In this document: in pieces, positions 1-64,000 of the stretch
How the letters are laid out: each line of letters begins with the position of its first letter
How positions within the stretch are numbered: the first letter of the stretch is position 1
Source of the DNA: a virus
Lineage: Duplodnaviria > Caudoviricetes
Length of the DNA: 64,000 nt
Virus record (IMG/VR): IMGVR_UViG_3300033146_000601
Location: 1,621 to 65,620 of that record
Strand: one strand, 5' to 3'
The notes under the pieces: generated by a model
The model's database searches: none
Told to the model about the DNA's origin: nothing
The model's input: only the letters and a program-made list of their open reading frames with translations
Program-made: the position numbers and the translations under genes

Positions 1-2
1 CA

Positions 3-1883
3 CATAATAGAATTAAAGAAATTCATTCACATGGTGAATTTTTAAATACGTTTGGACCTCCAGATTTTCGCAAAACCAGCATGTCTCATTATTGCATGGA
101 TAATGCAATGAGAGAAACCGATAAAGGATTATATATTCGATTAGTTCCTGAAGATGCTCAACTTGCAAATTGTATAATTTCAGCTGATACAGATTCATCA
201 GTTATTATCGGAAGTGATAATACAGAATTTACATTTAAAAACAAATGTTGTTATGTTAATAATATTAACCCTACCGTTTTTCATGAATATAAAGTAGGTG
301 AATGGATTTATAGTTCAGACGATACCCAAACTGAAGCTCGCCAAATTATAGCAATTGATTATGAAAACAATATTTATACATTAAATGCTGAATACTGTGG
401 AACAAGCGGAACAACCTCAGCATTTCGATTCAATCCATACCACATAAGTAGTCAAACTGATTTAAACCAATCATCATATCCAGTATTTCCCCCAACTGAT
501 TGTGTTTATCAATTTTATGCATTAGGTGCAGGCTCGTATTATAATAATTTACATATTAAAGGAGTTAGAAATTCAACTCTTGAAAAAATGTATATGACCG
601 AATCTGGAGATGTTAAATTTAAATTTTTATTTATGGATATTGCCATTTACGAAACCCAAAAAAATGGGGTTGACAAATTGATGGAAGGTCCATGGACAGT
701 TTCTTTAACAAAAGAAACCCCAGATGGAATGGTAATTCGAAATTTAACAAATGGAAATCCTTATTATATTGAACATATAATTAATGAACAAAGTACATTA
801 ATCAATATGATTGTTGGGTCACGAATATCTGATTTAACTGAAGGTGTTGATGAAGATCATGAATTAGCTAGATCTCAAATTATGTTATTATTAAGTCATA
901 ATAATCCAGTAAGTTCAGATTTGGTTATCCAAACACCAACTGGGGCAATATTCCAAAGTGGGTCAGATGGAACATCTGATGATAAACCATTATATGATAA
1001 TAATGGCAATCTTCAACTTGGAACTGATTTTAATTTTATAGCAAGATCTGCATATGATGGTAGTTTGCAAAGTTTTGATGGTTCAATTGAACAAATTCGA
1101 GAAGTCACATATCCATTATTTAATCCCGATTATATTATCACTGGTGGGTGGCCAATTGAAGTCCAAGATGGGGGTAGATTATTAGCTAGTATTCGAGAAG
1201 ATGTATTGCATATTGGAGACACTGGCCCAAATATTTCTCATAATATTGATTTGAAAATTCGAAAAAATGAAATGCCTTGGAATAATTGGACAAGTATGTT
1301 ATATACCCAATTTAGAACCATCAAAGATATTTATACAAATGAATTAATTTCAATATCTCCAGTATATCATGCAATTGCTGCTCATCTTCGTAATGATAGA
1401 TATAATTTTATGGGAAATCCGGTAGCTGGGTATGACAAGGGAATGGTTATCGAACCTATTGATTTGATGTATAGAAGTAATCATACTGGTCGTGGAGATT
1501 TAGGAGATGCACAATTAAATTGCACAATAACTGAACCCGATGGTAAATATTTTTTAACTCAATTAACTACTCATAAAACATTATCAATTTTGCAACGAGC
1601 ACATGTTGCTAAATTTCTATGTTTTGTAAGAAAAAGTATTAGACCATTATTAAAACCATTATTACAAAAACTTGGAACCCCATATAATATTTCGATAGCG
1701 AATATGAAAATAACACAATTTTTAAATACATATTTATATTCTCAACAAGAATCTAGAAAAATATTAGATGATGCAAATGTATCAGTTCAATTTGATGATT
1801 CCAATTTTGAAATTAATGTATATTTATCTTTGAAATTTATTAGAGTAATTGAACATATTAATGTTTATATAGCAGTATCATAA
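3..1883 (+). CDS. Contractile tail sheath protein (5'-truncated by window edge)
   Basis: Frame is open from position 3 (HNRIKEIHSHGEFLNTFGPP, sheath N-terminal EF...FG.P pattern). C-terminus EINVYLSLKFIRVIEHINVYIAVS is typical of sheath proteins. Followed by tube genes. Confidence 0.85.
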   Translation, partial: HNRIKEIHSHGEFLNTFGPPDFRKTSMSHYCMDNAMRETDKGLYIRLVPEDAQLANCIISADTDSSVIIGSDNTEFTFKNKCCYVNNINPTVFHEYKVGEWIYSSDDTQTEARQIIAIDYENNIYTLNAEYCGTSGTTSAFRFNPYHISSQTDLNQSSYPVFPPTDCVYQFYALGAGSYYNNLHIKGVRNSTLEKMYMTESGDVKFKFLFMDIAIYETQKNGVDKLMEGPWTVSLTKETPDGMVIRNLTNGNPYYIEHIINEQSTLINMIVGSRISDLTEGVDEDHELARSQIMLLLSHNNPVSSDLVIQTPTGAIFQSGSDGTSDDKPLYDNNGNLQLGTDFNFIARSAYDGSLQSFDGSIEQIREVTYPLFNPDYIITGGWPIEVQDGGRLLASIREDVLHIGDTGPNISHNIDLKIRKNEMPWNNWTSMLYTQFRTIKDIYTNELISISPVYHAIAAHLRNDRYNFMGNPVAGYDKGMVIEPIDLMYRSNHTGRGDLGDAQLNCTITEPDGKYFLTQLTTHKTLSILQRAHVAKFLCFVRKSIRPLLKPLLQKLGTPYNISIANMKITQFLNTYLYSQQESRKILDDANVSVQFDDSNFEINVYLSLKFIRVIEHINVYIAVS

Positions 1884-1906
1884 ACGATTATTGAAAGGAA
1901 ATAATT

Positions 1907-2878
1907 ATGAGTAACTCTTCAATTAATATTATTAGTCGATTATCTGGTCGATTTGCAGGCGCACAAGTTAAGCGAATTCATCCAGATTTTTTAACAAGAG
2001 ATATTGGCGGACATTGGAGACAAAACCACCCTTATATTTCTGGATATTTTCAAATAATGGTAGGGTTGCCGGAAATTTTATTTGATAACCCATCCACAGA
2101 TGTCGATGGAACATCAAGTCGAGGGGGAACATCAGGAACAAATAATTCTAATTGGGCATCCAAATGGTTGCATTCAACTTGTGAATCATTTACTCCTCAT
2201 ACTCAAACAATCAACAAAGTAGATGTTCCTGGACAAGGACAAATTGGAAGTTCTTATGTTGCATCAGTAACAACCGGTAGAGAAATTTCGTTTGCATTTA
2301 GAGAGTATCAAGCTTTACCAATATTAGGAATTATTAAACAGTGGGCATCTGTTATGGATCCATTTACAGGAATGTCTCCATTAGGGGGTAGTCAATATTT
2401 ACCGCCTAATTATAAAGGTTGGATTGCAGTAGTACAAAACAAACCAACTCGATCACAGAATAATAGTTTTAAATTAAGTGATATTGAAGAGTGTTATATA
2501 TATCAAGGAGTATTTCCAACTACTATCCCACTAGATGCAATAAATAGTGACATTACAGCAAATGACACAACTAATTTATCAGTAACATTTTCATTTGATG
2601 GTGCTCCATTAACAAGTGCAGAAGAACAAGTTAGTGAAAAATGTATTGAATTGTTAAATAATATGCAAGTTATTGGTGAAGGAACTGTTGATGGAAGTAG
2701 TACATTTAATGAATATATGACTAATGGATTAGAAACCTCCCAGTGGGCACCAGTACTCACAGATTCTATTCCAACTACAGAAGTTGCACAGTTTTATGGG
2801 GGTGGTGCATCTGTTCTTCCAAATAATGTTAGCCCATCTAATCCAAGACCAGGTACACCACCTAATTCCGAAACCTAA
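1907..2878 (+). CDS. Tail tube protein (T4 gp19-like), paralog 1
   Basis: Directly after the sheath; tube-like pattern (CESFTPH, REISFAFRE, YIYQGVFPT, LSVTFSFD); RBS AAAGGA. Confidence 0.7.
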   Translation: MSNSSINIISRLSGRFAGAQVKRIHPDFLTRDIGGHWRQNHPYISGYFQIMVGLPEILFDNPSTDVDGTSSRGGTSGTNNSNWASKWLHSTCESFTPHTQTINKVDVPGQGQIGSSYVASVTTGREISFAFREYQALPILGIIKQWASVMDPFTGMSPLGGSQYLPPNYKGWIAVVQNKPTRSQNNSFKLSDIEECYIYQGVFPTTIPLDAINSDITANDTTNLSVTFSFDGAPLTSAEEQVSEKCIELLNNMQVIGEGTVDGSSTFNEYMTNGLETSQWAPVLTDSIPTTEVAQFYGGGASVLPNNVSPSNPRPGTPPNSET

Positions 2879-2896
2879 ATTATAAAGGAATAATAA

Positions 2897-3736
2897 ATGG
2901 CGGCCGTCAATATAATTAGTAGATTATCTAGTCGATTTGCTGGTGCACAAGATACACGAACTACTCCTGATTATTTGACAAGAGATAATAGTGGGCATCA
3001 AAGATTAAATCATCCATATATTTCTGGATATTTTCAAATAATTGTAGGTTTACCTAGTATTTTATTTACTAATATAAGTGGATCAATAAACAATACTGTT
3101 CCAGCATCTAAATGGTTACACACAACATGCGAGTCATTTACACCACACACACAAACAACCAATAAAGTAGATGTTCAAGGATTTGGACAATTAAGTAGTT
3201 CATACATAACATCAGTAACTACTGGTAGAGAGATTTCATTTACGTTTAGAGAATATCAAGCATTACCAATATTAGGTATTATTAAACAATGGTCATCTGT
3301 TATTGATCCTTTTACTGGGGTTTCTTCATTAAATGATAATCAATTTTTTCCACTTAATTATAAAGGTTGGATTGTAGTTGTTCAAACCAAACCAACCAGA
3401 TCACAGAATAATCCATTACAATTAACTGATATTGAAGAATGTTATATATATCCAAATGTATTTCCAACTAATCTACCATTAGATGCATTAAATAGTGACG
3501 TTACAGCAAACGAATCTGCAAATTTACCTGTTAATTTTTCATTTGATGGGTCGCCATTAACAAGTGCAGAAGAAGGAATTAGCGAAAAATGTATTCAGTT
3601 ACTTGGAATGTTTAAAGCATTAGGAAATGATAGCACATTTGATAAAACTATGAAAACTGGACTTGAAACGTCTCAATGGACACCAGTTTTTTCTCAATCA
3701 ATCCCATCTACTGAAGTAGCGTCATACTTTGCATAA
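2897..3736 (+). CDS. Tail tube protein, paralog 2
   Basis: Co-linear paralog of 1907-2878 (shared HPYISGYFQI, CESFTPHTQT, NYKGWI, DIEECYIY, PLTSAEE). Confidence 0.7.
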   Translation: MAAVNIISRLSSRFAGAQDTRTTPDYLTRDNSGHQRLNHPYISGYFQIIVGLPSILFTNISGSINNTVPASKWLHTTCESFTPHTQTTNKVDVQGFGQLSSSYITSVTTGREISFTFREYQALPILGIIKQWSSVIDPFTGVSSLNDNQFFPLNYKGWIVVVQTKPTRSQNNPLQLTDIEECYIYPNVFPTNLPLDALNSDVTANESANLPVNFSFDGSPLTSAEEGISEKCIQLLGMFKALGNDSTFDKTMKTGLETSQWTPVFSQSIPSTEVASYFA

Positions 3737-3757
3737 AATTTAGCAAAAAAAATAATA

Positions 3758-3793
3758 AAGCCTCACACAAATTAATGTGTGAGGCTTGTTTTT
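3758..3793. terminator. Bidirectional intrinsic terminator
   Basis: 12-bp stem AAGCCTCACACA/TGTGTGAGGCTT with A- and T-rich flanks, between convergent genes. Confidence 0.85.
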
Positions 3794-3797
3794 AACG

Positions 3798-3980
3798 CTA
3801 ATCGTTAAGGTTGTATTTATTTTTTAATTTTGTCCAACTGTCATTAATGACTGTGTCAAATTCAGAAATATTTCGATCTGCACCATCTTCATAAAGTTAT
3901 TCAGCTAATATGATAAATGTCTCAGAGGATAATATTTCCGATAATATTAATTTCAAATTAGATTTTGTAATATTATGCAT
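3798..3980 (-). pseudogene. Small ORF with one in-frame TAA
   Basis: MHNITKSN...ILAE*LYEDGADRN...NLND*; start overlaps the queC stop. Confidence 0.4.
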
Positions 3981-4662
3981 ATTGTATCGGATCTTTTAAC
4001 TTATTATTTTTGAATGCTTGTAATCTACTTAAACATGTAGAACATTTTCCACAAGATAATTCAGAATCGCAATAACACGATCGTGTTAATTCAAATGGAA
4101 TTTTTAATGCATTTCCAAGATTAACAATATCGGTTTTTGTCATATATGTTAATATAGCTTCAAGTTTTATTTCATTCTCTGTAGCTAAAATAATTGATTC
4201 ATATAATGAATCCAAAAATTCTGGTCTGCAATCTTTATATGTTTCGTGATCATCCATATGAACACCAAAAGCAATCATTGTTGCTCCTATACTATCAGCA
4301 TAACCGGCAAGTATAGACGCGAAAATTAAGTTTCTTGCTGGAACTACTGTTTTTTTAATATTTTCACTATTATAATGTTCTCCAAATGGAATTTTATTAT
4401 CATTATTTAATAATAAATTTGATTTAAATAATTGATTAATAAAAGTCAAATCAATAGTTTGTAGCGGGGGCAATTCAACATTATCCAGAGAATTATAATA
4501 ATCAATTATATTATTAATTGATTTGTTTTCCCATTTATTATGTTTTGAACCATAATTAAATGTAACTGGAATCACATCATATCCGTTATCAATATAATGT
4601 GCTAATAATGTTGTTGAATCTAATCCTCCACTTACACTAATAATTACTTGTTCATCTTTCAT
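3973..4662 (-). CDS. queC: 7-cyano-7-deazaguanine synthase
   Basis: SGGLDS PP-loop, FNYG, VVPARNLIF, YKDCRPEF, C-terminal SCY...CGKCSTC zinc site; no glutamine amidotransferase fusion. Confidence 0.95.
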   Translation of the reverse strand: MKDEQVIISVSGGLDSTTLLAHYIDNGYDVIPVTFNYGSKHNKWENKSINNIIDYYNSLDNVELPPLQTIDLTFINQLFKSNLLLNNDNKIPFGEHYNSENIKKTVVPARNLIFASILAGYADSIGATMIAFGVHMDDHETYKDCRPEFLDSLYESIILATENEIKLEAILTYMTKTDIVNLGNALKIPFELTRSCYCDSELSCGKCSTCLSRLQAFKNNKLKDPIQYA

Positions 4663-4673
4663 AAAAATTTCCT

Positions 4674-5048
4674 TTATGATAGTGATCCGATTGGAATATC
4701 AGTTATGTTTAATGTTTTTGGTGCAACTTTTGTTTTTGTTTTTTTATTTTGTGGAGCTTTTCTTATTACTAATGAAACACTTGTTTTTTGTGTAACAATT
4801 TCATCATATTTACTTTTATCTGAAACTATTTCAGACAATGCCATATAATTAATTTGTTTTCGAGTTGTCGATTGATATATACATTTCCATAATATACCAT
4901 CCGCATCTTCGCCAATTTTTTCATTAACTTTATCTCTGTGTAAAATATCAGCTATATCAGATCGAATATCTTTTAATATCCCATCTAATTCTGTAGCTTG
5001 TGATTTTACTTGAGAATATTTTGTTATTAATTTATCAAGTTGTTTCAT
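4674..5048 (-). CDS. Hypothetical protein
   Basis: 124-aa ORF; start overlaps the upstream stop (ATGA). Confidence 0.7.
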   Translation of the reverse strand: MKQLDKLITKYSQVKSQATELDGILKDIRSDIADILHRDKVNEKIGEDADGILWKCIYQSTTRKQINYMALSEIVSDKSKYDEIVTQKTSVSLVIRKAPQNKKTKTKVAPKTLNITDIPIGSLS

Positions 5049-5245
5049 AATGGTCTATATCCTTTTAAACTTTTAATTGATGGTTTTTTTTTAGATTGAA
5101 AATTAAAATTTAATTTATTCGGTGAAAAACTACTACCTGATGAAAGTGTTGCTCCTTCCCATATAGCTGATACGGCAAGAGCCAATACTGCTGGGATTCC
5201 TACCACTAATCCTAAATACATTGCTGTGCAAGCAACTTTTTTCAT
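5045..5245 (-). CDS. Small membrane protein
   Basis: N-terminal hydrophobic helix, basic tail, RBS AAAGGA. Confidence 0.6.
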   Translation of the reverse strand: MKKVACTAMYLGLVVGIPAVLALAVSAIWEGATLSSGSSFSPNKLNFNFQSKKKPSIKSLKGYRPL

Positions 5246-5330
5246 AATATAATTTTCCTTTTAAGTTAAGTTAAGTTAAGAAAAATTATATAATTAAAAT
5301 CAATATGTTTTTTTACTATTTAAAAAGTAA

Positions 5331-5909
5331 TTATTCTATTTTCCAAATTATGTCTGTTTCATTTTTCACAAATAGTGGAATTATATAATTCTTCAACAAT
5401 GATTCAATATCTGAATTATTAATTAATAATAAATAAAATTTATATTTTTCAAATATATATAAAAAGTCTTTATTATTAACAATAGCTTTATCAATTAATT
5501 GTAAATTTTGAAATTTTAATAAAATTTCATTTATAATTTTTAAAAATCCTGTTTTCAAATAACTCATATTATATGCAATTCTACCTGATAAATATGATTC
5601 AAATTCACTATAAGAATAAATTTTATAATGTTCTAAAAATGATGGTAAAATTGTTGAATAAAAATCTATACAACAAAAATTATATATATGCTCTCCTAAT
5701 TTATCATCATCATCATGAAGTTCTAATTGTAAAATATCATAATTTTCACTATAATAAAATGATATTTCATTATAAATTTTATTTTTATATGGTTTAGAAA
5801 TTGGATCCAACAAGTTAGATCCCAAATTATTAAAATCAATATATTGCTGTTTAATTATTTCAATCAATTGATCATAAATATTTTCGTCAATAGTCATAGG
5901 TATCGCCAT
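5331..5909 (-). CDS. Hypothetical protein
   Basis: 192-aa ORF, RBS AGGAG, promoter motif upstream. Confidence 0.7.
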   Translation of the reverse strand: MAIPMTIDENIYDQLIEIIKQQYIDFNNLGSNLLDPISKPYKNKIYNEISFYYSENYDILQLELHDDDDKLGEHIYNFCCIDFYSTILPSFLEHYKIYSYSEFESYLSGRIAYNMSYLKTGFLKIINEILLKFQNLQLIDKAIVNNKDFLYIFEKYKFYLLLINNSDIESLLKNYIIPLFVKNETDIIWKIE

Positions 5910-5940
5910 AAAAGTCTCCTAAAAAATAAATTTTATAATA

Positions 5941-5968
5941 ATATAATTTCTATATTAAATATTAGAAT
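5941..5968 (-). promoter_or_regulatory. Phage promoter ATTC-N11-ATAGAAAT
   Basis: Recurrent intergenic bipartite motif upstream of the 5909 start. Confidence 0.7.
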
Positions 5969-5969
5969 A

Positions 5970-6188
5970 TTAACTTGGTTTATCTTCTAATGCTTCTTCC
6001 CAAGTAATTACATTAGTTGGAAAAGGCCATTTTGGATGGCGCTCAAGATTATTTAGCATTGATGGTTTTCGAAAATCATCTTCAACCATAAAATCATACC
6101 CATATATTTTATCATTATCATCTAAATCTTCATTACACATAAATTCATTAACCAACTTATTTACATATAATTTTATATCTTTTCCCAT
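5970..6188 (-). CDS. Hypothetical protein, paralog of the C-terminal domain of 6197-7120
   Basis: Shared EDLD..NK.YGYDF...KP..L..LE...ITWEE.L pattern; RBS GAGG. Confidence 0.7.
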   Translation of the reverse strand: MGKDIKLYVNKLVNEFMCNEDLDDNDKIYGYDFMVEDDFRKPSMLNNLERHPKWPFPTNVITWEEALEDKPS

Positions 6189-6196
6189 ATATCCTC

Positions 6197-7120
6197 TTAT
6201 ATTGAATTTAAATATTCTTCCCAGGTAATAGATTCGATTTCATCATTGTCACTATCCCAATCATTTCTATTTTCTAACATATCTAAATCCGCAGGTTTTT
6301 CTGGACCATTTGTTATTTTAAAATCATACCCATATACTTTATTATTACCATCTAAATCTTCGGAACCTACAAATTCACTAATCAATACAGCTGAATATGG
6401 AAGTTTATCTTTTAATTCTTTACTTTTGTAAGAAAACGCTTCAATACTATCATCAAACCCGGCAGACAAAGGACACTCAAATACATCATTTACAATTACT
6501 TCTTTTGCATGTTCGGAACAAAATGCAATTATTTTATCTGAATTCATAGTAACAATTATATATGTTTTAGTTTTCCAAAATTCGTCCCAATTTTCAATAT
6601 CATATGAATGTGATTCTCCTATAACACATATTGTTGTTTCTGAATCAAAACCATTAAAATTTATTTTGTTTAATTTCCATTTTTGTGAATTACTTCCAAT
6701 CGATTCAATTTCATATATTCCATTTTCTTCAGGTGCAATTTGTTGAGCAACTAATATTAAATCTCCAGACATAATTTTCACACCATTAATAAAGTCTAAT
6801 TTTCCATTAATAGTTGCCGTTAATCTTTTATAAAATGGATCATATATTGCATTTAATGGCAATATAGTCATTGCATTAACACATTCATCATATAATGAAT
6901 AAACAGATTCTAATGAAGGATAATCAAGTGAACAATATCTAAGTGTTCTATAAAGTTTTGGTAATTTTTGTTTTTCCTCACAGTTATAACATTTGTGAAA
7001 ATATTCTTCCGGGTCATCAATAACAATGGTTTTATCGGGAACCATTTCACCATCACTACATGAATCACATAAATAATGGGTTATAAACATTCGATGTATT
7101 TTAATTTGTTTTTCAGCCAT
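6197..7120 (-). CDS. Mosaic protein: Zn-finger, tail-fibre-type segment and C-terminal domain
   Basis: CDSC...CYNC; INGVKIMSGDLILVAQQ...ENGIY resembles the common phage structural IDGV.L..GDRVLVK.Q...ENGIY motif. Confidence 0.6.
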   Translation of the reverse strand: MAEKQIKIHRMFITHYLCDSCSDGEMVPDKTIVIDDPEEYFHKCYNCEEKQKLPKLYRTLRYCSLDYPSLESVYSLYDECVNAMTILPLNAIYDPFYKRLTATINGKLDFINGVKIMSGDLILVAQQIAPEENGIYEIESIGSNSQKWKLNKINFNGFDSETTICVIGESHSYDIENWDEFWKTKTYIIVTMNSDKIIAFCSEHAKEVIVNDVFECPLSAGFDDSIEAFSYKSKELKDKLPYSAVLISEFVGSEDLDGNNKVYGYDFKITNGPEKPADLDMLENRNDWDSDNDEIESITWEEYLNSI

Positions 7121-7140
7121 TATATTTGTCCTAAAAAAAT

Positions 7141-7173
7141 AATATTGCTTCTAATATTATTAGAAGCAATATT
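7141..7173. terminator. Intrinsic terminator
   Basis: AATATTGCTTCTAAT/ATTAGAAGCAATATT inverted repeat. Confidence 0.7.
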
Positions 7174-7182
7174 TTGGGGTTA

Positions 7183-8097
7183 TTAAAAAATTAAATTACC
7201 TTGATCAGATTCATCAATACTTTCAATAGTATTAACTTTAATTTTTCCTCCAACAGTACAATTGACCATAGATAAATATTTTTCACCATCTTTTACTACT
7301 GAAATTTGATATTGTTCAGCTTCAACAGTTAAGAAATTATTAAGTCGAAGAGTTAAATCAGAATTATTTTCATTTAAATCTTGACTATCTTTTTTATGAG
7401 CGGGGAATATGTAAATGGCTGTGTCAGGAATATGTATTCCTTTTACATATTTGTCTTTAATTAGATATTCAATATAATCACTACTTTTACTTAGATTTTT
7501 GATTATTTTTCGTTCATTTTTATCGACTGTAAATTGAGCAATTGTTTCAGCAGCAGATGATATATCAAATGATTCAATATTTTGTTGCAGTATTGAATCT
7601 TGTTTGGGCAAAAATAATTTAATTTCCCCATCAGTAACAACAAATCGACTATTCTCATCATCTGAAATGATAAAAATATTATTATTACTACTAAATTGAG
7701 TAAACATTGAAATATATTTTTTTGGATTTATTATATCCAAATTAATAGTTTCACCTTTTTTATTTTTTAAAATTTGGGTCATATCGGCCTGTATAATACA
7801 ATCAACATTGCCTTGTGTAATTATTGAATCCCGTATCATAATAGTGTCATCATTTTCTTTTGATAACACAGATAATATTTTAGTCATATTATCAAAATTG
7901 GCTGGACTAATTTCTGTTACTACATTTTCTGGAGTTTCAGGAACATAGTTGTCATCTGGAATCATAGTTTGTTCTGAAACAATATTTGAAGCCGAATCAT
8001 TATTAGAATTATTAAATGGATCAACTAAATCCACATGTGGTGAGGGTGATATTTCTTGTTCTATATTTTGAATAACTGTATCCATAGCATTTGACAT
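7183..8097 (-). CDS. Sliding clamp (T4 gp45-like) with acidic N-terminal extension
   Basis: Residues ~70-304 follow the gp45 pattern by eye (LDIINPKKYISMF vs VAIYDLNGFLGIL; VTDGEIKLFLP vs IADARSTIFWP; QYQISVVKDG vs NYKLLLWAKG). Confidence 0.6.
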   Translation of the reverse strand: MSNAMDTVIQNIEQEISPSPHVDLVDPFNNSNNDSASNIVSEQTMIPDDNYVPETPENVVTEISPANFDNMTKILSVLSKENDDTIMIRDSIITQGNVDCIIQADMTQILKNKKGETINLDIINPKKYISMFTQFSSNNNIFIISDDENSRFVVTDGEIKLFLPKQDSILQQNIESFDISSAAETIAQFTVDKNERKIIKNLSKSSDYIEYLIKDKYVKGIHIPDTAIYIFPAHKKDSQDLNENNSDLTLRLNNFLTVEAEQYQISVVKDGEKYLSMVNCTVGGKIKVNTIESIDESDQGNLIF

Positions 8098-8110
8098 AAA
8101 TGTTTTTCCT

Positions 8111-8410
8111 TTACCAAGTTATATTTATAGTTATATTTTTTTTAGTCACTGAAAAAATCAATGATTTATCATATTCTTTTTCATTCAATGATTTAGATTT
8201 CAAACATTTAGAAATTGCAGAGAATATATGTTTTCCAAAATTATCTTCGAATTTAGTAGCCAATATATCATTTTCAAAAAATAATATTATATTTCTTTTA
8301 TTAATATGTTTATCAACAATTTTAATATTTGTCATCTTTGCTGAACTCATAATAATATCAGAATACCATTCAGTTTGAATTTTTTGCTTATACATAGATT
8401 TCCTTTTCAT
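8111..8410 (-). CDS. Hypothetical protein
   Basis: 99-aa ORF coupled to the upstream ORF by ATGA overlap. Confidence 0.6.
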   Translation of the reverse strand: MKRKSMYKQKIQTEWYSDIIMSSAKMTNIKIVDKHINKRNIILFFENDILATKFEDNFGKHIFSAISKCLKSKSLNEKEYDKSLIFSVTKKNITINITW

Positions 8411-8664
8411 TTAACAATTGTTAATTTTACTGGGGATTTTTTTGTTTGGATTTTTGAATATCCGATTATTTTAGATCTTTCTAATATAACAATATTATTA
8501 ATAGGTATATAAAATTCGTTCCCATCAATATTATATATTTTTTTATTTACCTGTGAACATACTAATGTGTCTTTTCCTGCATAATCAATTACACATTTAA
8601 ACTCATTATTCCCTTCTGCGAATATTAATATTTCAGTTTTTAATGGATATTTTAAGTTTCCAAT
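8407..8664 (-). CDS. Hypothetical ~85-aa protein with ATT start (missing from ORF track), possible Sm-like fold
   Basis: Open frame with no ATG/GTG/TTG, strong RBS AAGGAGG just upstream, and a TGA overlapping the next ATG. Confidence 0.55.
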   Translation of the reverse strand: MGNLKYPLKTEILIFAEGNNEFKCVIDYAGKDTLVCSQVNKKIYNIDGNEFYIPINNIVILERSKIIGYSKIQTKKSPVKLTIVK

Positions 8665-8693
8665 AATTACCTCCTTTTGATAAAAAAATAATA

Positions 8694-8723
8694 TTTCCTG
8701 CCAAAAATTAATTTGGCAGGAAA
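8694..8723. terminator. Intrinsic terminator
   Basis: TTTCCTGCCAAA/TTTGGCAGGAAA stem with AATTAA loop. Confidence 0.8.
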
Positions 8724-8732
8724 ACTTTGTTT

Positions 8733-8990
8733 TTATGCTATTTTTTGGAGCTGTATTGCCAACTCCGTATTCATCTTATTTTCTTGTAGGTCGACTTCAC
8801 AACTTACAAAGTCATTGTTGATGTTGACCTTTTTAATAAATTTTCTAGGCCAGCATATACAGTCTGGAAAGTTATTGGATATTAACTCGTTAACCGAGTT
8901 TTTCACGACAATCTCATCCCGTGTATAACGGGAATACGTAATCTCCAACAATCCCAATTTTTCATTTTTGCTAATCCAAATTCGCAACAT
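8733..8990 (-). CDS. Hypothetical early protein (start re-assigned to MLRIW)
   Basis: RBS AGGAGA before the ATG at 8990; promoter motif at 9074-9101; GC higher than flanks. Confidence 0.65.
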   Translation of the reverse strand: MLRIWISKNEKLGLLEITYSRYTRDEIVVKNSVNELISNNFPDCICWPRKFIKKVNINNDFVSCEVDLQENKMNTELAIQLQKIA

Positions 8991-9073
8991 AATTTTTCTC
9001 CTTTTAATAAATAAATAAATAAATAATAAATAATACAACATAAAATTAAAAAATATTTTTTAATCTTATAATT

Positions 9074-9101
9074 ATATTATTTCTATATAAAAAGTGAGAA
9101 T
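9074..9101 (-). promoter_or_regulatory. Phage promoter ATTC-N11-ATAGAAAT
   Basis: Full bipartite motif. Confidence 0.7.
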
Positions 9102-9108
9102 ATAAAAA

Positions 9109-12100
9109 TTAATAATGTAGGCCCATACTGTTCATAAATGTCTTTAATACGGTTGATGTTGTTCCTTGTTTTATATTTTTTGGCATATTTGATTGGCCAG
9201 TAGTAGTTATATTATTAATGACCTCTCGTTTAGCATTATGATCATCCGCTCTCAAAGTATATAATTCATCAACAATATCTCCAGCATCAAATGTTAAAAA
9301 CGCATGCAAATCTAAATTACCAACAGCTTGACCCCCACCACGCGATTTACCTTTAACAGATTGGGAAGTTAGCATATTATATTTTCCAGTAGATCGAGCA
9401 GTTACATAAGATTTTGAAGTTTGTTCTAATGATTGCATATAACATACCCCTACCGGAACTTTTTGTTTAGTCCAAGTTTTCAATTTAGGAATATATACAT
9501 ATTCATCTAATTCTATTTTTAATATATTTGCAGCTTCTTTAATATCTTCAAAATTAATTGTTTTAAATGGTGGAACCAAAACATTCAACATAAAATCCGG
9601 ATCATCTATTAATTGTTTTCGAAATTTAACTTGTCCCATTTTATCTAAATATTGATTTATACTAGCGATCAATTCTTTTGTTTTTAATGCTTGATATACA
9701 TCAATTATTAAATTTATAATCCGTTCAGTTTGAACTGTTGTTAATTTAGCCATTTCTTTAATTTTTTTATTTAATATAAATATCACTTTGCCTAAATATA
9801 ATTCTTTAAGCATTGCTATGTTTTTTCTGCCAAACATTCCAACAGTACTAATGAACACATCAATTGGTAATTCACTTTTGCTATATGGAATATCTGGGGT
9901 TGGGATTATATAAGAAATAACACCTTTTGCTCCATATCGGGAAGCTAATTTATCTCCTAATTTTAAATTTTCTTTCTGTTTAATATAATAAACAATTTCC
10001 GCTCCAGTAAACTCCATACCACCTTTTAATTTATGCCCACCAATTTTTAAAAATTTTGTTGATATATTATCTAATGCTTTAATTTTATCATCTTTATTTT
10101 TATAAGATTTTTCCAATTTGGTAATTGTATTTTTTGTATCAACTGCTAAATCTTTATGAAAATTAATAATTTGACTATCAACCTTAGTTTTATTATTTAT
10201 AAATACTTTAACATCAACAATTTTTCCTTCATGACCCATTAATTTAATACTATTGTTACCTTGTTTATAATTAATAGTATATTCATCATCTGAATCTTCA
10301 TCAAACCCCATAATATCATATGTATTTAAATATTCATCTAAATTATCATTATATGTAAATTCAACTAATACATCTTGAGGTGTTATGTCTTTTTTATCAG
10401 TTACTAATTTTAATATTTTAGTTTCAGGTGGAATTACGATTTGAACTTGTTTAATAATATCTCGATGTAAATCTTCAGCCATCGTATCAGCAATACAATA
10501 TGCATCTTCATACACAGTTCCCATATATTGCATAATAGCCATTGTGCAATTCCTACCTGAACAATACATTCCATTTTTATTAAAATTTAAAGTCCAAGCA
10601 ATCATTTGCCCTTTTTTAACTTTTTCACCTTCTTTAATAGTATCCATATCTAATCCAATAAATGCACCCATATATGTTTTAGATAATCGTGGAATAATAT
10701 CAAATGTTTCTTCTGTATTATCCTTATATTTTATAGTCATAGTTTTATTAGGATCAACATTAATTACAACTCCATCTTGTTTAGATTTTTGAACAAATCG
10801 TTTAGATGATAATTCGGTTGTAATAAATTCGGCTCCAGTACCAACTAATGGGGGTTGATTGCCAACACTAGGAGTAGTTTGTTTCACATGTGTTGCGCCC
10901 ATAACTAATCGATCACTATCAACTTCATTAGCAAATGGAATCAATGCTTCGTTTAAAGCAACAGCTTCCCATCCAGACATATGTTTTGGATCATTAGTAC
11001 TATAACTTCCAAATTCATTAATAATAGATGGGGTCAATGTATGTGATGTAGTTAATCCAACATTACCAGATTCAGGAGTTGTATTTGCAGATATATTTCC
11101 AATATGACTTTTATGAATAGCTCTATGATTTGTTGTGAATGATTCTTTATTTGGTACTCCACCCGGTCCAGTTTTTATAACTTGGGATGCTAATGTTATG
11201 CCTTCAATTGGATTCGGCCCACTAGTATATTGCAATACACCCGGTTGACTATAAATATTTTTAATAATATGGTCAGAAATAATATTTATTTTTGCATCTT
11301 TTATTCCTAATGATATTTTTTTACGATATTCATTATGCGCCATAGTAACCTGTTTATACATAATATTCAACATCATTTCGGATAATCTTGATCTATAAAT
11401 ATTTAAATCAGCAATATCTTGAACGGGATCATTTAATAATTTATCTAAACATTGATTGGATAATAGATTTGATAAGTTAACTGGTAAATTTTCAAATTCT
11501 AAAAGTTCTTTTGTTACTGGATCTATTTCATAATCATTCAATAACTTTAAATTTCTTGTTGCGCTTTGACCATGTTGTTTATCGATAAGTGCATGAATTT
11601 CAGTAGGATCATCTAAATTATTTATTTTCTTTTTTATTTTAAATGCTAATAATCCATTGCATATAAATTCTTGTCTTGCAGTAGTTGGTGTAATAGATAA
11701 TAATTTATTATTTTTAATATTAATTAAATATTTAGATTCAACATCTGCATTTTTATCTATTATTTCATAATCTAATCCGAATTCATTTAATGCACTTAAT
11801 AATCCTTTTTGTTGCCACATATAAGTGATTAATGGTAATTTTAATCCACCAATATAAATTGCAATATATTGAATTGATTGTTTTGTTTTTCCTAATTTAT
11901 CATCAGGATTTATTATTTGAATCTGTTCAATAATTTTTTCATAAATGATTTCATTTCTAGTTTGTAATAATTTATCATTATCATTATTATATATGCAATT
12001 AGTTTCTTTATCAAATGTTATATTATCACCGACAGAATCAGTATACACTATATCACCAACAAAATATATTTTTGAATTGTCTTTAAAAACGAAATATTCT

Positions 12101-13683
12101 TCGGTTCGTTCTTTAATTAGTCCCGGATATTTTAATCCAATATATGATAATATCTCTTCGGTTTTTGATAAATCAAATTTAGTATTTTCTAAAGATAAAT
12201 GAATAATTGCATAATTGCTTAAAATACGAACTTTATTTTTTTCTGTTTTAGTTATTGGTTTCATAAATTGTTGGTTAGCCATAATATATTGAGAGCCATT
12301 CAATTTAACATATCGATCATTAACTATACCTGGAATATTTAATGTTATATCATATTCATCTGTATTATCTCCACTTGTATTTTGAAGAGTTATCGTATAT
12401 TGAATTAATCTATCTGCATTATTATCAATTATAGAATGCTTAATTTTTTTTACTTTAACTGCATGATCTGGAGTTTCTTCAAATGTTGAAAATAATTTTT
12501 TTATATTTTCATGTATTGTTTCTTCAAATTCGTATTTTTGTCTCCAAGCTCCAGTAGTATAATCAATATCAATTACTGATTTAGGATTAATAATGTTATT
12601 AGTTACAGATTCAGAAAAAACAAGTGGGGTTGTATAATTATTTACATCACTAATTTTATTTAATAATTTTTCAGGATTAGCTAAATAATCAGGATCAACA
12701 ACATCCGTATTAAATAATGTTTGATGTATTGATTTAAATACAATTTCAGATGCATCATATTCGGACATAGATTTAATTGAATTTAATTCAATATAATCTT
12801 TAATTGAATTTTTAGCATTAGCAATAATATCTGGGTTCGTTATATTATATTTTTTTAAAATTCCAGATAATACTTTAGTATTAACATTTACGACTACTGA
12901 ATCATCCGTATCATTTATTGAAATTAATAAATTCTTGTTTAAAGTGTTTTCTTTTTTGTCTATTTGTGAAATTTTTGATTCATCAGTATTTAATAATAAT
13001 GATGGAAGTTTTTTAATATTATTTGTTAATAATATATTATTATTATTTTCTTTTCCAAATACTGGAACTAACGAATTAGGAGTATGAACAAATCCATATG
13101 TTGTGTACAAATTTAATTTTAAAAATACATCTTTACTCAAATAAGTTTTAATATTATGAAACATATCACTAAACAAACCATTAGAATCTTTAATACAAAA
13201 CATTAAAATAATATTAATATCTTCATTTTTTAATTTGATTTTATCATATATTTTTGATAATTCATTAAAAATCATAGGTGTTGATTGATTCATATTAGAT
13301 TTTGATGTTATAAATTCATATGAATTTGAAAATAATGTCATATCATATATTAGATATTCATTTTTATTAATATCTATATTTCTCATAACATTTATTATTT
13401 TAAGTTTTTTAATACTATTTTGTTTTGTTAATTGTGTTTTAAGTTTAGTATTTTGTTGTTTCCCATTAAACATTTTATTACCAATAGTCATAGTTGTATT
13501 TGGAGAAATAATACCAAGACATTGACTTAAATATAAATTCAAATTTGGTAAAAACCCAACTAAATCAACATTTGTATCTGGAATCACTAGAATAATTGAA
13601 GGTTTATCAATTTGTATTTGTGTTTTTGTTATTGATGTATTTTTAAGTTTTGAATACGCTACTTCTTGTATTATTTGTTCCAT
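9109..13683 (-). CDS. RNA polymerase A, beta-like subunit (unsplit, ~390-aa N-terminal extension)
   Basis: YVKLNG, TPESGNVGL, LIPFANEVDSDRLVMG, YEDAY, GDKLASRYGAKGVIS, ARSTGKY...KGKSRGGGQAVG; likely start MEQIIQE (RBS GAGG). Confidence 0.93.
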   Translation of the reverse strand: MEQIIQEVAYSKLKNTSITKTQIQIDKPSIILVIPDTNVDLVGFLPNLNLYLSQCLGIISPNTTMTIGNKMFNGKQQNTKLKTQLTKQNSIKKLKIINVMRNIDINKNEYLIYDMTLFSNSYEFITSKSNMNQSTPMIFNELSKIYDKIKLKNEDINIILMFCIKDSNGLFSDMFHNIKTYLSKDVFLKLNLYTTYGFVHTPNSLVPVFGKENNNNILLTNNIKKLPSLLLNTDESKISQIDKKENTLNKNLLISINDTDDSVVVNVNTKVLSGILKKYNITNPDIIANAKNSIKDYIELNSIKSMSEYDASEIVFKSIHQTLFNTDVVDPDYLANPEKLLNKISDVNNYTTPLVFSESVTNNIINPKSVIDIDYTTGAWRQKYEFEETIHENIKKLFSTFEETPDHAVKVKKIKHSIIDNNADRLIQYTITLQNTSGDNTDEYDITLNIPGIVNDRYVKLNGSQYIMANQQFMKPITKTEKNKVRILSNYAIIHLSLENTKFDLSKTEEILSYIGLKYPGLIKERTEEYFVFKDNSKIYFVGDIVYTDSVGDNITFDKETNCIYNNDNDKLLQTRNEIIYEKIIEQIQIINPDDKLGKTKQSIQYIAIYIGGLKLPLITYMWQQKGLLSALNEFGLDYEIIDKNADVESKYLINIKNNKLLSITPTTARQEFICNGLLAFKIKKKINNLDDPTEIHALIDKQHGQSATRNLKLLNDYEIDPVTKELLEFENLPVNLSNLLSNQCLDKLLNDPVQDIADLNIYRSRLSEMMLNIMYKQVTMAHNEYRKKISLGIKDAKINIISDHIIKNIYSQPGVLQYTSGPNPIEGITLASQVIKTGPGGVPNKESFTTNHRAIHKSHIGNISANTTPESGNVGLTTSHTLTPSIINEFGSYSTNDPKHMSGWEAVALNEALIPFANEVDSDRLVMGATHVKQTTPSVGNQPPLVGTGAEFITTELSSKRFVQKSKQDGVVINVDPNKTMTIKYKDNTEETFDIIPRLSKTYMGAFIGLDMDTIKEGEKVKKGQMIAWTLNFNKNGMYCSGRNCTMAIMQYMGTVYEDAYCIADTMAEDLHRDIIKQVQIVIPPETKILKLVTDKKDITPQDVLVEFTYNDNLDEYLNTYDIMGFDEDSDDEYTINYKQGNNSIKLMGHEGKIVDVKVFINNKTKVDSQIINFHKDLAVDTKNTITKLEKSYKNKDDKIKALDNISTKFLKIGGHKLKGGMEFTGAEIVYYIKQKENLKLGDKLASRYGAKGVISYIIPTPDIPYSKSELPIDVFISTVGMFGRKNIAMLKELYLGKVIFILNKKIKEMAKLTTVQTERIINLIIDVYQALKTKELIASINQYLDKMGQVKFRKQLIDDPDFMLNVLVPPFKTINFEDIKEAANILKIELDEYVYIPKLKTWTKQKVPVGVCYMQSLEQTSKSYVTARSTGKYNMLTSQSVKGKSRGGGQAVGNLDLHAFLTFDAGDIVDELYTLRADDHNAKREVINNITTTGQSNMPKNIKQGTTSTVLKTFMNSMGLHY

Positions 13684-13690
13684 ATAACCC

Positions 13691-14212
13691 TCAACAAGTT
13701 TTAATATTCCATATATTTGGAAATAATTCAAAGAAATTTAATTCAAGCAATTCGTTTAATATATAAATATAAAAATACCATATTTTATCACCATATATAA
13801 TTGGAATAGCTAAATTAAACAAATTGATATTAGGATCAATTAAATAGTTTGTTAATAAAATTGTTTTTTGATATTTAAATTTTACAATTAAAAAAATTGT
13901 AGTCTGTTCAGTTGTTTGGGATTGTTCATCAATACATTTAGTTAACCATTTTTTTAATTTATATTGATTTATTAATGTAGGAATATTATCTTTATATCCG
14001 TGTTTACATTCAATTAATAATGGATACATTCCATTAAATTTTATTGGAAATTGTTTTATTGGAACGATATCTCCCATATAAGTCGTTTTGATTGCCCCAC
14101 TTGTTAAATGACGTCCTAGTACATTTTTATCATCAAAAATCCAAGTCCCCAATTGTTTTGCAGTAGTGTTTTCAAAAGCATTTCCTTTTGATTTTGATTT
14201 TCCAGGTTTCAT
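13691..14212 (-). CDS. Holliday junction resolvase (Hjc-like PD-(D/E)xK nuclease)
   Basis: SKSKGNAFE, TSGA, GDIV, LIECK motifs; RBS GGAG before MKPGK. Confidence 0.75.
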   Translation of the reverse strand: MKPGKSKSKGNAFENTTAKQLGTWIFDDKNVLGRHLTSGAIKTTYMGDIVPIKQFPIKFNGMYPLLIECKHGYKDNIPTLINQYKLKKWLTKCIDEQSQTTEQTTIFLIVKFKYQKTILLTNYLIDPNINLFNLAIPIIYGDKIWYFYIYILNELLELNFFELFPNIWNIKTC

Positions 14213-14225
14213 AAAAATTCTCCAA

Positions 14226-15992
14226 TCAATTATAATTACTATCTCTAACAATTATTTTGTCAATTGGTGATAATTTTTGTTGATCATTATCATCAGCATC
14301 GACTAAACTAGTTTTAATTGCTTTATTCAGATCTTGAAACGCTAATCGATTTATAAAAGTTCCAGTTACAAATGGTAATTGTTTGCATCCAATTATTTTA
14401 ACATTTTTATAATTTGATAATCTAGCCGGAGTATTTGGATTATCAGCATCTCTGAACATATTTCCTACCAATATTTCTAAATGAACTAAATCCATTTTAG
14501 GCATTTCATCAACCAATGCATTTAATAATAATTGTTCATCTTTAATATGTTTAACACTATAATTTAATAATTTATCAACAATTCCAGGATTTAATGTTGA
14601 TGTATATTTATCTCGGCTAAATATTAATTCACCTTTATCATATGTGAATGTTTTTAATTTTCCTTTACTTTCAAATAAATTTGGTTTCATAATGTAAATA
14701 TCAAAATTAAATGGAGTAGTAAACACTTGATTTTTAAAATGTATTGGAATTATTCCAGGAAATAACATTTTATCTGGTAAATCCGAATAATTATTTGTAT
14801 ATTCATTTAAATCAATTTGAATTTGGATATTATTTTTATTAGCATATATTTTATTTTTTTCAATAACTAAAATTTTGGATAATGATTCTTTATCAATAGA
14901 TGATTTATCAATTAAATCATTAAAATCTACATCAATAACTTCAAATCGTTCAGCTTTATGTCTTAATCCCATCATAATATTAACAGTTACCATATTTAAT
15001 GCACCAGCTGCTAAAATTCCAATATTATCTGTTTCAAGATTAGCACTAAGTTTTCCATAACAAATAGGACAAATATTATTATCTTTATTTTTACAATATA
15101 ATGGAGATCTTAATTTAATTTTTTTATTAATATAATTTTTAATATTTTTTTTAGTTAATAAAACTAAATCTTCCCCATCAACAATGTATCGATTAATTAA
15201 AGTTTTAGCATTTGTGGGATTAACAAATAAAATTAAATATCGTTTAGTATTACATCCTTTACTATTATTATCTATTTTGATATTAGAAGCGGCCATAGTT
15301 GCGGTTCGACTTAAATATCCTGGTACCCGAACGGCTTGGGTTTTTACATAAAATCCATTTCTTGCTTCATTAGCTGCATGATAATAATCTTCAATTGAAT
15401 AACCATCTCCGACTCCAGATGATACTCTGATACTGTTGCCATTTATATCTGAGCAATAACCTTTACTAACCATTAAAATTTCAAATGTCTTTTTAGACAT
15501 TTTGCCAGAAATTCCAGATTGTAAAGCGTCAACAAATGATGTATCATTTACTGATTCTTTCATTAATATGTCAACTAATTTTTGACCTTCTTCTTTAAAT
15601 TCTTCATCTGACATATTTTGTGCACGTTCCATAAATTCTTGTTTTAATAATTTAAAATCATCAGATGGAGTAACATTATCAATACTTATTGAATTTGGTG
15701 AAATCGTTGACAATTTAAATGCTTCTCGATTTAAGTTAGTTAAAATTTTGCTCATTTCTGCAGGTTCATGTTTTGTTGTAAGTTCTGCAACAATTTCATC
15801 TATTTTAGATTTATCAATTGGTTCATTTATTAATCTAAAATTATTTGGTAACATAATATTAAACCAAATTCTACCTAAACTCATTTTAATTGATATATTT
15901 TTAGTTTTTTTATTAGCATATCCATATTGAGTGGTTAAATTTACTTTATCATCTTTTAAAGTTTCATATATTTTTTCTAATGTCCATTCCAT
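14226..15992 (-). CDS. RNA polymerase A, beta' C-terminal half
   Basis: SLGRIWFN; bridge helix ARNGFYVKTQAVRVPGYLSR; LRSPLYC...ICPICYG zinc site; NIGILAA; VHLEILV. Confidence 0.88.
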   Translation of the reverse strand: MEWTLEKIYETLKDDKVNLTTQYGYANKKTKNISIKMSLGRIWFNIMLPNNFRLINEPIDKSKIDEIVAELTTKHEPAEMSKILTNLNREAFKLSTISPNSISIDNVTPSDDFKLLKQEFMERAQNMSDEEFKEEGQKLVDILMKESVNDTSFVDALQSGISGKMSKKTFEILMVSKGYCSDINGNSIRVSSGVGDGYSIEDYYHAANEARNGFYVKTQAVRVPGYLSRTATMAASNIKIDNNSKGCNTKRYLILFVNPTNAKTLINRYIVDGEDLVLLTKKNIKNYINKKIKLRSPLYCKNKDNNICPICYGKLSANLETDNIGILAAGALNMVTVNIMMGLRHKAERFEVIDVDFNDLIDKSSIDKESLSKILVIEKNKIYANKNNIQIQIDLNEYTNNYSDLPDKMLFPGIIPIHFKNQVFTTPFNFDIYIMKPNLFESKGKLKTFTYDKGELIFSRDKYTSTLNPGIVDKLLNYSVKHIKDEQLLLNALVDEMPKMDLVHLEILVGNMFRDADNPNTPARLSNYKNVKIIGCKQLPFVTGTFINRLAFQDLNKAIKTSLVDADDNDQQKLSPIDKIIVRDSNYN

Positions 15993-16010
15993 AAAAACTC
16001 CATATTATTA

Positions 16011-16045
16011 TTTTGACTGAATAAAAAATAATTATTCAGTCAAAA
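16011..16045. terminator. Intrinsic terminator
   Basis: TTTTGACTGAATAA/TTATTCAGTCAAAA inverted repeat. Confidence 0.7.
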
Positions 16046-16052
16046 GTTTTAA

Positions 16053-18455
16053 TTAACCACAAGTACTATATCCACAAACTAAACATACATCACATCCACC
16101 CGAATGTATAAGTTCAGGTTTACCACATTCAGGACAAATACTATTTTCTACTTGATTTTTATTATTATTTACTTTTGGTGAATCATCAATATTAATAAAA
16201 TTTTTTAATATACTACTGATGATACTACTTAGTTCTACCATTGACACTGCAGATTTTTCTAATTGTTTAATAATTTCAGGAATCGGAGCATTTAATCTTA
16301 ATAATAAACTAACTAATCTGGTAGTTGAAAACCAATAACTTTGTTTTTCTAAAAACTCAGCCGTATTTTGCATATGTGGAAGATTTGCAAAAATTTCAAT
16401 AGGTCTCCCATTTGGACTGACTGTGACCGTTACATATATTTTAATTTGTTTCCACATTCGTATATAACGATATGCTCTGCAATTTCGATCAATATTAGAT
16501 TTAACTTCATTAAGATGTTTTGTAATTTTTGAAACTGATAATATATTTGTTTTTTCTTCAATGTCATTTGAAGTTGATAATATTCCGGTTTTTGATCCGT
16601 CTCTAAATATAGTTATTCCTTTAATATTATGTTCATATGATTTCATATATATATCATACACATGTTCAACAGTTGCATCATTTGGTAAATTAATAGTTGA
16701 ACTGATTGATGTATCTATCCATTTTTGAATAGTTGATTGCATTTTAATTCTATCAATATAACTAATATCATGACTTTCAATATAATGAAATTTTTCTTTA
16801 ATTTGAGATTTTGATAATTTTAATATATTATGCCCGACATGTTTGGCTAATGGATAATGAATTAATCGAAATTTTTTGCCATTTAAAATACGGGTTTGAC
16901 GAAAATATTCAATAGCAAAAATTGGTTCGATTCCACTTGTCATGTTGCCTGCAATTATTGAAAGTGATCCAGTCGGACCAATAGTATTAAATGCACAATT
17001 ACGGATTCCATAGGTAACAATATCATTAATTATTTTATTTTTATTTCCACTAAGCATATTATTTAATATATTTTGAATATATTTTTGCTTAATAAATTTA
17101 TTTCTTGATCTTTTACTTTTTAAACATGGTGAGCATCCTTTTTCTTTTGATAATAAAATACTGGTTTTAATTTCTTGAATGGCTTTATGATAAAATAAAT
17201 CATCAACGAAGTCTAATGCTGTTTCAGAATTATAATTAATATTTAACATAGCCAACATATCATTTAATCCAGTAATTTCTACACCGATACGTCGACCATA
17301 TTGATCAATTGTTGTTTGTTTATGTAATGGATGGCGATTAATATCAATTATATTATCTAATAATATTACCGAATAATTAACAGATTCTAAAAATAATTCA
17401 ATATTAAATTGAGCTTGAGGAGTATAAGGATTATCAACAAAATTTGGCAATATTAATGCTCCCAACAAACAATTTCCCCAAGGGTTAAGTACTTGTTCAC
17501 CACATGGATTGCAAGAAAATATTTCTAATTTTTTATCAAATGAACACGAACTATATTTTTTAGCATGATCAAAAAATAATATTCCTGGATCTCCAGATTG
17601 CCAAGCAGATTCAGAAATCATCATCATTAACTTACGAGCTTTAATGGTTTTATAATTTTTAACTGGATATCCTTTTTCAAACCAATCATCATAATTTCCA
17701 TCCCACGTTGAATATTCATCACAATAAATATCAGGAAATTTAAATGTCCAATCTTTATCATTTTTGACCGCTAACATAAATTCATCAGTTATTTTAATAC
17801 TAATATTAGCATGAGAGATATTTGGATAACGATTAGGATTTAATGGATCTTGTGCAAATACTTTTTCGGGATTGGATTTACAATTAATAAAATCAATAAT
17901 ATCTGGATGATTAATACTAATTGTTATAATAATTGCCCCAGATCTTCCTTCTTGCCCAATTAATACTGCTAAGTCTGAAATTTGAGGCATAAATGATACT
18001 GCACCAGTTGAAAAATTAGCAGCATTATTTATTGAACATCCTTTTGGCCGAATAACACTAACATCAGTTCCAACCCCACCTCTAGACGCTAATGTTTTTG
18101 ATATTTCTTTTTGAGCTTGAAATATACCTTCTAATGAATCTTCTAAAATTGGGACAAAATAACAATTACTTAATGATACATTTTTAGTATAATCTCCAAT
18201 ATTAGTTAAAATACTTCCAGCGGGAATAAATAATTTATTATATAATATATTTTCAATTCCATCTATATGGTTTTTATTAAGTTCATTAGTTTTAATAATT
18301 GGAATTAATCGTTGATTATATAAATCATCTAAACAAGTTTCTTTGTTTTTTAAATATTTTGTTTTTAAAACTTGATTAATAAAACTTTCAGTTTCAGTAA
18401 TAATCTCATCATATTCCTCAACAATACTAATTTCATCAGTCGAAGTTATTGTCAA
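16053..18455 (-). CDS. nrdJ: Class II (B12-dependent) ribonucleotide reductase with C-terminal TSCPD-like domain and Zn ribbon
   Basis: SNCY, GGVG, NPCGEQ, CLLG, RRIG, PTGSLS, SGIEP, KGITIFRDG; C-terminal CPECG...GGCDVCLVCGYSTC; TTG start; no adjacent beta subunit. Confidence 0.85.
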   Translation of the reverse strand: MTITSTDEISIVEEYDEIITETESFINQVLKTKYLKNKETCLDDLYNQRLIPIIKTNELNKNHIDGIENILYNKLFIPAGSILTNIGDYTKNVSLSNCYFVPILEDSLEGIFQAQKEISKTLASRGGVGTDVSVIRPKGCSINNAANFSTGAVSFMPQISDLAVLIGQEGRSGAIIITISINHPDIIDFINCKSNPEKVFAQDPLNPNRYPNISHANISIKITDEFMLAVKNDKDWTFKFPDIYCDEYSTWDGNYDDWFEKGYPVKNYKTIKARKLMMMISESAWQSGDPGILFFDHAKKYSSCSFDKKLEIFSCNPCGEQVLNPWGNCLLGALILPNFVDNPYTPQAQFNIELFLESVNYSVILLDNIIDINRHPLHKQTTIDQYGRRIGVEITGLNDMLAMLNINYNSETALDFVDDLFYHKAIQEIKTSILLSKEKGCSPCLKSKRSRNKFIKQKYIQNILNNMLSGNKNKIINDIVTYGIRNCAFNTIGPTGSLSIIAGNMTSGIEPIFAIEYFRQTRILNGKKFRLIHYPLAKHVGHNILKLSKSQIKEKFHYIESHDISYIDRIKMQSTIQKWIDTSISSTINLPNDATVEHVYDIYMKSYEHNIKGITIFRDGSKTGILSTSNDIEEKTNILSVSKITKHLNEVKSNIDRNCRAYRYIRMWKQIKIYVTVTVSPNGRPIEIFANLPHMQNTAEFLEKQSYWFSTTRLVSLLLRLNAPIPEIIKQLEKSAVSMVELSSIISSILKNFINIDDSPKVNNNKNQVENSICPECGKPELIHSGGCDVCLVCGYSTCG

Positions 18456-18477
18456 TTTTTTTTCCTTTTTAAAAAAT

Positions 18478-18512
18478 AATTAAATAGGGAAGGTTTCTTC
18501 CCCATTTAATTG
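18478..18512. terminator. Intrinsic terminator
   Basis: AATTAAATAGGGAA/TTCCCCATTTAATT near-perfect inverted repeat. Confidence 0.6.
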
Positions 18513-18514
18513 GA

Positions 18515-18652
18515 TTATTTTTTTTGACGAGCTTGAGGCAATGTCATTTTACCATATTTTTTTTGAATTAATTGTTTATATTTTAAATATTTCTTTTTTG
18601 ATTTGGCATAATTAGCATATAATTTTGGATTCTCTTTTTTTGCTAATTTCAT
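18515..18652 (-). CDS. Small basic protein (45 aa)
   Basis: MKLAKKENPKLYANYAKSKKKYLKYKQLIQKKYGKMTLPQARQKK; RBS GGAGA upstream. Confidence 0.4.
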   Translation of the reverse strand: MKLAKKENPKLYANYAKSKKKYLKYKQLIQKKYGKMTLPQARQKK

Positions 18653-18876
18653 TAATCATAAAACTTCTCCTATTAAATTTAAAATTTCCAAATCAAATTA
18701 AGATTTTTAATTTCATTAATAATATCAAAATCATTTTTTTCAAATACATGTTGTTTAATAATTTTTAAGCATTTTAATGTTTGAGTTCTTTGTTTTTTTT
18801 TAATAAATTCATTATCATCACATACATCTTTAGTATTTGAATCTTTAATACACATTTGTTATACTTTCCTTTAAAT

Positions 18877-19413
18877 TTAAATATGTTGTTTAATGTCTGA
18901 ATGCGGTATGTTACTACGAAATGTTTCTGGAACTTTATCAATTTTATTAAAATTTAATTTCGGAACAAATGCAATTTTAGCTTGTGCAATTTGATCCCCA
19001 GGATTAATTCTATAAGAATTGGATCCATTATTTACTAATATAACAAATATTTCTCCTCTATATTTACTGTTTAATGTTCCAATTCCATTAGACACTACGA
19101 TTTTATATTTATCTGCCAATTTGCATTTAGATCTTATTTGCATTTCAAAAAAATTATTATTCGGCAATTCAATTTTAATTCCGGTTGGAAACCAATGAGT
19201 TTTGGTTGGCATTAAATTGAATGGATCATCAATTGCTGCTCTTAAATCAAAACAACAATCGCCAATATATTCATGTTGGATTTCATTATATTTACTAAAA
19301 TCGTAATTATCCAAATATTCAATATTAATACTTGGATATAATATTGACATTACAATATTTTCAACGTGTTGAATTTTTACTTTATTATTTAGTTCTTTAT
19401 AATTTTGATTCAT
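18877..19413 (-). CDS. Trimeric dUTPase-like protein with degenerate active site
   Basis: FDLRA, PTGIKIELP, GTLNSKYRGEI, GDQIAQ; motif II RSG and the motif V Gly-rich loop are absent. Confidence 0.8.
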   Translation of the reverse strand: MNQNYKELNNKVKIQHVENIVMSILYPSINIEYLDNYDFSKYNEIQHEYIGDCCFDLRAAIDDPFNLMPTKTHWFPTGIKIELPNNNFFEMQIRSKCKLADKYKIVVSNGIGTLNSKYRGEIFVILVNNGSNSYRINPGDQIAQAKIAFVPKLNFNKIDKVPETFRSNIPHSDIKQHI

Positions 19414-19419
19414 AAAACT

Positions 19420-19462
19420 CTCCTATCTACGAGAACCCCAAACTTCAGTTTGGAGAATCCCG
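19420..19462 (-). mobile_element. IS200/IS605-like end hairpin, copy 1
   Basis: CTCCAAACTGAAGTTTGGGGTTCTCGTAGATAGGAG, near-identical to 54155-54192. Confidence 0.5.
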
Positions 19463-19503
19463 CATTTAAATAGATTATATAGATATACAACTATAATAAG
19501 ATT

Positions 19504-19671
19504 TTAATAAGCTACCATTCCAAAGTTATTATAAATAACTTTGGAATCTTTGCGTTTGGCTTCGGCAACATCAGTAAACATTACTTTACCTTGTGTAGAT
19601 GTCCATCCTTTACAAACTGAATAATTATTATTATGTTTAATAATATCACCAGGTCGAAATTTAATAAACAT
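19504..19671 (-). pseudogene. 55-aa ORF resembling the C-terminal domain of IscB-type nucleases
   Basis: KFRPGDIIK...VCKGWTS.G.V...KVIYNNFGMV, followed ~45 nt later by an IS-like hairpin. Confidence 0.35.
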
Positions 19672-19755
19672 CCTTTTAAATATTATTAAAATTAGGGGTA
19701 CAGTACAGGGTACATACTATAATATTTTATTGACATAATTCTCCTTTTCCTAGTA

Positions 19756-21723
19756 TTATATTAAATTCATACCATATCCAATTGCTGGTCTAAATATCGA
19801 AAACATCATAAATAATTTTTCAAATGTGTTCATTTTAGTAATTTGATTCAAAATTGTTGTGTCGTTAAAATCAACAACATCTCGGTGGTCAAATTGTTCG
19901 TTTCCAATTGATATTGCATATATAACATCATCAACATGTTCAGCCGGAGTATGTATTGTAGAAACATCAAATGCTCGTCGTCCTACTCTATTATATAATT
20001 GACTAGCATTTGCTGCTCCTAATTTTTTCATTTCTTGGCCATCAAATTTAAATATTGATGGGATGTACATATTTTTAACTTTAATATTCAATCCAATTCC
20101 AACAGCATCAGTTGCTAAAATAGTTCGTATTTTACCAGAACTAAATAAATTTACAACAATTTGTTGATCTAATGTTCCCTGTTTAAGTTCAGATTTTGAC
20201 ATACCAGGTTCGTCCATTCGAAAAACATATCCAAATCCATGCAATACAGCAGTTCGTAAAATTGAATTTGAAATCCGTTCAGCTCCTGGCATTTCTTTTG
20301 CTTTTTTAATCATATAACCACTATTAATTTTTAAATTTTGGGACACTTTATTATTAGTTCGTCTAAACGATGAAGTTGGCATAGCGCTAAATGATTTTTG
20401 TTGAATTACTCCATTATTAATATCTTTTGCAGAATAAACATTTCCTGAACTTAATTTTATAGCTTTTTCTATTAATTGTATAATTAATTTTTTATTAAAC
20501 AAAATAATTAAATTTGAATTTTCTTTTGGATTAATTAATAAATTAATTAATGTATTATTATCATTTATTCCATCATTTGCCAATACTGTAATTTTAGAAG
20601 CGTTTCCCTCATTACTTTTTAATATTTTAATTTCAAATCCCATATTTGCATTCACAAAATTAATAAAATTTTTTGCTGATATAGGATTAATTGTTCCACT
20701 TAATAATATTACATTTGTATCTTTATTTTTTTCATTAAACATTTTATAAATATTTTTTGCACTTGTTTCTGCATTATCTTGGGAATTATCGGGATCACTT
20801 TGAATTGTATGGGCTTCATCAATAATTATACTATCAATATGATTTATATTTTTAAATACTTTTTCATATGCAGTATCATGAACTGAAATAACAAATAATG
20901 AATTATTAATATTTGTAGGAGTATAAACTGCATTTGCTCTTTGTACTAAAACTTTATCAACATATTTTTTAATACCATTTGAAAGTTGATCAAGAACAAT
21001 ACGATCTAATTGTTTTATTTCATCTGTTATGCGATACATTGATTGTTCAATGTATTTATTTTGAGTAGTATCAAATTGGGTTTTTAAATGATCATATTGT
21101 TTATATAACCCATTTCTACGATTAATTTGGCCCTCAATATTAATTTTAATATTTCTAGTTATGAATTTCATAACAGCATCAAATGGATTAATATCCTTAT
21201 TTGTGTGTTTTTTTTTTGAATTTATTTTTTCTAGAGATTCATATTGTTGAATCATTGATAATGCTTCAAACAAAACTTGGTATAATATTTCACAAATTTC
21301 AGAATAAATTTGATCACATAAAGTTCGAGTTGGTACTGAATAAATGACAGTTGGTATTTGATCAGACTCAGTTAATATTAATTTAATTCTATTTATTAAA
21401 TTATAATAATATTGTATACTATTATTTCCCATATTATTTTGCATAGATGGGTTTATTTGCAATGTATTTTCTGCCCATGAATAAACAACAGGAGCAGTTT
21501 TTCCTGCTCCTGGAGCAGCAACAACATATATTGAATTGTTTTGTCTTAATGCTTTAATTATTTGGGTTTGCCAATCAGCAAATCGATATGTAAATAATTG
21601 TATCCCTTGTAAATTATTTGCCATTGCTCTATTTTGATGCAGTCCCATTGGTGGACGGACAGCATTAGCAGCTTGTGATTTATAATTTTGTATAAAACTT
21701 AAACTTTCACATAAATTTGACAT
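19756..21723 (-). CDS. SF2 DExH helicase (Ski2-like)
   Basis: APGAGKT, SVPTRTL, IIDEAH, LSGT, ATDAVGIGLN, QLYNRVGRR. Confidence 0.9.
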   Translation of the reverse strand: MSNLCESLSFIQNYKSQAANAVRPPMGLHQNRAMANNLQGIQLFTYRFADWQTQIIKALRQNNSIYVVAAPGAGKTAPVVYSWAENTLQINPSMQNNMGNNSIQYYYNLINRIKLILTESDQIPTVIYSVPTRTLCDQIYSEICEILYQVLFEALSMIQQYESLEKINSKKKHTNKDINPFDAVMKFITRNIKINIEGQINRRNGLYKQYDHLKTQFDTTQNKYIEQSMYRITDEIKQLDRIVLDQLSNGIKKYVDKVLVQRANAVYTPTNINNSLFVISVHDTAYEKVFKNINHIDSIIIDEAHTIQSDPDNSQDNAETSAKNIYKMFNEKNKDTNVILLSGTINPISAKNFINFVNANMGFEIKILKSNEGNASKITVLANDGINDNNTLINLLINPKENSNLIILFNKKLIIQLIEKAIKLSSGNVYSAKDINNGVIQQKSFSAMPTSSFRRTNNKVSQNLKINSGYMIKKAKEMPGAERISNSILRTAVLHGFGYVFRMDEPGMSKSELKQGTLDQQIVVNLFSSGKIRTILATDAVGIGLNIKVKNMYIPSIFKFDGQEMKKLGAANASQLYNRVGRRAFDVSTIHTPAEHVDDVIYAISIGNEQFDHRDVVDFNDTTILNQITKMNTFEKLFMMFSIFRPAIGYGMNLI

Positions 21724-21748
21724 AAGTTACCCTATGGTTAATGTTAAT

Positions 21749-21780
21749 ATTTAAAAATTTTAGATAGAAATTATATAAAT
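21749..21780 (+). promoter_or_regulatory. Phage promoter driving candidate ncRNA 1
   Basis: ATTT-N11-ATAGAAATTATATAAAT on the plus strand with no credible ORF downstream. Confidence 0.65.
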
Positions 21781-22058
21781 AAGAAATGTATTGTGAGGGA
21801 ACCACTCAGCGAAAGCTGAACCCTTCAGTACATTTTGATGGATGCCGTGTTACTTTTAAGGACACGGGGTATATTAAATTGATGAGAATAGATGTTGAAA
21901 TCTATTGTACGCTCAGAAAATTTGGTATATTATCAGAGTTGAGAAGCTATTCTCACGGTACGATGTAATTTATTACACGTATTCAAAGGTTGTATATTTG
22001 TCTGATCTCGGATTTTCCCAACGTTCGCGAACAGCGGCTAGTAAGGAATTTCTTGTTT
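21781..22058 (+). ncRNA. Candidate structured ncRNA 1 (~275 nt)
   Basis: GC-enriched; 5'/3' ends pair (AAGAAAT/ATTTCTT); stems TGTATTG/CAGTACA, TCAGC-GAAA-GCTGA, CCGTGTT/GACACGG, AATAGA/TCTATT, TGAGAA/TTCTCA, ATCAGA/TCTGAT; U-rich 3' tract. Confidence 0.65.
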
Positions 22059-22069
22059 GTTTCTTTTTT

Positions 22070-23362
22070 TTATTTTTTTGTTGCCGAATAAATAATAATA
22101 GCGGCATCATGCTCTAATGAATAATTAATAGATTGATTAACTGCTGATTTCCACTGACTTTTTGTTTGGCTTGGGTTTAATTGTTCATAAGCTTGTTTAA
22201 TACTTTCATTAGTTAATAATGAATATATTGCCATAGTATCACCATCGAAATCTGCACCACATCGAACACAATCTAATGGATTAATTCCCATAACACTATT
22301 AGTATCTTTAACAATAGGTTGGGCAGACATATAACTTTCACGATTTTCAACTGGATCTCGTTTATATAAAACTTGTTTTCCAACAAGAATTTCATTTAAT
22401 GATTCTATTAATTGTTCTTTAAACATCGCAGGAACACTTTCAGGTTCATCATATATCATCGAAATAAAATTAGTTATTGTTTTATTGGTTACATCATCAA
22501 CCCCCATAAAATCTTGAATTTGATCTAACATAGTTTTATGTTTAAATGCATAATGAATAAAAAAAGGTTCAAACAACTTTAACAATATATGCCAAGAAAT
22601 TCCAACTTCTCCTAAATTTAAATTCATATCTTGTGCAATTACTAATCGAGCACTAAAATCTAGTACTTTTTTCATAATCCCACCACGAATCATTCCATAT
22701 TTACCTTTAAGTAATTCTTTAATTTGTTTATTAATATTAATTAATAATTTTTGAGCATTTTCATATAATTCTTGTGTCAAATTGGGATCTAATAATTCAA
22801 CATCTGTTGGTAATATTTGAATATAATTGATAAGTCTAGTATATAAAACATTAATTTCAGAATATTGTATTTGTGTTTTATTTTCTTTAATTATAATATC
22901 ACGCAATCCAGCTGGCATTACAATATATTTAGTGATAAAAATCTTTGATTTATTATCTTTTAAATATTTAATATTTTTAATATTTTTATCACCAAAAGAA
23001 TCAAAATTAATCTTATCAAAATTTTGAATAAAAAAAACAATGCCAGATTCACCAGTTTCATCTTCTATTAATTCACCGGAATCAGTTATTGTATATTTGG
23101 TTTTGTTTAAAATTAATTTTGTTAATGATGGATGCACGGATAATGCGATTGGATAAGCTTCAGGATGTATAAATGGTAAATATAAATCAATATATCCAAA
23201 TGTAGATTTTCTATTACGACTACCTAATTGCCCGAAAATTGATTCTGAAAATAATCCTTTAGGGTCAAATTGTCTCGCACTTGTATAATATTTTGAACTT
23301 TCAACAGGGTTTATATTTTTATCAGTAATGAATCTATTAATATCCAATAATGTAAACTTCAA
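22070..23362 (-). CDS. RNA polymerase A, beta' N-terminal half (catalytic)
   Basis: GLFSESIFG, FGYIDL, VMPAGLR, KGKYGMIRGGIMKKVLDFSARLVI, KRDP, catalytic GADFDGD; TTG start. Confidence 0.92.
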   Translation of the reverse strand: MKFTLLDINRFITDKNINPVESSKYYTSARQFDPKGLFSESIFGQLGSRNRKSTFGYIDLYLPFIHPEAYPIALSVHPSLTKLILNKTKYTITDSGELIEDETGESGIVFFIQNFDKINFDSFGDKNIKNIKYLKDNKSKIFITKYIVMPAGLRDIIIKENKTQIQYSEINVLYTRLINYIQILPTDVELLDPNLTQELYENAQKLLININKQIKELLKGKYGMIRGGIMKKVLDFSARLVIAQDMNLNLGEVGISWHILLKLFEPFFIHYAFKHKTMLDQIQDFMGVDDVTNKTITNFISMIYDEPESVPAMFKEQLIESLNEILVGKQVLYKRDPVENRESYMSAQPIVKDTNSVMGINPLDCVRCGADFDGDTMAIYSLLTNESIKQAYEQLNPSQTKSQWKSAVNQSINYSLEHDAAIIIYSATKK

Positions 23363-23415
23363 TTGGAACCCCTTCCAATCGGAATCTAATTAAAGATTCC
23401 GATCAAATTATTTTT

Positions 23416-24333
23416 TTACTTGATGAATTTAATTAACCAACTCGTAAGTTTTGCCGTATAATCAAAAATTTCAATATCTTGACCACGTGTAACATTATAT
23501 TTTGGGTATTGCTTATTAAAATCAAATCGAACATCTTCAATATATAAATTAATATATCGTTGAATATCGCTTGTTTTTTTAATAATTCCATATTTATTAA
23601 ATATTTTATGTATCCTATCTTCAATTATAAATTTTGAATTATTATGTCTCCAATATGATACAATTGGACAATTTTTTGGAGGAGGGGTTATATCGTCTTG
23701 AACTTGTTTTGAATTAAATTTAGATTGTTTTTTCTTTAAAATTAAACGTTTTTTACCCAAATATAATTCACTATTATAAGGTTTAATAACACACCCGTAT
23801 ATTGGATTATGTTTAACTGAAATCACACTTGTATTTAATTTTTCAATATTATATTTTAAAGCATTAGTTAATGAAATATTATAATTAAAAATTGGAGCCA
23901 TTTTTAAATTAATTTCATGTAAAAATTGAATTAATTTCTTAGCTGGCATAAAATTATTATTTTCAAATACATCATGAATCATTAATGTATTTCGTCCATA
24001 TTTAACTTTGCGATTAATTGAATTTCCAATAAGAACTCCATATAAAATATAAATTGTATTTGTTGCAGTACTATGCTGTTTAATTAAATTAAACATATTC
24101 GAATTAATTATTGTTTGATAATTATGATATGGTTCATCATTTAATAAATATTTGTCTCTAGTACCATATAAAATTTCATTATTTGGAAAAATAGACACTT
24201 GGAAACTTCTTCCTAATAATTTTTCCATCATTATACATTTAATTGAATTACTATTATATCTATTATTAAATGCAGTAATAATATGATTATTTGTTGTTCG
24301 TTCAATATGATCGAATCTATAAAATTTATACAT
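23416..24333 (-). CDS. RNA ligase 2 (Rnl2)-like protein with degenerate motifs
   Basis: EKLLGRSF (motif I), YGVLIG (III), HDV (IIIa), YGCVIKP (IV), LKKKQSKF (V); likely start MYKFY. Confidence 0.7.
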   Translation of the reverse strand: MYKFYRFDHIERTTNNHIITAFNNRYNSNSIKCIMMEKLLGRSFQVSIFPNNEILYGTRDKYLLNDEPYHNYQTIINSNMFNLIKQHSTATNTIYILYGVLIGNSINRKVKYGRNTLMIHDVFENNNFMPAKKLIQFLHEINLKMAPIFNYNISLTNALKYNIEKLNTSVISVKHNPIYGCVIKPYNSELYLGKKRLILKKKQSKFNSKQVQDDITPPPKNCPIVSYWRHNNSKFIIEDRIHKIFNKYGIIKKTSDIQRYINLYIEDVRFDFNKQYPKYNVTRGQDIEIFDYTAKLTSWLIKFIK

Positions 24334-24352
24334 AATTTTTTCTTTCAATAAA

Positions 24353-25096
24353 TTATTTAGATATTTCTGAAGTATCTTTTTCAAAAACATCAACATGTAT
24401 TCTAGGAGAATATCGATATCCATAAGATTTGCAGAATTCAATTGTATCTAAACAATTGTGTTTATAATGTTTTTTAAAATTTTCTGAATTTAAAGATGGA
24501 GTCATTGGCATAAAAAATAATTTAGATTTATCTTCTATTGATAGACAAAAATTTATTATATCATTTTTATATTTTTCACAATAAATTAATTTATAAATAA
24601 AATTCACATGATAAAATGATAATTTTTCATATAATTCGTTATACATAAAAATTAATTTATTAATTGACATTTCATATTCACTAACATAACAATTAATATC
24701 TAATTTAGGAGATATATTTAATTGTATTTGTTTATTATCAGCTGAATCCAAAATAAATTTATTAGCAATATCGAATCCATTTGTTTCAAATTCAATAATA
24801 TCAAATATTGATTTAAAATTTGATATTAATAAGTTGATTAATTCTTGTTGAATAAATGGTTCCCCTCCAGTAATCATTAAATGTTTTATATTTGGATATT
24901 TATATAAATTTTCATATATCATTCGTTCAATATCTGCAAACTCATATTGATGATTTTTCTTTTGAGATATAGAATATTTAGAATCACAAAATGGACATTT
25001 TAAATTACAACCTTCGAATCGAATCAATAATGATGGGTGACCAACTAATGGCCCTTCTCCTTGAACAGTTGGAATTATTTGATTAATATAATACAT
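24353..25096 (-). CDS. queE: 7-carboxy-7-deazaguanine synthase (radical SAM)
   Basis: TVQGEG, IRFEGCNLKCPFCDS, ITGGEP, ETNG, SPK, YSPRIH. Confidence 0.93.
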   Translation of the reverse strand: MYYINQIIPTVQGEGPLVGHPSLLIRFEGCNLKCPFCDSKYSISQKKNHQYEFADIERMIYENLYKYPNIKHLMITGGEPFIQQELINLLISNFKSIFDIIEFETNGFDIANKFILDSADNKQIQLNISPKLDINCYVSEYEMSINKLIFMYNELYEKLSFYHVNFIYKLIYCEKYKNDIINFCLSIEDKSKLFFMPMTPSLNSENFKKHYKHNCLDTIEFCKSYGYRYSPRIHVDVFEKDTSEISK

Positions 25097-25105
25097 TTTT
25101 CTCCT

Positions 25106-26386
25106 TTAAAATAAATCTCCTGGAAATCCAATATCTTTAGCAAATAAAGACACACCTCGATCTAACCGATCTACATCTGCACCATCCATATAGGCATAAT
25201 GGAAAGAACTTATATAGAAAAAACAATTTAAAATTCGACTACATGTGTTTTTATTAAACACTTTTGGATAATCTTTATTAATATTAAATAATAATATTTT
25301 TAATTTATTACGAAATTGGTTATTTCCATGAGAAATGAATAAATTTAATATGTCATATTGATCAATTACTTTATTCATAATCTCATCAATAATATATTCA
25401 TAAATGACATGTATTAATGAATATAATTTAGGATTTGTTAAATTTTCATTATTTTTAATATGATTGAAATCCTTTTCAATTATCGAATATAGGTGTTCAT
25501 TTGGAATAAATGTTTTTAATTGATTAATATCTGTGATAAGATCAAAAATTGGAAGTTCTCTAATTTTATATAAAGCAGTAACAGTGTAATTAATAGTATC
25601 AAATGTAATATTAACAGATTCTTTTTTATTTTTAAAATATACTTTATTAAATAATTTATCTAAAAACAACATAACAAATCTATCATATCTATGATACACA
25701 CCCAAAACATGTAATATTGATTCAGATTCTAAATTATTAGTTTCTATCATTTTTGCAATTTTAAAGGCTTGTCCAATAAATGGTGAAAATTTAATACCTG
25801 TTATACCTCTTAAACTAACCAATCCACCAATTGAAAAATGTTTTAGTGATGATTTTTTCCAAATATCATTATACATTTCATTCCATATTTGTTGTTGTTT
25901 TTTAATTTTAAAATGGGTAACAAATATAAATTTTTCATATAATTCTGGATTTGCATCTAATATTTTTTTTGTTTCAATACAAGATTGATAATTTAATCGT
26001 TTAATATTATCAAATGTATTATGTTTTGGTTCATTTAAAAATATTGGAATATCTAATGATAATATATGATTAAATGTGTTATGATATTTTTCAATAAAAT
26101 ATACATAACATTCAATAAATTTTGTAATATTTCGAAAAGGAATGTCTCCTGTTATAATTGAATATCCACCACTATCTATAATTAATTTTTCATCTGGATA
26201 TAAATTATTATAAAATTTTTCAATTTTATTAATATTATTATCTATTGTATTATATCCAAAATTAGATCCTTCACTAAAGAAATTATATAATGAATATAAA
26301 TATTTTTTAACATAAATTTGTAGTATTTGTTTGTCTGGTCCGCGTTCAAAAACAGCCCCAGTTGTATGGATATAATTATAACTCAA
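25106..26386 (-). CDS. TGT-fold transglycosylase, probable DNA-modifying DpdA
   Basis: IIDSGGYS, SLDIP, FSIGGLV, LHVLGV, TFDT motifs; adjacent to queE; no tRNA-TGT zinc motif. Confidence 0.8.
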   Translation of the reverse strand: MSYNYIHTTGAVFERGPDKQILQIYVKKYLYSLYNFFSEGSNFGYNTIDNNINKIEKFYNNLYPDEKLIIDSGGYSIITGDIPFRNITKFIECYVYFIEKYHNTFNHILSLDIPIFLNEPKHNTFDNIKRLNYQSCIETKKILDANPELYEKFIFVTHFKIKKQQQIWNEMYNDIWKKSSLKHFSIGGLVSLRGITGIKFSPFIGQAFKIAKMIETNNLESESILHVLGVYHRYDRFVMLFLDKLFNKVYFKNKKESVNITFDTINYTVTALYKIRELPIFDLITDINQLKTFIPNEHLYSIIEKDFNHIKNNENLTNPKLYSLIHVIYEYIIDEIMNKVIDQYDILNLFISHGNNQFRNKLKILLFNINKDYPKVFNKNTCSRILNCFFYISSFHYAYMDGADVDRLDRGVSLFAKDIGFPGDLF

Positions 26387-26402
26387 CTATAAATTCTCCT
26401 TA

Positions 26403-27098
26403 TTATTTAATTTGACAAATTTTAGTTGTATGAGGTGTTAATATAAAATCTTTTGGCCACACATCTAATTCATGATCAGAAAAGTTTATTTTATATCCAG
26501 CATATTTACAAGCAAATGATATAATCGTTGAACAAATTAATGGTTCTTTATAATCTTCTACATTTGCTTTAGATAATTTACTAAAAAATGGTATAAATTT
26601 TCTAGAAACAAATCTATCCCAAGCACTTTTAAGTAATCCAATAGTATCATAGTCCATACCAAGTCTTAAATAAATATAATGTATTACTTTTTTTTGTTTT
26701 TCTTTAGTAGAATCTTTAATACGAATTAAACATGCACGATCCATACGATCTAAAACTGCTGCAAAATTATCAATCCCAACTTGCGTTGCATTTTTACTAT
26801 CTGGACCAGTTACACCATATCCAATTACTTGTTTTTTTGACATAATTAATTTACTTGATGTATATGGGGATCCTTGAGCTTTTGCTAAAAAATTTGAAAA
26901 TAATCCAGCATCTTTTAAATAAGAAACCATAATATCTCCAGGTTTACTTTGTTTTATAAATTCAGGTCTACTAACCACTGGAACATCATCCATAATGGTA
27001 TTAATTATAGACTCTTCTAATAATATTTGTTCTTGCATTTCTAATATAGTATTTATATTATTATTTTCGTAATTAACTTCAAAAATTGATTTATACAT
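26403..27098 (-). CDS. Permuted papain-like (YiiX/YaeF) protein
   Basis: KPGDIMV, GMDYD, LICSTII, WPKD; expected catalytic His position reads YTSS. Confidence 0.65.
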   Translation of the reverse strand: MYKSIFEVNYENNNINTILEMQEQILLEESIINTIMDDVPVVSRPEFIKQSKPGDIMVSYLKDAGLFSNFLAKAQGSPYTSSKLIMSKKQVIGYGVTGPDSKNATQVGIDNFAAVLDRMDRACLIRIKDSTKEKQKKVIHYIYLRLGMDYDTIGLLKSAWDRFVSRKFIPFFSKLSKANVEDYKEPLICSTIISFACKYAGYKINFSDHELDVWPKDFILTPHTTKICQIK

Positions 27099-27102
27099 AA
27101 AA

Positions 27103-27666
27103 TTAATTCCTATTTAATTGTTCACGTTTTGTGACCCATTTTGAATCTAATTCATCAAAAAATTTAGATTTTTCAGCTTTGTCTTTTAAGTCTGAAAACT
27201 TATTAATATTATATTTTTTCATAGTATCTTTAACAATCTTATCGTATTCAGATTTGTTTTCAGGTATAGTAGATTCTTCAATATTAAAAAATAAAGATAA
27301 ATCATTAATATCAATGACGGTTTCCCCAATATTAATATTAATTTTTTCGGTACAATTATGTTTTTTAGCTAATTCTATTGCTTTTTTTTCAATATCCTTT
27401 TGATGATGTTGTTTACTTCTTGCAATTGCCGCACTAATTAATCGACAATCAATCTTATATGATATAGGATTATATATTGGGTATTTTAAATTTGTCGGAT
27501 CAATAAATGCCTCAGATCCTAATTTATCTAACATTTTTTGTCTAGTTTCTATTTTGGATAAAGATTTATGAACCACATCTGGAATTGATTTTTTTACAGC
27601 TTCTGTAACTGTTTCAAATAAATATGATTCAGAAATAATATTTTCATCTAATATAACATTAGGCAT
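27103..27666 (-). CDS. Hypothetical protein, probably virion-associated
   Basis: N-terminal I/L-x-E motifs resembling prohead-protease sites. Confidence 0.55.
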   Translation of the reverse strand: MPNVILDENIISESYLFETVTEAVKKSIPDVVHKSLSKIETRQKMLDKLGSEAFIDPTNLKYPIYNPISYKIDCRLISAAIARSKQHHQKDIEKKAIELAKKHNCTEKININIGETVIDINDLSLFFNIEESTIPENKSEYDKIVKDTMKKYNINKFSDLKDKAEKSKFFDELDSKWVTKREQLNRN

Positions 27667-27691
27667 AATAATTTCCTTTAAAAAAATAATC

Positions 27692-27729
27692 AGTTTGATC
27701 TTTTATAAATTAATATAAAAGATCAAACT
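27692..27729. terminator. Intrinsic terminator
   Basis: AGTTTGATCTTTTATA/TATAAAAGATCAAACT stem with AATTAA loop. Confidence 0.75.
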
Positions 27730-27746
27730 AAAATCCATTTATTTAA

Positions 27747-28538
27747 TTAAAATGGGTTATCATCTCCAAATGGAGATGGAGTAGATGGTTGTTGAGACTG
27801 AGCCTGTTGTAAAGGTTGGGGTTGGGGGGCTTGTTGAGGCTGAGTCTGTTGTTGAGGTTGTTGAGGTTGATATTGTTGGGGTTGGGGGGCTTGTTGAGGC
27901 TGTGGTTGATATTGATATTGTTGTTGCTGCTGCTGAGATTGATATTGTTGGGGTTGGGGGGCTTGTTGAGCTTGAGGAGTTTGTACATTTCCAATTGAAA
28001 TGTTTTTGTCTGCAAATTCAAGTTTAAGTGCATTGTCTCCTACAAAATCCATTATTCGTGAAACTGCTAACGCTTCAGAGGGTGAGAAAAATACACTAAT
28101 TGCTTTGTTTTGTCCTTGTTTCATAGAAATTGTTACATTTTTTTTAGCTTGATTAGTAGTTTTATCCTGGGTTTCAAATTCAGAAACAAATGCCATTTTA
28201 ATTCCTACATTTGCTCCTCCATATCCAGATTTGGATGAATCAGCAAATATTTGGAATGCACTTGTTTTAGAATCCGCACCACTAGCAACAGCTTTTAATG
28301 AATTTGATAGAGCAAAAACTTTCACAATATCAGCTTTGATTGTTATTTTTCCATTCTTATCAAATGTACGTTGTCCATTATCTCCTTGTACTCCTGGTGT
28401 TACCGACAAAAACATAAAATATTTAGGTTTATAAAATGGTAAATTAGGGTCAGTGTCTTTAACCAATGAAATTTCAAATAGGTTTTGTGCAGGGAACGAT
28501 TTACTAAACACTGGTTGTAGCGAGCTATTTTGAGCCAT
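27747..28538 (-). CDS. Probable ssDNA-binding protein (Whirly/PC4-like) with Q/P-rich linker and DDNPF tail
   Basis: Pattern similarity to Whirly by eye; SSB-like acidic-aromatic C-terminus; RBS AAGGAG. Confidence 0.6.
   Translation of the reverse strand: MAQNSSLQPVFSKSFPAQNLFEISLVKDTDPNLPFYKPKYFMFLSVTPGVQGDNGQRTFDKNGKITIKADIVKVFALSNSLKAVASGADSKTSAFQIFADSSKSGYGGANVGIKMAFVSEFETQDKTTNQAKKNVTISMKQGQNKAISVFFSPSEALAVSRIMDFVGDNALKLEFADKNISIGNVQTPQAQQAPQPQQYQSQQQQQQYQYQPQPQQAPQPQQYQPQQPQQQTQPQQAPQPQPLQQAQSQQPSTPSPFGDDNPF
27785..27980. repeat. Coding tandem repeat (QQAPQPQ x3)
   Basis: TTGGGGTTGGGGGGCTTGTTGAG occurs three times. Confidence 0.85.
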
Positions 28539-28567
28539 GTGATTAACTTCTCCTTATTTAATAAAAT

Positions 28568-29326
28568 TTAATTAGACCAATATATAAAATGATCTGGGGG
28601 GATATTCTCAAGATCTTGTTTGATTTTTTCCATCTCTTGTTTTGAATCAGATTCTAATTTATTCCAATTCATTTTCATTATCCCCATTGGGGTTTCAATT
28701 GATTCATATTTAGATCTTAATGCTGAAATCCAACGTTTAACAAATGCTAAACATAATGGTTTAAATAATCTATGAAAATAATCTGGTAATATAGTAGTTA
28801 CATCTTTATGTGATACATTATATATTATAACCCCATTTAGAATTTCTTCGTCAAACATTATTTTATTTGGCATAGAAAATTCCCAAGTATTTTTAACAGA
28901 CATCGATTCAATTATATCAGAATATTGATTATTAATAGCAACATCAACTAATCCTTCACCAAATGTATTACTTACACCTTGTCCAAACACATTAGTTGAA
29001 TCCATTAAATTACCAGATGCATATTTAGTTCCATAAAATAAATCACTATTATTTTGAACATATGCATCTAACACATCAATAATATATTCTTCTGGATCAG
29101 AAGGTATAATATATGTCCATTGATTTTGTCCAGAATCTAAAACATGATTAATTTTTTGATCTGGTCCGATAATACAATATTTATTATTAGGTGAGTATTG
29201 AGAATAAAATGGAAGAATATCTTCATTAATTCCATCTATTATTTCTTGTTCAGACATCTCTAATAGATTTAATTTAGATCCCATCTCACGTTTGATATAT
29301 GATAAAATATTATTATATGTTTGCAT
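28568..29326 (-). CDS. Neck / head-completion protein (T4 gp13-like)
   Basis: YIKREMG...LEMSEQEIIDGI...FYSQY and LAFVKRW...SKY....TPMG..MNW match the gp13 pattern. Confidence 0.7.
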   Translation of the reverse strand: MQTYNNILSYIKREMGSKLNLLEMSEQEIIDGINEDILPFYSQYSPNNKYCIIGPDQKINHVLDSGQNQWTYIIPSDPEEYIIDVLDAYVQNNSDLFYGTKYASGNLMDSTNVFGQGVSNTFGEGLVDVAINNQYSDIIESMSVKNTWEFSMPNKIMFDEEILNGVIIYNVSHKDVTTILPDYFHRLFKPLCLAFVKRWISALRSKYESIETPMGIMKMNWNKLESDSKQEMEKIKQDLENIPPDHFIYWSN

Positions 29327-29722
29327 CTAATCCCCTCGTTCAATTTCATCCATAAACTGATCAATAAATGGAATAAATTTATCACTAATTGTTCGAATTT
29401 TAATTCCTCCTTCTTTATTATCTAGATAATCCATCAAATCCGAATTAGTTTCTTTATAAAAAACATTCATTTGATTTTCTACAATTTTATTAAATGCAGT
29501 ATCTGTCGGTTTAATGGGAACAATATGCAAATCATATCCTAATGAGTCAATCATCCTAGTTAATGGTTTAATACCTAAATCAGTATCATCGATAAATTTT
29601 GTAAATTGTGGATTAAATGATTTCCCTAATGTTACCTCTGTAATTGATGATTTAGTAAAACCATCATTTATTAATTTGACAAACATTTCTCTCAAACAAG
29701 CATTCAATTGACTAATTTCCAT
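29327..29722 (-). CDS. Putative HTH DNA-binding protein
   Basis: XRE-like pattern ending LTRMIDSLGYDLHIV. Confidence 0.5.
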   Translation of the reverse strand: MEISQLNACLREMFVKLINDGFTKSSITEVTLGKSFNPQFTKFIDDTDLGIKPLTRMIDSLGYDLHIVPIKPTDTAFNKIVENQMNVFYKETNSDLMDYLDNKEGGIKIRTISDKFIPFIDQFMDEIERGD

Positions 29723-29734
29723 TGTTAAGTTCCC

Positions 29735-30700
29735 TTACTTTAAATAGTTTTTAGATCGTCTTAATTGTTCTTCAAATGATGTCATTTTATAATTCTGAAT
29801 AATAAGATCAATATTATCTTCAATAATTTTTGGTAAATTATCATAATGTTGAAGATCCACTATATCATATGGTAAATTATAATTTGAAATCAGATTAATT
29901 CCTTTGGCCGCACCAATACCTTTTAACCCAAATATTCCATCAGCTTTATCTCCCATTAATGATAATAATAATGGAATATATTCGGATGTTAATTGTCCAA
30001 TTTTAAATTTTTTATAAATATATTGGATAGCAGTATGAGTGTCAAATAATTCGATAGCCATTTGTTTTTTCCCAGATTGAGATGGAAAAAACCTATTTGT
30101 AACTTGCATAGTATTTTTAAATTTACAAGTTTGTAACAAATCTTTATCATTACTAATAATTATATTTAATGTACCAATTTTTGTACTATCAAATAAATTA
30201 TTCATAATAACATAATGTGGAATAAAATCTGCTTCCAACTGTTTTAAATAATATACTTGGTTTAATATTTTTAATGAATCTTTATTTAATAATTTTTCTA
30301 ATTCAATAAAATAATTAGTTTTAATTTTTTTAAACAGTTCCGATTCATCATCTTTTAAGAAATGAGAAAATGTTGATCTTCCTTGTTTATATGCAGATGA
30401 AATTGCTGTATTTTGTTCATTAATTCCATCATCAAAAAACGTTACAAAAAATGGTGAATATGGACGATAAATATTATATAATTTATTTAAATATGTTCGA
30501 TATTCATTAATTAATATATCAGATGGTTTTTGATTATTAATAAAATAATTAATTTCTGTAAATACATTATTCTTTTGATATAATCCTTTTGCAATAGATT
30601 GTAAATCTATATAAAAAATAATTTTATTAAGATTATATTTATTCAAAATAGTTTTTATTTGTGAATGAGGTATTGAACTCTTAATATAAATATTTGCCAT
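29735..30700 (-). CDS. 5'-3' exonuclease / flap endonuclease (T4 RNase H-like)
   Basis: IDLQS, FFDD, YKQGR, EADF, SNDKDLLQ, GDKADGIFGLKGIG. Confidence 0.9.
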   Translation of the reverse strand: MANIYIKSSIPHSQIKTILNKYNLNKIIFYIDLQSIAKGLYQKNNVFTEINYFINNQKPSDILINEYRTYLNKLYNIYRPYSPFFVTFFDDGINEQNTAISSAYKQGRSTFSHFLKDDESELFKKIKTNYFIELEKLLNKDSLKILNQVYYLKQLEADFIPHYVIMNNLFDSTKIGTLNIIISNDKDLLQTCKFKNTMQVTNRFFPSQSGKKQMAIELFDTHTAIQYIYKKFKIGQLTSEYIPLLLSLMGDKADGIFGLKGIGAAKGINLISNYNLPYDIVDLQHYDNLPKIIEDNIDLIIQNYKMTSFEEQLRRSKNYLK

Positions 30701-30733
30701 AAAAAATCCTTTAATAAAATTAATATATATTAT

Positions 30734-30803
30734 TATTATTTCTATATAAAATATTTAAATGTTAATTTTTTAAAATACCCATTAAAAATTAATTTCTATA
30801 TAA
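30734..30803 (-). promoter_or_regulatory. Two tandem phage promoter cores
   Basis: TTTCTATATA at ~30739 and ~30793, upstream of the 30700 start. Confidence 0.65.
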
Positions 30804-30825
30804 AATATGAAATTTAAAAAATACA

Positions 30826-32346
30826 TTAATATCCGGGTTCTTCATTCCCAGGTTTATTAGATAACCAAGTACCATCATGTTGACCAACTTCTGTAAATTT
30901 TGGATCACCTCGTTTACTTTGATCCCCAGCTGATGATTTAATAAGATGACTATCCTCAGATCCATCTGGATTAAAATCGGTAGGAACGGATTCTTCTTCA
31001 CATATAGTTGTTACATGATCTCCGGTACCTTCAATATCATCTGGAGTAGGATCATCTTGAATATAAGAAACTGGAGGAATGCGATATCTTAAAAATAATG
31101 TTTTATTAGAATGATATAAATATGGTTCGTTGTAATTTTCTCTAATAAATATATTCATAATATTTATTGGAGTATGTAAAAATTGATCTTCTAAATGTGG
31201 ATCTAGATTATAAATCTTTCCAAATTGAACAAAATCCGGAACACAATATGAAAATTCATAAAATGCAAATTCTTTAATTGCATCATCAAAAAATGTTCCC
31301 GCATTTTTATATCGTATAGTAGCATTTTCGTATGAATCAGAACAATATAGTCTAGTATCAGCAGAAGTAGTTGGATATGCCTGTGTCATTTCTAATCCAG
31401 GTTTAAAATAATTAACTGACCTTCCTTCTAATAGAGGTTCAGTTACCATTTGTCCTTGCATTTTATATGGCACAAATCCAGATGGTGCCCACCATTCTTG
31501 GCTATATCGACTATCTTTTTGATTAAATAATATTTTATCTATTGGATTTTTATTATATAAACATTTTTTAAAATCAGATATTGATACACTTTTATAAAAT
31601 GTATACATTGATGACATATCTGAATATTTATTAACATCAACTGAAACGAAGTTGGTTTTTGTTCCATAATTAATATAAGTATTAACTATTTCTTTAATTT
31701 TATCTGAACTAAATTCGAAAGGATCGAAAAAATAACTTGCAAATGAATGACTAAAATGATATTTATCTATAATATAAGCGGGAATATCTAAATCAGTTTC
31801 TGCTTTAGTTAATATATGTTCGTAATGAAATTCATTTATTTCATGAGCAGGACCAATCCAACGATATTGAAAAATATCTCCAAATGTATTGGTAATAAAA
31901 TCATGAAAATCTATCAATGTATCTTTAGCTCGTTTATTAGAAACGATTTTATTATAGGTGTTAAATTTCCCCATATAATATAATATTGGATGAACTAATA
32001 TTAAAGTACACACATTAGTTTGTTGATTAAATTTAGATGGATTATCTGGAAATACACCAATACATTGTAATACACAATCATATAATATTTTATCAAATAT
32101 ATCATCTCTATCCCCATGTTGTATTGAATGGATAGATAATCTCATTTTTGGAAAATAATTTTTAGTTACCATTGACAAAGCTTCAATAATAATTTTTTCA
32201 GGTAATATTAATTTAATTGAACAAAATGCTGAGGTTTTAGTTATATTTGCTTTAATAAATGCACAATATTGTACATCAATATAAGTCATATTATTATCTA
32301 ATAATACTAACACAATTTCATATCGTTGTAATTTAACTTCGGTCAT
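30826..32346 (-). CDS. Hypothetical protein, possibly baseplate hub-like
   Basis: 506-aa ORF with RBS AGGAG; functional guess is weak. Confidence 0.5.
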   Translation of the reverse strand: MTEVKLQRYEIVLVLLDNNMTYIDVQYCAFIKANITKTSAFCSIKLILPEKIIIEALSMVTKNYFPKMRLSIHSIQHGDRDDIFDKILYDCVLQCIGVFPDNPSKFNQQTNVCTLILVHPILYYMGKFNTYNKIVSNKRAKDTLIDFHDFITNTFGDIFQYRWIGPAHEINEFHYEHILTKAETDLDIPAYIIDKYHFSHSFASYFFDPFEFSSDKIKEIVNTYINYGTKTNFVSVDVNKYSDMSSMYTFYKSVSISDFKKCLYNKNPIDKILFNQKDSRYSQEWWAPSGFVPYKMQGQMVTEPLLEGRSVNYFKPGLEMTQAYPTTSADTRLYCSDSYENATIRYKNAGTFFDDAIKEFAFYEFSYCVPDFVQFGKIYNLDPHLEDQFLHTPINIMNIFIRENYNEPYLYHSNKTLFLRYRIPPVSYIQDDPTPDDIEGTGDHVTTICEEESVPTDFNPDGSEDSHLIKSSAGDQSKRGDPKFTEVGQHDGTWLSNKPGNEEPGY

Positions 32347-32361
32347 AAATTTCTCCTAATT

Positions 32362-34101
32362 TTAAAACTGAACACTTTGAATAGCATCTAAATAATAATT
32401 AGGAAATAAAACTTTATTTTGATTTAATAATCGGTTAAAATTGCCATCTAAAATATATGTATTTGCATAGTCTTCAACACTTCTGATTGATCTACCAGAA
32501 CATTGAATAATATTTATTACGGCATTTCTTGTATACCACATATTATTTAATTGCATTTTAGTTTTTATCCAAACATCTCCAAGATTTAAATATGGAACTT
32601 TAAGTAATATTTGGAACCTAGACAAATTATCATATAAATCAATTCCAGCCATCATAGATGGACTGACTAATATTTTATTTCCAGATTTTACTAATTTTGG
32701 AATATTATTTTTCTGATGAGCTGTTGGAATTATTATATCTTTTTTATATTTGCTATGTTTTTTAATAAATTCAGCATTAGCATAACTAACACTATGAATT
32801 ACCCCATTTACAGATTTATCATGTTTTCGATGATATCCAATTATATGATCAATGACTTTAACAAAATTAGGTAAAACTTTTTCTTTATTTCGAAAATTTA
32901 AACTTCCAATATTATTTATAAAATATACTTGTCTATTTTGCACAGGAATAACTGCGGATACTTCATTATATACATAATTAGTTAATCCTAAATTTGAAGA
33001 GAAAACATCTTTTCCACAAATTGTAGCAGACATAAAAATCATTTTTTTACATTTTGAACTTATGGTACTATGAAAGAATTCATAAACATCTAATGGTTTA
33101 ATTACAATTTTATAATTATCAATATCTAATTCTCGATGAGATACAACCCATTCCGTATTTGATTTTAAAAATGTTGAATATTTATCAATATGATTAGATA
33201 AATTATCAATAATTTTTCCAATTTTAATTAACTTAGGATCAAATTTATTATTTGATTCTAATTCTTTATTTAATTCATTTGTTGCTTCTAATACAATAGG
33301 GGTATATGTTGTTATAAATTTTTTAATATATGATTTAATTTCATCAATTGTTGATCCTTTATTATTTGATAAATCCTGAATTTGGTTTAAAAATTGAGAA
33401 TTATTTGGAACTTTAATTGATTTAAATCTAGTTAAACAATTAGTAAATTTTATTAATTTAGCAGAAGATATTGTTACAGTTGCTATATCAGCTAAAATAT
33501 TTTCAATTTCTTGACATTCATCAAACACAACAATATCAGCAGTTAATTTACAATTATGTAAAAAATAATGATAATTAACAATTCCAATATTATGAGTATA
33601 AAATTCTTTTTTTTGAAGAATGAATTCACAACTAGAAAACATTGGACATTTTTTTCCTTGACATCCTGGAGATCCATAATAAACCGCTTCTGGAGTATTA
33701 TTACTATCAAGATGATAAGAACATTTATAATTTCTTGCAGACCATATAAAACTAGTATCTTTTTGTGATTTAAACGAATCAATATACTGATTTTGTAATT
33801 GTTTTGTTAATGTACAAAATATTATTTTTGGTTGTTTCTTTTTAACTGAAGTTTCATCATCATCTTCACAATCAAAACATTCTAATTTAGAATCAGAATC
33901 TGATTTTTTCGATTCCATATTTTCTAATATTGTTTTAGCCGCTGTATAAGCAATAACTGATTTACCAGTTCCAGTAGAAGCTTCTAATATATAATTATCA
34001 GCATCTTTCAAATTAGTAACCATATGATCAATAATATCATATTGATTATCACGAAAATTTTCAAATGGAAAATTTGATTTGATTTGTTCTGAAACAGACA
34101 T
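32362..34101 (-). CDS. DinG/XPD-family Fe-S helicase
   Basis: EASTGTGKS, TKQLQNQY, NYKC...C...C...C, DECQ, MSATI, GIDL, KVPY, QCSGRSIRS..DY. Confidence 0.9.
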   Translation of the reverse strand: MSVSEQIKSNFPFENFRDNQYDIIDHMVTNLKDADNYILEASTGTGKSVIAYTAAKTILENMESKKSDSDSKLECFDCEDDDETSVKKKQPKIIFCTLTKQLQNQYIDSFKSQKDTSFIWSARNYKCSYHLDSNNTPEAVYYGSPGCQGKKCPMFSSCEFILQKKEFYTHNIGIVNYHYFLHNCKLTADIVVFDECQEIENILADIATVTISSAKLIKFTNCLTRFKSIKVPNNSQFLNQIQDLSNNKGSTIDEIKSYIKKFITTYTPIVLEATNELNKELESNNKFDPKLIKIGKIIDNLSNHIDKYSTFLKSNTEWVVSHRELDIDNYKIVIKPLDVYEFFHSTISSKCKKMIFMSATICGKDVFSSNLGLTNYVYNEVSAVIPVQNRQVYFINNIGSLNFRNKEKVLPNFVKVIDHIIGYHRKHDKSVNGVIHSVSYANAEFIKKHSKYKKDIIIPTAHQKNNIPKLVKSGNKILVSPSMMAGIDLYDNLSRFQILLKVPYLNLGDVWIKTKMQLNNMWYTRNAVINIIQCSGRSIRSVEDYANTYILDGNFNRLLNQNKVLFPNYYLDAIQSVQF

Positions 34102-34133
34102 ATTACTCCTTTTAAGTAGTAGTAAATTTAATA

Positions 34134-34850
34134 TTAATTATTTAAATAATAATTAATAGTATATTCTAAATCTTTATTATTTTTAAGCATGCTGGATTGG
34201 TTAGCCATCCATTCCAAATATCCTAATTCATGTTTCGCAATCCACGTAAATAATTTATCTTTATGTTTGCCAAACATCATTTTTTTTAATAATAATGGTG
34301 AAGTACTAATATTAATCATTTGGTTTAATATATCTGAAATAGTTTTTGAATCGTCTGTTTGAAATTTATGATAAATATAATAAAAAATTTGTTCTAATAC
34401 TAAAATATCACCCAATGCATCATGAGCATTAATTTTCTCATTTAATTGAATATTTAAATAATATCTTAAATATTGTAAATTGTATTTAGGAATTTTTAAT
34501 TCTTTATCAATAAACATAATTAATTTATAAGTACAAATATAATGAGGAATTATTAATCCTTCATTTTCTAATATTGAAACATCGAAATTTGCATTATGTG
34601 CGATTAAAATATTTTTTTTATCATTTAATATTTTTTGAAATTCAATATAAGAACCACTATCTTTAAATGTTGGTTTATCTGTTAAAAAATCGTTTGTTAT
34701 ATGATTAACAGCCATAGTATCAAAACTTACGGGAATAGGCGGTTTAAAATATTTATTAAATATAGTTTTATCCATTTTGTACGCTAATTGACATAAATAG
34801 TCGGCTTTTGGATCTGGTCCTGTAGTTTCAACATCTGTAAAAATTAACAT
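34134..34850 (-). CDS. DEDDh 3'-5' exonuclease (ExoX-like)
   Basis: DVETTG, AHNANFD, ICTYKL, AHDALGD, MFGKHK. Confidence 0.9.
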   Translation of the reverse strand: MLIFTDVETTGPDPKADYLCQLAYKMDKTIFNKYFKPPIPVSFDTMAVNHITNDFLTDKPTFKDSGSYIEFQKILNDKKNILIAHNANFDVSILENEGLIIPHYICTYKLIMFIDKELKIPKYNLQYLRYYLNIQLNEKINAHDALGDILVLEQIFYYIYHKFQTDDSKTISDILNQMINISTSPLLLKKMMFGKHKDKLFTWIAKHELGYLEWMANQSSMLKNNKDLEYTINYYLNN

Positions 34851-34887
34851 TTTGTCCCCTTTTTTAATAAAAAAAATACCATTTAAA

Positions 34888-34953
34888 ATATAATTTCTAT
34901 CTATAATTTGACAATTAAAATATTCAATAGTTTTATATAGAAATTATATTAAT
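34888..34953. promoter_or_regulatory. Divergent pair of phage promoters
   Basis: Minus-strand core at 34888-34902 and plus-strand ATTC-N11-ATAGAAATTATATTAAT at 34922-34953. Confidence 0.7.
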
Positions 34954-35487
34954 ATGAAAAATTCGAAACGAATTTTTCTTGCTATCAAGACAACTAAAGT
35001 TTTTTCAAAGGTTGGGACAATTCCCCCCCAATACTTTGAAAAAACTTTAGCTAGTCGCCAACCTGATGGGGTTGGTTCGATTTTTAATAAAGTCATCACT
35101 GAAGATGACATTATTAATGCTAATTGGGCCGATTACCATCATCCAAACTTAATGTTTGGGTGTACAGCGTTCAGATCGTCCATACCAGGACGGTTGGGTG
35201 TTGTAAGGTTGAAGGATCTCAATCCGTCTATAATGGTATCCCTCGTGGATCCAAAAGAGACGGGTCAGGTCTCAGCTGTAATTAAGACTTCGGCGCAGAT
35301 AGTTGCTCCGGATGTTGATTTTACGGTTGTTATCCTGGGAAAAGAGGGAGGACAAGAAATTGTGTTTACCCTCCATCCTGGAGATCCTATTTTACCCAGT
35401 GAAGTTTCTTCAAAACTTGCTGGGAAGACCATTTCAATTTCAGAAGCAATTGCTTTGGGATTGGAATGGGCTTCATTGAATCATTAG
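34954..35487 (+). CDS. Hypothetical early protein, probably leaderless
   Basis: 177 aa, GC above flanks, no RBS, ATG immediately after the promoter. Confidence 0.75.
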   Translation: MKNSKRIFLAIKTTKVFSKVGTIPPQYFEKTLASRQPDGVGSIFNKVITEDDIINANWADYHHPNLMFGCTAFRSSIPGRLGVVRLKDLNPSIMVSLVDPKETGQVSAVIKTSAQIVAPDVDFTVVILGKEGGQEIVFTLHPGDPILPSEVSSKLAGKTISISEAIALGLEWASLNH

Positions 35488-35695
35488 ATTCAATGTAAAC
35501 GTGCAAAGAGTTCATAGTTAAGCTTATGACTACGTAAAGTCATGAAAACTATGTCAGGTTGTTAATCTATTCCTGTTAAAAAAAAGATTAATGCGGTCGT
35601 CACTGCCAAAGGGTCATAAGTGATACAGGAGTAAACCTGTATAAACAATCAACGAATTACATTGGGTAATTCGTTTTTATTTGAACCTGATATAT
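35488..35695 (+). ncRNA. Candidate structured ncRNA 2 (~200 nt)
   Basis: Stems CATAGTT/AACTATG, ATGACT-ACGTAA-AGTCAT, TTAATCT/AGATTAA, TCACT/AGTGA, TACAGG-AGTAAA-CCTGTA, AACGAATTAC/GTAATTCGTT, TCAGGTT/AACCTGA. Confidence 0.65.
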
Positions 35696-35732
35696 TAATA
35701 ACCAAAATCTAAAGATTCAAGGAGAAGTTTTT

Positions 35733-35906
35733 ATGAAATTTACAATTTCGAACGAAAAAGGATCTGTTTCAATTGAGAAAGAATCTAATACATTTAAAGT
35801 TAAAGGATCATTTCAAGGAGTCAAACTTGAATTTGAAGCCCCAGCAGTTTCAGAAAAAAAAGATAATTTAATTTATTTAAAAGAAATCGGTGAACCCGGT
35901 ATATAA
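35733..35906 (+). CDS. Small hypothetical protein (57 aa)
   Basis: MKFTISNEKGSVSIEKE...GEPGI; RBS AAGGAG; followed by a terminator. Confidence 0.65.
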   Translation: MKFTISNEKGSVSIEKESNTFKVKGSFQGVKLEFEAPAVSEKKDNLIYLKEIGEPGI

Positions 35907-35916
35907 AAAAATTAAT

Positions 35917-35941
35917 CCTCGCATTCAATTAGAATGCGAGG
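35917..35941. terminator. Bidirectional terminator
   Basis: CCTCGCATTC-AATTA-GAATGCGAGG between convergent genes. Confidence 0.85.
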
Positions 35942-35949
35942 ACTTTTAT

Positions 35950-37284
35950 TTATTTTTTTTTAACGATTGTTTTATAATGAATAGATTCGGAAAAATCTAC
36001 ACAATCATCAGGATCTTTATCAATTCTATTAGCGACAAAAATCGGAAAACGAGGTTTAGATGCATTAGTAAATCCTTGAAATTTTATTTCAATTACTTCC
36101 GGAATATTATCTAACATATCTTTTCGTTCCATATCAGTAAATCCTGAACCTACTTTAAATGATATTTTTTTATCATCAATCATATAATAGCAATTCAATT
36201 TACCAACTAAATTAGAATATTTCCCTTCTCCAAAATCAAAATCTTCAACAATAACATCAAGATCGATTTCATCCGAATACATAAACTTTTTACATTTTAA
36301 CCAATTATTAGATCGTTTATATTCATATTTAGAAGATAAATTTTTACAAACTATTCCTTCTTCTCCAGAATTACATATCTGTTCAGTTAATTTTATTAAA
36401 TCATCATTTGTTTTATAATCAGAACAAATATGATGTTCAACTAATTTTAATTTTTTAAATTGTTTAGTTTTTGCTGCATATTTAAATATATTAAATAATA
36501 TTTTATAACGTTCACTAAATGGAATTTTCGGAATAGTTAAATCAAATATATTAAAAGTAAAATTAGAATTATCAAATTCTTTACTTCGACATTCACCCAT
36601 TAAATTTTGGAAATCAGTAGTTATGACTTCACCATCTTTTAAAATATCATCTGTATAATATGGAGGAACGATCTTTTTAAATATTTTATCAAATCGTTCT
36701 AGTTCTTTATCAAAAATTGAAAAATTATTATAATTCAATCCATTTCGACTAAAATATGATCCATTATTTGCTACAACTCTAACCCCATCTAATTTAATAG
36801 ACCAACACATATTATCAAATGTATTACAAGCTTTTATATGTTTATCTATATCATCTATACATAACATAACACCAAAATCAGGAAGATTCGGGAATACTTT
36901 TTTAAATGTTTTTAATCCTGCCCCAACTTTTAATTTTTTATTAATAATGCGTTTAATTACGTCTACCGTATATTCATCATATGATGCAAATTTAGACAAC
37001 CAAAGATTATCATCATTAGTTGCCCCATTTTTAGTAGTTAAATAATCTAACATTTTCCATAAATTAATATGATCTTCTGTCATATATTTAGATTTAAATT
37101 CATTATCTAATTTAATAAATTCAAGTTTTGTCACATTATACCGTTTATAAATATTCAAACATAATTCAACAACTTTACTAAAATCAGAATTAGTTTCATA
37201 TTGTTTGATTATTTTCAATTTTTCAGATGATTTTGATGTTTCTGATATTAATTGCAAAATATCATAAACTGGTTTTAAAGACAT
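35950..37284 (-). CDS. ATP-dependent DNA ligase
   Basis: KLDGVR, SRNG, DGEV, FDL, EEGIVCK, KRSNNWLKCK, VGSGF, PRFP. Confidence 0.95.
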   Translation of the reverse strand: MSLKPVYDILQLISETSKSSEKLKIIKQYETNSDFSKVVELCLNIYKRYNVTKLEFIKLDNEFKSKYMTEDHINLWKMLDYLTTKNGATNDDNLWLSKFASYDEYTVDVIKRIINKKLKVGAGLKTFKKVFPNLPDFGVMLCIDDIDKHIKACNTFDNMCWSIKLDGVRVVANNGSYFSRNGLNYNNFSIFDKELERFDKIFKKIVPPYYTDDILKDGEVITTDFQNLMGECRSKEFDNSNFTFNIFDLTIPKIPFSERYKILFNIFKYAAKTKQFKKLKLVEHHICSDYKTNDDLIKLTEQICNSGEEGIVCKNLSSKYEYKRSNNWLKCKKFMYSDEIDLDVIVEDFDFGEGKYSNLVGKLNCYYMIDDKKISFKVGSGFTDMERKDMLDNIPEVIEIKFQGFTNASKPRFPIFVANRIDKDPDDCVDFSESIHYKTIVKKK

Positions 37285-37298
37285 AATTAAATTCCTTA

Positions 37299-38498
37299 TT
37301 ATATATTAATAATTTGTTTTTCTGTACTGAATAACCCACAAGCATCCAATGTAGTATCGGGCACTAATGAAATTATTTCGCCAGGATCTTGATTCGATAT
37401 AGTTGTTGTGCATGCTTTTCCAAATGAAGATGGATGTATATTACTAACTTCTGACGGGGGTCTTGTCATATTAGGAGTAATTAAACTAATTCGAGACAAT
37501 AATAATGGATATAAATTAGTAGTGTCATATAAAAAATTACCACTTAATCCTGAATTTGCTCCATTAGAAAGTTTGGCTGATGTTAAAAAATATTTAATAA
37601 TATTTAACTCATTTATATTTAATCTACTTTTTATTCCGCCTTTCGATGTGTCGATTGACAATGAAGTAATTTTATTAATATATGGTTTTAGAATAAACTC
37701 CAAAAATGTAACACGCTTAAATGAAAAATCTATAAAACTGACCGGTCCAGATAATGATAATTCAAAACTTTTTAATATAATTTGTTTTAAATTAATTTCT
37801 GGCAAATCAGGATAACATTGCCGATATATATTCTTTGTATAATCATCCAAAATTATCAATTCTAATTTTTCAATTATAGTTTTCAAATCTGGATCTGTAT
37901 TAAATTTAATACTAAATAAATGTGTTAAATCATCAATTGTGTAAATTTCTTGATCTAATTTATTAAAAGCACAAAAATCATTATATAATTTTACCTCATT
38001 TTCATTTTCTTCATCTATAAATAATTGTAAAAATGCAGTTAATGGAATATTCTGTCTAGTAATTATAACTAATCCTTGTTCAAAATAATATGTAATACTA
38101 TTAAATAATGTTGAAATAATTAAACTATTTTTTTTAACTGTTATTGGATAATCAATCAAATATAACCCTGGAACATAATAATTTCCATTTAAATAAAAGT
38201 AATTATCTTCAATTAAAGTAGGAACAAATAATGATAAAAACTCATCTTCTTCATTTGTTATATTATTTTTAACTGTTACACTAATTTTTGAAAACTTTGA
38301 ATTATACATTCCTGTATAATTTATTTTATCTTCAATTTTTTTATCAATTATTGTTAAATAATTATTTCTTAGACTAGAAACAAAATTAACACCATATTCA
38401 ATATAATTTAATATTTGGAAATATTCATATTTTCTAAATGATATCGGGTTAATATATTTGTAAAAATCTGAGGTTTTTCTAGACTGTAATAAATTCAT
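37299..38498 (-). CDS. RNA polymerase B, beta N-terminal part
   Basis: VPTLIEDNYFYLNG, FKRV, IHPSSFGKAC...DPGEI (bacterial VHP.HYGR.CP.ETPEG equivalent). Confidence 0.8.
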   Translation of the reverse strand: MNLLQSRKTSDFYKYINPISFRKYEYFQILNYIEYGVNFVSSLRNNYLTIIDKKIEDKINYTGMYNSKFSKISVTVKNNITNEEDEFLSLFVPTLIEDNYFYLNGNYYVPGLYLIDYPITVKKNSLIISTLFNSITYYFEQGLVIITRQNIPLTAFLQLFIDEENENEVKLYNDFCAFNKLDQEIYTIDDLTHLFSIKFNTDPDLKTIIEKLELIILDDYTKNIYRQCYPDLPEINLKQIILKSFELSLSGPVSFIDFSFKRVTFLEFILKPYINKITSLSIDTSKGGIKSRLNINELNIIKYFLTSAKLSNGANSGLSGNFLYDTTNLYPLLLSRISLITPNMTRPPSEVSNIHPSSFGKACTTTISNQDPGEIISLVPDTTLDACGLFSTEKQIINI

Positions 38499-38547
38499 AA
38501 AAAATCCTTTTTTTAAAAAAATTAAAATAAATAAATATTATTATTTA

Positions 38548-38574
38548 AATTATTTCTATATGAAATAGTTAAAT
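38548..38574 (-). promoter_or_regulatory. Phage promoter
   Basis: ATTT-N11-ATAGAAATAA upstream of beta-N. Confidence 0.6.
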
Positions 38575-38579
38575 AATAG

Positions 38580-38613
38580 AAGCCCATACTAATATAATTA
38601 TTAGTATGGGCTT
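38580..38613. terminator. Intrinsic terminator
   Basis: AAGCCCATACTAAT/ATTAGTATGGGCTT stem. Confidence 0.8.
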
Positions 38614-38616
38614 TTT

Positions 38617-40569
38617 TTAGTCGTCTAGAAATTCAATAAATACTGAAGCAACCCGTTTGGTACCTCCACTATGGTTTTTAATATCAGGCATATGATATTC
38701 TCCAGTGTCCATTAACTGTTCAATTAAATCTGTTTTTTCACTTACATAATCTGATTTAACTGTTAAAAGTTCTTTAAGAGCTATATCGCAACCGCTAGTA
38801 GCGATGGATTCAGTTTCCATTTGTCCAACGGTTTGACCTCCTTTTTTAGCTCGTCCTTTATAAGGTTGCCCAGTAATAAATTTATATTTTCCTAATGCCC
38901 TAGAATGTATAATTTTATCGGCAATTTTATTTAATTTCATAATATATGTAGGCCCGCATAAAATATTTTTTAATGTGACATCTCCATTAATTGTGAAATT
39001 TAATTTAAAATCTAATTTGTCTTTCATATATAATAATAATTCTTTTTTTAATATTATATCTTCTCTTGGAGGAATAGATGCCTTCATAATATTTTTAATA
39101 TCAATTTCTTTAAAAGCTGGCGCTTCTATAAATAAATTAGAATCGTTAATATTTTTAATTAATTTTTGTTTTTCATCTTCATCAGTTTGAATAGTTTTGA
39201 TTAAATCTTTTACTTGATTATAATATTCTTCATCATTCAAATTATAAATAATATCATTATTTAATTTAGTCAAATATTGATCAATATTATCTGGATCATT
39301 TTTAATTTTAGATTCAATCGACATTACATTTTTACTAACAATACATTCACTAATTTGGCTAATATTCATTCTACTATATACACCAAATGGATTAAAAATT
39401 AAATCCAATGGCAATTTAGTATCTTTGGTCATAGGTCGCAATTCATCTGGTAAAATTAAAGATGTTACCCCTTTGCCTGCATATCTATTACATAACTTAT
39501 CACCGAATTGACATATATTATCATCAACCAATTCAATTTCTAATATATATAATGCATGTTTCATTGTTTCATTATTAGAAGTGATATCATTAGATTGATA
39601 TACTAATTGTTCTTTTGCAACTTTAATTGCCAATTGTTCAGTAAATTCAGTTTTAATATCATTAAATGTTGTGAATATATCTTGATCACAATAAGCATCA
39701 TATAATATTTGTAATATTTTTTCTAATTGAGGATCAATCAAATTAATTGTTTTATTCAATTTATGTATTTTGATATTATTAACAACTGCATTTGACAACT
39801 TAGTTTTTGTATCATCAATTGTATAAGATGTTAACATAGAACTATCTGATAAATTAATCAAATCAATAATATTCATATTTTTTACAATAGATAATTTACG
39901 TTTAATACTTTTTGAAGATAAATTATTAGCTTGATTTGGTTTAATTTGACTACATACGATTTTATTTTTAATTTTATCACCAATATTAGGAAAATATATT
40001 AATTCCGAATCAAATATTTTTCTTAACACTGTATGTTCAAAAATAGGAATTAATATGTTTTCTCGTAATTGAGTTTTAGCTTTATTACTAAATAATTCAC
40101 TTATAACTAATGCATCTTCATGATTATAACCGAAAAAATTAAAATATCCAGTCATAGTATTATATCCAAATGAGGGAACACCATTTTTAAAATCATTATA
40201 TGAAAATATAATATCATGTTTTTTAAAATGAGTATCCTTAGGCAAAGATGTTCTTAATTTAGATGTAAAAATTCCAATAGTTTGTTTAAATATTGGAATA
40301 TATCTAACATTCAATTTATCTAATTTTATATAATGAAATATAATAATATTATTATCATTATAGAGTACTACACCATCATCTTCAGCAATTTGAATTGAAC
40401 GGTGGGCAGTATTAGTTAAATTTCTATAATTATTTGAAATTACATATGGTATATCTGCATTTTTATGAACAAGAGCTTGACCTAATTGTTTAGTAGCCAT
40501 GCCAGATCTTGTTGCATCACAACTTCCAATAAATGGTAAACTATTTAAATTGATACTTGATATTCCCAA
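38617..40569 (-). CDS. RNA polymerase B, beta C-terminal part
   Basis: LPFIGSCDATRSGM, GYNHEDALVISE, GDKLCNRYAGKG, DLIFNPFGVYSRMNISQ, HSRALG...GRAKKGGQTVGQME, LKELLTVKSD. Confidence 0.93.
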   Translation of the reverse strand: MGISSINLNSLPFIGSCDATRSGMATKQLGQALVHKNADIPYVISNNYRNLTNTAHRSIQIAEDDGVVLYNDNNIIIFHYIKLDKLNVRYIPIFKQTIGIFTSKLRTSLPKDTHFKKHDIIFSYNDFKNGVPSFGYNTMTGYFNFFGYNHEDALVISELFSNKAKTQLRENILIPIFEHTVLRKIFDSELIYFPNIGDKIKNKIVCSQIKPNQANNLSSKSIKRKLSIVKNMNIIDLINLSDSSMLTSYTIDDTKTKLSNAVVNNIKIHKLNKTINLIDPQLEKILQILYDAYCDQDIFTTFNDIKTEFTEQLAIKVAKEQLVYQSNDITSNNETMKHALYILEIELVDDNICQFGDKLCNRYAGKGVTSLILPDELRPMTKDTKLPLDLIFNPFGVYSRMNISQISECIVSKNVMSIESKIKNDPDNIDQYLTKLNNDIIYNLNDEEYYNQVKDLIKTIQTDEDEKQKLIKNINDSNLFIEAPAFKEIDIKNIMKASIPPREDIILKKELLLYMKDKLDFKLNFTINGDVTLKNILCGPTYIMKLNKIADKIIHSRALGKYKFITGQPYKGRAKKGGQTVGQMETESIATSGCDIALKELLTVKSDYVSEKTDLIEQLMDTGEYHMPDIKNHSGGTKRVASVFIEFLDD

Positions 40570-40573
40570 ATTA

Positions 40574-40909
40574 TTAGTCCTTTTCTTCTAATTTAATTAG
40601 TTTTGAACAAATAATTTCTGGCAATTTTATAATTTTATTTTGAGAATCAACCACTTCATGGTAATGTAATTTACCAATAATATATATTTTAGTACCAATT
40701 GCTAAAGATAATGCAAAAATAGCATGTTTTTTCCACAATTTTAAATTATGATATTCAGTTTGGGTCACCATTTTATTATGTTTTTTACTAAAATAAGTTT
40801 CATTAGTCGCTATTCGACATTTAACACCAATTGGGTCATTGTTAATTTTCATAGGATCCAGAACAATATACCCAACTAAAATTACTTTATTTTCACAAGT
40901 GTAATCCAT
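40574..40909 (-). CDS. ssb: OB-fold single-stranded DNA-binding protein lacking the acidic tail
   Basis: NKVILVG...DP, IATNE, TEYHN..LW, GTKIYIIGKL. Confidence 0.8.
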   Translation of the reverse strand: MDYTCENKVILVGYIVLDPMKINNDPIGVKCRIATNETYFSKKHNKMVTQTEYHNLKLWKKHAIFALSLAIGTKIYIIGKLHYHEVVDSQNKIIKLPEIICSKLIKLEEKD

Positions 40910-40933
40910 AAAAAACCTTTTTAAGTTATATGA

Positions 40934-43900
40934 TTATAATTTATCTAACCAAATCTTTTCATATAATGTTAATTTTGTTCCAGTATTATCTGTTAAATAT
41001 GGTAATGATTTTATATTTGGTTGAAATAAACAACTTAATCTTGGACGTATATTATATGCCATATTAAGTTGTCCAGATTTATAAACTATTTTATTATTTT
41101 GATTATATCTCCAAAATACATTTGGGTCTTTATTAGTTAAAAACATATTAGCAAATATACATTCAACAAATGATGAAAATAATGTCCCAACTTCTAATAA
41201 ATATGACATAAGTTCTTCATAATATTCAGTCGGATGCTTGTTAATTATAGTTTGAGTTTTTAATATTTGTTTAATATGTACAAGAATAGCAATAACATCA
41301 TTATTTTCAACAGGATATTTAATTTCATCAAAAACAATTACATTATCATGGCATAACAAAAACCCTTCAATCCCATCAAAAATATTTACTGGATTACTAT
41401 CAAAATATAATTCACATTTACCATTAATGTTTTTAATATTTATTAAATGATCATGAATAAATTGTTTAACATTTTCATCAATATCTAAATTTGCTGCACC
41501 TGAAGTATGAAAAGTTCGCATAACTAATTGTGTTAATCGTTCTGATACTAATTGACCAGCCATAATCCCAACATAATTGGTTCGAAGCGATCTAGCACCA
41601 AAACATTTTTTACAAATTTGAAAATTTTGGGTTTGACATGTAATTGGTGATCTTATTGATATTTTTTTATTTATATATGTTTTGGCAGTATTAAAATCTA
41701 ATATTTTCCAATTACGATCATTTGAATAAATATCTCTATAATATTTACCAGTTAATGTTTTAGCATGTGTTTTACTAAACACAATAGTATCAATATGCAA
41801 ATCAGTTCCACAATCATTTTCAATAATTTCCAATGGGGATAATGCCATTGATAAAGTTCGTTGCATATATCCAGATTCAGGTGTTGATTTACTTTTATCA
41901 ACAACTCCTTTTCTAGCTCCCAAACTTGTTTCAAGAAAATCTGCTTGATTTAATCCTTTAATTAAATTTGATGTTATTGGTTTATTTGATACAATATTTT
42001 GTGCGTCGGCAATATATCCAATATTCATACATGTTCTAGCTAATTGAGATTTACTAAATCGTGATCCAGATTTAAATAATTTATATAAATCACAATCTTT
42101 ATTCATTTCTGTTAAACACTTATCAATTAATGCTTCATTAATATGTGTCCCAATATATGGATTATTTTTAGGTAAATTCATAAATAAATGTTCTATTTTA
42201 TCATTTAACATATTTATCATTTCATTAACATTAATTGATGGACAATGATCAGTACTACTGATAAAAAATAATATTTGTCTGTTTAAATTGTGTAAATTAT
42301 CATGAAATTTATCTTGATTGAATTCAAATATTATTTTACTAACTAATTCAGATTCAGATTTACCAATAAATTGATTAATTAATATTGAATCGAACCCAGC
42401 CCATTTATTAATCAAACACATCCCATATGAATATGTTTTATTAATAAAGTTAACTGGACAATCCAAATTATAATTCCAATAATCAAAATTTTCAGGTAAT
42501 AAGTCCAAAGATGTTAATTGAATTGGAACTTTATCATAATTAATATTAAATGAACTTATTATAAACATTCCATATAATGCTTCATGTCGAAGTGTAGCTA
42601 ACATTGTTTCATTAGAATCATATTTAAACTTATATTTCAAATATGATTTATCATGCATTTCTTTTAATGCTGATTGATCCGCAATTGCAAATAATGCTAA
42701 TGTATCCCCATCTAAATCAGCATTCATTGGAGCCAATGTTAATGGAGATATTCCAATTGTTAAATCATTTTTATCCTTATTAGGTAAAACTTGAACTGTT
42801 GGAATACTATGTGAATATAATGTAGGGGCTCTATTTAAAAACATCAATCGTTTTAATTCATATTTATCTTGACAAAACCACACCAAAAATTCTTGAAATA
42901 ATCTTTCATTTTCTTCATTTTTAATACCTTCTAATAAAATTTTATTAAAGCAATATGTATAATCATAATCTTTATATTTAGTTAACCAATACACAAAGTA
43001 TGGCCCCCATAATTCTTTTAATATATCATGAGGTGCCGTAATTTGATAACAGTTTAAACTTGGATCAATTTTAATAACTGATCTGGCTGAAAACTCTACT
43101 GATTTTCCTAAAATATTTTTCCTAATTATTCCAGGTTTGCCTGATAATAATTTATATACTTCTGCATAAATATTATTAATTTGTTCTTGATACGCACAAG
43201 ATTTAATATCATATTCAAAAAATTCGGATTCAACAATTGCCTGAGTTAATTGACCAGATTTAATCGTTATTCGAATTTTTTCAATAATTTGCGGTTCAAT
43301 TTCATGTAAATAATCTGCGAATGGTAAATTAATTTTATTACAATTTAATACTGATTTATAATATTTATTAATTATTGGAAATCGTTTTTTATTTTGATCA
43401 ATATCAATTGTAAACATTCGTGCATTTGGGGGTAATACTTTAAGTGATTTAGTAAAAATATTATCTGTAATTAATTCAGTAGCAATAGGGACATTTAAAT
43501 GTTTATGTAAAAATGTTAATCCTAAAAATAAAGTATATATTCCAGTAATTCTAAATGGGATTACTAAATATCCTTGTTCAGAATTTAATGTTTTTACAAT
43601 TTTAAGTTTAGTTTTATCATATTTTACAGCTAAATATCGTTTATTGATAATATTAACATCAGATTTTTTTGGGTCAATTATTAATTTGCATAATTGACCC
43701 AAATATTTAATAACCAATTTTTGTTTAGTTGTCTTAATATATGGAAATATAGTTTGAATTTCTCCAAATTGTGTAAACCTAAGGTCACTAGACCCACATA
43801 AAACATTACATTTTGGACAAATTTGGTTATCAAAATTAATACTATTATATTTTCCACATAAACATTGATGATCTCGTATTGGCCCAAAAATCACTTGTGA

Positions 43901-43987
43901 AAATAATCCATCTTGTGTTTCTCTATTAATTTGTGTTTTTCCTTGAAAATCTTTAGCATTGGTTACTAATCCACCAAGATGTGACAT
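40934..43987 (-). CDS. RNA polymerase B, beta' subunit (unsplit, compact)
   Basis: DGLFSQVIFGP..D..CLCGKY...CPKC, GKPGIIRKNILGKSVEFSARSVI, LNRAPTLY, NADLDGD, GARKGVVDK...TPESGYMQR, RSPITC...CKKCFG, TQLVMRTFH. Confidence 0.95.
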   Translation of the reverse strand: MSHLGGLVTNAKDFQGKTQINRETQDGLFSQVIFGPIRDHQCLCGKYNSINFDNQICPKCNVLCGSSDLRFTQFGEIQTIFPYIKTTKQKLVIKYLGQLCKLIIDPKKSDVNIINKRYLAVKYDKTKLKIVKTLNSEQGYLVIPFRITGIYTLFLGLTFLHKHLNVPIATELITDNIFTKSLKVLPPNARMFTIDIDQNKKRFPIINKYYKSVLNCNKINLPFADYLHEIEPQIIEKIRITIKSGQLTQAIVESEFFEYDIKSCAYQEQINNIYAEVYKLLSGKPGIIRKNILGKSVEFSARSVIKIDPSLNCYQITAPHDILKELWGPYFVYWLTKYKDYDYTYCFNKILLEGIKNEENERLFQEFLVWFCQDKYELKRLMFLNRAPTLYSHSIPTVQVLPNKDKNDLTIGISPLTLAPMNADLDGDTLALFAIADQSALKEMHDKSYLKYKFKYDSNETMLATLRHEALYGMFIISSFNINYDKVPIQLTSLDLLPENFDYWNYNLDCPVNFINKTYSYGMCLINKWAGFDSILINQFIGKSESELVSKIIFEFNQDKFHDNLHNLNRQILFFISSTDHCPSINVNEMINMLNDKIEHLFMNLPKNNPYIGTHINEALIDKCLTEMNKDCDLYKLFKSGSRFSKSQLARTCMNIGYIADAQNIVSNKPITSNLIKGLNQADFLETSLGARKGVVDKSKSTPESGYMQRTLSMALSPLEIIENDCGTDLHIDTIVFSKTHAKTLTGKYYRDIYSNDRNWKILDFNTAKTYINKKISIRSPITCQTQNFQICKKCFGARSLRTNYVGIMAGQLVSERLTQLVMRTFHTSGAANLDIDENVKQFIHDHLINIKNINGKCELYFDSNPVNIFDGIEGFLLCHDNVIVFDEIKYPVENNDVIAILVHIKQILKTQTIINKHPTEYYEELMSYLLEVGTLFSSFVECIFANMFLTNKDPNVFWRYNQNNKIVYKSGQLNMAYNIRPRLSCLFQPNIKSLPYLTDNTGTKLTLYEKIWLDKL

Positions 43988-44006
43988 TATAAATCCTTTT
44001 CAAATA

Positions 44007-44444
44007 TTAATTATCGGATTCTAAAATATTAAGTATTTCATTAGTTGCCATTTTATAATTAGTTTGGACTTTAGTATTTTCAACAATTAATGCTGATACA
44101 TTAGTTAAATTAGTTTTTTTAACGGGATTACATTTTTTTTCATGTTTATCTGTAAATTCATGTTTAGCATGTATTGCCAGATTATTTACTATGTAATTAT
44201 CATTTTTAATTCTATTCATAAATGAGACAGAGTGTTTAAATTTAAATCTCATAGTATCATGTCCTAACCGACTAGAAAATATTTTAAAAGCTATAAATTT
44301 TCCAAATCCTCGAATAGGACATGATCCTACAAAACAACTTTTTTGGATTATCATGTTAAATAAATCATGAATTAAATTAACAATATCAACATTTGGATAT
44401 TTTTTCATTAAATCATGCTCTATATCTGGTGGAAGTTTAAACAT
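44007..44444 (-). CDS. HU/IHF-like DNA-binding protein
   Basis: IRGFGKF...RFKFKHS.SF pattern. Confidence 0.6.
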   Translation of the reverse strand: MFKLPPDIEHDLMKKYPNVDIVNLIHDLFNMIIQKSCFVGSCPIRGFGKFIAFKIFSSRLGHDTMRFKFKHSVSFMNRIKNDNYIVNNLAIHAKHEFTDKHEKKCNPVKKTNLTNVSALIVENTKVQTNYKMATNEILNILESDN

Positions 44445-44474
44445 AATTAGTCCTTTGATTGTTTTTGAATATAA

Positions 44475-44945
44475 TTACCAAACTACACACAGACGTTGTT
44501 TATCTTTAATTAAAATATTATGCTTTAAAGCCATAATTGACGCAATGCCATTTTTAATATATCTAATATCAATGTTATCTGACATATCTGAAAACATTTT
44601 TATATTATCATAATCATCACTATTTATATCAGTATTAACTGGAATAAAATAAAATCTATTTTGCAACAATCTAATTTCTTGATTAATAGCAATAACTTTA
44701 TCTTTATGATTAGTCGCAGTAATAATACAATTAATTGGAGTTACATTTTTTTCAAAATTTATTAATATGTGATGTTTATTAATTTTTTTTTCAGAACATT
44801 CACATTTTGATTTTGATTTTTCATTAACAATTAATGTTTCTTTAATTTTAATCGGTTCAGTGTTTGGTTCCATATTTACCTCAATTTTTGTTTCAGATTC
44901 TACATCTTTAGCTACAAATGGATCTTCCAGATCATAATCAGCCAT
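44475..44945 (-). CDS. Hypothetical protein
   Basis: 156 aa, RBS AAAGGA, first gene after the 45008 promoter. Confidence 0.65.
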   Translation of the reverse strand: MADYDLEDPFVAKDVESETKIEVNMEPNTEPIKIKETLIVNEKSKSKCECSEKKINKHHILINFEKNVTPINCIITATNHKDKVIAINQEIRLLQNRFYFIPVNTDINSDDYDNIKMFSDMSDNIDIRYIKNGIASIMALKHNILIKDKQRLCVVW

Positions 44946-45007
44946 AAATAATTCCTTTGTTTAATAAATAAAAATAATTTAAAAAATAAAAAATTCCATC
45001 TTATAAA

Positions 45008-45224
45008 TATAATTTCTATATATATTATGAAATTTGAAATGTTCTTCCATATCATACATAAGTACAATATGGAAGAATTGAGATATTAATACCCAGTGGC
45101 AATAAATATCTCTATGGTTTCATCTTCAGTCATGTTTTTCTCCTTTTATTTAATTAAAAATTAAACATTTATACTAATATAAATGTTTTCATATATTAAT
45201 TATTTCTATATGAAAATGGAGAAT
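45008..45224 (-). promoter_or_regulatory. Two phage promoters upstream of the RNAP-B operon
   Basis: Cores at 45008-45022 and 45198-45211; the second has ATTC at N11. Confidence 0.65.
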
Positions 45225-45356
45225 TATTTTTCAATAATAGTATAAATTTTAGACAATTCTTTTATAATATCCTTAACATGTTGTTCTAATATACTTCTTC
45301 TTATTCGTTTTTCTTTTTGAATTTTTAATAACAAATCTACTATTAAATCTACTAAT

Positions 45357-45623
45357 TTATGATTTGTCTTCATGAGTGTCCCCAGTTCGAGTATTCCAAT
45401 TGTAAATGGCCTGGTTTATAGATTTTGACAAAGGGCCACTAGATTTGCAATTATCGCAATAACACCGATATCGAATAACATTTAACAAATTATATGGAGA
45501 ATATTGTTTTATTTTAATAACTAATCGATTACAAAATGGACATTGGAGTTTAGAAATGTTTTCCGAATCTACACTATCCTGACTAGTAAAAATATCAAAT
45601 AAACTACTATTATTTGTTTTCAT
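45357..45623 (-). CDS. Lar-family (restriction alleviation-like) Zn-finger protein
   Basis: CPFC...CDNCKSSGP...AIYNWNTR. Confidence 0.65.
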   Translation of the reverse strand: MKTNNSSLFDIFTSQDSVDSENISKLQCPFCNRLVIKIKQYSPYNLLNVIRYRCYCDNCKSSGPLSKSINQAIYNWNTRTGDTHEDKS

Positions 45624-45633
45624 AAAAATTCTC

Positions 45634-45846
45634 CTATCTGCGATTTTGTCGTTTTGATTTTTTTATTTGTTTTTTCTTTTTCTTTTTTTCTAACTTTTGT
45701 TTGTATTTTAATTTAGATTTCATCAATAACAATTTCTGTTTTTTCTTATTTTTAATTTCCATTTTTCGTCGAGTATCTTCAATTTCTTTCCAATTAGAAT
45801 TGAATGAAAAATTAGGATTTGCAATATCTAATATACCAGGTTGCAT
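45634..45846 (-). CDS. Small lysine-rich protein
   Basis: 70 aa, RBS AAGGA. Confidence 0.55.
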   Translation of the reverse strand: MQPGILDIANPNFSFNSNWKEIEDTRRKMEIKNKKKQKLLLMKSKLKYKQKLEKKKKKKQIKKSKRQNRR

Positions 45847-45862
45847 AATAAATTTCCTTTAA

Positions 45863-46462
45863 TTATAAAGTTTCACTTTGATTAAATAACTCATCGTTAT
45901 TTAATATATATGCAGTATTTATAGATTTATTAAATGGTAAACAAGGTTTTAATGACAAATATAATAATTCAATATCTTTTTTTATTTGAAATATTGTGTA
46001 ATGTTTTCGAATTAAATCTAAATTAATATACATATATAACCGAATATTATGATATACATTATAATTTAATTCATTATTTATAATATCACAAGTAAAATAA
46101 ATTTCCGAAATAAAATTAAATTTTTTATAAAATTCTAAAACATATTTGCTATTTGCAATAATTTTTATTTTTGGATTTAATATAACTAACCCAAAGTTTG
46201 AATTAATTACAGGAATATTAGATAAATCTATATTATCACTAGCTTTTAAAATTATATTTGAATTATTTGAAATTATTTCATTTGAATTAATTGACGGGCA
46301 TATACAAATAATATTTTTTGATTTATCAATATCGTGATATAATAATGATGAAAATTCAGAAGATTCAATTATCATTATGTTTTTATCCTTTCTTTCATCA
46401 ATTAAAAAATATGTTAAATTATCATTTAATAATTGTTGAATATTAATCCGTTCAAACAACAT
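45863..46462 (-). CDS. Hypothetical protein
   Basis: 199-aa ORF, RBS GAGG. Confidence 0.6.
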   Translation of the reverse strand: MLFERINIQQLLNDNLTYFLIDERKDKNIMIIESSEFSSLLYHDIDKSKNIICICPSINSNEIISNNSNIILKASDNIDLSNIPVINSNFGLVILNPKIKIIANSKYVLEFYKKFNFISEIYFTCDIINNELNYNVYHNIRLYMYINLDLIRKHYTIFQIKKDIELLYLSLKPCLPFNKSINTAYILNNDELFNQSETL

Positions 46463-46585
46463 AATTTAGAACCTCTTTTAAATTTCTAACATTGTTTTTA
46501 TAAAAATTGATGCTGGCACTTTTTTATAATATTTAATAGATTTTTTAATATACTGAATTAATTCAGTTTCCATTTTAGTTCTCCT

Positions 46586-47380
46586 TTAAAGTGATGATAA
46601 TGAACAATATGCATCATGTTGGTGAATAGATTCTTCATTACTTACTAAAACTTTATACCAATTTACTTTATCTTTAATTGTATGAGTTAAATCATCAAAT
46701 AATTCTCTAACCATATCTTCAACAAATTTAGGATTCTCATATGCTTGTTCAGTAACAAATTTTTCATCAACCCGTTTTAACACACTGTATATTGGGCAAC
46801 TTGCATTTCTTTCAGAAATTTCAATCAAATCTTCAATATAAATAAATTCAAAATCTTTAATTTGACATTGAATTTTTATTTTTGATCTTTGATTGTGAGC
46901 CCCATATTTACTTATTTCTTTAGAACATGGACATAAACTAGTTGCTGTAGTTTCAATAGTCATTATAAAACATGAAGTATTCCCATTTGAATTTGTAACA
47001 TCAAATGTAACATTATAATAAACTATTCCGATTTCTTCTGAAACCGGTGCAGATTTATTAATAAAATATGGAAATTTATATATTATCTGACATCGATCTG
47101 CTTCTGAAATGTTTTTAATATTTTCAGCAATATCATTAATTTTTTTAAGACTTAATTTGGTTGATAATTGTTTTTGTAATTGCTGAGGCAATCTAGACAT
47201 GTGTATACCTTTTTGATTACCAGCTAAATCTACAAACACATCAATGTCTGCAACAGTATGTTGATCTTCATTATTGTTTTTTTTAACAATAAAAATAGGT
47301 AATTTTAAATTTCTAATACCAACCGTTTTAATTGGAATATTTAATTTGGATGATCCATTTTGGATGTCTAACATTAACAT
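46586..47380 (-). CDS. folE2: GTP cyclohydrolase IB
   Basis: LDIQ, VGIRNLKLP, KGIHMSR, SLCPCSKEISKYGAHNQRS, LKRVDEK.VTE.AYENPKFVEDMVR, EESIHQHDAY. Confidence 0.95.
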   Translation of the reverse strand: MLMLDIQNGSSKLNIPIKTVGIRNLKLPIFIVKKNNNEDQHTVADIDVFVDLAGNQKGIHMSRLPQQLQKQLSTKLSLKKINDIAENIKNISEADRCQIIYKFPYFINKSAPVSEEIGIVYYNVTFDVTNSNGNTSCFIMTIETTATSLCPCSKEISKYGAHNQRSKIKIQCQIKDFEFIYIEDLIEISERNASCPIYSVLKRVDEKFVTEQAYENPKFVEDMVRELFDDLTHTIKDKVNWYKVLVSNEESIHQHDAYCSLSSL

Positions 47381-47577
47381 TTCCTCTTTTTTTTCTTAGT
47401 TATATAAATGTTATTAATCGCACTTCGAAACCGCAAATAAGTATGATGTTGTATTAACTGCGGGTAATTAGTATCAAATTCTGAACATACTCGACCACAT
47501 AAATATTTGCAAAAATTCGCATATTCTTCTGGGTAATGATAGTTTAATATTTCTAAATCAATATTGTCTTGATACAT
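47374..47577 (-). CDS. Hypothetical protein
   Basis: 67 aa, RBS GGAG. Confidence 0.55.
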   Translation of the reverse strand: MYQDNIDLEILNYHYPEEYANFCKYLCGRVCSEFDTNYPQLIQHHTYLRFRSAINNIYITKKKKRKC

Positions 47578-47610
47578 AAATTACTCCATTAAAATAATAT
47601 AAGTAAATAA

Positions 47611-47651
47611 AAAAAATCTCTCGTAGAGACGAGATTTTTTAGCAAGTAGCT
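47611..47651 (-). terminator. Terminator, copy 1 of a duplicated ~40-bp unit
   Basis: AAAAAATCTCTCGTAGAGACGAGATTTTTTAGCAAG(T/C)AGCT, also at 48089-48130. Confidence 0.75.
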
Positions 47652-48030
47652 ATAATTCCTTTAATCCTTGAACTACATGCAATGCCAAGTGCATGTATTC
47701 TTTAAGTTGTTTTGAAGGCACCTCTTCGTTTATGGCTTGCAATGTATCACATCCTGAACATGATCCATATAATATTTTTACAGTCCAATAATCAGTTGGT
47801 TGATAGCCTTTTTCAGCTATCACATATACTAACGACCCCTGATAATCTCCGTCATCTATTTCATGAATTCGACGCGGATCAGGATTATGATCACCATATT
47901 CATCATCATCAGTAATAGTCTCAATGATCATCTTAACCAATGAGTTATAATTTGCAACCCCCTCTTTTGTAATTTTTTTTTCTAATTTATGTTTATTTTC
48001 CATGAACCGATCAATAAATAATTGAATCAT
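47650..48030 (-). CDS. Hypothetical protein
   Basis: 126 aa, DGDYQG...YGSCSGCD motif, RBS AAGGAG, own promoter core at 48074-48088. Confidence 0.75.
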   Translation of the reverse strand: MIQLFIDRFMENKHKLEKKITKEGVANYNSLVKMIIETITDDDEYGDHNPDPRRIHEIDDGDYQGSLVYVIAEKGYQPTDYWTVKILYGSCSGCDTLQAINEEVPSKQLKEYMHLALHVVQGLKEL

Positions 48031-48088
48031 AAAAATTCTCCTTTTAAAAAATAATAAAACTATCCATTGGTCTTATAAGTTTCTATAT

Positions 48089-48130
48089 AAAAAAATCTCT
48101 CGTAGAGACGAGATTTTTTAGCAAGCAGCT
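48089..48130 (-). terminator. Terminator, copy 2
   Basis: Near-identical to 47611-47651. Confidence 0.75.
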
Positions 48131-48312
48131 CTTACGTTTGAATTTTACGTCGGGTTTTAGCTGCTACCAACCGACGGAATGTCTTTTGAGACGTTACTCT
48201 CTAAGGGATTCAATCCTTAAATTTTGTTGGGTTTATTCCCAATGCATTTTTAACCAACTATTACGTTGTTGGCAGGCTTATATGCATAAACCTTTTGATA
48301 CGCTTGAAATCT
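48122..48312 (-). ncRNA. Candidate structured ncRNA 3 (~190 nt) with a 3' pseudoknot
   Basis: Minus strand: ATGCAT/ATGCAT enclosing CCAAC-aACGTAAta-GTTGG; TTGGG-AATAAA-CCCAA; TAAGG/CCTTA; GTCT-CAAA-AGAC; CGTCGG/CCGACG whose loop AGCAGCT pairs with downstream AGCTGCT. Confidence 0.6.
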
Positions 48313-48603
48313 TTACCCGTGGGCACAGATCTCAAGGACGTTTCCTCTGCCATCATCATAAACCACTTTACGGGTTTTATGACCGATGACATGGAAAACG
48401 ATCATATAACACCAAACGGCCATAGGGCCGGTTAGTGTTACTTGATCGTAATCGACTTCAAGATTATCAGCATTTCTGCCAATAATCTCCTTGGCTATCC
48501 CCGGAGGGGTAACCAAGTTAAGTCGACCGCCAACGGTCTCAATTTCACAATCATGATACAATGTATCATTTGTGAGACTGAGATCGATAACTTTCAATCT
48601 CAT
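48313..48603 (-). CDS. Csx3/Crn3-like protein, candidate cyclic-oligoadenylate ring nuclease
   Basis: VTLTGPMAVWCYMIVFHVIGH...VVYDDGRG...AH parallels Csx3 VVISGRGPIWL...AH..AH...VYDPRLG...SH; 96 aa; own promoter. Confidence 0.55.
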   Translation of the reverse strand: MRLKVIDLSLTNDTLYHDCEIETVGGRLNLVTPPGIAKEIIGRNADNLEVDYDQVTLTGPMAVWCYMIVFHVIGHKTRKVVYDDGRGNVLEICAHG

Positions 48604-48633
48604 ACAAATCTCCTTTTCAAAGATTGCATATTA

Positions 48634-48661
48634 ATATAATTTCTATCTGAACTTCGAGAAT
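48634..48661 (-). promoter_or_regulatory. Phage promoter ATTC-N11-ATAGAAAT
   Basis: Full bipartite motif. Confidence 0.7.
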
Positions 48662-48713
48662 AAAAAAAATAAAAGAAGTCGTGAAGACCTTCTTTGGTGT
48701 TGGTGAGCTTGGA

Positions 48714-48929
48714 CTACGTCCAAGAACTCACACCTGTAAATTCTCGCCCAAGGGCGAGAATTTTGTTAGCCATCCGGATGAACCATTCTCCGTTTTCGTC
48801 TTCCAAAGAATCCGAATTAGACACCAAAACCGACTTGGTAGTCGGTTCTAATATCACAACTGTTTCACCGTCGTCAATGATTGTCAATGTAAACTGTTGT
48901 CCATTTGACAATGTTACTATTTCTTTCAT
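48714..48929 (-). CDS. Hypothetical early protein
   Basis: 71 aa, RBS AGGAG, own promoter and downstream hairpin (48672-48695). Confidence 0.65.
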   Translation of the reverse strand: MKEIVTLSNGQQFTLTIIDDGETVVILEPTTKSVLVSNSDSLEDENGEWFIRMANKILALGREFTGVSSWT

Positions 48930-48972
48930 CTTATTCTCCTAATTATGGATAGACGATATTGCCTATCCACTT

Positions 48973-49000
48973 ATATAATTTCTATCTGAAATGTATGAAT
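48973..49000 (-). promoter_or_regulatory. Phage promoter ATTC-N11-ATAGAAAT
   Basis: Full bipartite motif. Confidence 0.7.
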
Positions 49001-49010
49001 ATTAACATGT

Positions 49011-49047
49011 AAACTCCCCAAATATTTTGCATATTTAGGGAGTTTTT
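49011..49047. terminator. Intrinsic terminator
   Basis: AAACTCCCCAAATAT/ATATTTAGGGAGTTT near-perfect inverted repeat. Confidence 0.65.
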
Positions 49048-49049
49048 CG

Positions 49050-49796
49050 TTATCTATTTTGATTTAAAATATTAGATCTCATAGTTAATCCATTGGTATA
49101 AGTCATTTTTAATGCTTCTTTAAACGCATTAATTTGCCAATCTACAAATTTATAAAAATAAGTTTTATTTGTTAATTTATTGTAAATATTAATTTGAATA
49201 TCATCTGCACTTTTTTGCAATGATACTATTGGTCGTTCGTTTTGCCATGGTTCATTTGTATTGGTAATTAGTTGTTCAATGCATGTAAATTTAATATTCC
49301 CATTAACATTTAATAATTTAAATGCTGATGATGGATATATGGTTCCAGAAACTAATAGATTCATATTTTTAATAAATACAATATTATCTTTAATTGAATC
49401 TGGAGTTATATCATATAATGTAACTTTTAAATTACCAAAATCTAAATTATAGGATATAGTTATAAATTTAGATTCTATATCATCATTTGATGTTTCGTGT
49501 TTACGATTAGATGGTTTGATTAACCAAAATAAATCTAAAATATTATATTTTTGTCCATTAGTTTGTGGTTGAAATTGTGGTATATTTTTTTGAGGTGGAG
49601 GATTATCCTCATATTGGACATTTGGGACTTCAATATCTGGAATTTGAATATCACTAAAATCTGGAATTTGAATGTCTGAAAAATCAATGTCTTGATCATC
49701 AGAATTTGTTAATTGTTTATTTTTAAATATGATTGGAGTTGTACCAATTTGTACAGCGGTTGGATCTGGTATTTTAGTTTCCATAAAAGTTCCCAT
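49050..49796 (-). CDS. Hypothetical protein with DFSDIQIP tandem repeat
   Basis: 248-aa ORF. Confidence 0.65.
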   Translation of the reverse strand: MGTFMETKIPDPTAVQIGTTPIIFKNKQLTNSDDQDIDFSDIQIPDFSDIQIPDIEVPNVQYEDNPPPQKNIPQFQPQTNGQKYNILDLFWLIKPSNRKHETSNDDIESKFITISYNLDFGNLKVTLYDITPDSIKDNIVFIKNMNLLVSGTIYPSSAFKLLNVNGNIKFTCIEQLITNTNEPWQNERPIVSLQKSADDIQINIYNKLTNKTYFYKFVDWQINAFKEALKMTYTNGLTMRSNILNQNR

Positions 49797-49805
49797 ATAT
49801 GTTAT

Positions 49806-50249
49806 TTAAAAATTCAATATAAATCCGGCAGAGTTTTTATCGGTTTCCCAAATTTCAATTTTTATCTGAGAAAGATTTAAAATTTTAGATTCAAACATAT
49901 CAGCAAAATCATAGCATAGTTCTTCGGCCATATTTTCAGCTGTTGGATTTTTATCATATACTAAATATTTTTGATTATTATCTTTTAAAAATTTCAATAA
50001 TCGTTTATCATTATGATTTACAATAGTTCCATGATCATAATATGTATCTAAATAAGTTTGAAACTTTTTCAATTCACCAAAATCGATAATCATACCAGTT
50101 TCAAGTAAATTATCAGATATAACCGAAGATTTTAATTTATATGAATGACCATGTAAACTTGAACAAGGACTATCATATGGCAGGGTTAATCTATGACTAC
50201 AATCAAATTTATACATTTTAGTAATAAATCTTTGTGTATTTTTCTCCAT
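49806..50249 (-). CDS. queD: 6-carboxy-5,6,7,8-tetrahydropterin synthase
   Basis: FDCSHRL...CSSLHGHSY, GMIIDFG, DH, PTAENMA, IWET. Confidence 0.95.
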   Translation of the reverse strand: MEKNTQRFITKMYKFDCSHRLTLPYDSPCSSLHGHSYKLKSSVISDNLLETGMIIDFGELKKFQTYLDTYYDHGTIVNHNDKRLLKFLKDNNQKYLVYDKNPTAENMAEELCYDFADMFESKILNLSQIKIEIWETDKNSAGFILNF

Positions 50250-50263
50250 ACTACGTTTTTCCT

Positions 50264-52354
50264 TTAAAAATTATTATTAATATATTCTTCTCCAGCAACT
50301 TGTGATAATTTCAAAACTAGTCGTCCAGTCAATGTAGTACTTGCAGCACATAATCTATTACTATAAATGAAACTCGATAATCCACTTAACCCATATGATG
50401 AATTAACATTAACTTTACTTGATTTTTGTCGAGAATCATAAAAATTATATTCTGGACTTCCAACTGAATAAGTGTCTCGCTTAGTTTTATATTGTTTTCT
50501 AAATTCTAATTTATTTGTAATAAATTTATTTAATATGCCTGTATATTTTTCGTGTGTATAAAATAATGCACCAGATAAATTAAAACTAATATTCTCTTGA
50601 TCTAAATAATGAGCTAATGAATTTTTTGGAATATTTACTATTCGAATATTCATTTGATTTACATTTTCAACTATATAAAGATCATGTTCAATATCTTCAT
50701 TATTAACAATATATCTATACGCATCAATATGATGGTCTTCTAATGTTTGTATTTCTGTAAATAAATGTAATAATGGCAACAATACAGTTTTTAATATAAT
50801 ATATTCATTTAATGTATTCGGTGCCATTATATTTTTCATTGAAGTTTTACTATTTAATAATTGATTTACTAAATAATAAAACATATAAAACATATATTGT
50901 TTATAATTAGTTTTATTTTGTGGACTAATATAATCTACTTTCTTTTCAATTTTTGAAAATATATTATTTTTAATACTTTGAGAAAATGTAGCGTTTGTAT
51001 TTGTAATTGTTATTAAATATTTTAAAAATTTATATGTATTAGATTGTAATACATATCCAAACAAGGAATCAAACGAAATGTTACACATACTCATACAAGA
51101 TGGATATAATGCTGTGGCATCACTATCAACAATAATTACATCATCTTCCATTGTTATTATATCATTATATCCATTACTAATATAAGCTCCTGGAAATTTA
51201 GACATAACAGATCTAAATGTTTTATTATCAATATTAGTAACTGTCCATTTTTTTATACTTTTAGTTTTTGGAGGATCAATTTGTTCAATATCAATTTGAT
51301 TTATTGAATTTTCTAATTCAGCATGAACTCCATATCTCATATATTGTGATAATTCTTGTATTTCATAAGAAAACATTGCTGAAAATAATGCTGATACTCC
51401 ACGAATACTATTAGATAATGAACATTTCATATCTCGTCGAAGTGTGTTATGAAAATCAATATGTTTCAATTTGTCATTTAATCTAACTGTAAGAATAACA
51501 TCAATTATATTATATTTAAAATAATTTAATGGATCATTTAAATAAAATGTATCCAAGTTTGAATTGCCAGATCCTTTATAATCTAACTTTTTAAGATTAA
51601 GTTCAACATTAGATATATAATCTAATGAATAACTAGGTTGTTTTTTTCCATAATTTAATCCACCTTCATCACGAGGACAATATAAATGTTTAATATCTAA
51701 TATTGGATATTCAGGTATATTAATAATAACTTTATTTCCAAACTTACGTAATTTAATTATTCGTAATTTAGACATTGTATTTGCTACTTTTTGAGCATCA
51801 TTTTCATATAATATAAATAACCGATTATAAATATATGGAATATCATATCCATCTGAATAATATCCAGAAATAGTTACTGGATCAATTTCATGAATTTTAG
51901 ACCAACAATTTTCAATTAATAATAATTCATCAGTATAAAACTCAATTTCAATTTGTTCGTTTTCTGGTATATATTTATGTTCAACTAAATCAATTTTAAA
52001 TTTATTAATTAATTCTGATATATTAATATCATTTGAAATCAAATGTGAAATTTGAGGTAAAATTAATAAATATGCATAATAAGTTTTATTTTTTGAATTA
52101 TATATTGTTATTGCCGATATTGGTGATATTGCATTAGATGGTAAAAATTGACCTGTATGATTACTAAACACTTCAATATCAATAAATATTGTTGATATAT
52201 TTTGATCTGTATTTATAGTATCATGATTATTTTTTTTATAATGTTGAATTGAATAATATTCTGGAACATCAATATCAACATTATAAAATTGTGTATAATT
52301 TAAATTATTATTTTTTAATTGCATTATAACATCGTCAAATTCTATAGTTTGCAA
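50264..52354 (-). CDS. Family B DNA polymerase, central part (exonuclease, motif A, motif B)
   Basis: FIDIEV, GYDIPY, YSLDYIS, YNIIDV, FPGAY, DATALYPS, RKQYK, KVNVNSSYG, TLTGR; ends before motif C. Confidence 0.92.
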   Translation of the reverse strand: MQTIEFDDVIMQLKNNNLNYTQFYNVDIDVPEYYSIQHYKKNNHDTINTDQNISTIFIDIEVFSNHTGQFLPSNAISPISAITIYNSKNKTYYAYLLILPQISHLISNDINISELINKFKIDLVEHKYIPENEQIEIEFYTDELLLIENCWSKIHEIDPVTISGYYSDGYDIPYIYNRLFILYENDAQKVANTMSKLRIIKLRKFGNKVIINIPEYPILDIKHLYCPRDEGGLNYGKKQPSYSLDYISNVELNLKKLDYKGSGNSNLDTFYLNDPLNYFKYNIIDVILTVRLNDKLKHIDFHNTLRRDMKCSLSNSIRGVSALFSAMFSYEIQELSQYMRYGVHAELENSINQIDIEQIDPPKTKSIKKWTVTNIDNKTFRSVMSKFPGAYISNGYNDIITMEDDVIIVDSDATALYPSCMSMCNISFDSLFGYVLQSNTYKFLKYLITITNTNATFSQSIKNNIFSKIEKKVDYISPQNKTNYKQYMFYMFYYLVNQLLNSKTSMKNIMAPNTLNEYIILKTVLLPLLHLFTEIQTLEDHHIDAYRYIVNNEDIEHDLYIVENVNQMNIRIVNIPKNSLAHYLDQENISFNLSGALFYTHEKYTGILNKFITNKLEFRKQYKTKRDTYSVGSPEYNFYDSRQKSSKVNVNSSYGLSGLSSFIYSNRLCAASTTLTGRLVLKLSQVAGEEYINNNF

Positions 52355-52372
52355 TTAAGTTTCTCCTTTAAA

Positions 52373-53128
52373 TTAAAATTTATTAGTTTGTAAAAATTTA
52401 GCAACTAATGGTCCAATTTCAGGATTATTAATAAGTTGTACGTGATTATATGGAATTATACGTTTATCTGTTATTTTAGAATCGTGCAATCCGAGAGCCG
52501 AATCAACTGTTACTAATCCATCATTTGGTTCTTCTCCAGTAATTAAATCTTTTCGAATATTATACACTCTATCACTTAAATTTTCTTTTGAATATGGTTT
52601 ATTTCCTGCAATAAGTCCCACATTATATTTTTTATTTTTTGGTATTTGAGTAATGCAATGATTAAAAATATCATCACTTTCTCGAACAGCAAACGATATC
52701 ACGCCTTCAATCCCATTTTTCATAGTATCTATTATTTGTTGAGGGGCTTTTTTCCAAGGAGTCCCAATAGTAACAAAATTTCCCATATTTTCAAATTCAT
52801 AACTTCCTTGAATTAACCTACATAATAATCCACCAAATGAATGTCCTACCAAATGTACTTTTGAATAGCGATTTTCATATTTCATAGCTGATTGAACTTG
52901 TTCTCGAAGTTCTGATTTTAGATTATTAAATGATCCAATTGTTGCAGAAACATCAAAATTAAAAGTTGCAAAATTTTGATTTATTAGTTGATTTTCTAAT
53001 GGTCTCATATACTTTGCTGCACTAGTAAATCCATGAACAATTAAAATTAATTCATCTGCTTTTTTATTCTTAATACTCGGAATATAAAACATTGACCCTA
53101 AACTTTTTTCTTGAATAAGTGAATACAT
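52373..53128 (-). CDS. Alpha/beta-hydrolase (lipase/esterase)
   Basis: VHGF, GHSFGG nucleophile elbow, IGTP, NDGLV, NHV. Confidence 0.88.
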   Translation of the reverse strand: MYSLIQEKSLGSMFYIPSIKNKKADELILIVHGFTSAAKYMRPLENQLINQNFATFNFDVSATIGSFNNLKSELREQVQSAMKYENRYSKVHLVGHSFGGLLCRLIQGSYEFENMGNFVTIGTPWKKAPQQIIDTMKNGIEGVISFAVRESDDIFNHCITQIPKNKKYNVGLIAGNKPYSKENLSDRVYNIRKDLITGEEPNDGLVTVDSALGLHDSKITDKRIIPYNHVQLINNPEIGPLVAKFLQTNKF

Positions 53129-53167
53129 ATTACCCCCAATTTCTTAATAAAATTATTTCCTAATAAA

Positions 53168-53181
53168 TTTATTTCTATATA
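53168..53181 (-). promoter_or_regulatory. Phage promoter core
   Basis: TATATAGAAATAA on the minus strand. Confidence 0.6.
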
Positions 53182-53204
53182 AAATATGAAATTTAAAATA
53201 TAAT

Positions 53205-53390
53205 TTATTTATTGACTTGATTAATATATTGTTTTATTGCTATTTTAATCTGGTCCTCTGTAAATAATGCATTGTGCACTTTTCCTTGTTTAGTTCTAAT
53301 TAAACAAGGAAAATAATATTTAGCTAATTTAATATGGCTTCCAATTGGCAATATACTATTTGCCAAATATATTATTGATTTAATATCCAT
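53205..53390 (-). CDS. Hypothetical protein
   Basis: 61 aa, RBS AAGGA. Confidence 0.5.
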   Translation of the reverse strand: MDIKSIIYLANSILPIGSHIKLAKYYFPCLIRTKQGKVHNALFTEDQIKIAIKQYINQVNK

Positions 53391-53446
53391 AAAATTTCCT
53401 TAAAATATGAATTTTAATAATTCTTCTTGACTTATAAATTATTACA

Positions 53447-53875
53447 TTACATATACATTTTATCAACAACATTTTCTTGATTTTCCCAAGGAAAAACAAT
53501 CCAATTATCATTTGCACTTTCTAACACATAAATATCAGGATTGATAATTCTTCGAGGTTTAACAAATAAAGTTGCAATGACACAATCCATTTTTTTAAAT
53601 TTTTGTAATGTTCCACCACTATCTACTAAATCATCAACTAATAATGTATAATTTAATCTCATTTCTGGAACAGACTCAATGTCATGTATATATTTAATAT
53701 TTAACATATGAGATAAATGAATTGCTATTGGTAATCCTCCTCTAGGAAGTCCACAAACATATCGGATGGATATATTATTGTCTACCACATATGTTTTTAT
53801 AGACTTTGATAAGGTATCCATATATGATACAAAATCTTTATATGAAACTTTAATAATATTAACCATTATATTCAC
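53447..53875 (-). CDS. Type I phosphoribosyltransferase (xanthine/guanine PRT-like)
   Basis: GLPRGGL, LLVDDLVDSGGT, WIVFPWE. Confidence 0.9.
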   Translation of the reverse strand: MNIMVNIIKVSYKDFVSYMDTLSKSIKTYVVDNNISIRYVCGLPRGGLPIAIHLSHMLNIKYIHDIESVPEMRLNYTLLVDDLVDSGGTLQKFKKMDCVIATLFVKPRRIINPDIYVLESANDNWIVFPWENQENVVDKMYM

Positions 53876-53878
53876 CTT

Positions 53879-54073
53879 TTAAAAATTTATTATATCTTCA
53901 CAACACATTCGATCACACTCATAAACATCCATCCCCATATTATAATAATTTTCTCCTAATATAGTTGTGATCATTGATTGAAAATGTTTTCGTAAACTAT
54001 TATATTGTAAAATAGATATTCGATTATTTTCATAAAAATCTTTATAAAATTGAAAAGTTTTTTCGTCTTCCAT
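53879..54073 (-). CDS. Hypothetical protein
   Basis: 64 aa, RBS AGGAG. Confidence 0.55.
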   Translation of the reverse strand: MEDEKTFQFYKDFYENNRISILQYNSLRKHFQSMITTILGENYYNMGMDVYECDRMCCEDIINF

Positions 54074-54154
54074 AACTATCTCCTAAAAAAATTAATATTT
54101 AATTGTATAAAACCCAAGATTCCTCTTCTATATTTAAATGCCATCATAAAAATT

Positions 54155-54198
54155 CTCCTATCTACGAGAACCCCCAAACTTCAGTTTGGGGAGTTCCG
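54155..54198 (-). mobile_element. IS200/IS605-like end hairpin, copy 2
   Basis: CTCCCCAAACTGAAGTTTGGGGGTTCTCGTAGATAGGAG; matches 19420-19456. Confidence 0.5.
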
Positions 54199-54211
54199 TA
54201 TTTTAGATTTA

Positions 54212-54385
54212 TTATTCCTCCTCTGACAAAATATCAACCCATTGACCATCACAAAATTGAGTCGGTTTAAATGGATCAGTAATATTAATAATATCTATTA
54301 CTCCATCAATACAATTTAATTTATATTCCTCATTAATAGTTTTTATTTTTTGAATTGTCATATCTTCAAAAATAATTAAATACAT
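54212..54385 (-). CDS. Small hypothetical protein (57 aa)
   Basis: MYLIIFEDMTIQK...GQWVDILSEEE; RBS AGGAG. Confidence 0.6.
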   Translation of the reverse strand: MYLIIFEDMTIQKIKTINEEYKLNCIDGVIDIINITDPFKPTQFCDGQWVDILSEEE

Positions 54386-54395
54386 TTTAAATCTC

Positions 54396-55271
54396 CTATT
54401 TTTTATATTTTTGTTTAACTAAATCAACAATTCTTCGACAAGTAGTTGTGTATATTTTTTTTGACCATTGTTCTTCATCATTAATCTTAATATTATGAAC
54501 TTTAAATTTTTCTTTCAATAATAAATTATCATAAACAAACGGAACAACTATCGTTTTGCATTTTAAAAAATGAAGTTTCTTTAAAATTTGACTTTGAGAA
54601 AAATCGCAATAAATTTGTTTACCTGCACTTCCAGGAGCAAATATTTCGTCATTCATTATATAATTATATAATTTCATAGATTCAATAATTTGTGGATTTT
54701 TCCCAAATTTAACATTATTGGATATATTCATAAAATCAAAAGACTTTATATCTTTTAAAAATTGATTGTGTGATTCCGTAATAGCTTTACTAATCATATT
54801 AAATTTATTAATTGATGGTATTTCATTATTTAAAATAATATCTTCTATCATAATTTTTAATAATTTTTTAGTTAATTGCGGAGCATCAGCTTTCACAATT
54901 TGGATTCCAGTGTGATTTACTTTTGGTATTTCTAAAACATTACCTTCTTTAACAACAAGTTTATAACTATATTGTTTTTTTACATCTAAAAACATTATAT
55001 CACTCATTAATAACTCTGTTTTAAAAAAAATCTTATTATGTTCTTTTTTTATATTACATCTCGGAAGCAAAATATCATCAATATGTTTGACTAAATTATC
55101 ATTAATATTTTGTGAATGGTGAATAGCAATTTCCCAAAGATCTTTTACATTTTTTTCCTTAGGAGATTTAACGGGAAACTTAAGAAAAATACTATCTGTA
55201 TCAGAATATAATATATGTTTTAATACTCTATATCCCTCATTTTCTTTATAAAAATCTTTTTTTAATTCCAT
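54396..55271 (-). CDS. Family B DNA polymerase, C-terminal part (motif C, thumb)
   Basis: ILYSDTDSIF, FKTE, KKQY, TGIQIVKAD. Confidence 0.9.
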   Translation of the reverse strand: MELKKDFYKENEGYRVLKHILYSDTDSIFLKFPVKSPKEKNVKDLWEIAIHHSQNINDNLVKHIDDILLPRCNIKKEHNKIFFKTELLMSDIMFLDVKKQYSYKLVVKEGNVLEIPKVNHTGIQIVKADAPQLTKKLLKIMIEDIILNNEIPSINKFNMISKAITESHNQFLKDIKSFDFMNISNNVKFGKNPQIIESMKLYNYIMNDEIFAPGSAGKQIYCDFSQSQILKKLHFLKCKTIVVPFVYDNLLLKEKFKVHNIKINDEEQWSKKIYTTTCRRIVDLVKQKYKK

Positions 55272-55309
55272 AAATTAATCCATTTTTTGAATTTTATCAA
55301 TGAACGAAA

Positions 55310-55334
55310 ACCACTAGGTCTTTAGCCTAGTGGT
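55310..55334. mobile_element. IS200/IS605-like hairpin
   Basis: Minus strand ACCACTAGGCTAAAGACCTAGTGGT; the CTAAAG-type loop is typical of IS605-group ends. Confidence 0.4.
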
Positions 55335-55387
55335 CAACCATTCACCATATTACTAATCCACAATTACTTACAAGTTTTTGACAATGT

Positions 55388-55527
55388 TTAATAATTATTT
55401 ATTTTTAACCATTTATGAAACTCTTTAGCAGTATAAACACATTTTTTAAGTTTACACTGACATTCATTATTATTAAAGTAAGAACAGTCTATGGCTACAC
55501 AAAATTCGTATTTTTATAAGTTGACAT
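55388..55527 (-). pseudogene. Frameshifted small Cys-rich ORF
   Basis: RBS+ATG MSTYK joins YEFCVAIDC...CVYTAKEFHKWLK only if one A is added to an A5 run. Confidence 0.4.
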
Positions 55528-55536
55528 TTAATTCTC

Positions 55537-57207
55537 CTAAGGCACAAACGATTCTACTATAATTTGTGGATTAATTCTCCCATTATATTCATTAATTCCT
55601 ATACGATAAATACAATTAACAACATCATTTTTATGTATTGGCATTTGATCGTTTGGCGATTCAATAGCAAAAAATTTCATTGCTCGTGTACCGTTTAAAG
55701 TCATCATTAAATGAACAGGATTTTCTTTTCCTACCATTTTACAAAATGAAACATTCATAGAATCATAAAAAATAGGTTTTGGAAAATCTTTTCCAAATGG
55801 CTTTAATGATTCATATTGTTTAATTAATGATAATGATATTCTTTTCTTATTTAAGGATTTATCAATATATATTGCATCTGGTAATTCAATAGTGTATTTT
55901 ATAGAAATTTCCATAAAAACTTTTCTAAATAATTCAAAATTTTCAATATTCATCGACAATCCAATTGCCGCCGCATGCCCTCCAAATGAAAGTAATATTT
56001 CAGGATAGAGTTTATCGATTTCAATTAAAGTATTTATTATATTTAATGAATTACCACCTCTACCAGATGCGTGCAATATTCCATTTTCATCTGGACCAGA
56101 AAAAATAATAGTAGGTTTATTAAATTTTTCAGTTAATTTTGAAGCAACTATTCCTTGAACCCCAGAATGAAATGTTTTATCATAAACAATAATGCTATTT
56201 TCAAAATCATAATGCTGTGTATTAGCAATAGTTGTCATTTCTTGTTCAATTTGTTTTCGGATATTATTATATTCAATTAATTTCTTATAATATTTTTCAG
56301 CTTCTTTTAAATCTATAGCCAATAAAAACATAACACTATCATATGGGATTCCAGCTATTCTGGAACTTGCATTAACAAGTGGTCCAATTTGAAAAGCTAA
56401 TGTTTCTTCATCAATAATATTATCAGATATAATTCGCCAACAACATTTGTTTTTTGTATTAATCTCTTCTAACCCAAATTTAACAAATGTTCGATTAATA
56501 GGAGATAGCATTGAGACCACATCAGCCACAGTTCCTAATGCAACATAATCTAATAATTTATAAATATTATTATGTGGAATGTCACAAATATTATTTAATT
56601 CTAACATAATTAACCAAGCAACACCACATCCTGCTATTCTCGAATCATATCCACATCCCTTTTGATGAGGATTTACAATAGTATATGCATTTGGATAAAT
56701 TTCAGGCATAACATGATGGTCAGTAATTATAACATCAATATTTTTACTTGTTAAATATTCAATTTCTTTATGTTCAGAACTACCAACATCAGCAGTAATA
56801 ATTAATGACGGATTAATGTCAATAATTTGCTGAACTAATTTATCATTTAATCCATAACCATCCATTTTACGATTCCCAACTAATGCTCTAATTTTAGTTG
56901 TTGAGACACCAAATATTTGAGTTAATGCAGAATATAATACACATAAACTAGTGCATCCATCGGCATCATAATCGGTAAATATTAAAATATTTTCATCATT
57001 TTCAATAGATTGTTTTATACGTTCGGCTGCATAAGTACAATTTTTCATTAAATTTGGATTTGGAATATTTGACAATTTAAGATTAACAAATATATCATCA
57101 TATTTAGTTATTCGACTTGCTAACAATTCTGAAACTTCTTCAGAGTTATTATTAGAAATACTATCTTCATATACCTTGTTATTGATTGGCCTAAATAAAA
57201 TATTCAT
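55537..57207 (-). CDS. recJ: ssDNA-specific exonuclease RecJ
   Basis: DYDADG, DGYG, ITADVG, ITDHH, AGCGVA, GTVADV, HSGVQGIVASKL, SGR, FGGHAAAIG, PFG. Confidence 0.93.
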   Translation of the reverse strand: MNILFRPINNKVYEDSISNNNSEEVSELLASRITKYDDIFVNLKLSNIPNPNLMKNCTYAAERIKQSIENDENILIFTDYDADGCTSLCVLYSALTQIFGVSTTKIRALVGNRKMDGYGLNDKLVQQIIDINPSLIITADVGSSEHKEIEYLTSKNIDVIITDHHVMPEIYPNAYTIVNPHQKGCGYDSRIAGCGVAWLIMLELNNICDIPHNNIYKLLDYVALGTVADVVSMLSPINRTFVKFGLEEINTKNKCCWRIISDNIIDEETLAFQIGPLVNASSRIAGIPYDSVMFLLAIDLKEAEKYYKKLIEYNNIRKQIEQEMTTIANTQHYDFENSIIVYDKTFHSGVQGIVASKLTEKFNKPTIIFSGPDENGILHASGRGGNSLNIINTLIEIDKLYPEILLSFGGHAAAIGLSMNIENFELFRKVFMEISIKYTIELPDAIYIDKSLNKKRISLSLIKQYESLKPFGKDFPKPIFYDSMNVSFCKMVGKENPVHLMMTLNGTRAMKFFAIESPNDQMPIHKNDVVNCIYRIGINEYNGRINPQIIVESFVP

Positions 57208-57215
57208 AAAGTTTC

Positions 57216-64000: not shown

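What the first reader, a model, noticed from the sequence alone, without database searches (positions are those of the whole stretch)
9109..43987. Two multi-subunit RNA polymerases with reciprocal split architecture
Seen: RNAP-A is intact beta (9109-13683) plus beta'-N (22070-23362, GADFDGD) and beta'-C (14226-15992). RNAP-B is beta-N (37299-38498) plus beta-C (38617-40569) and intact beta' (40934-43987, NADLDGD). Established: phiKZ and AR9 enzymes have both subunits split in both polymerases. RNAP-B keeps the beta' Zn ribbon and a bacterial-like trigger loop (TQLVMRTFH). RNAP-A lacks that ribbon and has a divergent trigger loop and a long beta extension. No alpha or sigma gene is recognisable. 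Inference: an independently organised virion/non-virion pair. The pairing is inferred from gene proximity.
Basis: partly seen in the sequence, partly recalled or inferred. Interest (0 to 1): 0.85.

Follow-up and report, generated by a model that had tools for sequence, protein, structure and literature searches.

The report
Partly unsplit jumbo-phage RNA polymerase pair
This fragment of an uncultured giant phage encodes the two RNA polymerases typical of phiKZ/AR9-type phages, each in three pieces instead of four or five, a half-way stage that helps show how those fragmented enzymes arose.

Summary
A profile of its 4 orthologues matches the AR9 non-virion beta N-terminal chain (7s00_c, E 2e-10).

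Set A is the orthologue of the virion RNAP of phiKZ/SPN3US/AR9-type phages. Here beta is one 1524-aa protein. The middle and C-terminal beta' pieces (SPN3US gp42-like and gp244-like) are fused.

Set B is the counterpart of the non-virion RNAP. It shares the same beta break, but beta' is one 1017-aa protein.

The pair is therefore not independently organised. Its two breaks sit at canonical jumbo-phage split sites, and the other canonical breaks are missing.

Three related contigs (two of them 95-100% complete) keep the layout. In them B beta' is interrupted elsewhere, with homing endonucleases and other genes in the gaps. One of them also has group I introns in beta-C.

Other public contigs carry fully unsplit versions. 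Earlier notes of this scan flagged such unsplit pairs on other DNA, but none of the 8 notes shown (of 32 matching) describes this 3+3 pattern.

The papers I searched do not describe it. Virion packaging, assembly and activity are untested. Verdict: new variant of a known kind, moderate interest.

The parts
9109..13683 (-). Set A beta, one polypeptide (1524 aa from the ATG). It is the virion-RNAP-type beta with its C-terminal segment attached and an N-terminal extension of about 450-570 aa with no family match.
   Evidence: Pfam Rpb2_3 and Rpb2_6. PHROGs 14872 and 3148 (the latter is SPN3US gp241's family) plus phrog_3233 at aa 1360-1533. Orthologues of 1542 and 1548 aa in the relatives G002 and G001. 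In the virion-type beta clade at 98/95*. The first 450 aa have no Pfam or PHROG hit.
13691..14251 (-). 186-aa PD-(D/E)XK endonuclease ORF wedged between A beta'-C and A beta. It overlaps the end of beta'-C, and overlaps the beta ORF only if beta starts at the TTG at 13731 rather than the ATG at 13683. Possibly a free-standing homing endonuclease.
   Evidence: Pfam PDDEXK_15 at 2.2e-13; phrog_244 at 5.7e-11. The role is inferred.
14226..15992 (-). Set A beta' C-terminal part (588 aa). It joins the middle piece (bridge helix, second zinc site, divergent trigger loop) to the gp244-like C-terminal piece.
   Evidence: phrog_2962 at 2.9e-33. The last 224 aa match phrog_2926 over positions 10-239 of 241 (E 3.4e-5; G001 orthologue 3.1e-9). 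SPN3US gp244 is phrog_2926 at 1.2e-94. The best AR9 match is g264, annotated 'virion RNAP subunit'.
19756..21723 (-). SF2 (DEAD-type) helicase inside the roughly 6-kb block that separates the two A beta' genes. This is context, not a polymerase subunit.
   Evidence: Pfam DEAD at 6.3e-14. Iyer et al. 2021 (PMC7824862, passage read) report an SF2 helicase linked to RNAP genes in phiKZ-type phages. I did not test whether this is that helicase.
22070..23362 (-). Set A beta' N-terminal part (430 aa). It carries the catalytic GADFDGD motif and has no N-terminal zinc ribbon.
   Evidence: Pfam Rpb1_2. phrog_2986 at 2.3e-48, which is SPN3US gp240's family. AR9 g145 (virion) 8.8e-31 against g270 (non-virion) 1.8e-15. 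In the virion clade at 98/96*.
37299..38498 (-). Set B beta N-terminal part (399 aa). It ends just after the fork motif and is encoded downstream of the C-terminal part.
   Evidence: Profile match to AR9 non-virion beta-N chain 7s00_c at E 2e-10. Orthologues of 389-402 aa in 3 of 3 relatives. hhalign to A beta 719-867 at E 1.3e-4, probability 53%.
38552..38574 (-).
   Evidence: Function is not shown. The full motif with up to 2 mismatches is not enriched over shuffles (63 found, 54 expected).
38617..40569 (-). Set B beta C-terminal part (650 aa), with the catalytic double-psi barrel and the GDK...R..KG and GGQ motifs.
   Evidence: Pfam Rpb2_6 at 7.6e-32; phrog_3295. Near full-length alignment to SA1-type non-virion beta-C (residues 11-619), and alignments from residue 11 to 408-428 with AR9 gp089 and phiR1-37 g261. 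In a clade with other split-beta contigs at 100/99*, sister to non-virion beta-C at 83/57.
40574..40909 (-). 111-aa single-strand DNA-binding protein gene between B beta' and B beta-C (context).
   Evidence: Pfam SSB at 1.7e-10; phrog_44 at 2.4e-10.
40934..43987 (-). Set B beta', one polypeptide (1017 aa). It has the zinc ribbon, NADLDGD, bridge helix, a bacterial-like trigger loop and a C-terminal domain collinear with non-virion beta'-C.
   Evidence: Pfam Rpb1_2 and Rpb1_5. Six metagenomic relatives of 972-1036 aa cover 97-100% of it. hhalign to AR9 gp154 plus the phiR1-37 beta'-C: probability 99.5%, E 2e-22, residues 585-998 against 144-615 of 631. Sister to the non-virion beta'-N clade at 90/76.
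44007..44444 (-). 145-aa gene 19 nt upstream of B beta', conserved at that position in 4 of 4 genomes. Its N-terminal part has an HU/IHF-like fold. It is a candidate DNA-binding accessory factor (inferred).
   Evidence: Alignment A5. AlphaFold model with pLDDT about 70-84 for residues 1-80. Top Foldseek PDB hits are almost all HU/IHF, but weak (E 7e-3 to 0.1). No Pfam hit.
45012..45034 (-). Promoter-like motif (ATAGAAAT core) upstream of the 156-aa ORF that heads the gene string 156 aa, 145 aa, B beta', SSB, B beta-C.
   Evidence: Function is not shown.

Best explanation
The window comes from a low-GC, uncultured jumbo phage. Its lineage is close to, but outside, the known phiKZ/SPN3US/AR9/phiR1-37 assemblage. 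It encodes that assemblage's two multisubunit RNA polymerases in a less fragmented state.

**Set A** (beta 1524 aa, beta'-N 430 aa, beta'-C 588 aa) is the orthologue of the virion RNAP. By analogy it is made late, packaged, injected with the DNA, and transcribes early genes.

**Set B** (beta' 1017 aa, beta-N 399 aa, beta-C 650 aa) is the counterpart of the non-virion RNAP. By analogy it is made early and transcribes middle and late genes. It would work with a promoter-specificity factor that I could not identify.

Neither set has alpha, omega or sigma.

**Breaks.** Each enzyme has three polypeptides instead of five (virion) or four (non-virion).
- Present: the virion beta' break after the catalytic barrel, and the non-virion beta break after the fork. 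These are the canonical sites.
- Absent: the breaks between the virion beta and its C-terminal segment, between the virion beta' middle and C-terminal pieces, and within the non-virion beta'.

**Shown versus inferred.**
- Shown: homology, split positions, conservation in relatives, tree positions.
- Inferred: virion packaging, timing, assembly, activity, and that the unsplit state is ancestral.
For: **Set A is virion-type.**
- Its best PHROGs are the families of SPN3US gp240, gp241 and gp244. Thomas et al. name gp240, gp241 and gp42 predicted virion RNAP subunits, detected gp244 in SPN3US heads, and found gp240 and gp244 missing from gp241-mutant particles (PMC5105663, passages read).
- A beta'-N scores 8.8e-31 against AR9 g145 (virion) and 1.8e-15 against g270 (non-virion). 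For SA1 the pair is 2.2e-26 against 1.9e-17; for LPJP1 it is 2.2e-32 against 1.6e-7 (AR9 annotation).
- phiR1-37 g099 is annotated as a structural protein.
- Trees put A with virion-type beta at 98/97* and 98/95*, and with virion-type beta'-N at 100/99* and 98/96*.

**Set B is non-virion-type.**
- The beta-N profile matches AR9 chain 7s00_c at 2e-10, against 0.18 for bacterial beta.
- Beta-C aligns over nearly its full length with SA1-type non-virion beta-C, and from residue 11 to 408-428 with AR9 gp089 and phiR1-37 g261.
- Beta' hits AR9 g154 at 5e-18 and g270 at 3e-14, but virion-type pieces only at 5e-5 to 8e-4.
- hhalign runs to the C-terminal end of non-virion beta'-C at E 2e-22.
- B is sister to non-virion clades at 83/57 for beta-C and 90/76 for beta'-N.

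**Conservation.**
- Relatives G001 (95% complete) and G002 (100%) each have exactly two Rpb2_6 loci.
- They share the same A beta (1548 and 1542 aa), A beta'-C (594 and 599 aa open frames) and B beta-C then beta-N order.
- Identity to the window is about 31-48%.

**Catalytic motifs** are intact in both sets.

**No introns** are detected in the window's RNAP regions at E<=1.

**Direction of change.**
- Public contigs carry unsplit virion-type beta' (1000-1007 aa in 4 of 6 examined) followed by beta (1354-1367 aa in 5 of 6).
- These branch outside the window-plus-known-virion clade (98/96*).

**Promoters (weak hint).** ATAGAAAT motifs precede the B genes. None lies within 110 nt upstream of the A genes.
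Against: - No proteomic, expression or biochemical data exist for this phage. 'Virion' and 'non-virion' rest on orthology alone.
- Support for B as sister of the non-virion clade is only moderate (83/57, 90/76).
- In the first, smaller beta'-N tree B sat on the bacterial side (84/73). The AU test merely failed to reject a B-plus-non-virion clade (p 0.132).
- B subunits score better against bacterial and YerA41/Rhizobium-phage RNAPs than against AR9 or phiR1-37.
- No homologue of the fifth non-virion subunit (AR9 gp226) was found in 0 of 4 genomes (a search with no positive control).
- The unsplit virion-type class is not resolved next to set A in the beta tree.
- Trees are unrooted and contain long branches.
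- The contig is about 24% of a genome.
- The AlphaFold model of beta-N was unusable (pLDDT 48).
Confidence: 0.7

Rival explanations
1. Set B is not the orthologue of the jumbo-phage non-virion RNAP. It is a separately acquired bacterial-type or mReC-type polymerase that took over that role, and its beta break at the same linker is convergent.
For: B beta' and beta-C score better against bacterial, Rhizobium-phage RHph_Y65 and Carin-5 proteins than against AR9 or phiR1-37. The first beta'-N tree joined B to the bacterial side at 84/73. The B-plus-non-virion node is weak in the beta trees (61/55; 83/57).
Against: The beta-N profile matches AR9 non-virion beta-N at 2e-10 against 0.18 for bacterial beta. 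The split lies in the same linker. Beta' is collinear with non-virion beta'-C to its end. With more taxa, both trees put B beside the non-virion clade, and the mReC-typical class groups with bacteria instead at 98/93*. The AU test does not reject a B-plus-non-virion clade.
Confidence: 0.2
2. The whole-length A beta and B beta' are secondary re-fusions of genes that were already split in the common ancestor with phiKZ/AR9-type phages. On this reading the lineage is derived, not intermediate.
For: On the sampled trees, one fusion per subunit is about as parsimonious as one fission on the sister branch. JD-Fnp4 sits inside the virion clade with a 930-aa beta' spanning the N and middle pieces. That requires either a re-fusion or repeated fissions. 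Iyer et al. 2021 argue that split forms are ancestral (PMC7824862, passage read).
Against: Fully unsplit virion-type genes branch outside window A plus the known virion clade (98/96*). Bacterial and mReC-typical outgroups are unsplit. Unsplit proteins are collinear with the pieces, with no loss at the junctions. Fission is seen in progress in the relatives, with homing endonucleases and other genes in the breaks and group I introns in one contig's beta-C. In the window, the A beta' pieces keep the beta'-then-beta order, with a roughly 6-kb gene block between them.
Confidence: 0.2
3. One of the two sets is a decaying or non-functional copy, or the arrangement is an assembly chimera of two phages.
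For: No expression or activity data exist. The contig is a metagenomic fragment.
Against: All six ORFs are intact, with catalytic motifs. Orthologues at 31-48% identity keep length and order in three independent contigs, one of which has terminal repeats and is rated 100% complete. Base composition is even across the window, with GC 0.23-0.27 from 4 kb onward.
Confidence: 0.03

Closest known systems
Virion RNAP of phiKZ-like and SPN3US-like phages (SPN3US gp240, gp42, gp244, gp241, gp218)
   Same: Set A matches the same protein families: phrog_2986, 2962, 2926, 3148 and 14872, and 3233. It has the same beta' break after the catalytic barrel. It lacks the beta' zinc ribbon and has no alpha or sigma.
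   Different: Three polypeptides instead of five. Beta carries its C-terminal segment. The gp42-like and gp244-like beta' pieces are one protein. Sequences are much closer to Pfam RNAP models (Rpb2_6 at 103 bits against 27.8 for phiKZ). Packaging is not shown here.
Non-virion RNAP of AR9/PBS2 (gp270, gp154, gp105, gp089, gp226; PDB 7s00) and of phiKZ (gp55, gp74, gp123, gp71-73, gp68; the phiKZ gene numbers are recalled, not from a call)
   Same: Set B has beta in two pieces broken in the same linker. Beta-N is recognisable only through the AR9 chain. Beta' is collinear with gp154 to its end. It has no alpha, omega or sigma.
   Different: Beta' is one 1017-aa protein and keeps a bacterial-like zinc ribbon and trigger loop. 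No gp226 or gp68 homologue was found. The beta genes are adjacent and in C-then-N order.
AR9-like and phiR1-37-like phages (Staphylococcus SA1 and S6, Listeria LPJP1, Yersinia phiR1-37)
   Same: These are the best cultured-phage matches for every set A gene. In SA1 the virion-type beta (about 1400 aa) lies next to a beta' middle-piece gene.
   Different: Their virion-type beta stops inside Rpb2_6, at about profile position 276-285 of 373, with a separate C-terminal piece. Identity to the window is only 22-27% in tblastn.
mReC, multi-subunit-RNAP-encoding Caudovirales (Weinheimer & Aylward 2020, PMC7481178), with cultured look-alikes YerA41, Carin-5 and Rhizobium RHph_Y65
   Same: These are phage-encoded, bacterial-like beta' and beta of moderate divergence. 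They are the top phage-collection hits of B beta'. Some large contigs of this kind carry a second, virion-type unsplit pair.
   Different: In the 8 of 8 loci of this class that I examined, both subunits are whole and adjacent. The class groups with bacteria, apart from set B (98/93*). The paper reports a T4-type capsid (PF07068). That family gave no match in the window contig or its 3 relatives, but the search had no positive control. In the passages I read, the paper mentions no virion/non-virion pair.
Cyanobacterial split beta' (rpoC1/rpoC2)
   Same: The review PMC7598289 (passage read) places the jumbo-phage beta' break at the cyanobacterial site, after the catalytic barrel. Set A beta' is broken there.
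   Different: Set B beta' is not broken there. In relatives it is broken before the barrel instead. This argues against inheritance of that break from a cyanobacterial donor for the non-virion enzyme.
Fusobacterium phage JD-Fnp4 (ON464764) genes 5 and 84
   Same: A deposited phage genome with a long virion-type beta (1484 aa) and a 930-aa virion-type beta' that spans the N and middle pieces. A reduced number of pieces is therefore not unique to the window.
   Different: The pattern differs: its beta' is unsplit at the site where the window's is split. The alignment to the window's beta stops near residue 1317, about 45 nt before the end of the JD-Fnp4 gene, so its beta lacks the C-terminal segment. 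Both genes are annotated 'subunit alpha'. It is a very long branch in the trees.

Membership tests
Jumbo-phage virion RNAP (phiKZ/SPN3US/AR9 type) | Beta'-N, beta' middle piece and beta belong to the virion-type protein families | tested here: met
   phrog_2986, 2962, 3148 and 14872 are the best hits. SPN3US gp240 and gp241 fall in 2986 and 3148. Virion-type hits beat non-virion hits by 9 to 25 orders of magnitude in 3 of 3 genomes that have both.
Jumbo-phage virion RNAP (phiKZ/SPN3US/AR9 type) | A gp244-like C-terminal beta' segment is present | tested here: met
   The last 224 aa of A beta'-C match phrog_2926 over nearly the whole profile (3.4e-5; G001 orthologue 3.1e-9). gp244 is phrog_2926. 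Here the segment is fused, not free.
Jumbo-phage virion RNAP (phiKZ/SPN3US/AR9 type) | Core made of at least five polypeptides (beta' in three, beta in two) | tested here: not met
   Three ORFs cover the same regions. The same holds in G002; G001 has an extra interruption in beta'-N.
Jumbo-phage virion RNAP (phiKZ/SPN3US/AR9 type) | Falls inside or beside the virion-type clade in trees | tested here: met
   Beta at 98/97* and 98/95*. Beta'-N at 100/99* and 98/96*. In each case it is sister to the cultured-phage virion-type sequences.
Jumbo-phage virion RNAP (phiKZ/SPN3US/AR9 type) | Subunits physically present in the virion and injected | not testable with these tools
   Needs a cultured phage and mass spectrometry.
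Jumbo-phage non-virion RNAP (AR9/phiKZ type) | Beta in two polypeptides, broken between the fork and the catalytic barrel | tested here: met
   Beta-N ends, and beta-C begins, within about 15-30 residues of the AR9 gp105 and gp089 ends.
Jumbo-phage non-virion RNAP (AR9/phiKZ type) | Beta' in two polypeptides, broken after the catalytic barrel | tested here: not met
   A single 1017-aa ORF. Six relatives of 972-1036 aa cover 97-100% of it.
Jumbo-phage non-virion RNAP (AR9/phiKZ type) | Fifth subunit (gp68/gp226 family) for promoter recognition | tested here: inconclusive
   AR9 gp226 gave no match in 0 of 4 genomes at E<=1. The family is very divergent and the search had no positive control.
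Jumbo-phage non-virion RNAP (AR9/phiKZ type) | Groups with non-virion subunits in trees | tested here: inconclusive
   Sister at 61/55, 83/57 and 90/76, but on the bacterial side at 84/73. AU test p 0.132.
Jumbo-phage non-virion RNAP (AR9/phiKZ type) | Absent from virions; genes expressed early | not testable with these tools
   The only hint is that ATAGAAAT motifs precede the B genes and not the A genes.
mReC phage RNAP (Weinheimer & Aylward 2020) | Whole beta' and whole beta as neighbouring genes | tested here: not met
   Each set in the window has one broken subunit. The mReC-typical loci have both whole in 8 of 8 examined.
mReC phage RNAP (Weinheimer & Aylward 2020) | RNAP sequences cluster with the mReC clade | tested here: not met
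   The mReC-typical class groups with YerA41, RHph_Y65 and bacteria at 98/93*, apart from both A and B.
mReC phage RNAP (Weinheimer & Aylward 2020) | T4-type major capsid protein (PF07068) | tested here: inconclusive
   No match in 0 of 4 records, but nothing matched in the control genomes either.

The most novel reading that the evidence does not exclude
This lineage preserves an early stage of a stepwise break-up of jumbo-phage RNA polymerase genes.
- Both the virion and the non-virion enzymes descend from ordinary two-gene (beta' then beta) polymerases that still exist unsplit in other uncultured giant phages.
- The first two fissions were virion beta' after the catalytic barrel and non-virion beta after the fork. 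They happened before this lineage parted from the phiKZ/AR9 assemblage.
- The remaining breaks came later, driven by insertion of homing endonucleases, introns and gene cassettes.

If so, the split architecture is derived. It would be neither a pre-LUCA relic nor a cyanobacterial inheritance. The fused middle-plus-C-terminal beta' would then independently confirm that SPN3US gp244 is the missing end of the virion beta'.
Probability: 0.45. Interest if true: 0.7.

Novelty: new variant of a known kind. Interest (0 to 1): 0.55.

Why it matters
- **An open question becomes testable.** The 2026 review states that the origin of the two jumbo-phage RNAPs is unknown: duplication or two acquisitions (PMC13282480, passage read). 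Iyer et al. 2021 argue that the split form is ancestral (PMC7824862). Sokolova et al. 2020 raise a cyanobacterial origin of the beta' break (PMC7598289). A lineage with only two of the canonical breaks, shorter branches and relatives caught with mobile elements in further breaks gives concrete intermediate states to place on a tree.
- **Experimental use.** Three-gene enzymes that are closer to bacterial RNAP could be easier to express and solve than the five- and four-piece enzymes. The 2020 review (PMC7598289, passage read) says no virion RNAP had been purified at that date.
- **A natural gene fusion as evidence.** The fusion of the gp42-like and gp244-like pieces supports an assignment that rested on weak profile matches (E 0.05 in PMC5105663).

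Tried and rejected
**Searches and models that led nowhere**
- Single-sequence searches for close relatives in the viral contig collection found nothing. An alignment of metagenomic homologues was needed.
- Beta-N gave nothing as a single sequence against PDB or the phage collection.
- The AlphaFold model of beta-N from a 4-row alignment was unusable (pLDDT 48), so I ran no fold search on it.

**Ideas I dropped**
- I first took phiR1-37 g099 and the roughly 1400-aa proteins of SA1 and LPJP1 for intact beta. PHROG and Pfam coordinates show they stop inside Rpb2_6 and lack the C-terminal segment.
- 'Acinetobacter phage MD-2021a' and some 'Staphylococcus' and 'Salmonella' records in the phage collection are bacterial rpoB/rpoC. 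I used them only as bacterial outgroups.
- I considered a giant intron or trans-splicing joining the A beta' halves or the B beta halves. Rfam at E<=1 gave only chance-level hits in 13500-23500 and 37000-45500. The pieces have their own starts and ribosome-binding-like sequences.

**Unresolved or weak**
- The break at about aa 377 of B beta' in relatives has no Rfam intron signal. In G003 it holds three tightly packed genes. I read it as a true gene split, but I cannot exclude an unrecognised intron.
- The gp226 search was empty.
- PF07068 was empty, without a control.
- The promoter motif with up to 2 mismatches is not enriched (63 found, 54 +/- 7.5 expected; 17 of 100 shuffles reach 63). The promoter argument is therefore weak.

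**Not run**
- No complex prediction. The sets exceed the size limit, halves of split genes tend to pass by likeness to solved structures, and one job cannot compare cognate with swapped sets.
- No search of protein representatives, sequencing-run or read-laying job.
The mReC paper's supplementary datasets might show whether contigs with two RNAPs were noticed.

**Rows left out of the trees**
- AR9 virion pieces (intron-split).
- G001 A beta'-N and all interrupted B beta' genes of G001-G003.
- phiKZ non-virion pieces (no match found).
- In the second beta'-N tree also JD-Fnp4's 482-aa protein, Acinetobacter, Psychrilyobacter, P0004, P0011 and P0013.
- Only 18 of the 64 loci L012-L075 were classified by ORF.

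Full report
**Setting**

The window is almost all of a 65.6-kb viral metagenome contig rated about 24% complete. GC is 23-27% after the first 4 kb. Almost all genes lie on the minus strand.

**Are they RNAP subunits?**

- Pfam finds RNAP domains in four of the six: A beta, A beta'-N, B beta-C and B beta'.
- PHROGs adds A beta'-C, through phrog_2962 at 2.9e-33.
- The 399-aa "beta-N" of set B has no Pfam, PHROG, phage-tblastn or single-sequence PDB match.
- I collected its orthologues from three related contigs. The four-row profile matches the N-terminal beta chain of the AR9 non-virion RNAP (7s00_c) at E 2e-10, over profile 69-386 and chain 78-467 of 496. Bacterial beta reaches only E 0.18, at the fork motif.
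- An AlphaFold model of beta-N was too poor to use (pLDDT 48).
So are the beta lysine and GGQ motifs, bridge helices and second zinc sites in both sets.
- B beta' has the four N-terminal cysteines, invariant in 8 of 8 relatives. A beta'-N has none.
- Sigma70_r2 and the alpha N-terminal family are absent from the contig and from two near-complete relatives, 0 of 3, with positive controls.

**Which known enzymes do they correspond to?**

*Set A is virion-type.*
- A beta'-N matches AR9 g145 at 8.8e-31 and g270 at 1.8e-15. The AR9 record annotates g145 as virion RNAP beta' N-terminus and g270 as non-virion.
- The same asymmetry holds in SA1 (2.2e-26 against 1.9e-17) and LPJP1 (2.2e-32 against 1.6e-7).
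- The best AR9 match of A beta'-C is g264, annotated "virion RNAP subunit".
- The best cultured-phage match of A beta is phiR1-37 g099, annotated as a structural protein.
- SPN3US gp240, gp241 and gp244 fall in phrog_2986, 3148 and 2926, which are among set A's PHROG matches (2986 is A beta'-N's best; 3148 is A beta's second-best). Thomas et al. name gp240, gp241 and gp42 predicted virion RNAP subunits, detected gp244 in SPN3US heads, and found gp240 and gp244 missing from gp241-mutant particles (PMC5105663, passages read).

*Set B is non-virion-type among jumbo phages.*
- B beta' hits AR9 g154 (5e-18) and g270 (3e-14). Virion-type pieces reach only 5e-5 to 8e-4.
- B beta-C aligns over residues 11-619 with the SA1-type non-virion beta-C, and from residue 11 to 408-428 with AR9 gp089 and phiR1-37 g261.
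- A profile of B beta' aligns with AR9 gp154 plus its phiR1-37 homologue at 99.5% probability and E 2e-22. The alignment runs to within 16-19 residues of both C-termini.

**Where are the breaks?**

The reviews give five polypeptides for the virion core (beta' in three, beta in two) and four for the non-virion core (PMC7598289 and PMC13282480, passages read). Iyer et al. count the virion beta as three (PMC7824862).

*Set A.*
- The beta' break coincides with the virion-type break. A beta'-N aligns end to end with the LPJP1 virion-type piece (1-429 against 1-503).
- The last 224 aa of A beta'-C are a gp244-like module: phrog_2926 positions 10-239 of 241, at 3.4e-5, and 3.1e-9 for the G001 orthologue.
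- A beta continues about 200 aa beyond the end of the roughly 1400-aa virion-type beta proteins. That stretch matches the separate 225-aa family phrog_3233. Pfam Rpb2_6 spans the junction.
- A beta also has an N-terminal stretch of about 450-570 aa with no match to any family.

*Set B.*
- Beta-N ends and beta-C begins in the same linker as AR9 gp105 and gp089.
- Beta' runs uninterrupted through the canonical break site just after NADLDGD.

No intron is detectable in either region of the window. The window therefore has 3+3 polypeptides, with two of the canonical breaks and none of the others.

**Relatives**

- Homologues of B beta' in the large protein collection include six proteins of 972-1036 aa at 33-63% identity, plus two shorter ones on short contigs. 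That search cannot see split forms.
- Three viral contigs are related at roughly 31-48% identity: G001 (286 kb, 95% complete), G002 (315 kb, terminal repeats, 100%) and G003 (109 kb).
- G001 and G002 each have exactly two Rpb2_6 loci, one in a 1545-1555-aa frame and one in a 653-657-aa frame.
- Both have A beta'-C in a 594-599-aa frame lying just upstream of A beta. All three contigs have B beta-C followed by B beta-N.
- The odd C-before-N order is thus conserved.
- B beta' is interrupted in 3 of 3, near residue 377 and before the catalytic barrel.
  - In G003 that gap holds three tightly packed genes, one with a NADAR domain. Further gaps lie at residue 694 (with a LAGLIDADG endonuclease) and inside the trigger loop.
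  - In G002 an extra gap holds an HNH endonuclease.
  -.
- G003's beta-C has two complete and one ORF-bearing group I intron.
- G001's A beta'-N is interrupted at residue 338.
- The "reciprocal" look of the window is therefore one state of a lineage in which RNAP genes are being interrupted repeatedly.

**Wider comparison**

I classified 18 of the 64 more distant loci by ORF. Three classes appeared.

| Class | Loci examined | Beta' | Beta |
|---|---|---|---|
| Virion-type | 6 | One ORF of 1000-1007 aa in 4 of 6; one ORF of 1415 aa in L043; two ORFs of 780 + 226 aa in L027 | 1354-1367 aa in 5 of 6; 1532 aa in L043 |
| B-like | 4 | One ORF in 2 of 4 | Two ORFs in 4 of 4 (N 390-396 aa, C 657-801 aa, N before C) |
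| mReC-typical | 8 | Whole in 8 of 8 | Whole in 8 of 8 |

- In the four virion-type loci with a 1000-1007-aa beta', that single ORF covers both A pieces, including the gp244-like end.
- Two large contigs carry both a virion-type and an mReC-typical pair.
- Earlier notes of this scan report several such doubly unsplit phages on other DNA. I confirmed only that such contigs exist.

**Trees**

*Beta C-region, 33 rows.*
- Window A plus G001/G002 is sister to cultured virion-type beta (98/95*).
- Window B plus G001/G002 plus the B-like class form a clade (100/99*). It is sister to non-virion beta-C (83/57).

*Beta'-N, 33 rows.*
- The unsplit virion-type class branches first, then window A, then the cultured virion-type sequences (98/96* and 98/96*).
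- The non-virion clade is sister to B-like plus window B (90/76).
- The mReC-typical class groups with YerA41, Carin-5, RHph_Y65 and bacteria (98/93*).

*Caveats.*
- A smaller beta'-N tree had put B on the bacterial side (84/73).
- The AU test did not reject a B-plus-non-virion clade (p 0.132).
- Trees are unrooted and hold long branches.

**Reading**

The best-supported account is that these are the virion and non-virion polymerases of a lineage beside the phiKZ/AR9 assemblage, in a less fragmented form. The two breaks present are shared with that assemblage. The unsplit subunits most simply reflect an ancestral state that fully unsplit relatives also retain. Re-fusion is the main rival for the direction of change. 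An independent origin of set B is the main rival for its identity.

Function is inferred from orthology only. That covers packaging of A, early synthesis of B, the division of labour and the missing promoter factor. AR9 gp226 has no detectable homologue.

One weak hint fits the AR9/phiKZ logic of early non-virion genes. ATAGAAAT promoter-like motifs precede the B gene string and beta-N, but none lies within 110 nt upstream of the A genes.

**Literature**

I read the following:
- Passages of PMC7598289, PMC7824862, PMC13282480, PMC5449584, PMC5105663 and PMC7481178.
- The listings of three searches.

None describes a jumbo-phage pair with whole virion beta and whole non-virion beta'. In the passages seen, the mReC paper does not mention virion or non-virion enzymes; the words "virion" and "phiKZ" do not occur in its main text. 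Its supplements were not available. Deposited genomes already contain one exception to the usual split pattern: JD-Fnp4 gene 84, annotated "subunit alpha".

**Verdict**

- It is a new variant of a known kind.
- Interest is moderate. The pattern gives testable intermediate states for an open evolutionary question, and possibly more tractable enzymes.

Noticed in passing
window 44007-44444 (-); L011 9519-9968, L009 9527-9985, L010 9526-9987: A 145-153-aa gene sits directly upstream of the B beta' gene in 4 of 4 genomes (33-40% identity). The AlphaFold model of its first 80 residues (pLDDT about 70-84) finds almost only HU/IHF proteins in PDB, weakly (E 7e-3 to 0.1). It has no Pfam hit. It could be a phage histone-like protein or transcription factor tied to the non-virion polymerase.
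   Followed up: partly
window 13691-14251 (-): A PD-(D/E)XK endonuclease ORF (Pfam PDDEXK_15 at 2.2e-13) is wedged between A beta'-C and A beta. It overlaps the end of beta'-C, and the beta ORF only if beta starts at the TTG at 13731. It may be a free-standing homing endonuclease of the kind that splits genes.
   Followed up: no
L011 19777-23471 (= L091 2391-6085), 13327-13914 and 14300-14517; L010 10897-11829: In relatives the B-type RNAP genes are full of mobile elements. G003's beta-C has two complete group I introns and a third that carries an HNH endonuclease ORF. G003's beta' has a LAGLIDADG endonuclease ORF in one gap. G003 also has a gap of about 217 nt exactly inside the trigger loop, with no Rfam match. 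G002's beta' has an HNH endonuclease in one gap.
   Followed up: partly
L011 11138-12351: The break at about residue 377 of B beta' in G003 holds three tightly packed genes, one of them a NADAR-domain protein (Pfam 1.5e-31). The same break position holds different contents in G001 and G002.
   Followed up: partly
window 37299-40569 compared with L012, L013, L052, L062: In the window lineage beta-C is encoded before beta-N (4 of 4 genomes). In the more distant B-like contigs beta-N comes first (4 of 4), with 0.5-3.4 kb between the two genes.
   Followed up: partly
ON464764 (JD-Fnp4) genes 5 and 84; L006, L141: Fusobacterium phage JD-Fnp4 has a 1484-aa virion-type beta and a 930-aa virion-type beta' spanning the N and middle pieces. 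Both are annotated 'RNA polymerase subunit alpha'.
   Followed up: partly
phage collection records CAKLQH020000005.1, OR844998.1, AFYI01000006.1: Some records in the phage collection are bacterial chromosome pieces. One example carries rplA-rplJ-rplL-rpoB-rpoC under the name 'Acinetobacter phage MD-2021a'. They inflate phage hits for RNAP queries.
   Followed up: yes
protein P0009: A 972-aa protein 33% identical to B beta' is labelled as coming from a 'Candidatus Anstonellales archaeon' metagenome bin, on a 5.9-kb contig. It is probably a phage contig binned with an archaeon.
   Followed up: no
window 16053-18455, 18877-19413, 19756-21723: The block that separates the two A beta' genes holds an 800-aa ribonucleotide-reductase-like ORF ending in a Cys-rich motif, a dUTPase-like ORF and an SF2 helicase. 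Only the helicase was scanned (DEAD, 6.3e-14). The other two names come from reading the translations.
   Followed up: no

Follow-up and report, generated by a model that had tools for sequence, protein, structure and literature searches.

The locus and its flanking genes

The stretch of DNA analysed here, which we call the window, is 64,000 nucleotides long and corresponds to bases 1621-65620 of a 65.6-kb virus record with a CheckV completeness of 24%. Nearly all the long open reading frames (ORFs) of the window lie on the minus strand. Two of these minus-strand genes, a DEAD-box helicase gene and an RNAP beta'-N fragment gene, are separated by a 346-nt intergenic gap (21724-22069). The surroundings are AT-rich, with a GC content of 0.15-0.35 in 200-nt windows over 19000-25000; the gap itself has a GC content of 0.30-0.35 and a positive GC skew, which is the opposite of its surroundings. 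The features of the locus, in the order of their coordinates, are the following.

19756-21723, minus strand: DEAD-box helicase gene, flanking the gap (Pfam DEAD, 6.3e-14, and Helicase_C)
21739-21776, plus strand: phage promoter, consisting of an upstream element (TTAATATTT...) and a 13-nt core (ATAGAAATTATAT, 21764-21776), recognised by exact copies and by similarity within the record
21781 (+/- 2 nt), plus strand: putative transcription start, by analogy with the core-to-ATG spacing at 34937
21783-21836, plus strand: hairpin A, with a 16-bp outer stem, an internal loop and a 5-bp inner stem closed by the GAAA tetraloop (21811-21814); mean pair probability 0.81 in the outer and 0.99 in the inner stem
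21786-21968, plus strand: 60-aa ORF, the longest ORF of the island in the ORF listing, coinciding with its structured part
21845-21867, plus strand: hairpin B (CCGUGU.../...ACACGG), mean pair probability 0.89
21868-21931, plus strand: hairpin C, long, with three segments (13+4+7 bp), mean pair probability 0.85-0.96
21940-21955, plus strand: hairpin D (UGAGAA GCUA UUCUCA), mean pair probability 0.93
21957-21983, plus strand: hairpin E (11 bp), mean pair probability 0.91
22010-22053, plus strand: imperfect 13-bp hairpin with internal loops, terminator-like and non-canonical, mean pair probability 0.70-0.91
22056-22079, plus strand: U-rich tail (UUUGUUUCUUUUUUUUAUUUUUUU), read from the sequence and overlapping the beta'-N stop codon (22070-22072)
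22070-23362, minus strand: RNAP beta'-N fragment gene, flanking the gap (Pfam RNA_pol_Rpb1_2, 6e-14; PHROG 2986 'RNA polymerase beta subunit', 2.3e-48)

It is evident from the ORF map and the Pfam and PHROG matches that a plus-strand island sits within a block of minus-strand genes, in the interval between beta'-N and helicase, where a preliminary description of this DNA had placed it. That description took the island for an undescribed structured RNA with its own promoter.

Promoter and transcription start

The promoter motif noted in the preliminary description is a real repeat of this genome. The exact core ATAGAAATTATAT, found on the plus strand at 21764-21776, occurs in seven copies against 0.11 expected, and each of 100 shuffles gave at most one. 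Similarity between the island copy and others in the record extends over 30-44 nt. A looser 10-mer, ATAGAAA[TC][AT]A, is present in 20 copies, of which 17 are intergenic, and 16 of these 17 are co-oriented with the next gene, which lies 8-255 nt away. The sole exception is the island copy, which points at the 3' end of a gene running toward it. These results support the view that the island forms a plus-strand unit of its own, led by a genuine phage promoter.

The position of the transcription start can be estimated from another copy. At 34937, 4 nt separate the end of the core from the ATG of ORF177, a conserved 177-aa ORF with 13 homologs. Since this spacing is so short, the N-termini of the eight aligned homologs match from Met1 and no other plus-strand gene lies upstream, the ORF177 mRNA is probably leaderless, with its start some 5 nt past the core. 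Applied to the island, the same spacing would place the start of the RNA near 21781, and hairpin A, or an alternative helix that pairs the 5' and 3' ends, begins at this putative start.

The same promoter core was found in a relative, G001, a 285.6-kb record (95% complete) whose beta'-N shares 41% amino acid identity with that of the window. G001 carries four exact cores, compared with none for a reversed-pattern control. One of them lies about 263 nt upstream of two tRNA genes, and a core also precedes two tandem units of about 155 nt that contain no ORF longer than 41 codons.

L179 (G001), 1344-1500 and 1158-1312, minus strand: two tandem sRNA units of about 155 nt, paralogs behind the promoter core

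Between the two paralogs, 13 of the 45 predicted pairs are compensatory; the units have no Rfam match, and both end in UUUGUUU-rich tails. Because cores in G001 precede these paralogous units and tRNA genes, the promoter class does drive RNA genes in the clade. A scan for the promoter pattern in the viral contigs of IMG/VR recovered six loci. Of these, L171 is genuinely related; the remaining five have one coding sequence in common and were taken as chance matches.

The U-rich end noted in the preliminary description is present at 22056-22079, preceded by the imperfect hairpin at 22010-22053, which the terminator scan did not call; no canonical plus-strand terminator was scored.

Fold of the plus-strand RNA

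The region 21780-22075 folds at -80.8 kcal/mol on the plus strand (z = -3.78, none of 200 shuffles as stable) versus -57.4 kcal/mol on the minus strand (z = -2.52, 3 of 200 shuffles as stable). The 5' 188 nt (21781-21968) have a z-score of -5.03, again with none of 200 shuffles as stable. For the last 98 nt (21969-22066) the z-score is +0.42, and the 3' third is therefore considered unstructured. The MFE structure of 21781-22066 has 101 pairs in 15 helical segments, and 17 of the pairs are G-U. Mean pair probabilities are 0.81-0.99 in the local hairpins A-E and only 0.20-0.39 in the long-range helices.

Much of what the preliminary description had read by eye holds up in these calculations. 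It had counted at least eight helices, which the 15 segments of the MFE exceed; its GAAA tetraloop is found on the 5-bp stem of hairpin A with a probability of 0.99; its G-U pairs and its preference for the plus strand agree with the 17 G-U pairs and the two z-scores above; and the comparison with shuffles that it had proposed as a check returned excess stability, both for the whole region and for 21781-21968. The 11-nt motif of a GAAA tetraloop receptor was not seen by eye. The claim of the preliminary description that the 5' and 3' ends are paired stands in part. Positions 21768-21787 and 22048-22067 are indeed 75% complementary, but their pairing is absent from the 37 C MFE; a fold constrained to include it is 1.5 kcal/mol worse at that temperature and equals the MFE at 50 and 65 C.

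We have also set this stability against that of control windows. Among 120 control windows of 188 nt, the mean z-score is -0.57 (sd 1.6), with the 5th percentile at -4.0 and the 1st at -5.0; a separate 40-shuffle estimate made alongside these controls gave -4.3 for the island. The stability of the island is thus in the tail (the lowest 3-5% or so of windows) and is not unique. When the MFE was regressed on G and C content, in a regression that is poorly anchored at higher GC, island windows ranked 38th-99th of 864. Two protein genes behind the same promoter fold even more strongly, and both belong to conserved families: for ORF96 (48313-48603, minus strand), with 194 homologs besides itself, the z-score is -10.1, and for ORF177 it is -9.9 over the first 290 nt. 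The promoter class in this phage drives protein genes with extraordinarily structured mRNAs. With ORF96 and ORF177 both near -10, strong folding cannot be used to tell RNA genes from mRNAs in this phage. Local alignments among the structured regions (the island, 35488-35700 and the reverse complement of 48090-48312) are no better than those of shuffles (143, 69 and 177 of 200).

Searches for known families and homologs

The preliminary description had found no resemblance to tRNA, tmRNA or RNase P, and the Rfam and ARAGORN searches bear this out. A scan of the whole window with Rfam 15 gave no matches at the gathering score, and the three rows at E <= 10 in 21500-22300 are at chance level (12.6-18.9 bits, with gathering scores of 45-65); ARAGORN predicted no tRNA or tmRNA genes. 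In a blastn search against 50,697 phage records, 35 records matched the AT-rich promoter part only (15% of the query), which we take as chance. Searches with blastn and nhmmer against loci L001-L080 returned nothing for the island, and BLAST against the whole records of five relatives gave a chance-level best match (E = 0.011 over 32 nt). Exact island patterns had no hits, either in IMG/VR (three patterns) or in species genomes (one pattern). The CM R1, a weak model of hairpins A and B built from one stretch of the window entered twice, had no hits in the whole records of 46 relatives, G001 included. Conversely, the CM R2, built on the G001 units and run with filters off, gave 60 weak matches in the window, none of them in 21700-22100, and the best of these are terminator hairpins elsewhere.

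Three known kinds of element were considered and set aside. The RNAP-binding regulator 6S RNA folds into one extended rod, and the large bubble at its centre imitates an open promoter. The island resembles it in size class only (about 200-300 nt): its MFE and centroid structures consist of five or six separate hairpins, and Rfam gave no 6S match. Group I and group II introns lie within the gene they interrupt, on the same strand, and have a conserved catalytic core. The island is antisense to both of its flanks, which are different genes and complete in the relative L088, and no Rfam intron match was obtained. Replication origins primed from a promoter through an R-loop are exemplified by oriF and oriG of T4; gene orientation does not switch at the island.

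Absence of the island from relatives

Among the screened loci L001-L167, a helicase gene follows beta'-N in L088 alone; in the others, all at no more than 33% identity, the beta' frame continues to about 3 kb wherever the locus is long enough. L088 is the closest relative (58% amino acid identity), and its beta'-N and helicase genes are 17 nt apart with no island between them. G001 shares the beta'-N/helicase junction as well, and there an unrelated 65-aa sense ORF without similarity to the island sits between the two genes. The island is thus absent from both of the relatives compared at this junction, a comparison that leaves out four further beta'-N relatives (P0002-P0005, 58-62% identity). 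Judged from these two sequences, the absence argues against a core RNAP cofactor or scaffold, a role that the preliminary description had raised.

A diverged variant of the island

Among the four sequencing runs examined, the island was covered in one alone (X1, labelled hydrothermal vent metagenome), by a single 473-nt contig that spans 21736-22208 at a depth of 4.3 and is about 96% identical to the window. The contig differs by 13 substitutions and two gaps, one of which is listed. Ten substitutions and one deletion fall in 21777-22069 (11/293), compared with 3/443 in the coding flank (P = 0.004, Fisher's exact test). The island therefore diverges by about 4% and the flanking coding DNA by 0.7%; the island changes approximately five times faster, and its rate looks near neutral. 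X1 also alters a promoter position that is otherwise invariant (21773, core position 10).

When the ten substitutions are placed on the MFE structure, three are unpaired, two form one compensatory pair, two produce G-U pairs and three break pairs. The compensatory change, the only one, is in hairpin D, where 21945 A>G and 21950 U>C turn the loop-closing A-U into G-C. In hairpin A, 21826 C>U changes C-G to U-G, a pair that is kept on the plus strand only, and in hairpin C, 21920 A>G changes A-U to G-U while the changes at 21908 and 21910 are in the internal loop. One pair of hairpin B is broken by 21847 G>A, and one of hairpin E, in the predicted register, by 21977 A>U. At least one compensatory double change arises by chance in 4.9% of simulations (0.049), and three or fewer broken pairs in 32%. 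The X1 fold is 1.8 kcal/mol less stable; for random mutation sets the loss is 5.0 +/- 4.8 kcal/mol, and 24% of them do as well as X1. These results give marginal support to hairpin D and not to the fold as a whole. The covariation among homologs that the preliminary description had looked to as a check did not emerge: no homologs were found, and this close variant offers one compensatory pair in a structure that overall is preserved no better than chance.

Alternative explanations

We then considered whether the island might be a small-protein cassette, that is, a short-leader mRNA for the 60-aa ORF in which the hairpins are mRNA structure. The order of promoter, ORF, 3' region and U-rich end is the layout of two other GC-richer cassettes behind the same promoter, whose proven protein genes fold even more strongly than the island, and the same promoter class drives the leaderless, conserved 177-aa protein. 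The ORF and the structured 188 nt occupy the same stretch. Of the dinucleotide shuffles, 4.2% contain a plus-strand ORF of 60 aa or more, and 0.5% contain an ATG-ORF of this length that starts within the first 15 nt, the latter by a criterion chosen post hoc. In X1 the 60-aa ORF stays open, and each of the other two short ORFs acquires a stop or a frameshift. A 14-nt motif lies about 10 nt after the stop of the ORF and about 11 nt after that of ORF96, but sharing such a 14-mer is no better than chance in local-alignment shuffles (69/200). Other observations also speak against this reading. The ORF begins about 5 nt from the putative transcription start, and with its AUG at about +6 an island mRNA would not be truly leaderless; on reading, no SD-like sequence was seen by eye before the short ORFs of the island, which agrees with the preliminary description that they have no RBS. 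The 60-aa sequence has no Pfam or PHROG match. When 1.84 billion representatives were searched exhaustively with phmmer, the one protein returned was a tandem-repeat artefact in which 17 residues are matched many times; there was thus no real homolog, compared with 194 for ORF96 and 13 for ORF177. The codon score of frame 0 is no better than that of frames +1 and +2 or of shuffles (0.59 and 0.75 of shuffles scored at least as high), whereas all three cassette genes used as controls prefer frame 0, even with the core-gene table. Five of the eight X1 changes in the ORF are non-synonymous and three synonymous. AlphaFold without an alignment gave a best pLDDT of 59.9 for the 60-aa ORF (34-42 for the other four models), and the ESM Atlas (recognition 1216) gave no usable match; both results are uninformative. 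On the other evidence we consider a small-protein cassette unlikely.

The island might also be a decaying remnant, namely a promoter-terminator cassette (moron- or PeSL-like) that was inserted by recombination between promoter repeats and has lost its cargo, and that may still be transcribed although functionless. Such a history would fit the near-neutral change (about 4% versus 0.7% in flanking coding DNA), the altered promoter core in X1, the absence from both syntenic relatives and the unstructured 3' third. It would also fit a structure that is not preserved beyond chance (P = 0.24 for the loss in stability, P = 0.32 for three or fewer broken pairs), and the promoter repeat, which recurs in the genome with 30-44 nt of similarity, would offer recombination substrates. 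On the other hand, a z-score of -5.0 is unexpected for decayed sequence, one pair is compensatory, the island is kept in two diverged variants, and no pseudogene is recognisable, as none of the listed frames matches a protein family. A remnant of this kind seems to us rather unlikely. We regard as highly improbable a function on the minus strand, either as a structured intercistronic spacer or helicase 5' UTR in a beta'-N-helicase operon or as a host-type helicase promoter. The minus strand does beat shuffles (z = -2.52, 3/200), a sigma-70-like CTCACA-16-TATAAT (10 of 12 matches) at 21797-21770 on the minus strand points toward the helicase gene, and no minus-strand terminator was scored in the gap, the two minus-strand matches at 21512-21487 being within the helicase gene. 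Nevertheless, the plus strand is more stable by 23 kcal/mol, two X1 changes keep pairs on the plus strand only, the phage promoter motif is directed to the plus strand, L088 needs no such spacer, and promoter-like sites are no commoner than in shuffles (4 versus a mean of 6.0).

Comparison with known phage elements

The moron concept goes back to Hendrix and colleagues. As for the observations that bear on it, the island is an insertion between genes that are 17 nt apart in a close relative (L088), and it has a promoter at one end; the other end consists of an imperfect hairpin and a U-run that were not scored as a terminator, in a region with a z-score of +0.42. Its candidate coding cargo is the 60-aa ORF, without an SD-like sequence, homologs or coding codon bias. 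PeSLs are promoter-early stem-loop cassettes described for T4-type phages (PMC2839356). The island is like morons and PeSLs in that a conserved promoter repeat and a stem-loop/U end, the latter putative in the island, bracket a variable, non-essential insert between conserved genes. It differs from PeSLs, which have sigma-70-like promoters and flank protein ORFans, in that its promoter is phage-specific, its orientation is reversed and it has no convincing ORF; its mobility is conjectural.

The island has its own promoter on the strand opposite to its neighbours, as a cis-antisense RNA would. ONT-cappable-seq of six Pseudomonas phages detected 20 antisense RNAs with their own start, four of them in the jumbo phage phiKZ, with function given as unknown, and UTR-derived ncRNA candidates were mapped in virulent Pseudomonas phages too (PMC10914365). 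The island RNA resembles these antisense RNAs in being promoter-led, on the opposite strand and in a lytic phage that encodes an RNAP. Unlike them, it is predicted and they were detected experimentally; a sequence relation between them is not expected. An earlier dRNA-seq study of phiKZ found no leaderless transcript, and Northern blotting did not confirm the one sRNA that it had predicted (PMC8244752). The island RNA is an unverified addition to the known phage antisense RNAs and not a new category. With the sRNA units of G001 it shares the promoter core, a hairpin at the 5' end, several hairpins in all and a UUUGUUU-rich tail, but the two are not homologous: R2 misses the island and R1 misses the G001 units.

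A possible antisense RNA

Our preferred explanation, which we hold at somewhat less than even confidence, is that the island is a transcribed, non-coding antisense RNA and a lineage-specific, moron-like insert. According to this model, a complete transcription unit in reverse orientation would have entered between two genes that stand side by side in the closest relative. The phage promoter (core 21764-21776) would start plus-strand transcription near 21781 and yield a transcript of about 290 nt, most likely non-coding, the first 190 nt or so of which would form the five stable local hairpins A-E. The transcript would end with a weak hairpin followed by a long U-run at the beta'-N stop codon. 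Transcription of the island, the ends of its transcript and its role are what we infer from these features. The preliminary proposal of an undescribed phage ncRNA thus survives in part: the promoter, the plus-strand hairpins and the lack of a match to any known family favour it, but fold stability is not discriminating in this genome and the 60-aa ORF remains as a rival.

As to function, convergent transcription and full complementarity to a beta'-N-to-helicase read-through mRNA could dampen helicase expression or uncouple it from that of beta'-N. The read-through is presumed from the 17-nt spacing in L088 and from the gap, in which no minus-strand terminator was scored. Such a cis-antisense mechanism acting on helicase expression is the role we favour for the RNA, although taken by itself we rate it as less likely than not. 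Because relatives with the same RNAP do without the island and its sequence changes at a near-neutral rate, we take it as an accessory element that would act in cis if it is active at all. A sequence-specific, trans-acting RNAP cofactor is less likely than a cis role. Of the roles that the preliminary description had suggested (RNAP regulator, scaffold, defence decoy), none is favoured by these results. It is also improbable, in our estimation, that the five-hairpin core of about 190 nt, made from a dedicated phage-RNAP promoter beside the RNAP and helicase genes, is the founding member of a new family of trans-acting phage ncRNAs that might bind to, or titrate, a protein of the host or of the phage (for instance as a defence decoy, or by modulating RNAP-A or the helicase), with relatives missed because the vent-phage lineage is barely sampled.

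If real, the RNA would extend the transcription programme of an uncultured jumbo phage with its own multi-subunit RNA polymerases by a promoter-led RNA that is antisense or non-coding. In jumbo phages with multi-subunit RNAPs, few such RNAs are reported to have been mapped, and none to have a known role (PMC8244752, PMC10914365). In its position, convergent on the beta'-N-helicase operon, the island may control the expression of both polymerase and helicase. As a single-lineage candidate without conservation it is of low general importance. Its context is more telling: the promoter class that leads it drives tRNAs and paralogous sRNAs in a relative, and protein genes with highly structured mRNAs in this phage.

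Structured mRNAs downstream of the phage promoter

ORF96 and ORF177 both lie downstream of the same promoter class as the island, the gap at 21724-22069 between the DEAD-box helicase and RNAP beta'-N genes, and the mRNAs of these two protein genes are extraordinarily structured. Both mRNAs form long, near-perfect stems, with folding z values (stability against dinucleotide shuffles, negative meaning more stable) of -10.1 for ORF96 (window 48313-48603, minus strand) and -9.9 for window 34954-35243 (plus strand) in ORF177. GC content in the ORF96 and ORF177 regions is 0.36-0.44, above that of the genome. Both protein families are conserved, with 194 further homologs for ORF96 and 13 for ORF177; neither protein has a match in Pfam or PHROG.

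Stable folding is also found past the stop codons, at 48095-48315 (minus strand, z -4.5) for ORF96 and at 35485-35700 (plus strand, z -4.2) for ORF177. By eye, both post-stop regions have UAAGCYU as their outer helix and an inner hairpin whose loop is ACGUAA; in a local alignment of the two, similarity was not above that of shuffles.

The ATG of ORF177, which encodes the conserved 177-aa protein, lies 4 nt past the end of the promoter core (window 34937-34956, plus strand), and homologs align with the ORF177 N-terminus from Met1 on. This arrangement implies that a leaderless mRNA is made from this promoter class at ORF177.

At 7 of the 17 intergenic promoter copies, against 1.7 expected, the folding of the 45 nt immediately downstream does not exceed the 10th percentile for random 45-nt windows; a rank test of the same folding over all 17 was not significant (P = 0.13). 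Examples with strong downstream folding include the following copies in the window:

48976, promoter copy
34937, promoter copy
45200, promoter copy
9077, promoter copy

At the island, the reverse complement of the promoter core contains TATAAT. A sigma-70-like site is present there on the minus strand (window 21797-21770), with CTCACA 16 nt upstream of TATAAT (10 of 12 matches), directed toward the helicase gene.

Loci in a related phage genome

In the relative's record, G001, the beta'-N match is split into one piece with residues 1-339 and another with residues 339-429 (G001:C1:195219-197664; loci L174 and L175). The distance between them is about 1.15 kb, and a 259-aa ORF separates the pieces. 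The two-piece match and the intervening ORF suggest that the gene is interrupted, either by an intron that carries a homing-endonuclease-like gene or by some other insertion. The other features of this record are:

L177:1092-1238, minus strand, two tRNA genes
L179:1344-1500 and L179:1158-1312, minus strand, two tandem paralogous units of about 155 nt

One of the tRNAs is tRNA-Asn (ARAGORN) and the second was found by Rfam only (35.8 bits); the same promoter core lies about 263 nt upstream of these genes. Elsewhere in L179, positions 334-477 (minus strand) weakly match the aptamer of the Moco/tungsten riboswitch, scoring 26.8 bits (E = 0.0035) where the gathering score is 36.

In each tandem unit the same promoter core is again present, along with four hairpins and a U-rich tail, and 13 of the 45 predicted pairs differ on both sides between the two units. 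Neither matches Rfam, and they are the only strong copies in G001. The tandem units appear to be good candidates for members of a new family of phage sRNAs.

Follow-up and report, generated by a model that had tools for sequence, protein, structure and literature searches.

Three strongly folded regions of an uncultured giant phage genome carry a similar short motif, which raises the question whether they belong to one RNA family and what kind of RNA they would represent. The DNA examined, here called the window, is an AT-rich stretch of 64,000 nucleotides (25% GC). The first-pass annotation had read the regions, RNA1, RNA2 and RNA3, as candidate non-coding RNAs that may form a single early-expressed family, perhaps of protein decoys. 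The motifs it quoted were found in place, CGTATTCAAAGGTT at 21978 (+), CGTGCAAAGAGTT at 35500 (+) and CGTATCAAAAGGTT at 48302-48289 (-), and a regular expression fitted post hoc to all three matched nowhere else in the window on either strand. Each region also lies downstream of the phage promoter motif, as had been claimed. The motif scan gave exact matches before RNA1 (21762..21778, +) and before P0002/RNA3 (48632..48648, -) and a match with one mismatch to AGATAGAAATTATATWA before P0001/RNA2 (34935..34951, +). In total, 21 matches were obtained in the window, compared to 10.25 +/- 3.4 in shuffled sequences.

RNA2 and RNA3 as predicted structured 3' tails of mRNAs

The view of RNA2 and RNA3 as separate ncRNAs needs revision. 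Both are probably the terminal parts of mRNAs with hyper-structure over the whole length; the predicted transcripts start at the promoter motif, and a terminator-like hairpin with a T-run closes each tail. RNA2 (35488..35690, +) is the tail of the P0001 mRNA. The P0001 gene (34954..35487, +; 177 aa) has its ATG directly after the promoter motif, and a Shine-Dalgarno sequence is absent before it. RNA2 folds with -52.6 kcal/mol (z -4.09), and 0 of 200 shuffles were equally stable. Its hairpins include one with an AGUAAA loop (35623-35642, +; hairpin scan) and an intrinsic-terminator-like hairpin with a T-run (35651-35675; terminator scan). A long-range pairing of UCAGGUU with GAACCUGA was seen in the RNAfold MFE structure only. 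RNA3 (48085..48312, -) is the tail of the P0002 mRNA and folds with -57.4 kcal/mol (z -4.25; 1 of 200 shuffles equally stable). Here, an AAUAAA-loop hairpin (48242-48227, -) is accompanied by further hairpins and by a terminator hairpin with a T-run (48113-48098, -). Both A(G/A)TAAA-loop hairpins of the earlier reading were thereby recovered. By eye, a possible pseudoknot can be read in RNA3, in which CGUCGG/CCGACG is interleaved with GCAGCU/AGCUGC. The RNA3 terminator is followed by a promoter-like ATAGAAA core, and a second copy of this 42-nt unit of terminator and core, 98% identical, lies after P0003.

Strong folding extends into the coding parts. The first 334 nt of the P0001 coding RNA have a z of -9.83 and the last 200 nt of -3.52; the P0002 CDS reached -10.09, while the median of 66 ORF calls was -0.78. 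For P0001 and P0002, the sense strand exceeded the antisense strand in stability by 19-26 kcal/mol. Few coding sequences have z values near -10, and such values suggest that mRNA structure is under selection, for example against nucleases or RNA-guided defences.

P0002 (48313..48603, -; 96 aa) has 195 homologs. Its AF2 model (pLDDT 94.5) has a predicted fold that may resemble Csx3/Crn3. In a Foldseek search of the PDB the 11 best-ranked rows were all Csx3/Crn3 (probability 0.87-0.99), with E-values of 0.03-0.09 and none at E<=0.001; the TM-score to these structures was about 0.5 (0.43-0.52). P0002 had no match in Pfam, and a profile search of PDB sequences returned nothing, the best E-value being 0.55 for an unrelated ABC transporter. 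We refer to P0002 as Csx3-like; this putative likeness is the one finding that bears on the earlier suggestion of protein decoys working together with neighbouring counter-defence genes.

A module at the stop codon is conserved in structure

RNA2 and RNA3 share a module of ~75 nt. Read from the stop codon, it comprises the motif CGURY..AAA.RGUU (motif A), the 5' strand of helix P1, UAAGCYU, hairpin P2 with a CGUAA loop, and the 3' strand P1'. The RNA2 module (35485..35557, +), delimited by sequence, RNAfold MFE, two covariance models and pair counts, starts with the stop codon TAG, followed by motif A, CGUGCAAAGAGUU, at 35500-35512. P1 is formed by 35513-35519 and 35547-35553. Between its 5' strand and P2 lies UAAGCUU (35519-35525), and the P2 hairpin (35526-35543) carries an ACGUAA loop at 35532-35537. 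The RNA3 module (48239..48313, -), delimited by sequence, covariance match and pair counts, follows the stop codon TAA (48315-48313), with motif A at 48302-48289 (-). In P1, AUGCAU (48287-48282) pairs with AUGCAU (48247-48242); UAAGCCU lies at 48280-48274 (-), and P2 (GCCAAC/GUUGGU, 48273-48253, -) closes the loop AACGUAAUA. The succession of TAAGCYT and ACGTAA noticed at first pass was confirmed in RNA2 (35519, 35532) and RNA3 (48280, 48266). A third early cassette, with a 71-aa ORF at 48714-48929 (-), has a plain terminator only and no module.

Plain local alignment did not separate the three regions from dinucleotide shuffles (500 per pair): the observed score was reached by 290/500 shuffles for RNA1-RNA2, 153/500 for RNA1-RNA3 and 482/500 for RNA2-RNA3. 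By this measure two GC-enriched, hairpin-rich tails of an AT-rich genome could share short words by chance. Such words are common in this 25% GC genome, where ARUAAA-type loops occur in 22 hairpins and AGATTYCAA at 18 sites of the window; the latter had been proposed as a shared start of RNA2 and RNA3, is absent from the third homolog described below, and is weaker evidence than claimed.

A different result was obtained when structure was scored. With R1, a covariance model for which RNA2 was the only input, RNA3 ranked first of 23 non-self matches (128 kb searched; with RNA2 itself, 24 rows reached E<=10). It scored 14.5 bits, with an E-value of 0.39 for the whole window and of 0.0017 when the 285-nt RNA3 gap was searched, and its alignment was full-length, started at the stop codon in both RNAs and showed standard pairs in P1 and P2. 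A third copy was found in L100, another large AT-rich phage contig, directly 3' of the stop codon of a P0001 ortholog that is 51% identical to P0001 of the window. This was the sole R1 match at E<=5 in 69,743 bases from 16 P0001-homolog loci (10.7 bits; E 0.02 when 403 nt were searched). The window-wide E-values of this single-sequence model, 0.39 and 3.5, are not significant alone.

Further support is provided by pair counts. In the alignment of all three members, pairing holds in 92.3% of 39 pair cells, and both sides changed in 8 of 13 pairs; 0 of 500 shuffles reached the observed values, and slid controls paired at 30-38%. These counts come from three distinct members of two phage lineages, in an alignment fitted to the model. 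The unpaired motifs stay similar while stem sequences differ, as the first-pass annotation had noted for RNA2 and RNA3, and the L100 copy adds the compensatory changes. The internal loop reads UAAGCUU, UAAGCCU and GUAGCCA in RNA2, RNA3 and L100, and the P2 loop ACGUAA, AACGUAAUA and CGCGUAAGA, respectively. The argument that conserved unpaired motifs between helices of differing sequence are a signature of conserved structure is supported for RNA2 and RNA3. The likeness of these two RNAs exceeds chance once structure is scored and the independent homolog is added. A coincidence of short words, for which the alignments and the window-wide E-value of 0.39 speak, is very improbable given non-self R1 matches that fall in register at stop codons, in RNA3 and at the L100 ortholog, and a pairing level far from that of the slid controls.

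The 70-100 nt from module to terminator are not conserved and could not be aligned among the three members. More distant P0001/P0002 homolog loci yielded no module: the best E-values among 20 loci were 9.5 and 9.7, and 80 loci, searched with default filters, gave 0 matches at E<=10. The module is therefore lineage-restricted. Rfam 15 (4227 families) gave 0 matches in the window at the gathering score, and E-value scans (E<=10) of the three RNA regions returned sub-threshold rows only, none of them credible.

RNA1 does not belong to the module family

RNA1 (21781..22069, +) is a separate, strongly folded RNA (z -4.82) with its own promoter. It carries the linear motif CGURY..AAA.RGUU as CGUAUUCAAAGGUU at 21978-21991 (+), and this common motif of 13-14 nt, together with the promoter control, is what speaks for a family of three early decoy RNAs. 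However, TAAGCYT and ACGTAA were not found in the RNA1 gap, and the motif is followed by neither a CGUAA-loop hairpin nor an enclosing helix. R2, the three-sequence model, scored 4.6 bits on 21724-22069 (E 0.77 in 346 nt) and skipped 40 model positions, the P1/P2 core. The RNA1 motif site is absent from the R1 and R2 match lists of the whole window, and the RNA1-RNA3 alignment is at chance level. RNA1 was rejected as a member: it shares the linear 14-mer only. Of the proposed family, the relation of RNA2 to RNA3 stands; the three-RNA decoy family is largely refuted for RNA1 by sequence and structure models and extremely improbable as a whole.

Some P0001-family genes elsewhere precede a different conserved RNA

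P0001 belongs to a widespread family with 473 cluster representatives at E<=1e-3 and has no match in Pfam or PHROG. mRNAs of the family were strongly folded in 7 of 7 cases checked. At 13 of 98 homolog loci the gene is directly followed on the same strand by a pseudoknotted RNA of ~130-190 nt, termed group B, with the consensus GYACAG ... UAUAAAUA ... CUAAC ... GGACAGCC. In its alignment 90% of cells are paired and 24 of 30 pairs show compensatory changes. The sites were counted at E<=0.01 with model R3 (130 positions, 26 pairs), and Rfam holds no such family. Group B resembles the module in its place directly after a P0001-family gene on the same strand, in a hairpin close to the stop codon that an outer helix surrounds, and in a subsequent hairpin with an A-rich loop (..GAGUAAA in group B). 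It differs in its conserved sequences, its pseudoknot and its three-way junction. R3 gave 11 matches in the window at E<=10, none in RNA1, RNA2 or RNA3 (best 14.0 bits, E 0.14, 8666-8726), and the three were rejected as group B RNAs.

These neighbours raise the alternative that the tail, or a processed piece of it, acts in trans by binding a P0001-family or host protein as an RNP or decoy, with RNA3 as a second client. The elaborate RNAs after P0001-family genes and the recurrence of the module after the L100 ortholog are consistent with this. So are the conserved module loops; conserved loops are typical of protein contacts. A weak and tentative likeness of P0001 to RNases of the BECR/RelE/RNase-A kind points in the same direction: with VIA-align RelE/BrnT/CdiA-CT-type toxins reached Z 3-5 (best Z overall 5.3), and an RNase-A-like CdiA-CT cluster is among its Atlas language-model neighbours (score 0.84, a lead only). 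Both signals, however, lie below the tools' own informative levels, and Foldseek gave no match for P0001 at E<=0.001. In addition, the gene before RNA3 is unrelated to P0001. The flanks of P0001 loci are folded about equally to the stretch immediately downstream, so that a generally structured neighbourhood is an alternative. We regard a trans-acting RNA as rather doubtful.

A second alternative is a regulated terminator, where the module would sense a ligand, a protein or the terminating ribosome and thereby set the read-through into P0004 (35733-35906, +; 57 aa) or P0003 (48030-47650, -; a phrog_12588 protein). The order of structured domain, intrinsic terminator and ORF with a Shine-Dalgarno sequence resembles riboswitches and attenuators. 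The start of the module is no more than about 12 nt away from the stop codon, so that motif A would be covered by a ribosome terminating there. In the RNAfold structure the RNA2 terminator sits inside a larger domain that UCAGGUU/GAACCUGA closes, and alternative folds would be possible. Riboswitches and attenuators would be expected to show mutually exclusive terminator and antiterminator pairings shared by all members; terminators are present, and the alternative pairing was seen in the RNA2 fold only. In contrast to riboswitches, the module stands directly after an ORF and matched no known aptamer (no riboswitch in Rfam). What is encoded downstream also differs: the three members precede unrelated genes, with a 302-aa protein after the L100 module. 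The unconserved stretch up to the terminator also speaks against such regulation, as does the ATAGAAA core after the RNA3 terminator; the repeated 42-nt unit suggests separate transcription units. Altogether, this mode of action appears distinctly unlikely.

Discussion

The module is conserved in structure with compensatory changes, a further copy follows the orthologous gene of a second phage, and RNA1 is excluded from the family. In the explanation that we prefer, to which we give about an even chance, RNA2 and RNA3 are paralogous copies of a cis-acting 3'-UTR element of the early P0001 and Csx3-like P0002 mRNAs. The element would consist of the stop codon, the single-stranded motif CGURY..AAA.RGUU, P1, the internal loop (U)AAGCY and P2 with its CGUAA loop, followed by the hairpin with an A-rich ARUAAA loop and by the intrinsic terminator. 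It may act in cis within these unusually heavily folded early transcripts by forming a defined, nuclease-resistant 3' domain, whose conserved loops are probably a protein recognition site. As an outcome, the likely counter-defence early mRNAs would stay stable and expressed.

Several known systems can be compared. Like the orphan structured RNA motifs that comparative genomics has yielded from intergenic regions of phages and metagenomes (the Rfam 'motif' class), the module is short and multi-helical, with conserved loops and covarying stems; unlike them, it resides in a 3' tail at a stop codon and not in a 5' leader, and it has three members. A structured RNA adjoining a small protein of possibly RNase-like fold also recalls type III toxin-antitoxin systems (ToxI/ToxN). 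In these, the antitoxin consists of tandem direct repeats of ~30-40 nt beside the toxin gene, with the RNA upstream of the gene. Here the RNA is downstream, P0001 can be assigned to the RNases only weakly (Z<=5.3), and none of the 53 TRF rows falls in the three RNA regions (21724-22069, 35488-35732 and 48031-48312). T4-type 'promoter-early stem-loop' (PeSL) cassettes, which Arbiol et al. are said to have described in 2010, reportedly lie between early genes. The window is similar in that a stem-loop and a promoter-like core flank each of its small early genes, and in the repeated 42-nt unit; the likeness covers the terminator/promoter repeats, and the 75-nt module is extra and structurally more complex.

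A wider and, in our estimate, unlikely reading would unite P0001-family proteins and the elaborate RNAs that follow their genes directly in a protein-RNA system, widespread among phages and so far undescribed, with group B as the common form and the module as a lineage-specific one. In one version P0001 would be an RNase-like enzyme of the early phase that is specific for single strands. Extreme folding would then shield the P0001 mRNA along with selected early counter-defence mRNAs, the Csx3-like one among them, and these mRNAs would be marked by the shared 3' module, which the P0001 protein would recognise or spare.

If real, the module of RNA2 and RNA3 represents a structured RNA element not described before, by which two early and probably counter-defence transcripts of a giant phage are tagged. 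Besides the coding z values near -10, a broader lead is a large phage protein family whose mRNAs were strongly folded in the 7 cases checked and whose genes, at 13 of 98 loci, precede a strongly covarying, pseudoknotted RNA absent from Rfam.

A structured module shared by RNA2 and RNA3

RNA2 (35488-35690, +) and RNA3 (48085-48312, -) both start at a stop codon, that of the genes for a 177-aa (P0001) and a 96-aa protein (P0002), respectively. Both contain an element of about 75 nt (35485-35557, +, and 48239-48313, -) with the same order of parts: motif A (CGUGCAAAGAGUU or CGUAUCAAAAGGUU), helix P1, the word UAAGCYU, hairpin P2 with ACGUAA in its loop, and the 3' strand of P1. The pairing strands are CAUAGUU/AACUAUG (RNA2) and AUGCAU/AUGCAU (RNA3) for P1, and AUGACU/AGUCAU (RNA2) and GCCAAC/GUUGGU (RNA3) for P2. 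A covariance model built from RNA2 alone (R1) was searched unfiltered against both strands of the window and returned 24 matches at E<=10, one of them RNA2. Of the 23 others, the RNA3 module came first (14.5 bits, E 0.39), aligned over its whole length and in register from the stop codon on. Its E-value was 0.0017 when the search was restricted to the 285-nt RNA3 gap, which had been chosen independently, for its folding. Plain local alignment was no better than shuffles, the observed score being reached in 290/500 (RNA1-RNA2), 153/500 (RNA1-RNA3) and 482/500 (RNA2-RNA3) cases, and MAFFT gave no meaningful alignment of full-length RNA2 and RNA3.

Alignment of P0001 retrieved 18 IMG/VR loci. The closest, L100 and L101 (51% identity), lie on separate contigs (183 and 201 kb) that are identical at the module site. 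Directly 3' of the stop codon they carry AAACGUGCUAAAUGGUU, P1 (UAUAAAGU/ACUUUAUA), GUAGCCAU and P2 (CCAAU/AUUGG with loop CGCGUAAGA), followed farther 3' by a hairpin, AUAAAAG and a terminator. The L100 module was the sole R1 match at E<=5 in 69,743 bases from 16 P0001 homolog loci (E 0.02 within 403 nt). Aligned together, the three sequences have 92.3% of 39 pair cells paired and changes on both sides in 8/13 pairs, counts that are biased towards structure since the alignment was fitted to the model. This pairing level was reached by 0/500 shuffles, and slid registers pair at 30-38%. Conserved unpaired words and altered stems are nonetheless seen in the raw sequences of the three members. 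Chance resemblance, which would agree with the plain alignments, is very unlikely beside the L100 copy and its changed stems.

A further helix, P0, pairing the stop-codon region with ARRGUU, finds no support in L100 and was for this reason left out of the model built from RNA2, RNA3 and L100 (R2). Pseudoknot partners for UAAGCYU, picked by eye, were inconsistent among the three members; thus, no pseudoknot is claimed. Beyond the L100 RNA terminator lies a second structured stretch (L100:2776-2935). Within it, a hairpin whose loop is CACGUAAA comes immediately 5' of the Shine-Dalgarno site for an ORF of 302 aa. This ORF has an NFDHHGEG motif that, judged by eye, resembles those of DHH phosphoesterases.

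RNA1 is a separate RNA

The first-pass annotation had proposed that all three RNAs may belong to one family, perhaps of decoys. For RNA2 and RNA3 this relationship stands, by the R1 match and the L100 copy; RNA1 is not a member of the module family. At its motif, R2 scored 4.6 bits (E 0.77 in 346 nt) and skipped the entire P1/P2 core, and across the window an unfiltered R2 search placed solely RNA2 and RNA3 below E 0.7. The strings on which the grouping had been built are all present at its coordinates; a decoy family of three members is nevertheless scarcely credible with RNA1 outside it.

The window takes in nearly all of a 65,620-base IMG/VR virus record with completeness judged at 24%, and encodes pieces of a split multisubunit RNA polymerase, a DNA ligase and an exonuclease; the record therefore covers just part of a very large phage. 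Megablast of window positions 30000-50000 found no match among cultured phages. Window G+C is 25.2%, and the RNA1, RNA2 and RNA3 regions are its most G+C-rich gaps (0.31-0.36). All three fold far more stably than shuffles (z -4.82, -4.09 and -4.25, respectively). A promoter-like phage-specific word, A(G/T)ATAGAAATTATAT, is enriched in the window (21 matches at <=3 mismatches vs 10.25 +/- 3.4 in shuffles). Exact copies stand at 21762 (+), 48648-48632 (-) and 48987-48971 (-), and a copy with a single mismatch at 34935 (+). RNA1, RNA2 and RNA3 therefore all lie downstream of it (sites 21762, 34935 and 48648-48632), in agreement with the earlier placement. The word AGATT(T)CAA has 18 occurrences in the window. 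The sequencing runs listed are three DNA runs of one study (best share 0.17) and no RNA run, and are uninformative on expression.

RNA1 (21781-22069, +; ~290 nt), with its own exact promoter motif, is a separate strongly folded, promoter-driven RNA. Its neighbours are the RNA polymerase beta' piece on one side and a helicase gene on the other, and it contains GGTATATTA twice. Its 17-nt word CAGAAAATTTGGTATAT recurs at several sites in two further phage records, G001 and G002. A blastn search of these two records found no relative of RNA1, only 14-23-nt AT-rich words. RNA polymerase beta' homologs, gathered for RNA1 relatives (80 loci), have identities of just 22-32%.

The module is real but narrow

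Rfam gave 0 matches in the window at gathering score and only sub-threshold rows in lenient scans of the three RNA regions, and ARAGORN found 0 tRNA or tmRNA genes. In IMG/VR, the strict DNA pattern CAAARRGTT..TAAGCYT..ACGTAA hit one stretch, which is within a coding-looking region and was thus rejected as a chance match. A looser pattern hit 10 stretches, two of them the L100/L101 contigs; the remaining 8 fall into three groups that are GC-richer, coding-looking and without P1/P2. In the phage records G000, G001 and G002, R2 found no further copy, only its training sites and one 15.7-bit match in an ORF-like stretch. No copy was found at 20 more distant P0001/P0002 homolog loci (2 rows, E 9.5 and 9.7), and 80 metagenome P0001 loci gave 0 matches under default filters, at the risk of missing weak ones. 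Module motifs were absent from the downstream regions at 11 P0002-homolog loci, and no P0002 homolog was found in G001 or G002. Since pattern scans and R2 searches gave no further copies, the module is narrow: three distinct sequences in two lineages. Listings and abstract openings from a full-text literature search held no description of such an element.

The proteins encoded upstream

Single-protein scans of IMG/VR found no relatives of P0001 or P0002, nor did tblastn against cultured phages; P0003, encoded by the next gene after RNA3, had 4 Clostridioides phage matches there. The P0001 family comprises 473 cluster representatives at E<=1e-3 and has no Pfam model. The confidently predicted P0001 structure (pLDDT 96.5) has no clear structural relative; small RNase toxins make up most of its weak matches (Z 3-5). 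One language-model neighbour is an RNase-A-like CdiA-CT cluster, with a score that serves as a lead only. For P0002 there are 195 homologs and no Pfam model. The 11 best-ranked PDB rows for its confidently predicted structure (pLDDT 94.5) are all Csx3/Crn3, with modest scores (E 0.03-0.09, TM about 0.5). From this predicted fold, P0002 is possibly a viral ring nuclease. The module might act in trans, as an RNA in its own right or as an RNP partner of P0001, and its place behind P0001 genes in the window and in L100/L101 would fit. The RNA3 copy follows P0002 instead, and we regard a role in trans as rather unlikely.

A second RNA family at P0001 homolog loci

At several P0001 homolog loci, a conserved RNA of another kind lies 3' of the gene, with the words GYACAG, UAUAAAUA, CUAAC and GGACAGCC. 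A covariance model of nine such RNAs (R3), applied to 98 loci, matched 13 sites at E<=0.01, each on the same strand as the gene. These sites (L151:403-578, L159:2058-2233, L171:1871-2044, L147:971-1161 and 9 others) lie directly downstream of P0001-family genes. The RNA has a three-way junction and six helices, of which one forms a pseudoknot; a hairpin whose loop is UCAAGUCA comes after it. Among 11 distinct sequences, pairing holds in 90% of 310 cells and 24/30 pairs are compensatory, a level reached by 0/500 shuffles (slid controls, 36-43%). No Rfam row fell on these sites in gathering-score or lenient scans. R3 found nothing in RNA1, RNA2 or RNA3, so the window module does not belong to this family, with which it has position and general layout in common.

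At least three other recurring RNA types were noticed downstream at P0001 homolog loci (L143, L163, L164; L141, L146; L187, L190, L194), one of which begins at the stop codon with UAGGAUAAACC. In addition, L159:3430-3484 has a match slightly below threshold to the type III hammerhead ribozyme of Rfam (46.4 vs gathering 48.5 bits, E 1.2e-07).

Terminators and hyper-structured coding regions

The tails of RNA2 and RNA3 both finish in a terminator-like hairpin and T-run. After RNA3, a 42-nt unit (48121-48080, -) consists of a terminator hairpin and an ATAGAAA promoter-like core, and a 98% identical repeat follows P0003 (47651-47610, -). From this repeat, each early gene would appear to form a small transcription unit of its own. 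The repeat resembles the cassettes of promoter and stem-loop that separate early genes in T4-type phages. The placing of the module between stop codon and terminator would suit a regulated terminator; with separate transcription units suggested by the repeat, we think this explanation improbable.

The coding regions upstream of the module are themselves exceptionally strongly folded. The z-score is -9.83 for the first 334 nt of the P0001 CDS (34954-35487, +) and -10.09 for the whole P0002 gene (48313-48603, -), which ranks first among 66 window ORF calls (median -0.78). G+C of both coding sequences is ~0.43-0.45 vs 0.25 for the genome. In both, the sense strand folds more stably than the antisense strand, by 19-26 kcal/mol, an argument for selection acting on the RNA. 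In P0001, an inserted stretch coding for KVFSK and the stretch coding for YFEKTL form a near-perfect hairpin of ~20 bp. P0001 homolog genes were strongly folded in 6/6 loci picked for checking (z -4.8 to -8.75), P0002 homologs at z<=-3 in 3/11. Special folding just after P0001 genes was not supported: z<=-3 was found in 22/68 downstream segments and 25/68 CDS ends, with 18/56 upstream and 11/54 far-downstream controls. As the flanks are also often folded, no general claim is made for the stretch just after the gene. Two further window ORFs have unusually folded RNA at ordinary G+C (44007-44444, -, z -5.0; 53205-53390, -, z -4.4).

Homology of the three copies, their conserved structure, their position and the exclusion of RNA1 are direct results, whereas any function is inferred. 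Our preferred reading, with about even chances, is that the module acts in cis within the 3' tails of hyper-structured early mRNAs. Such a tail would stabilise these mRNAs in cis and would probably present a protein-binding surface.
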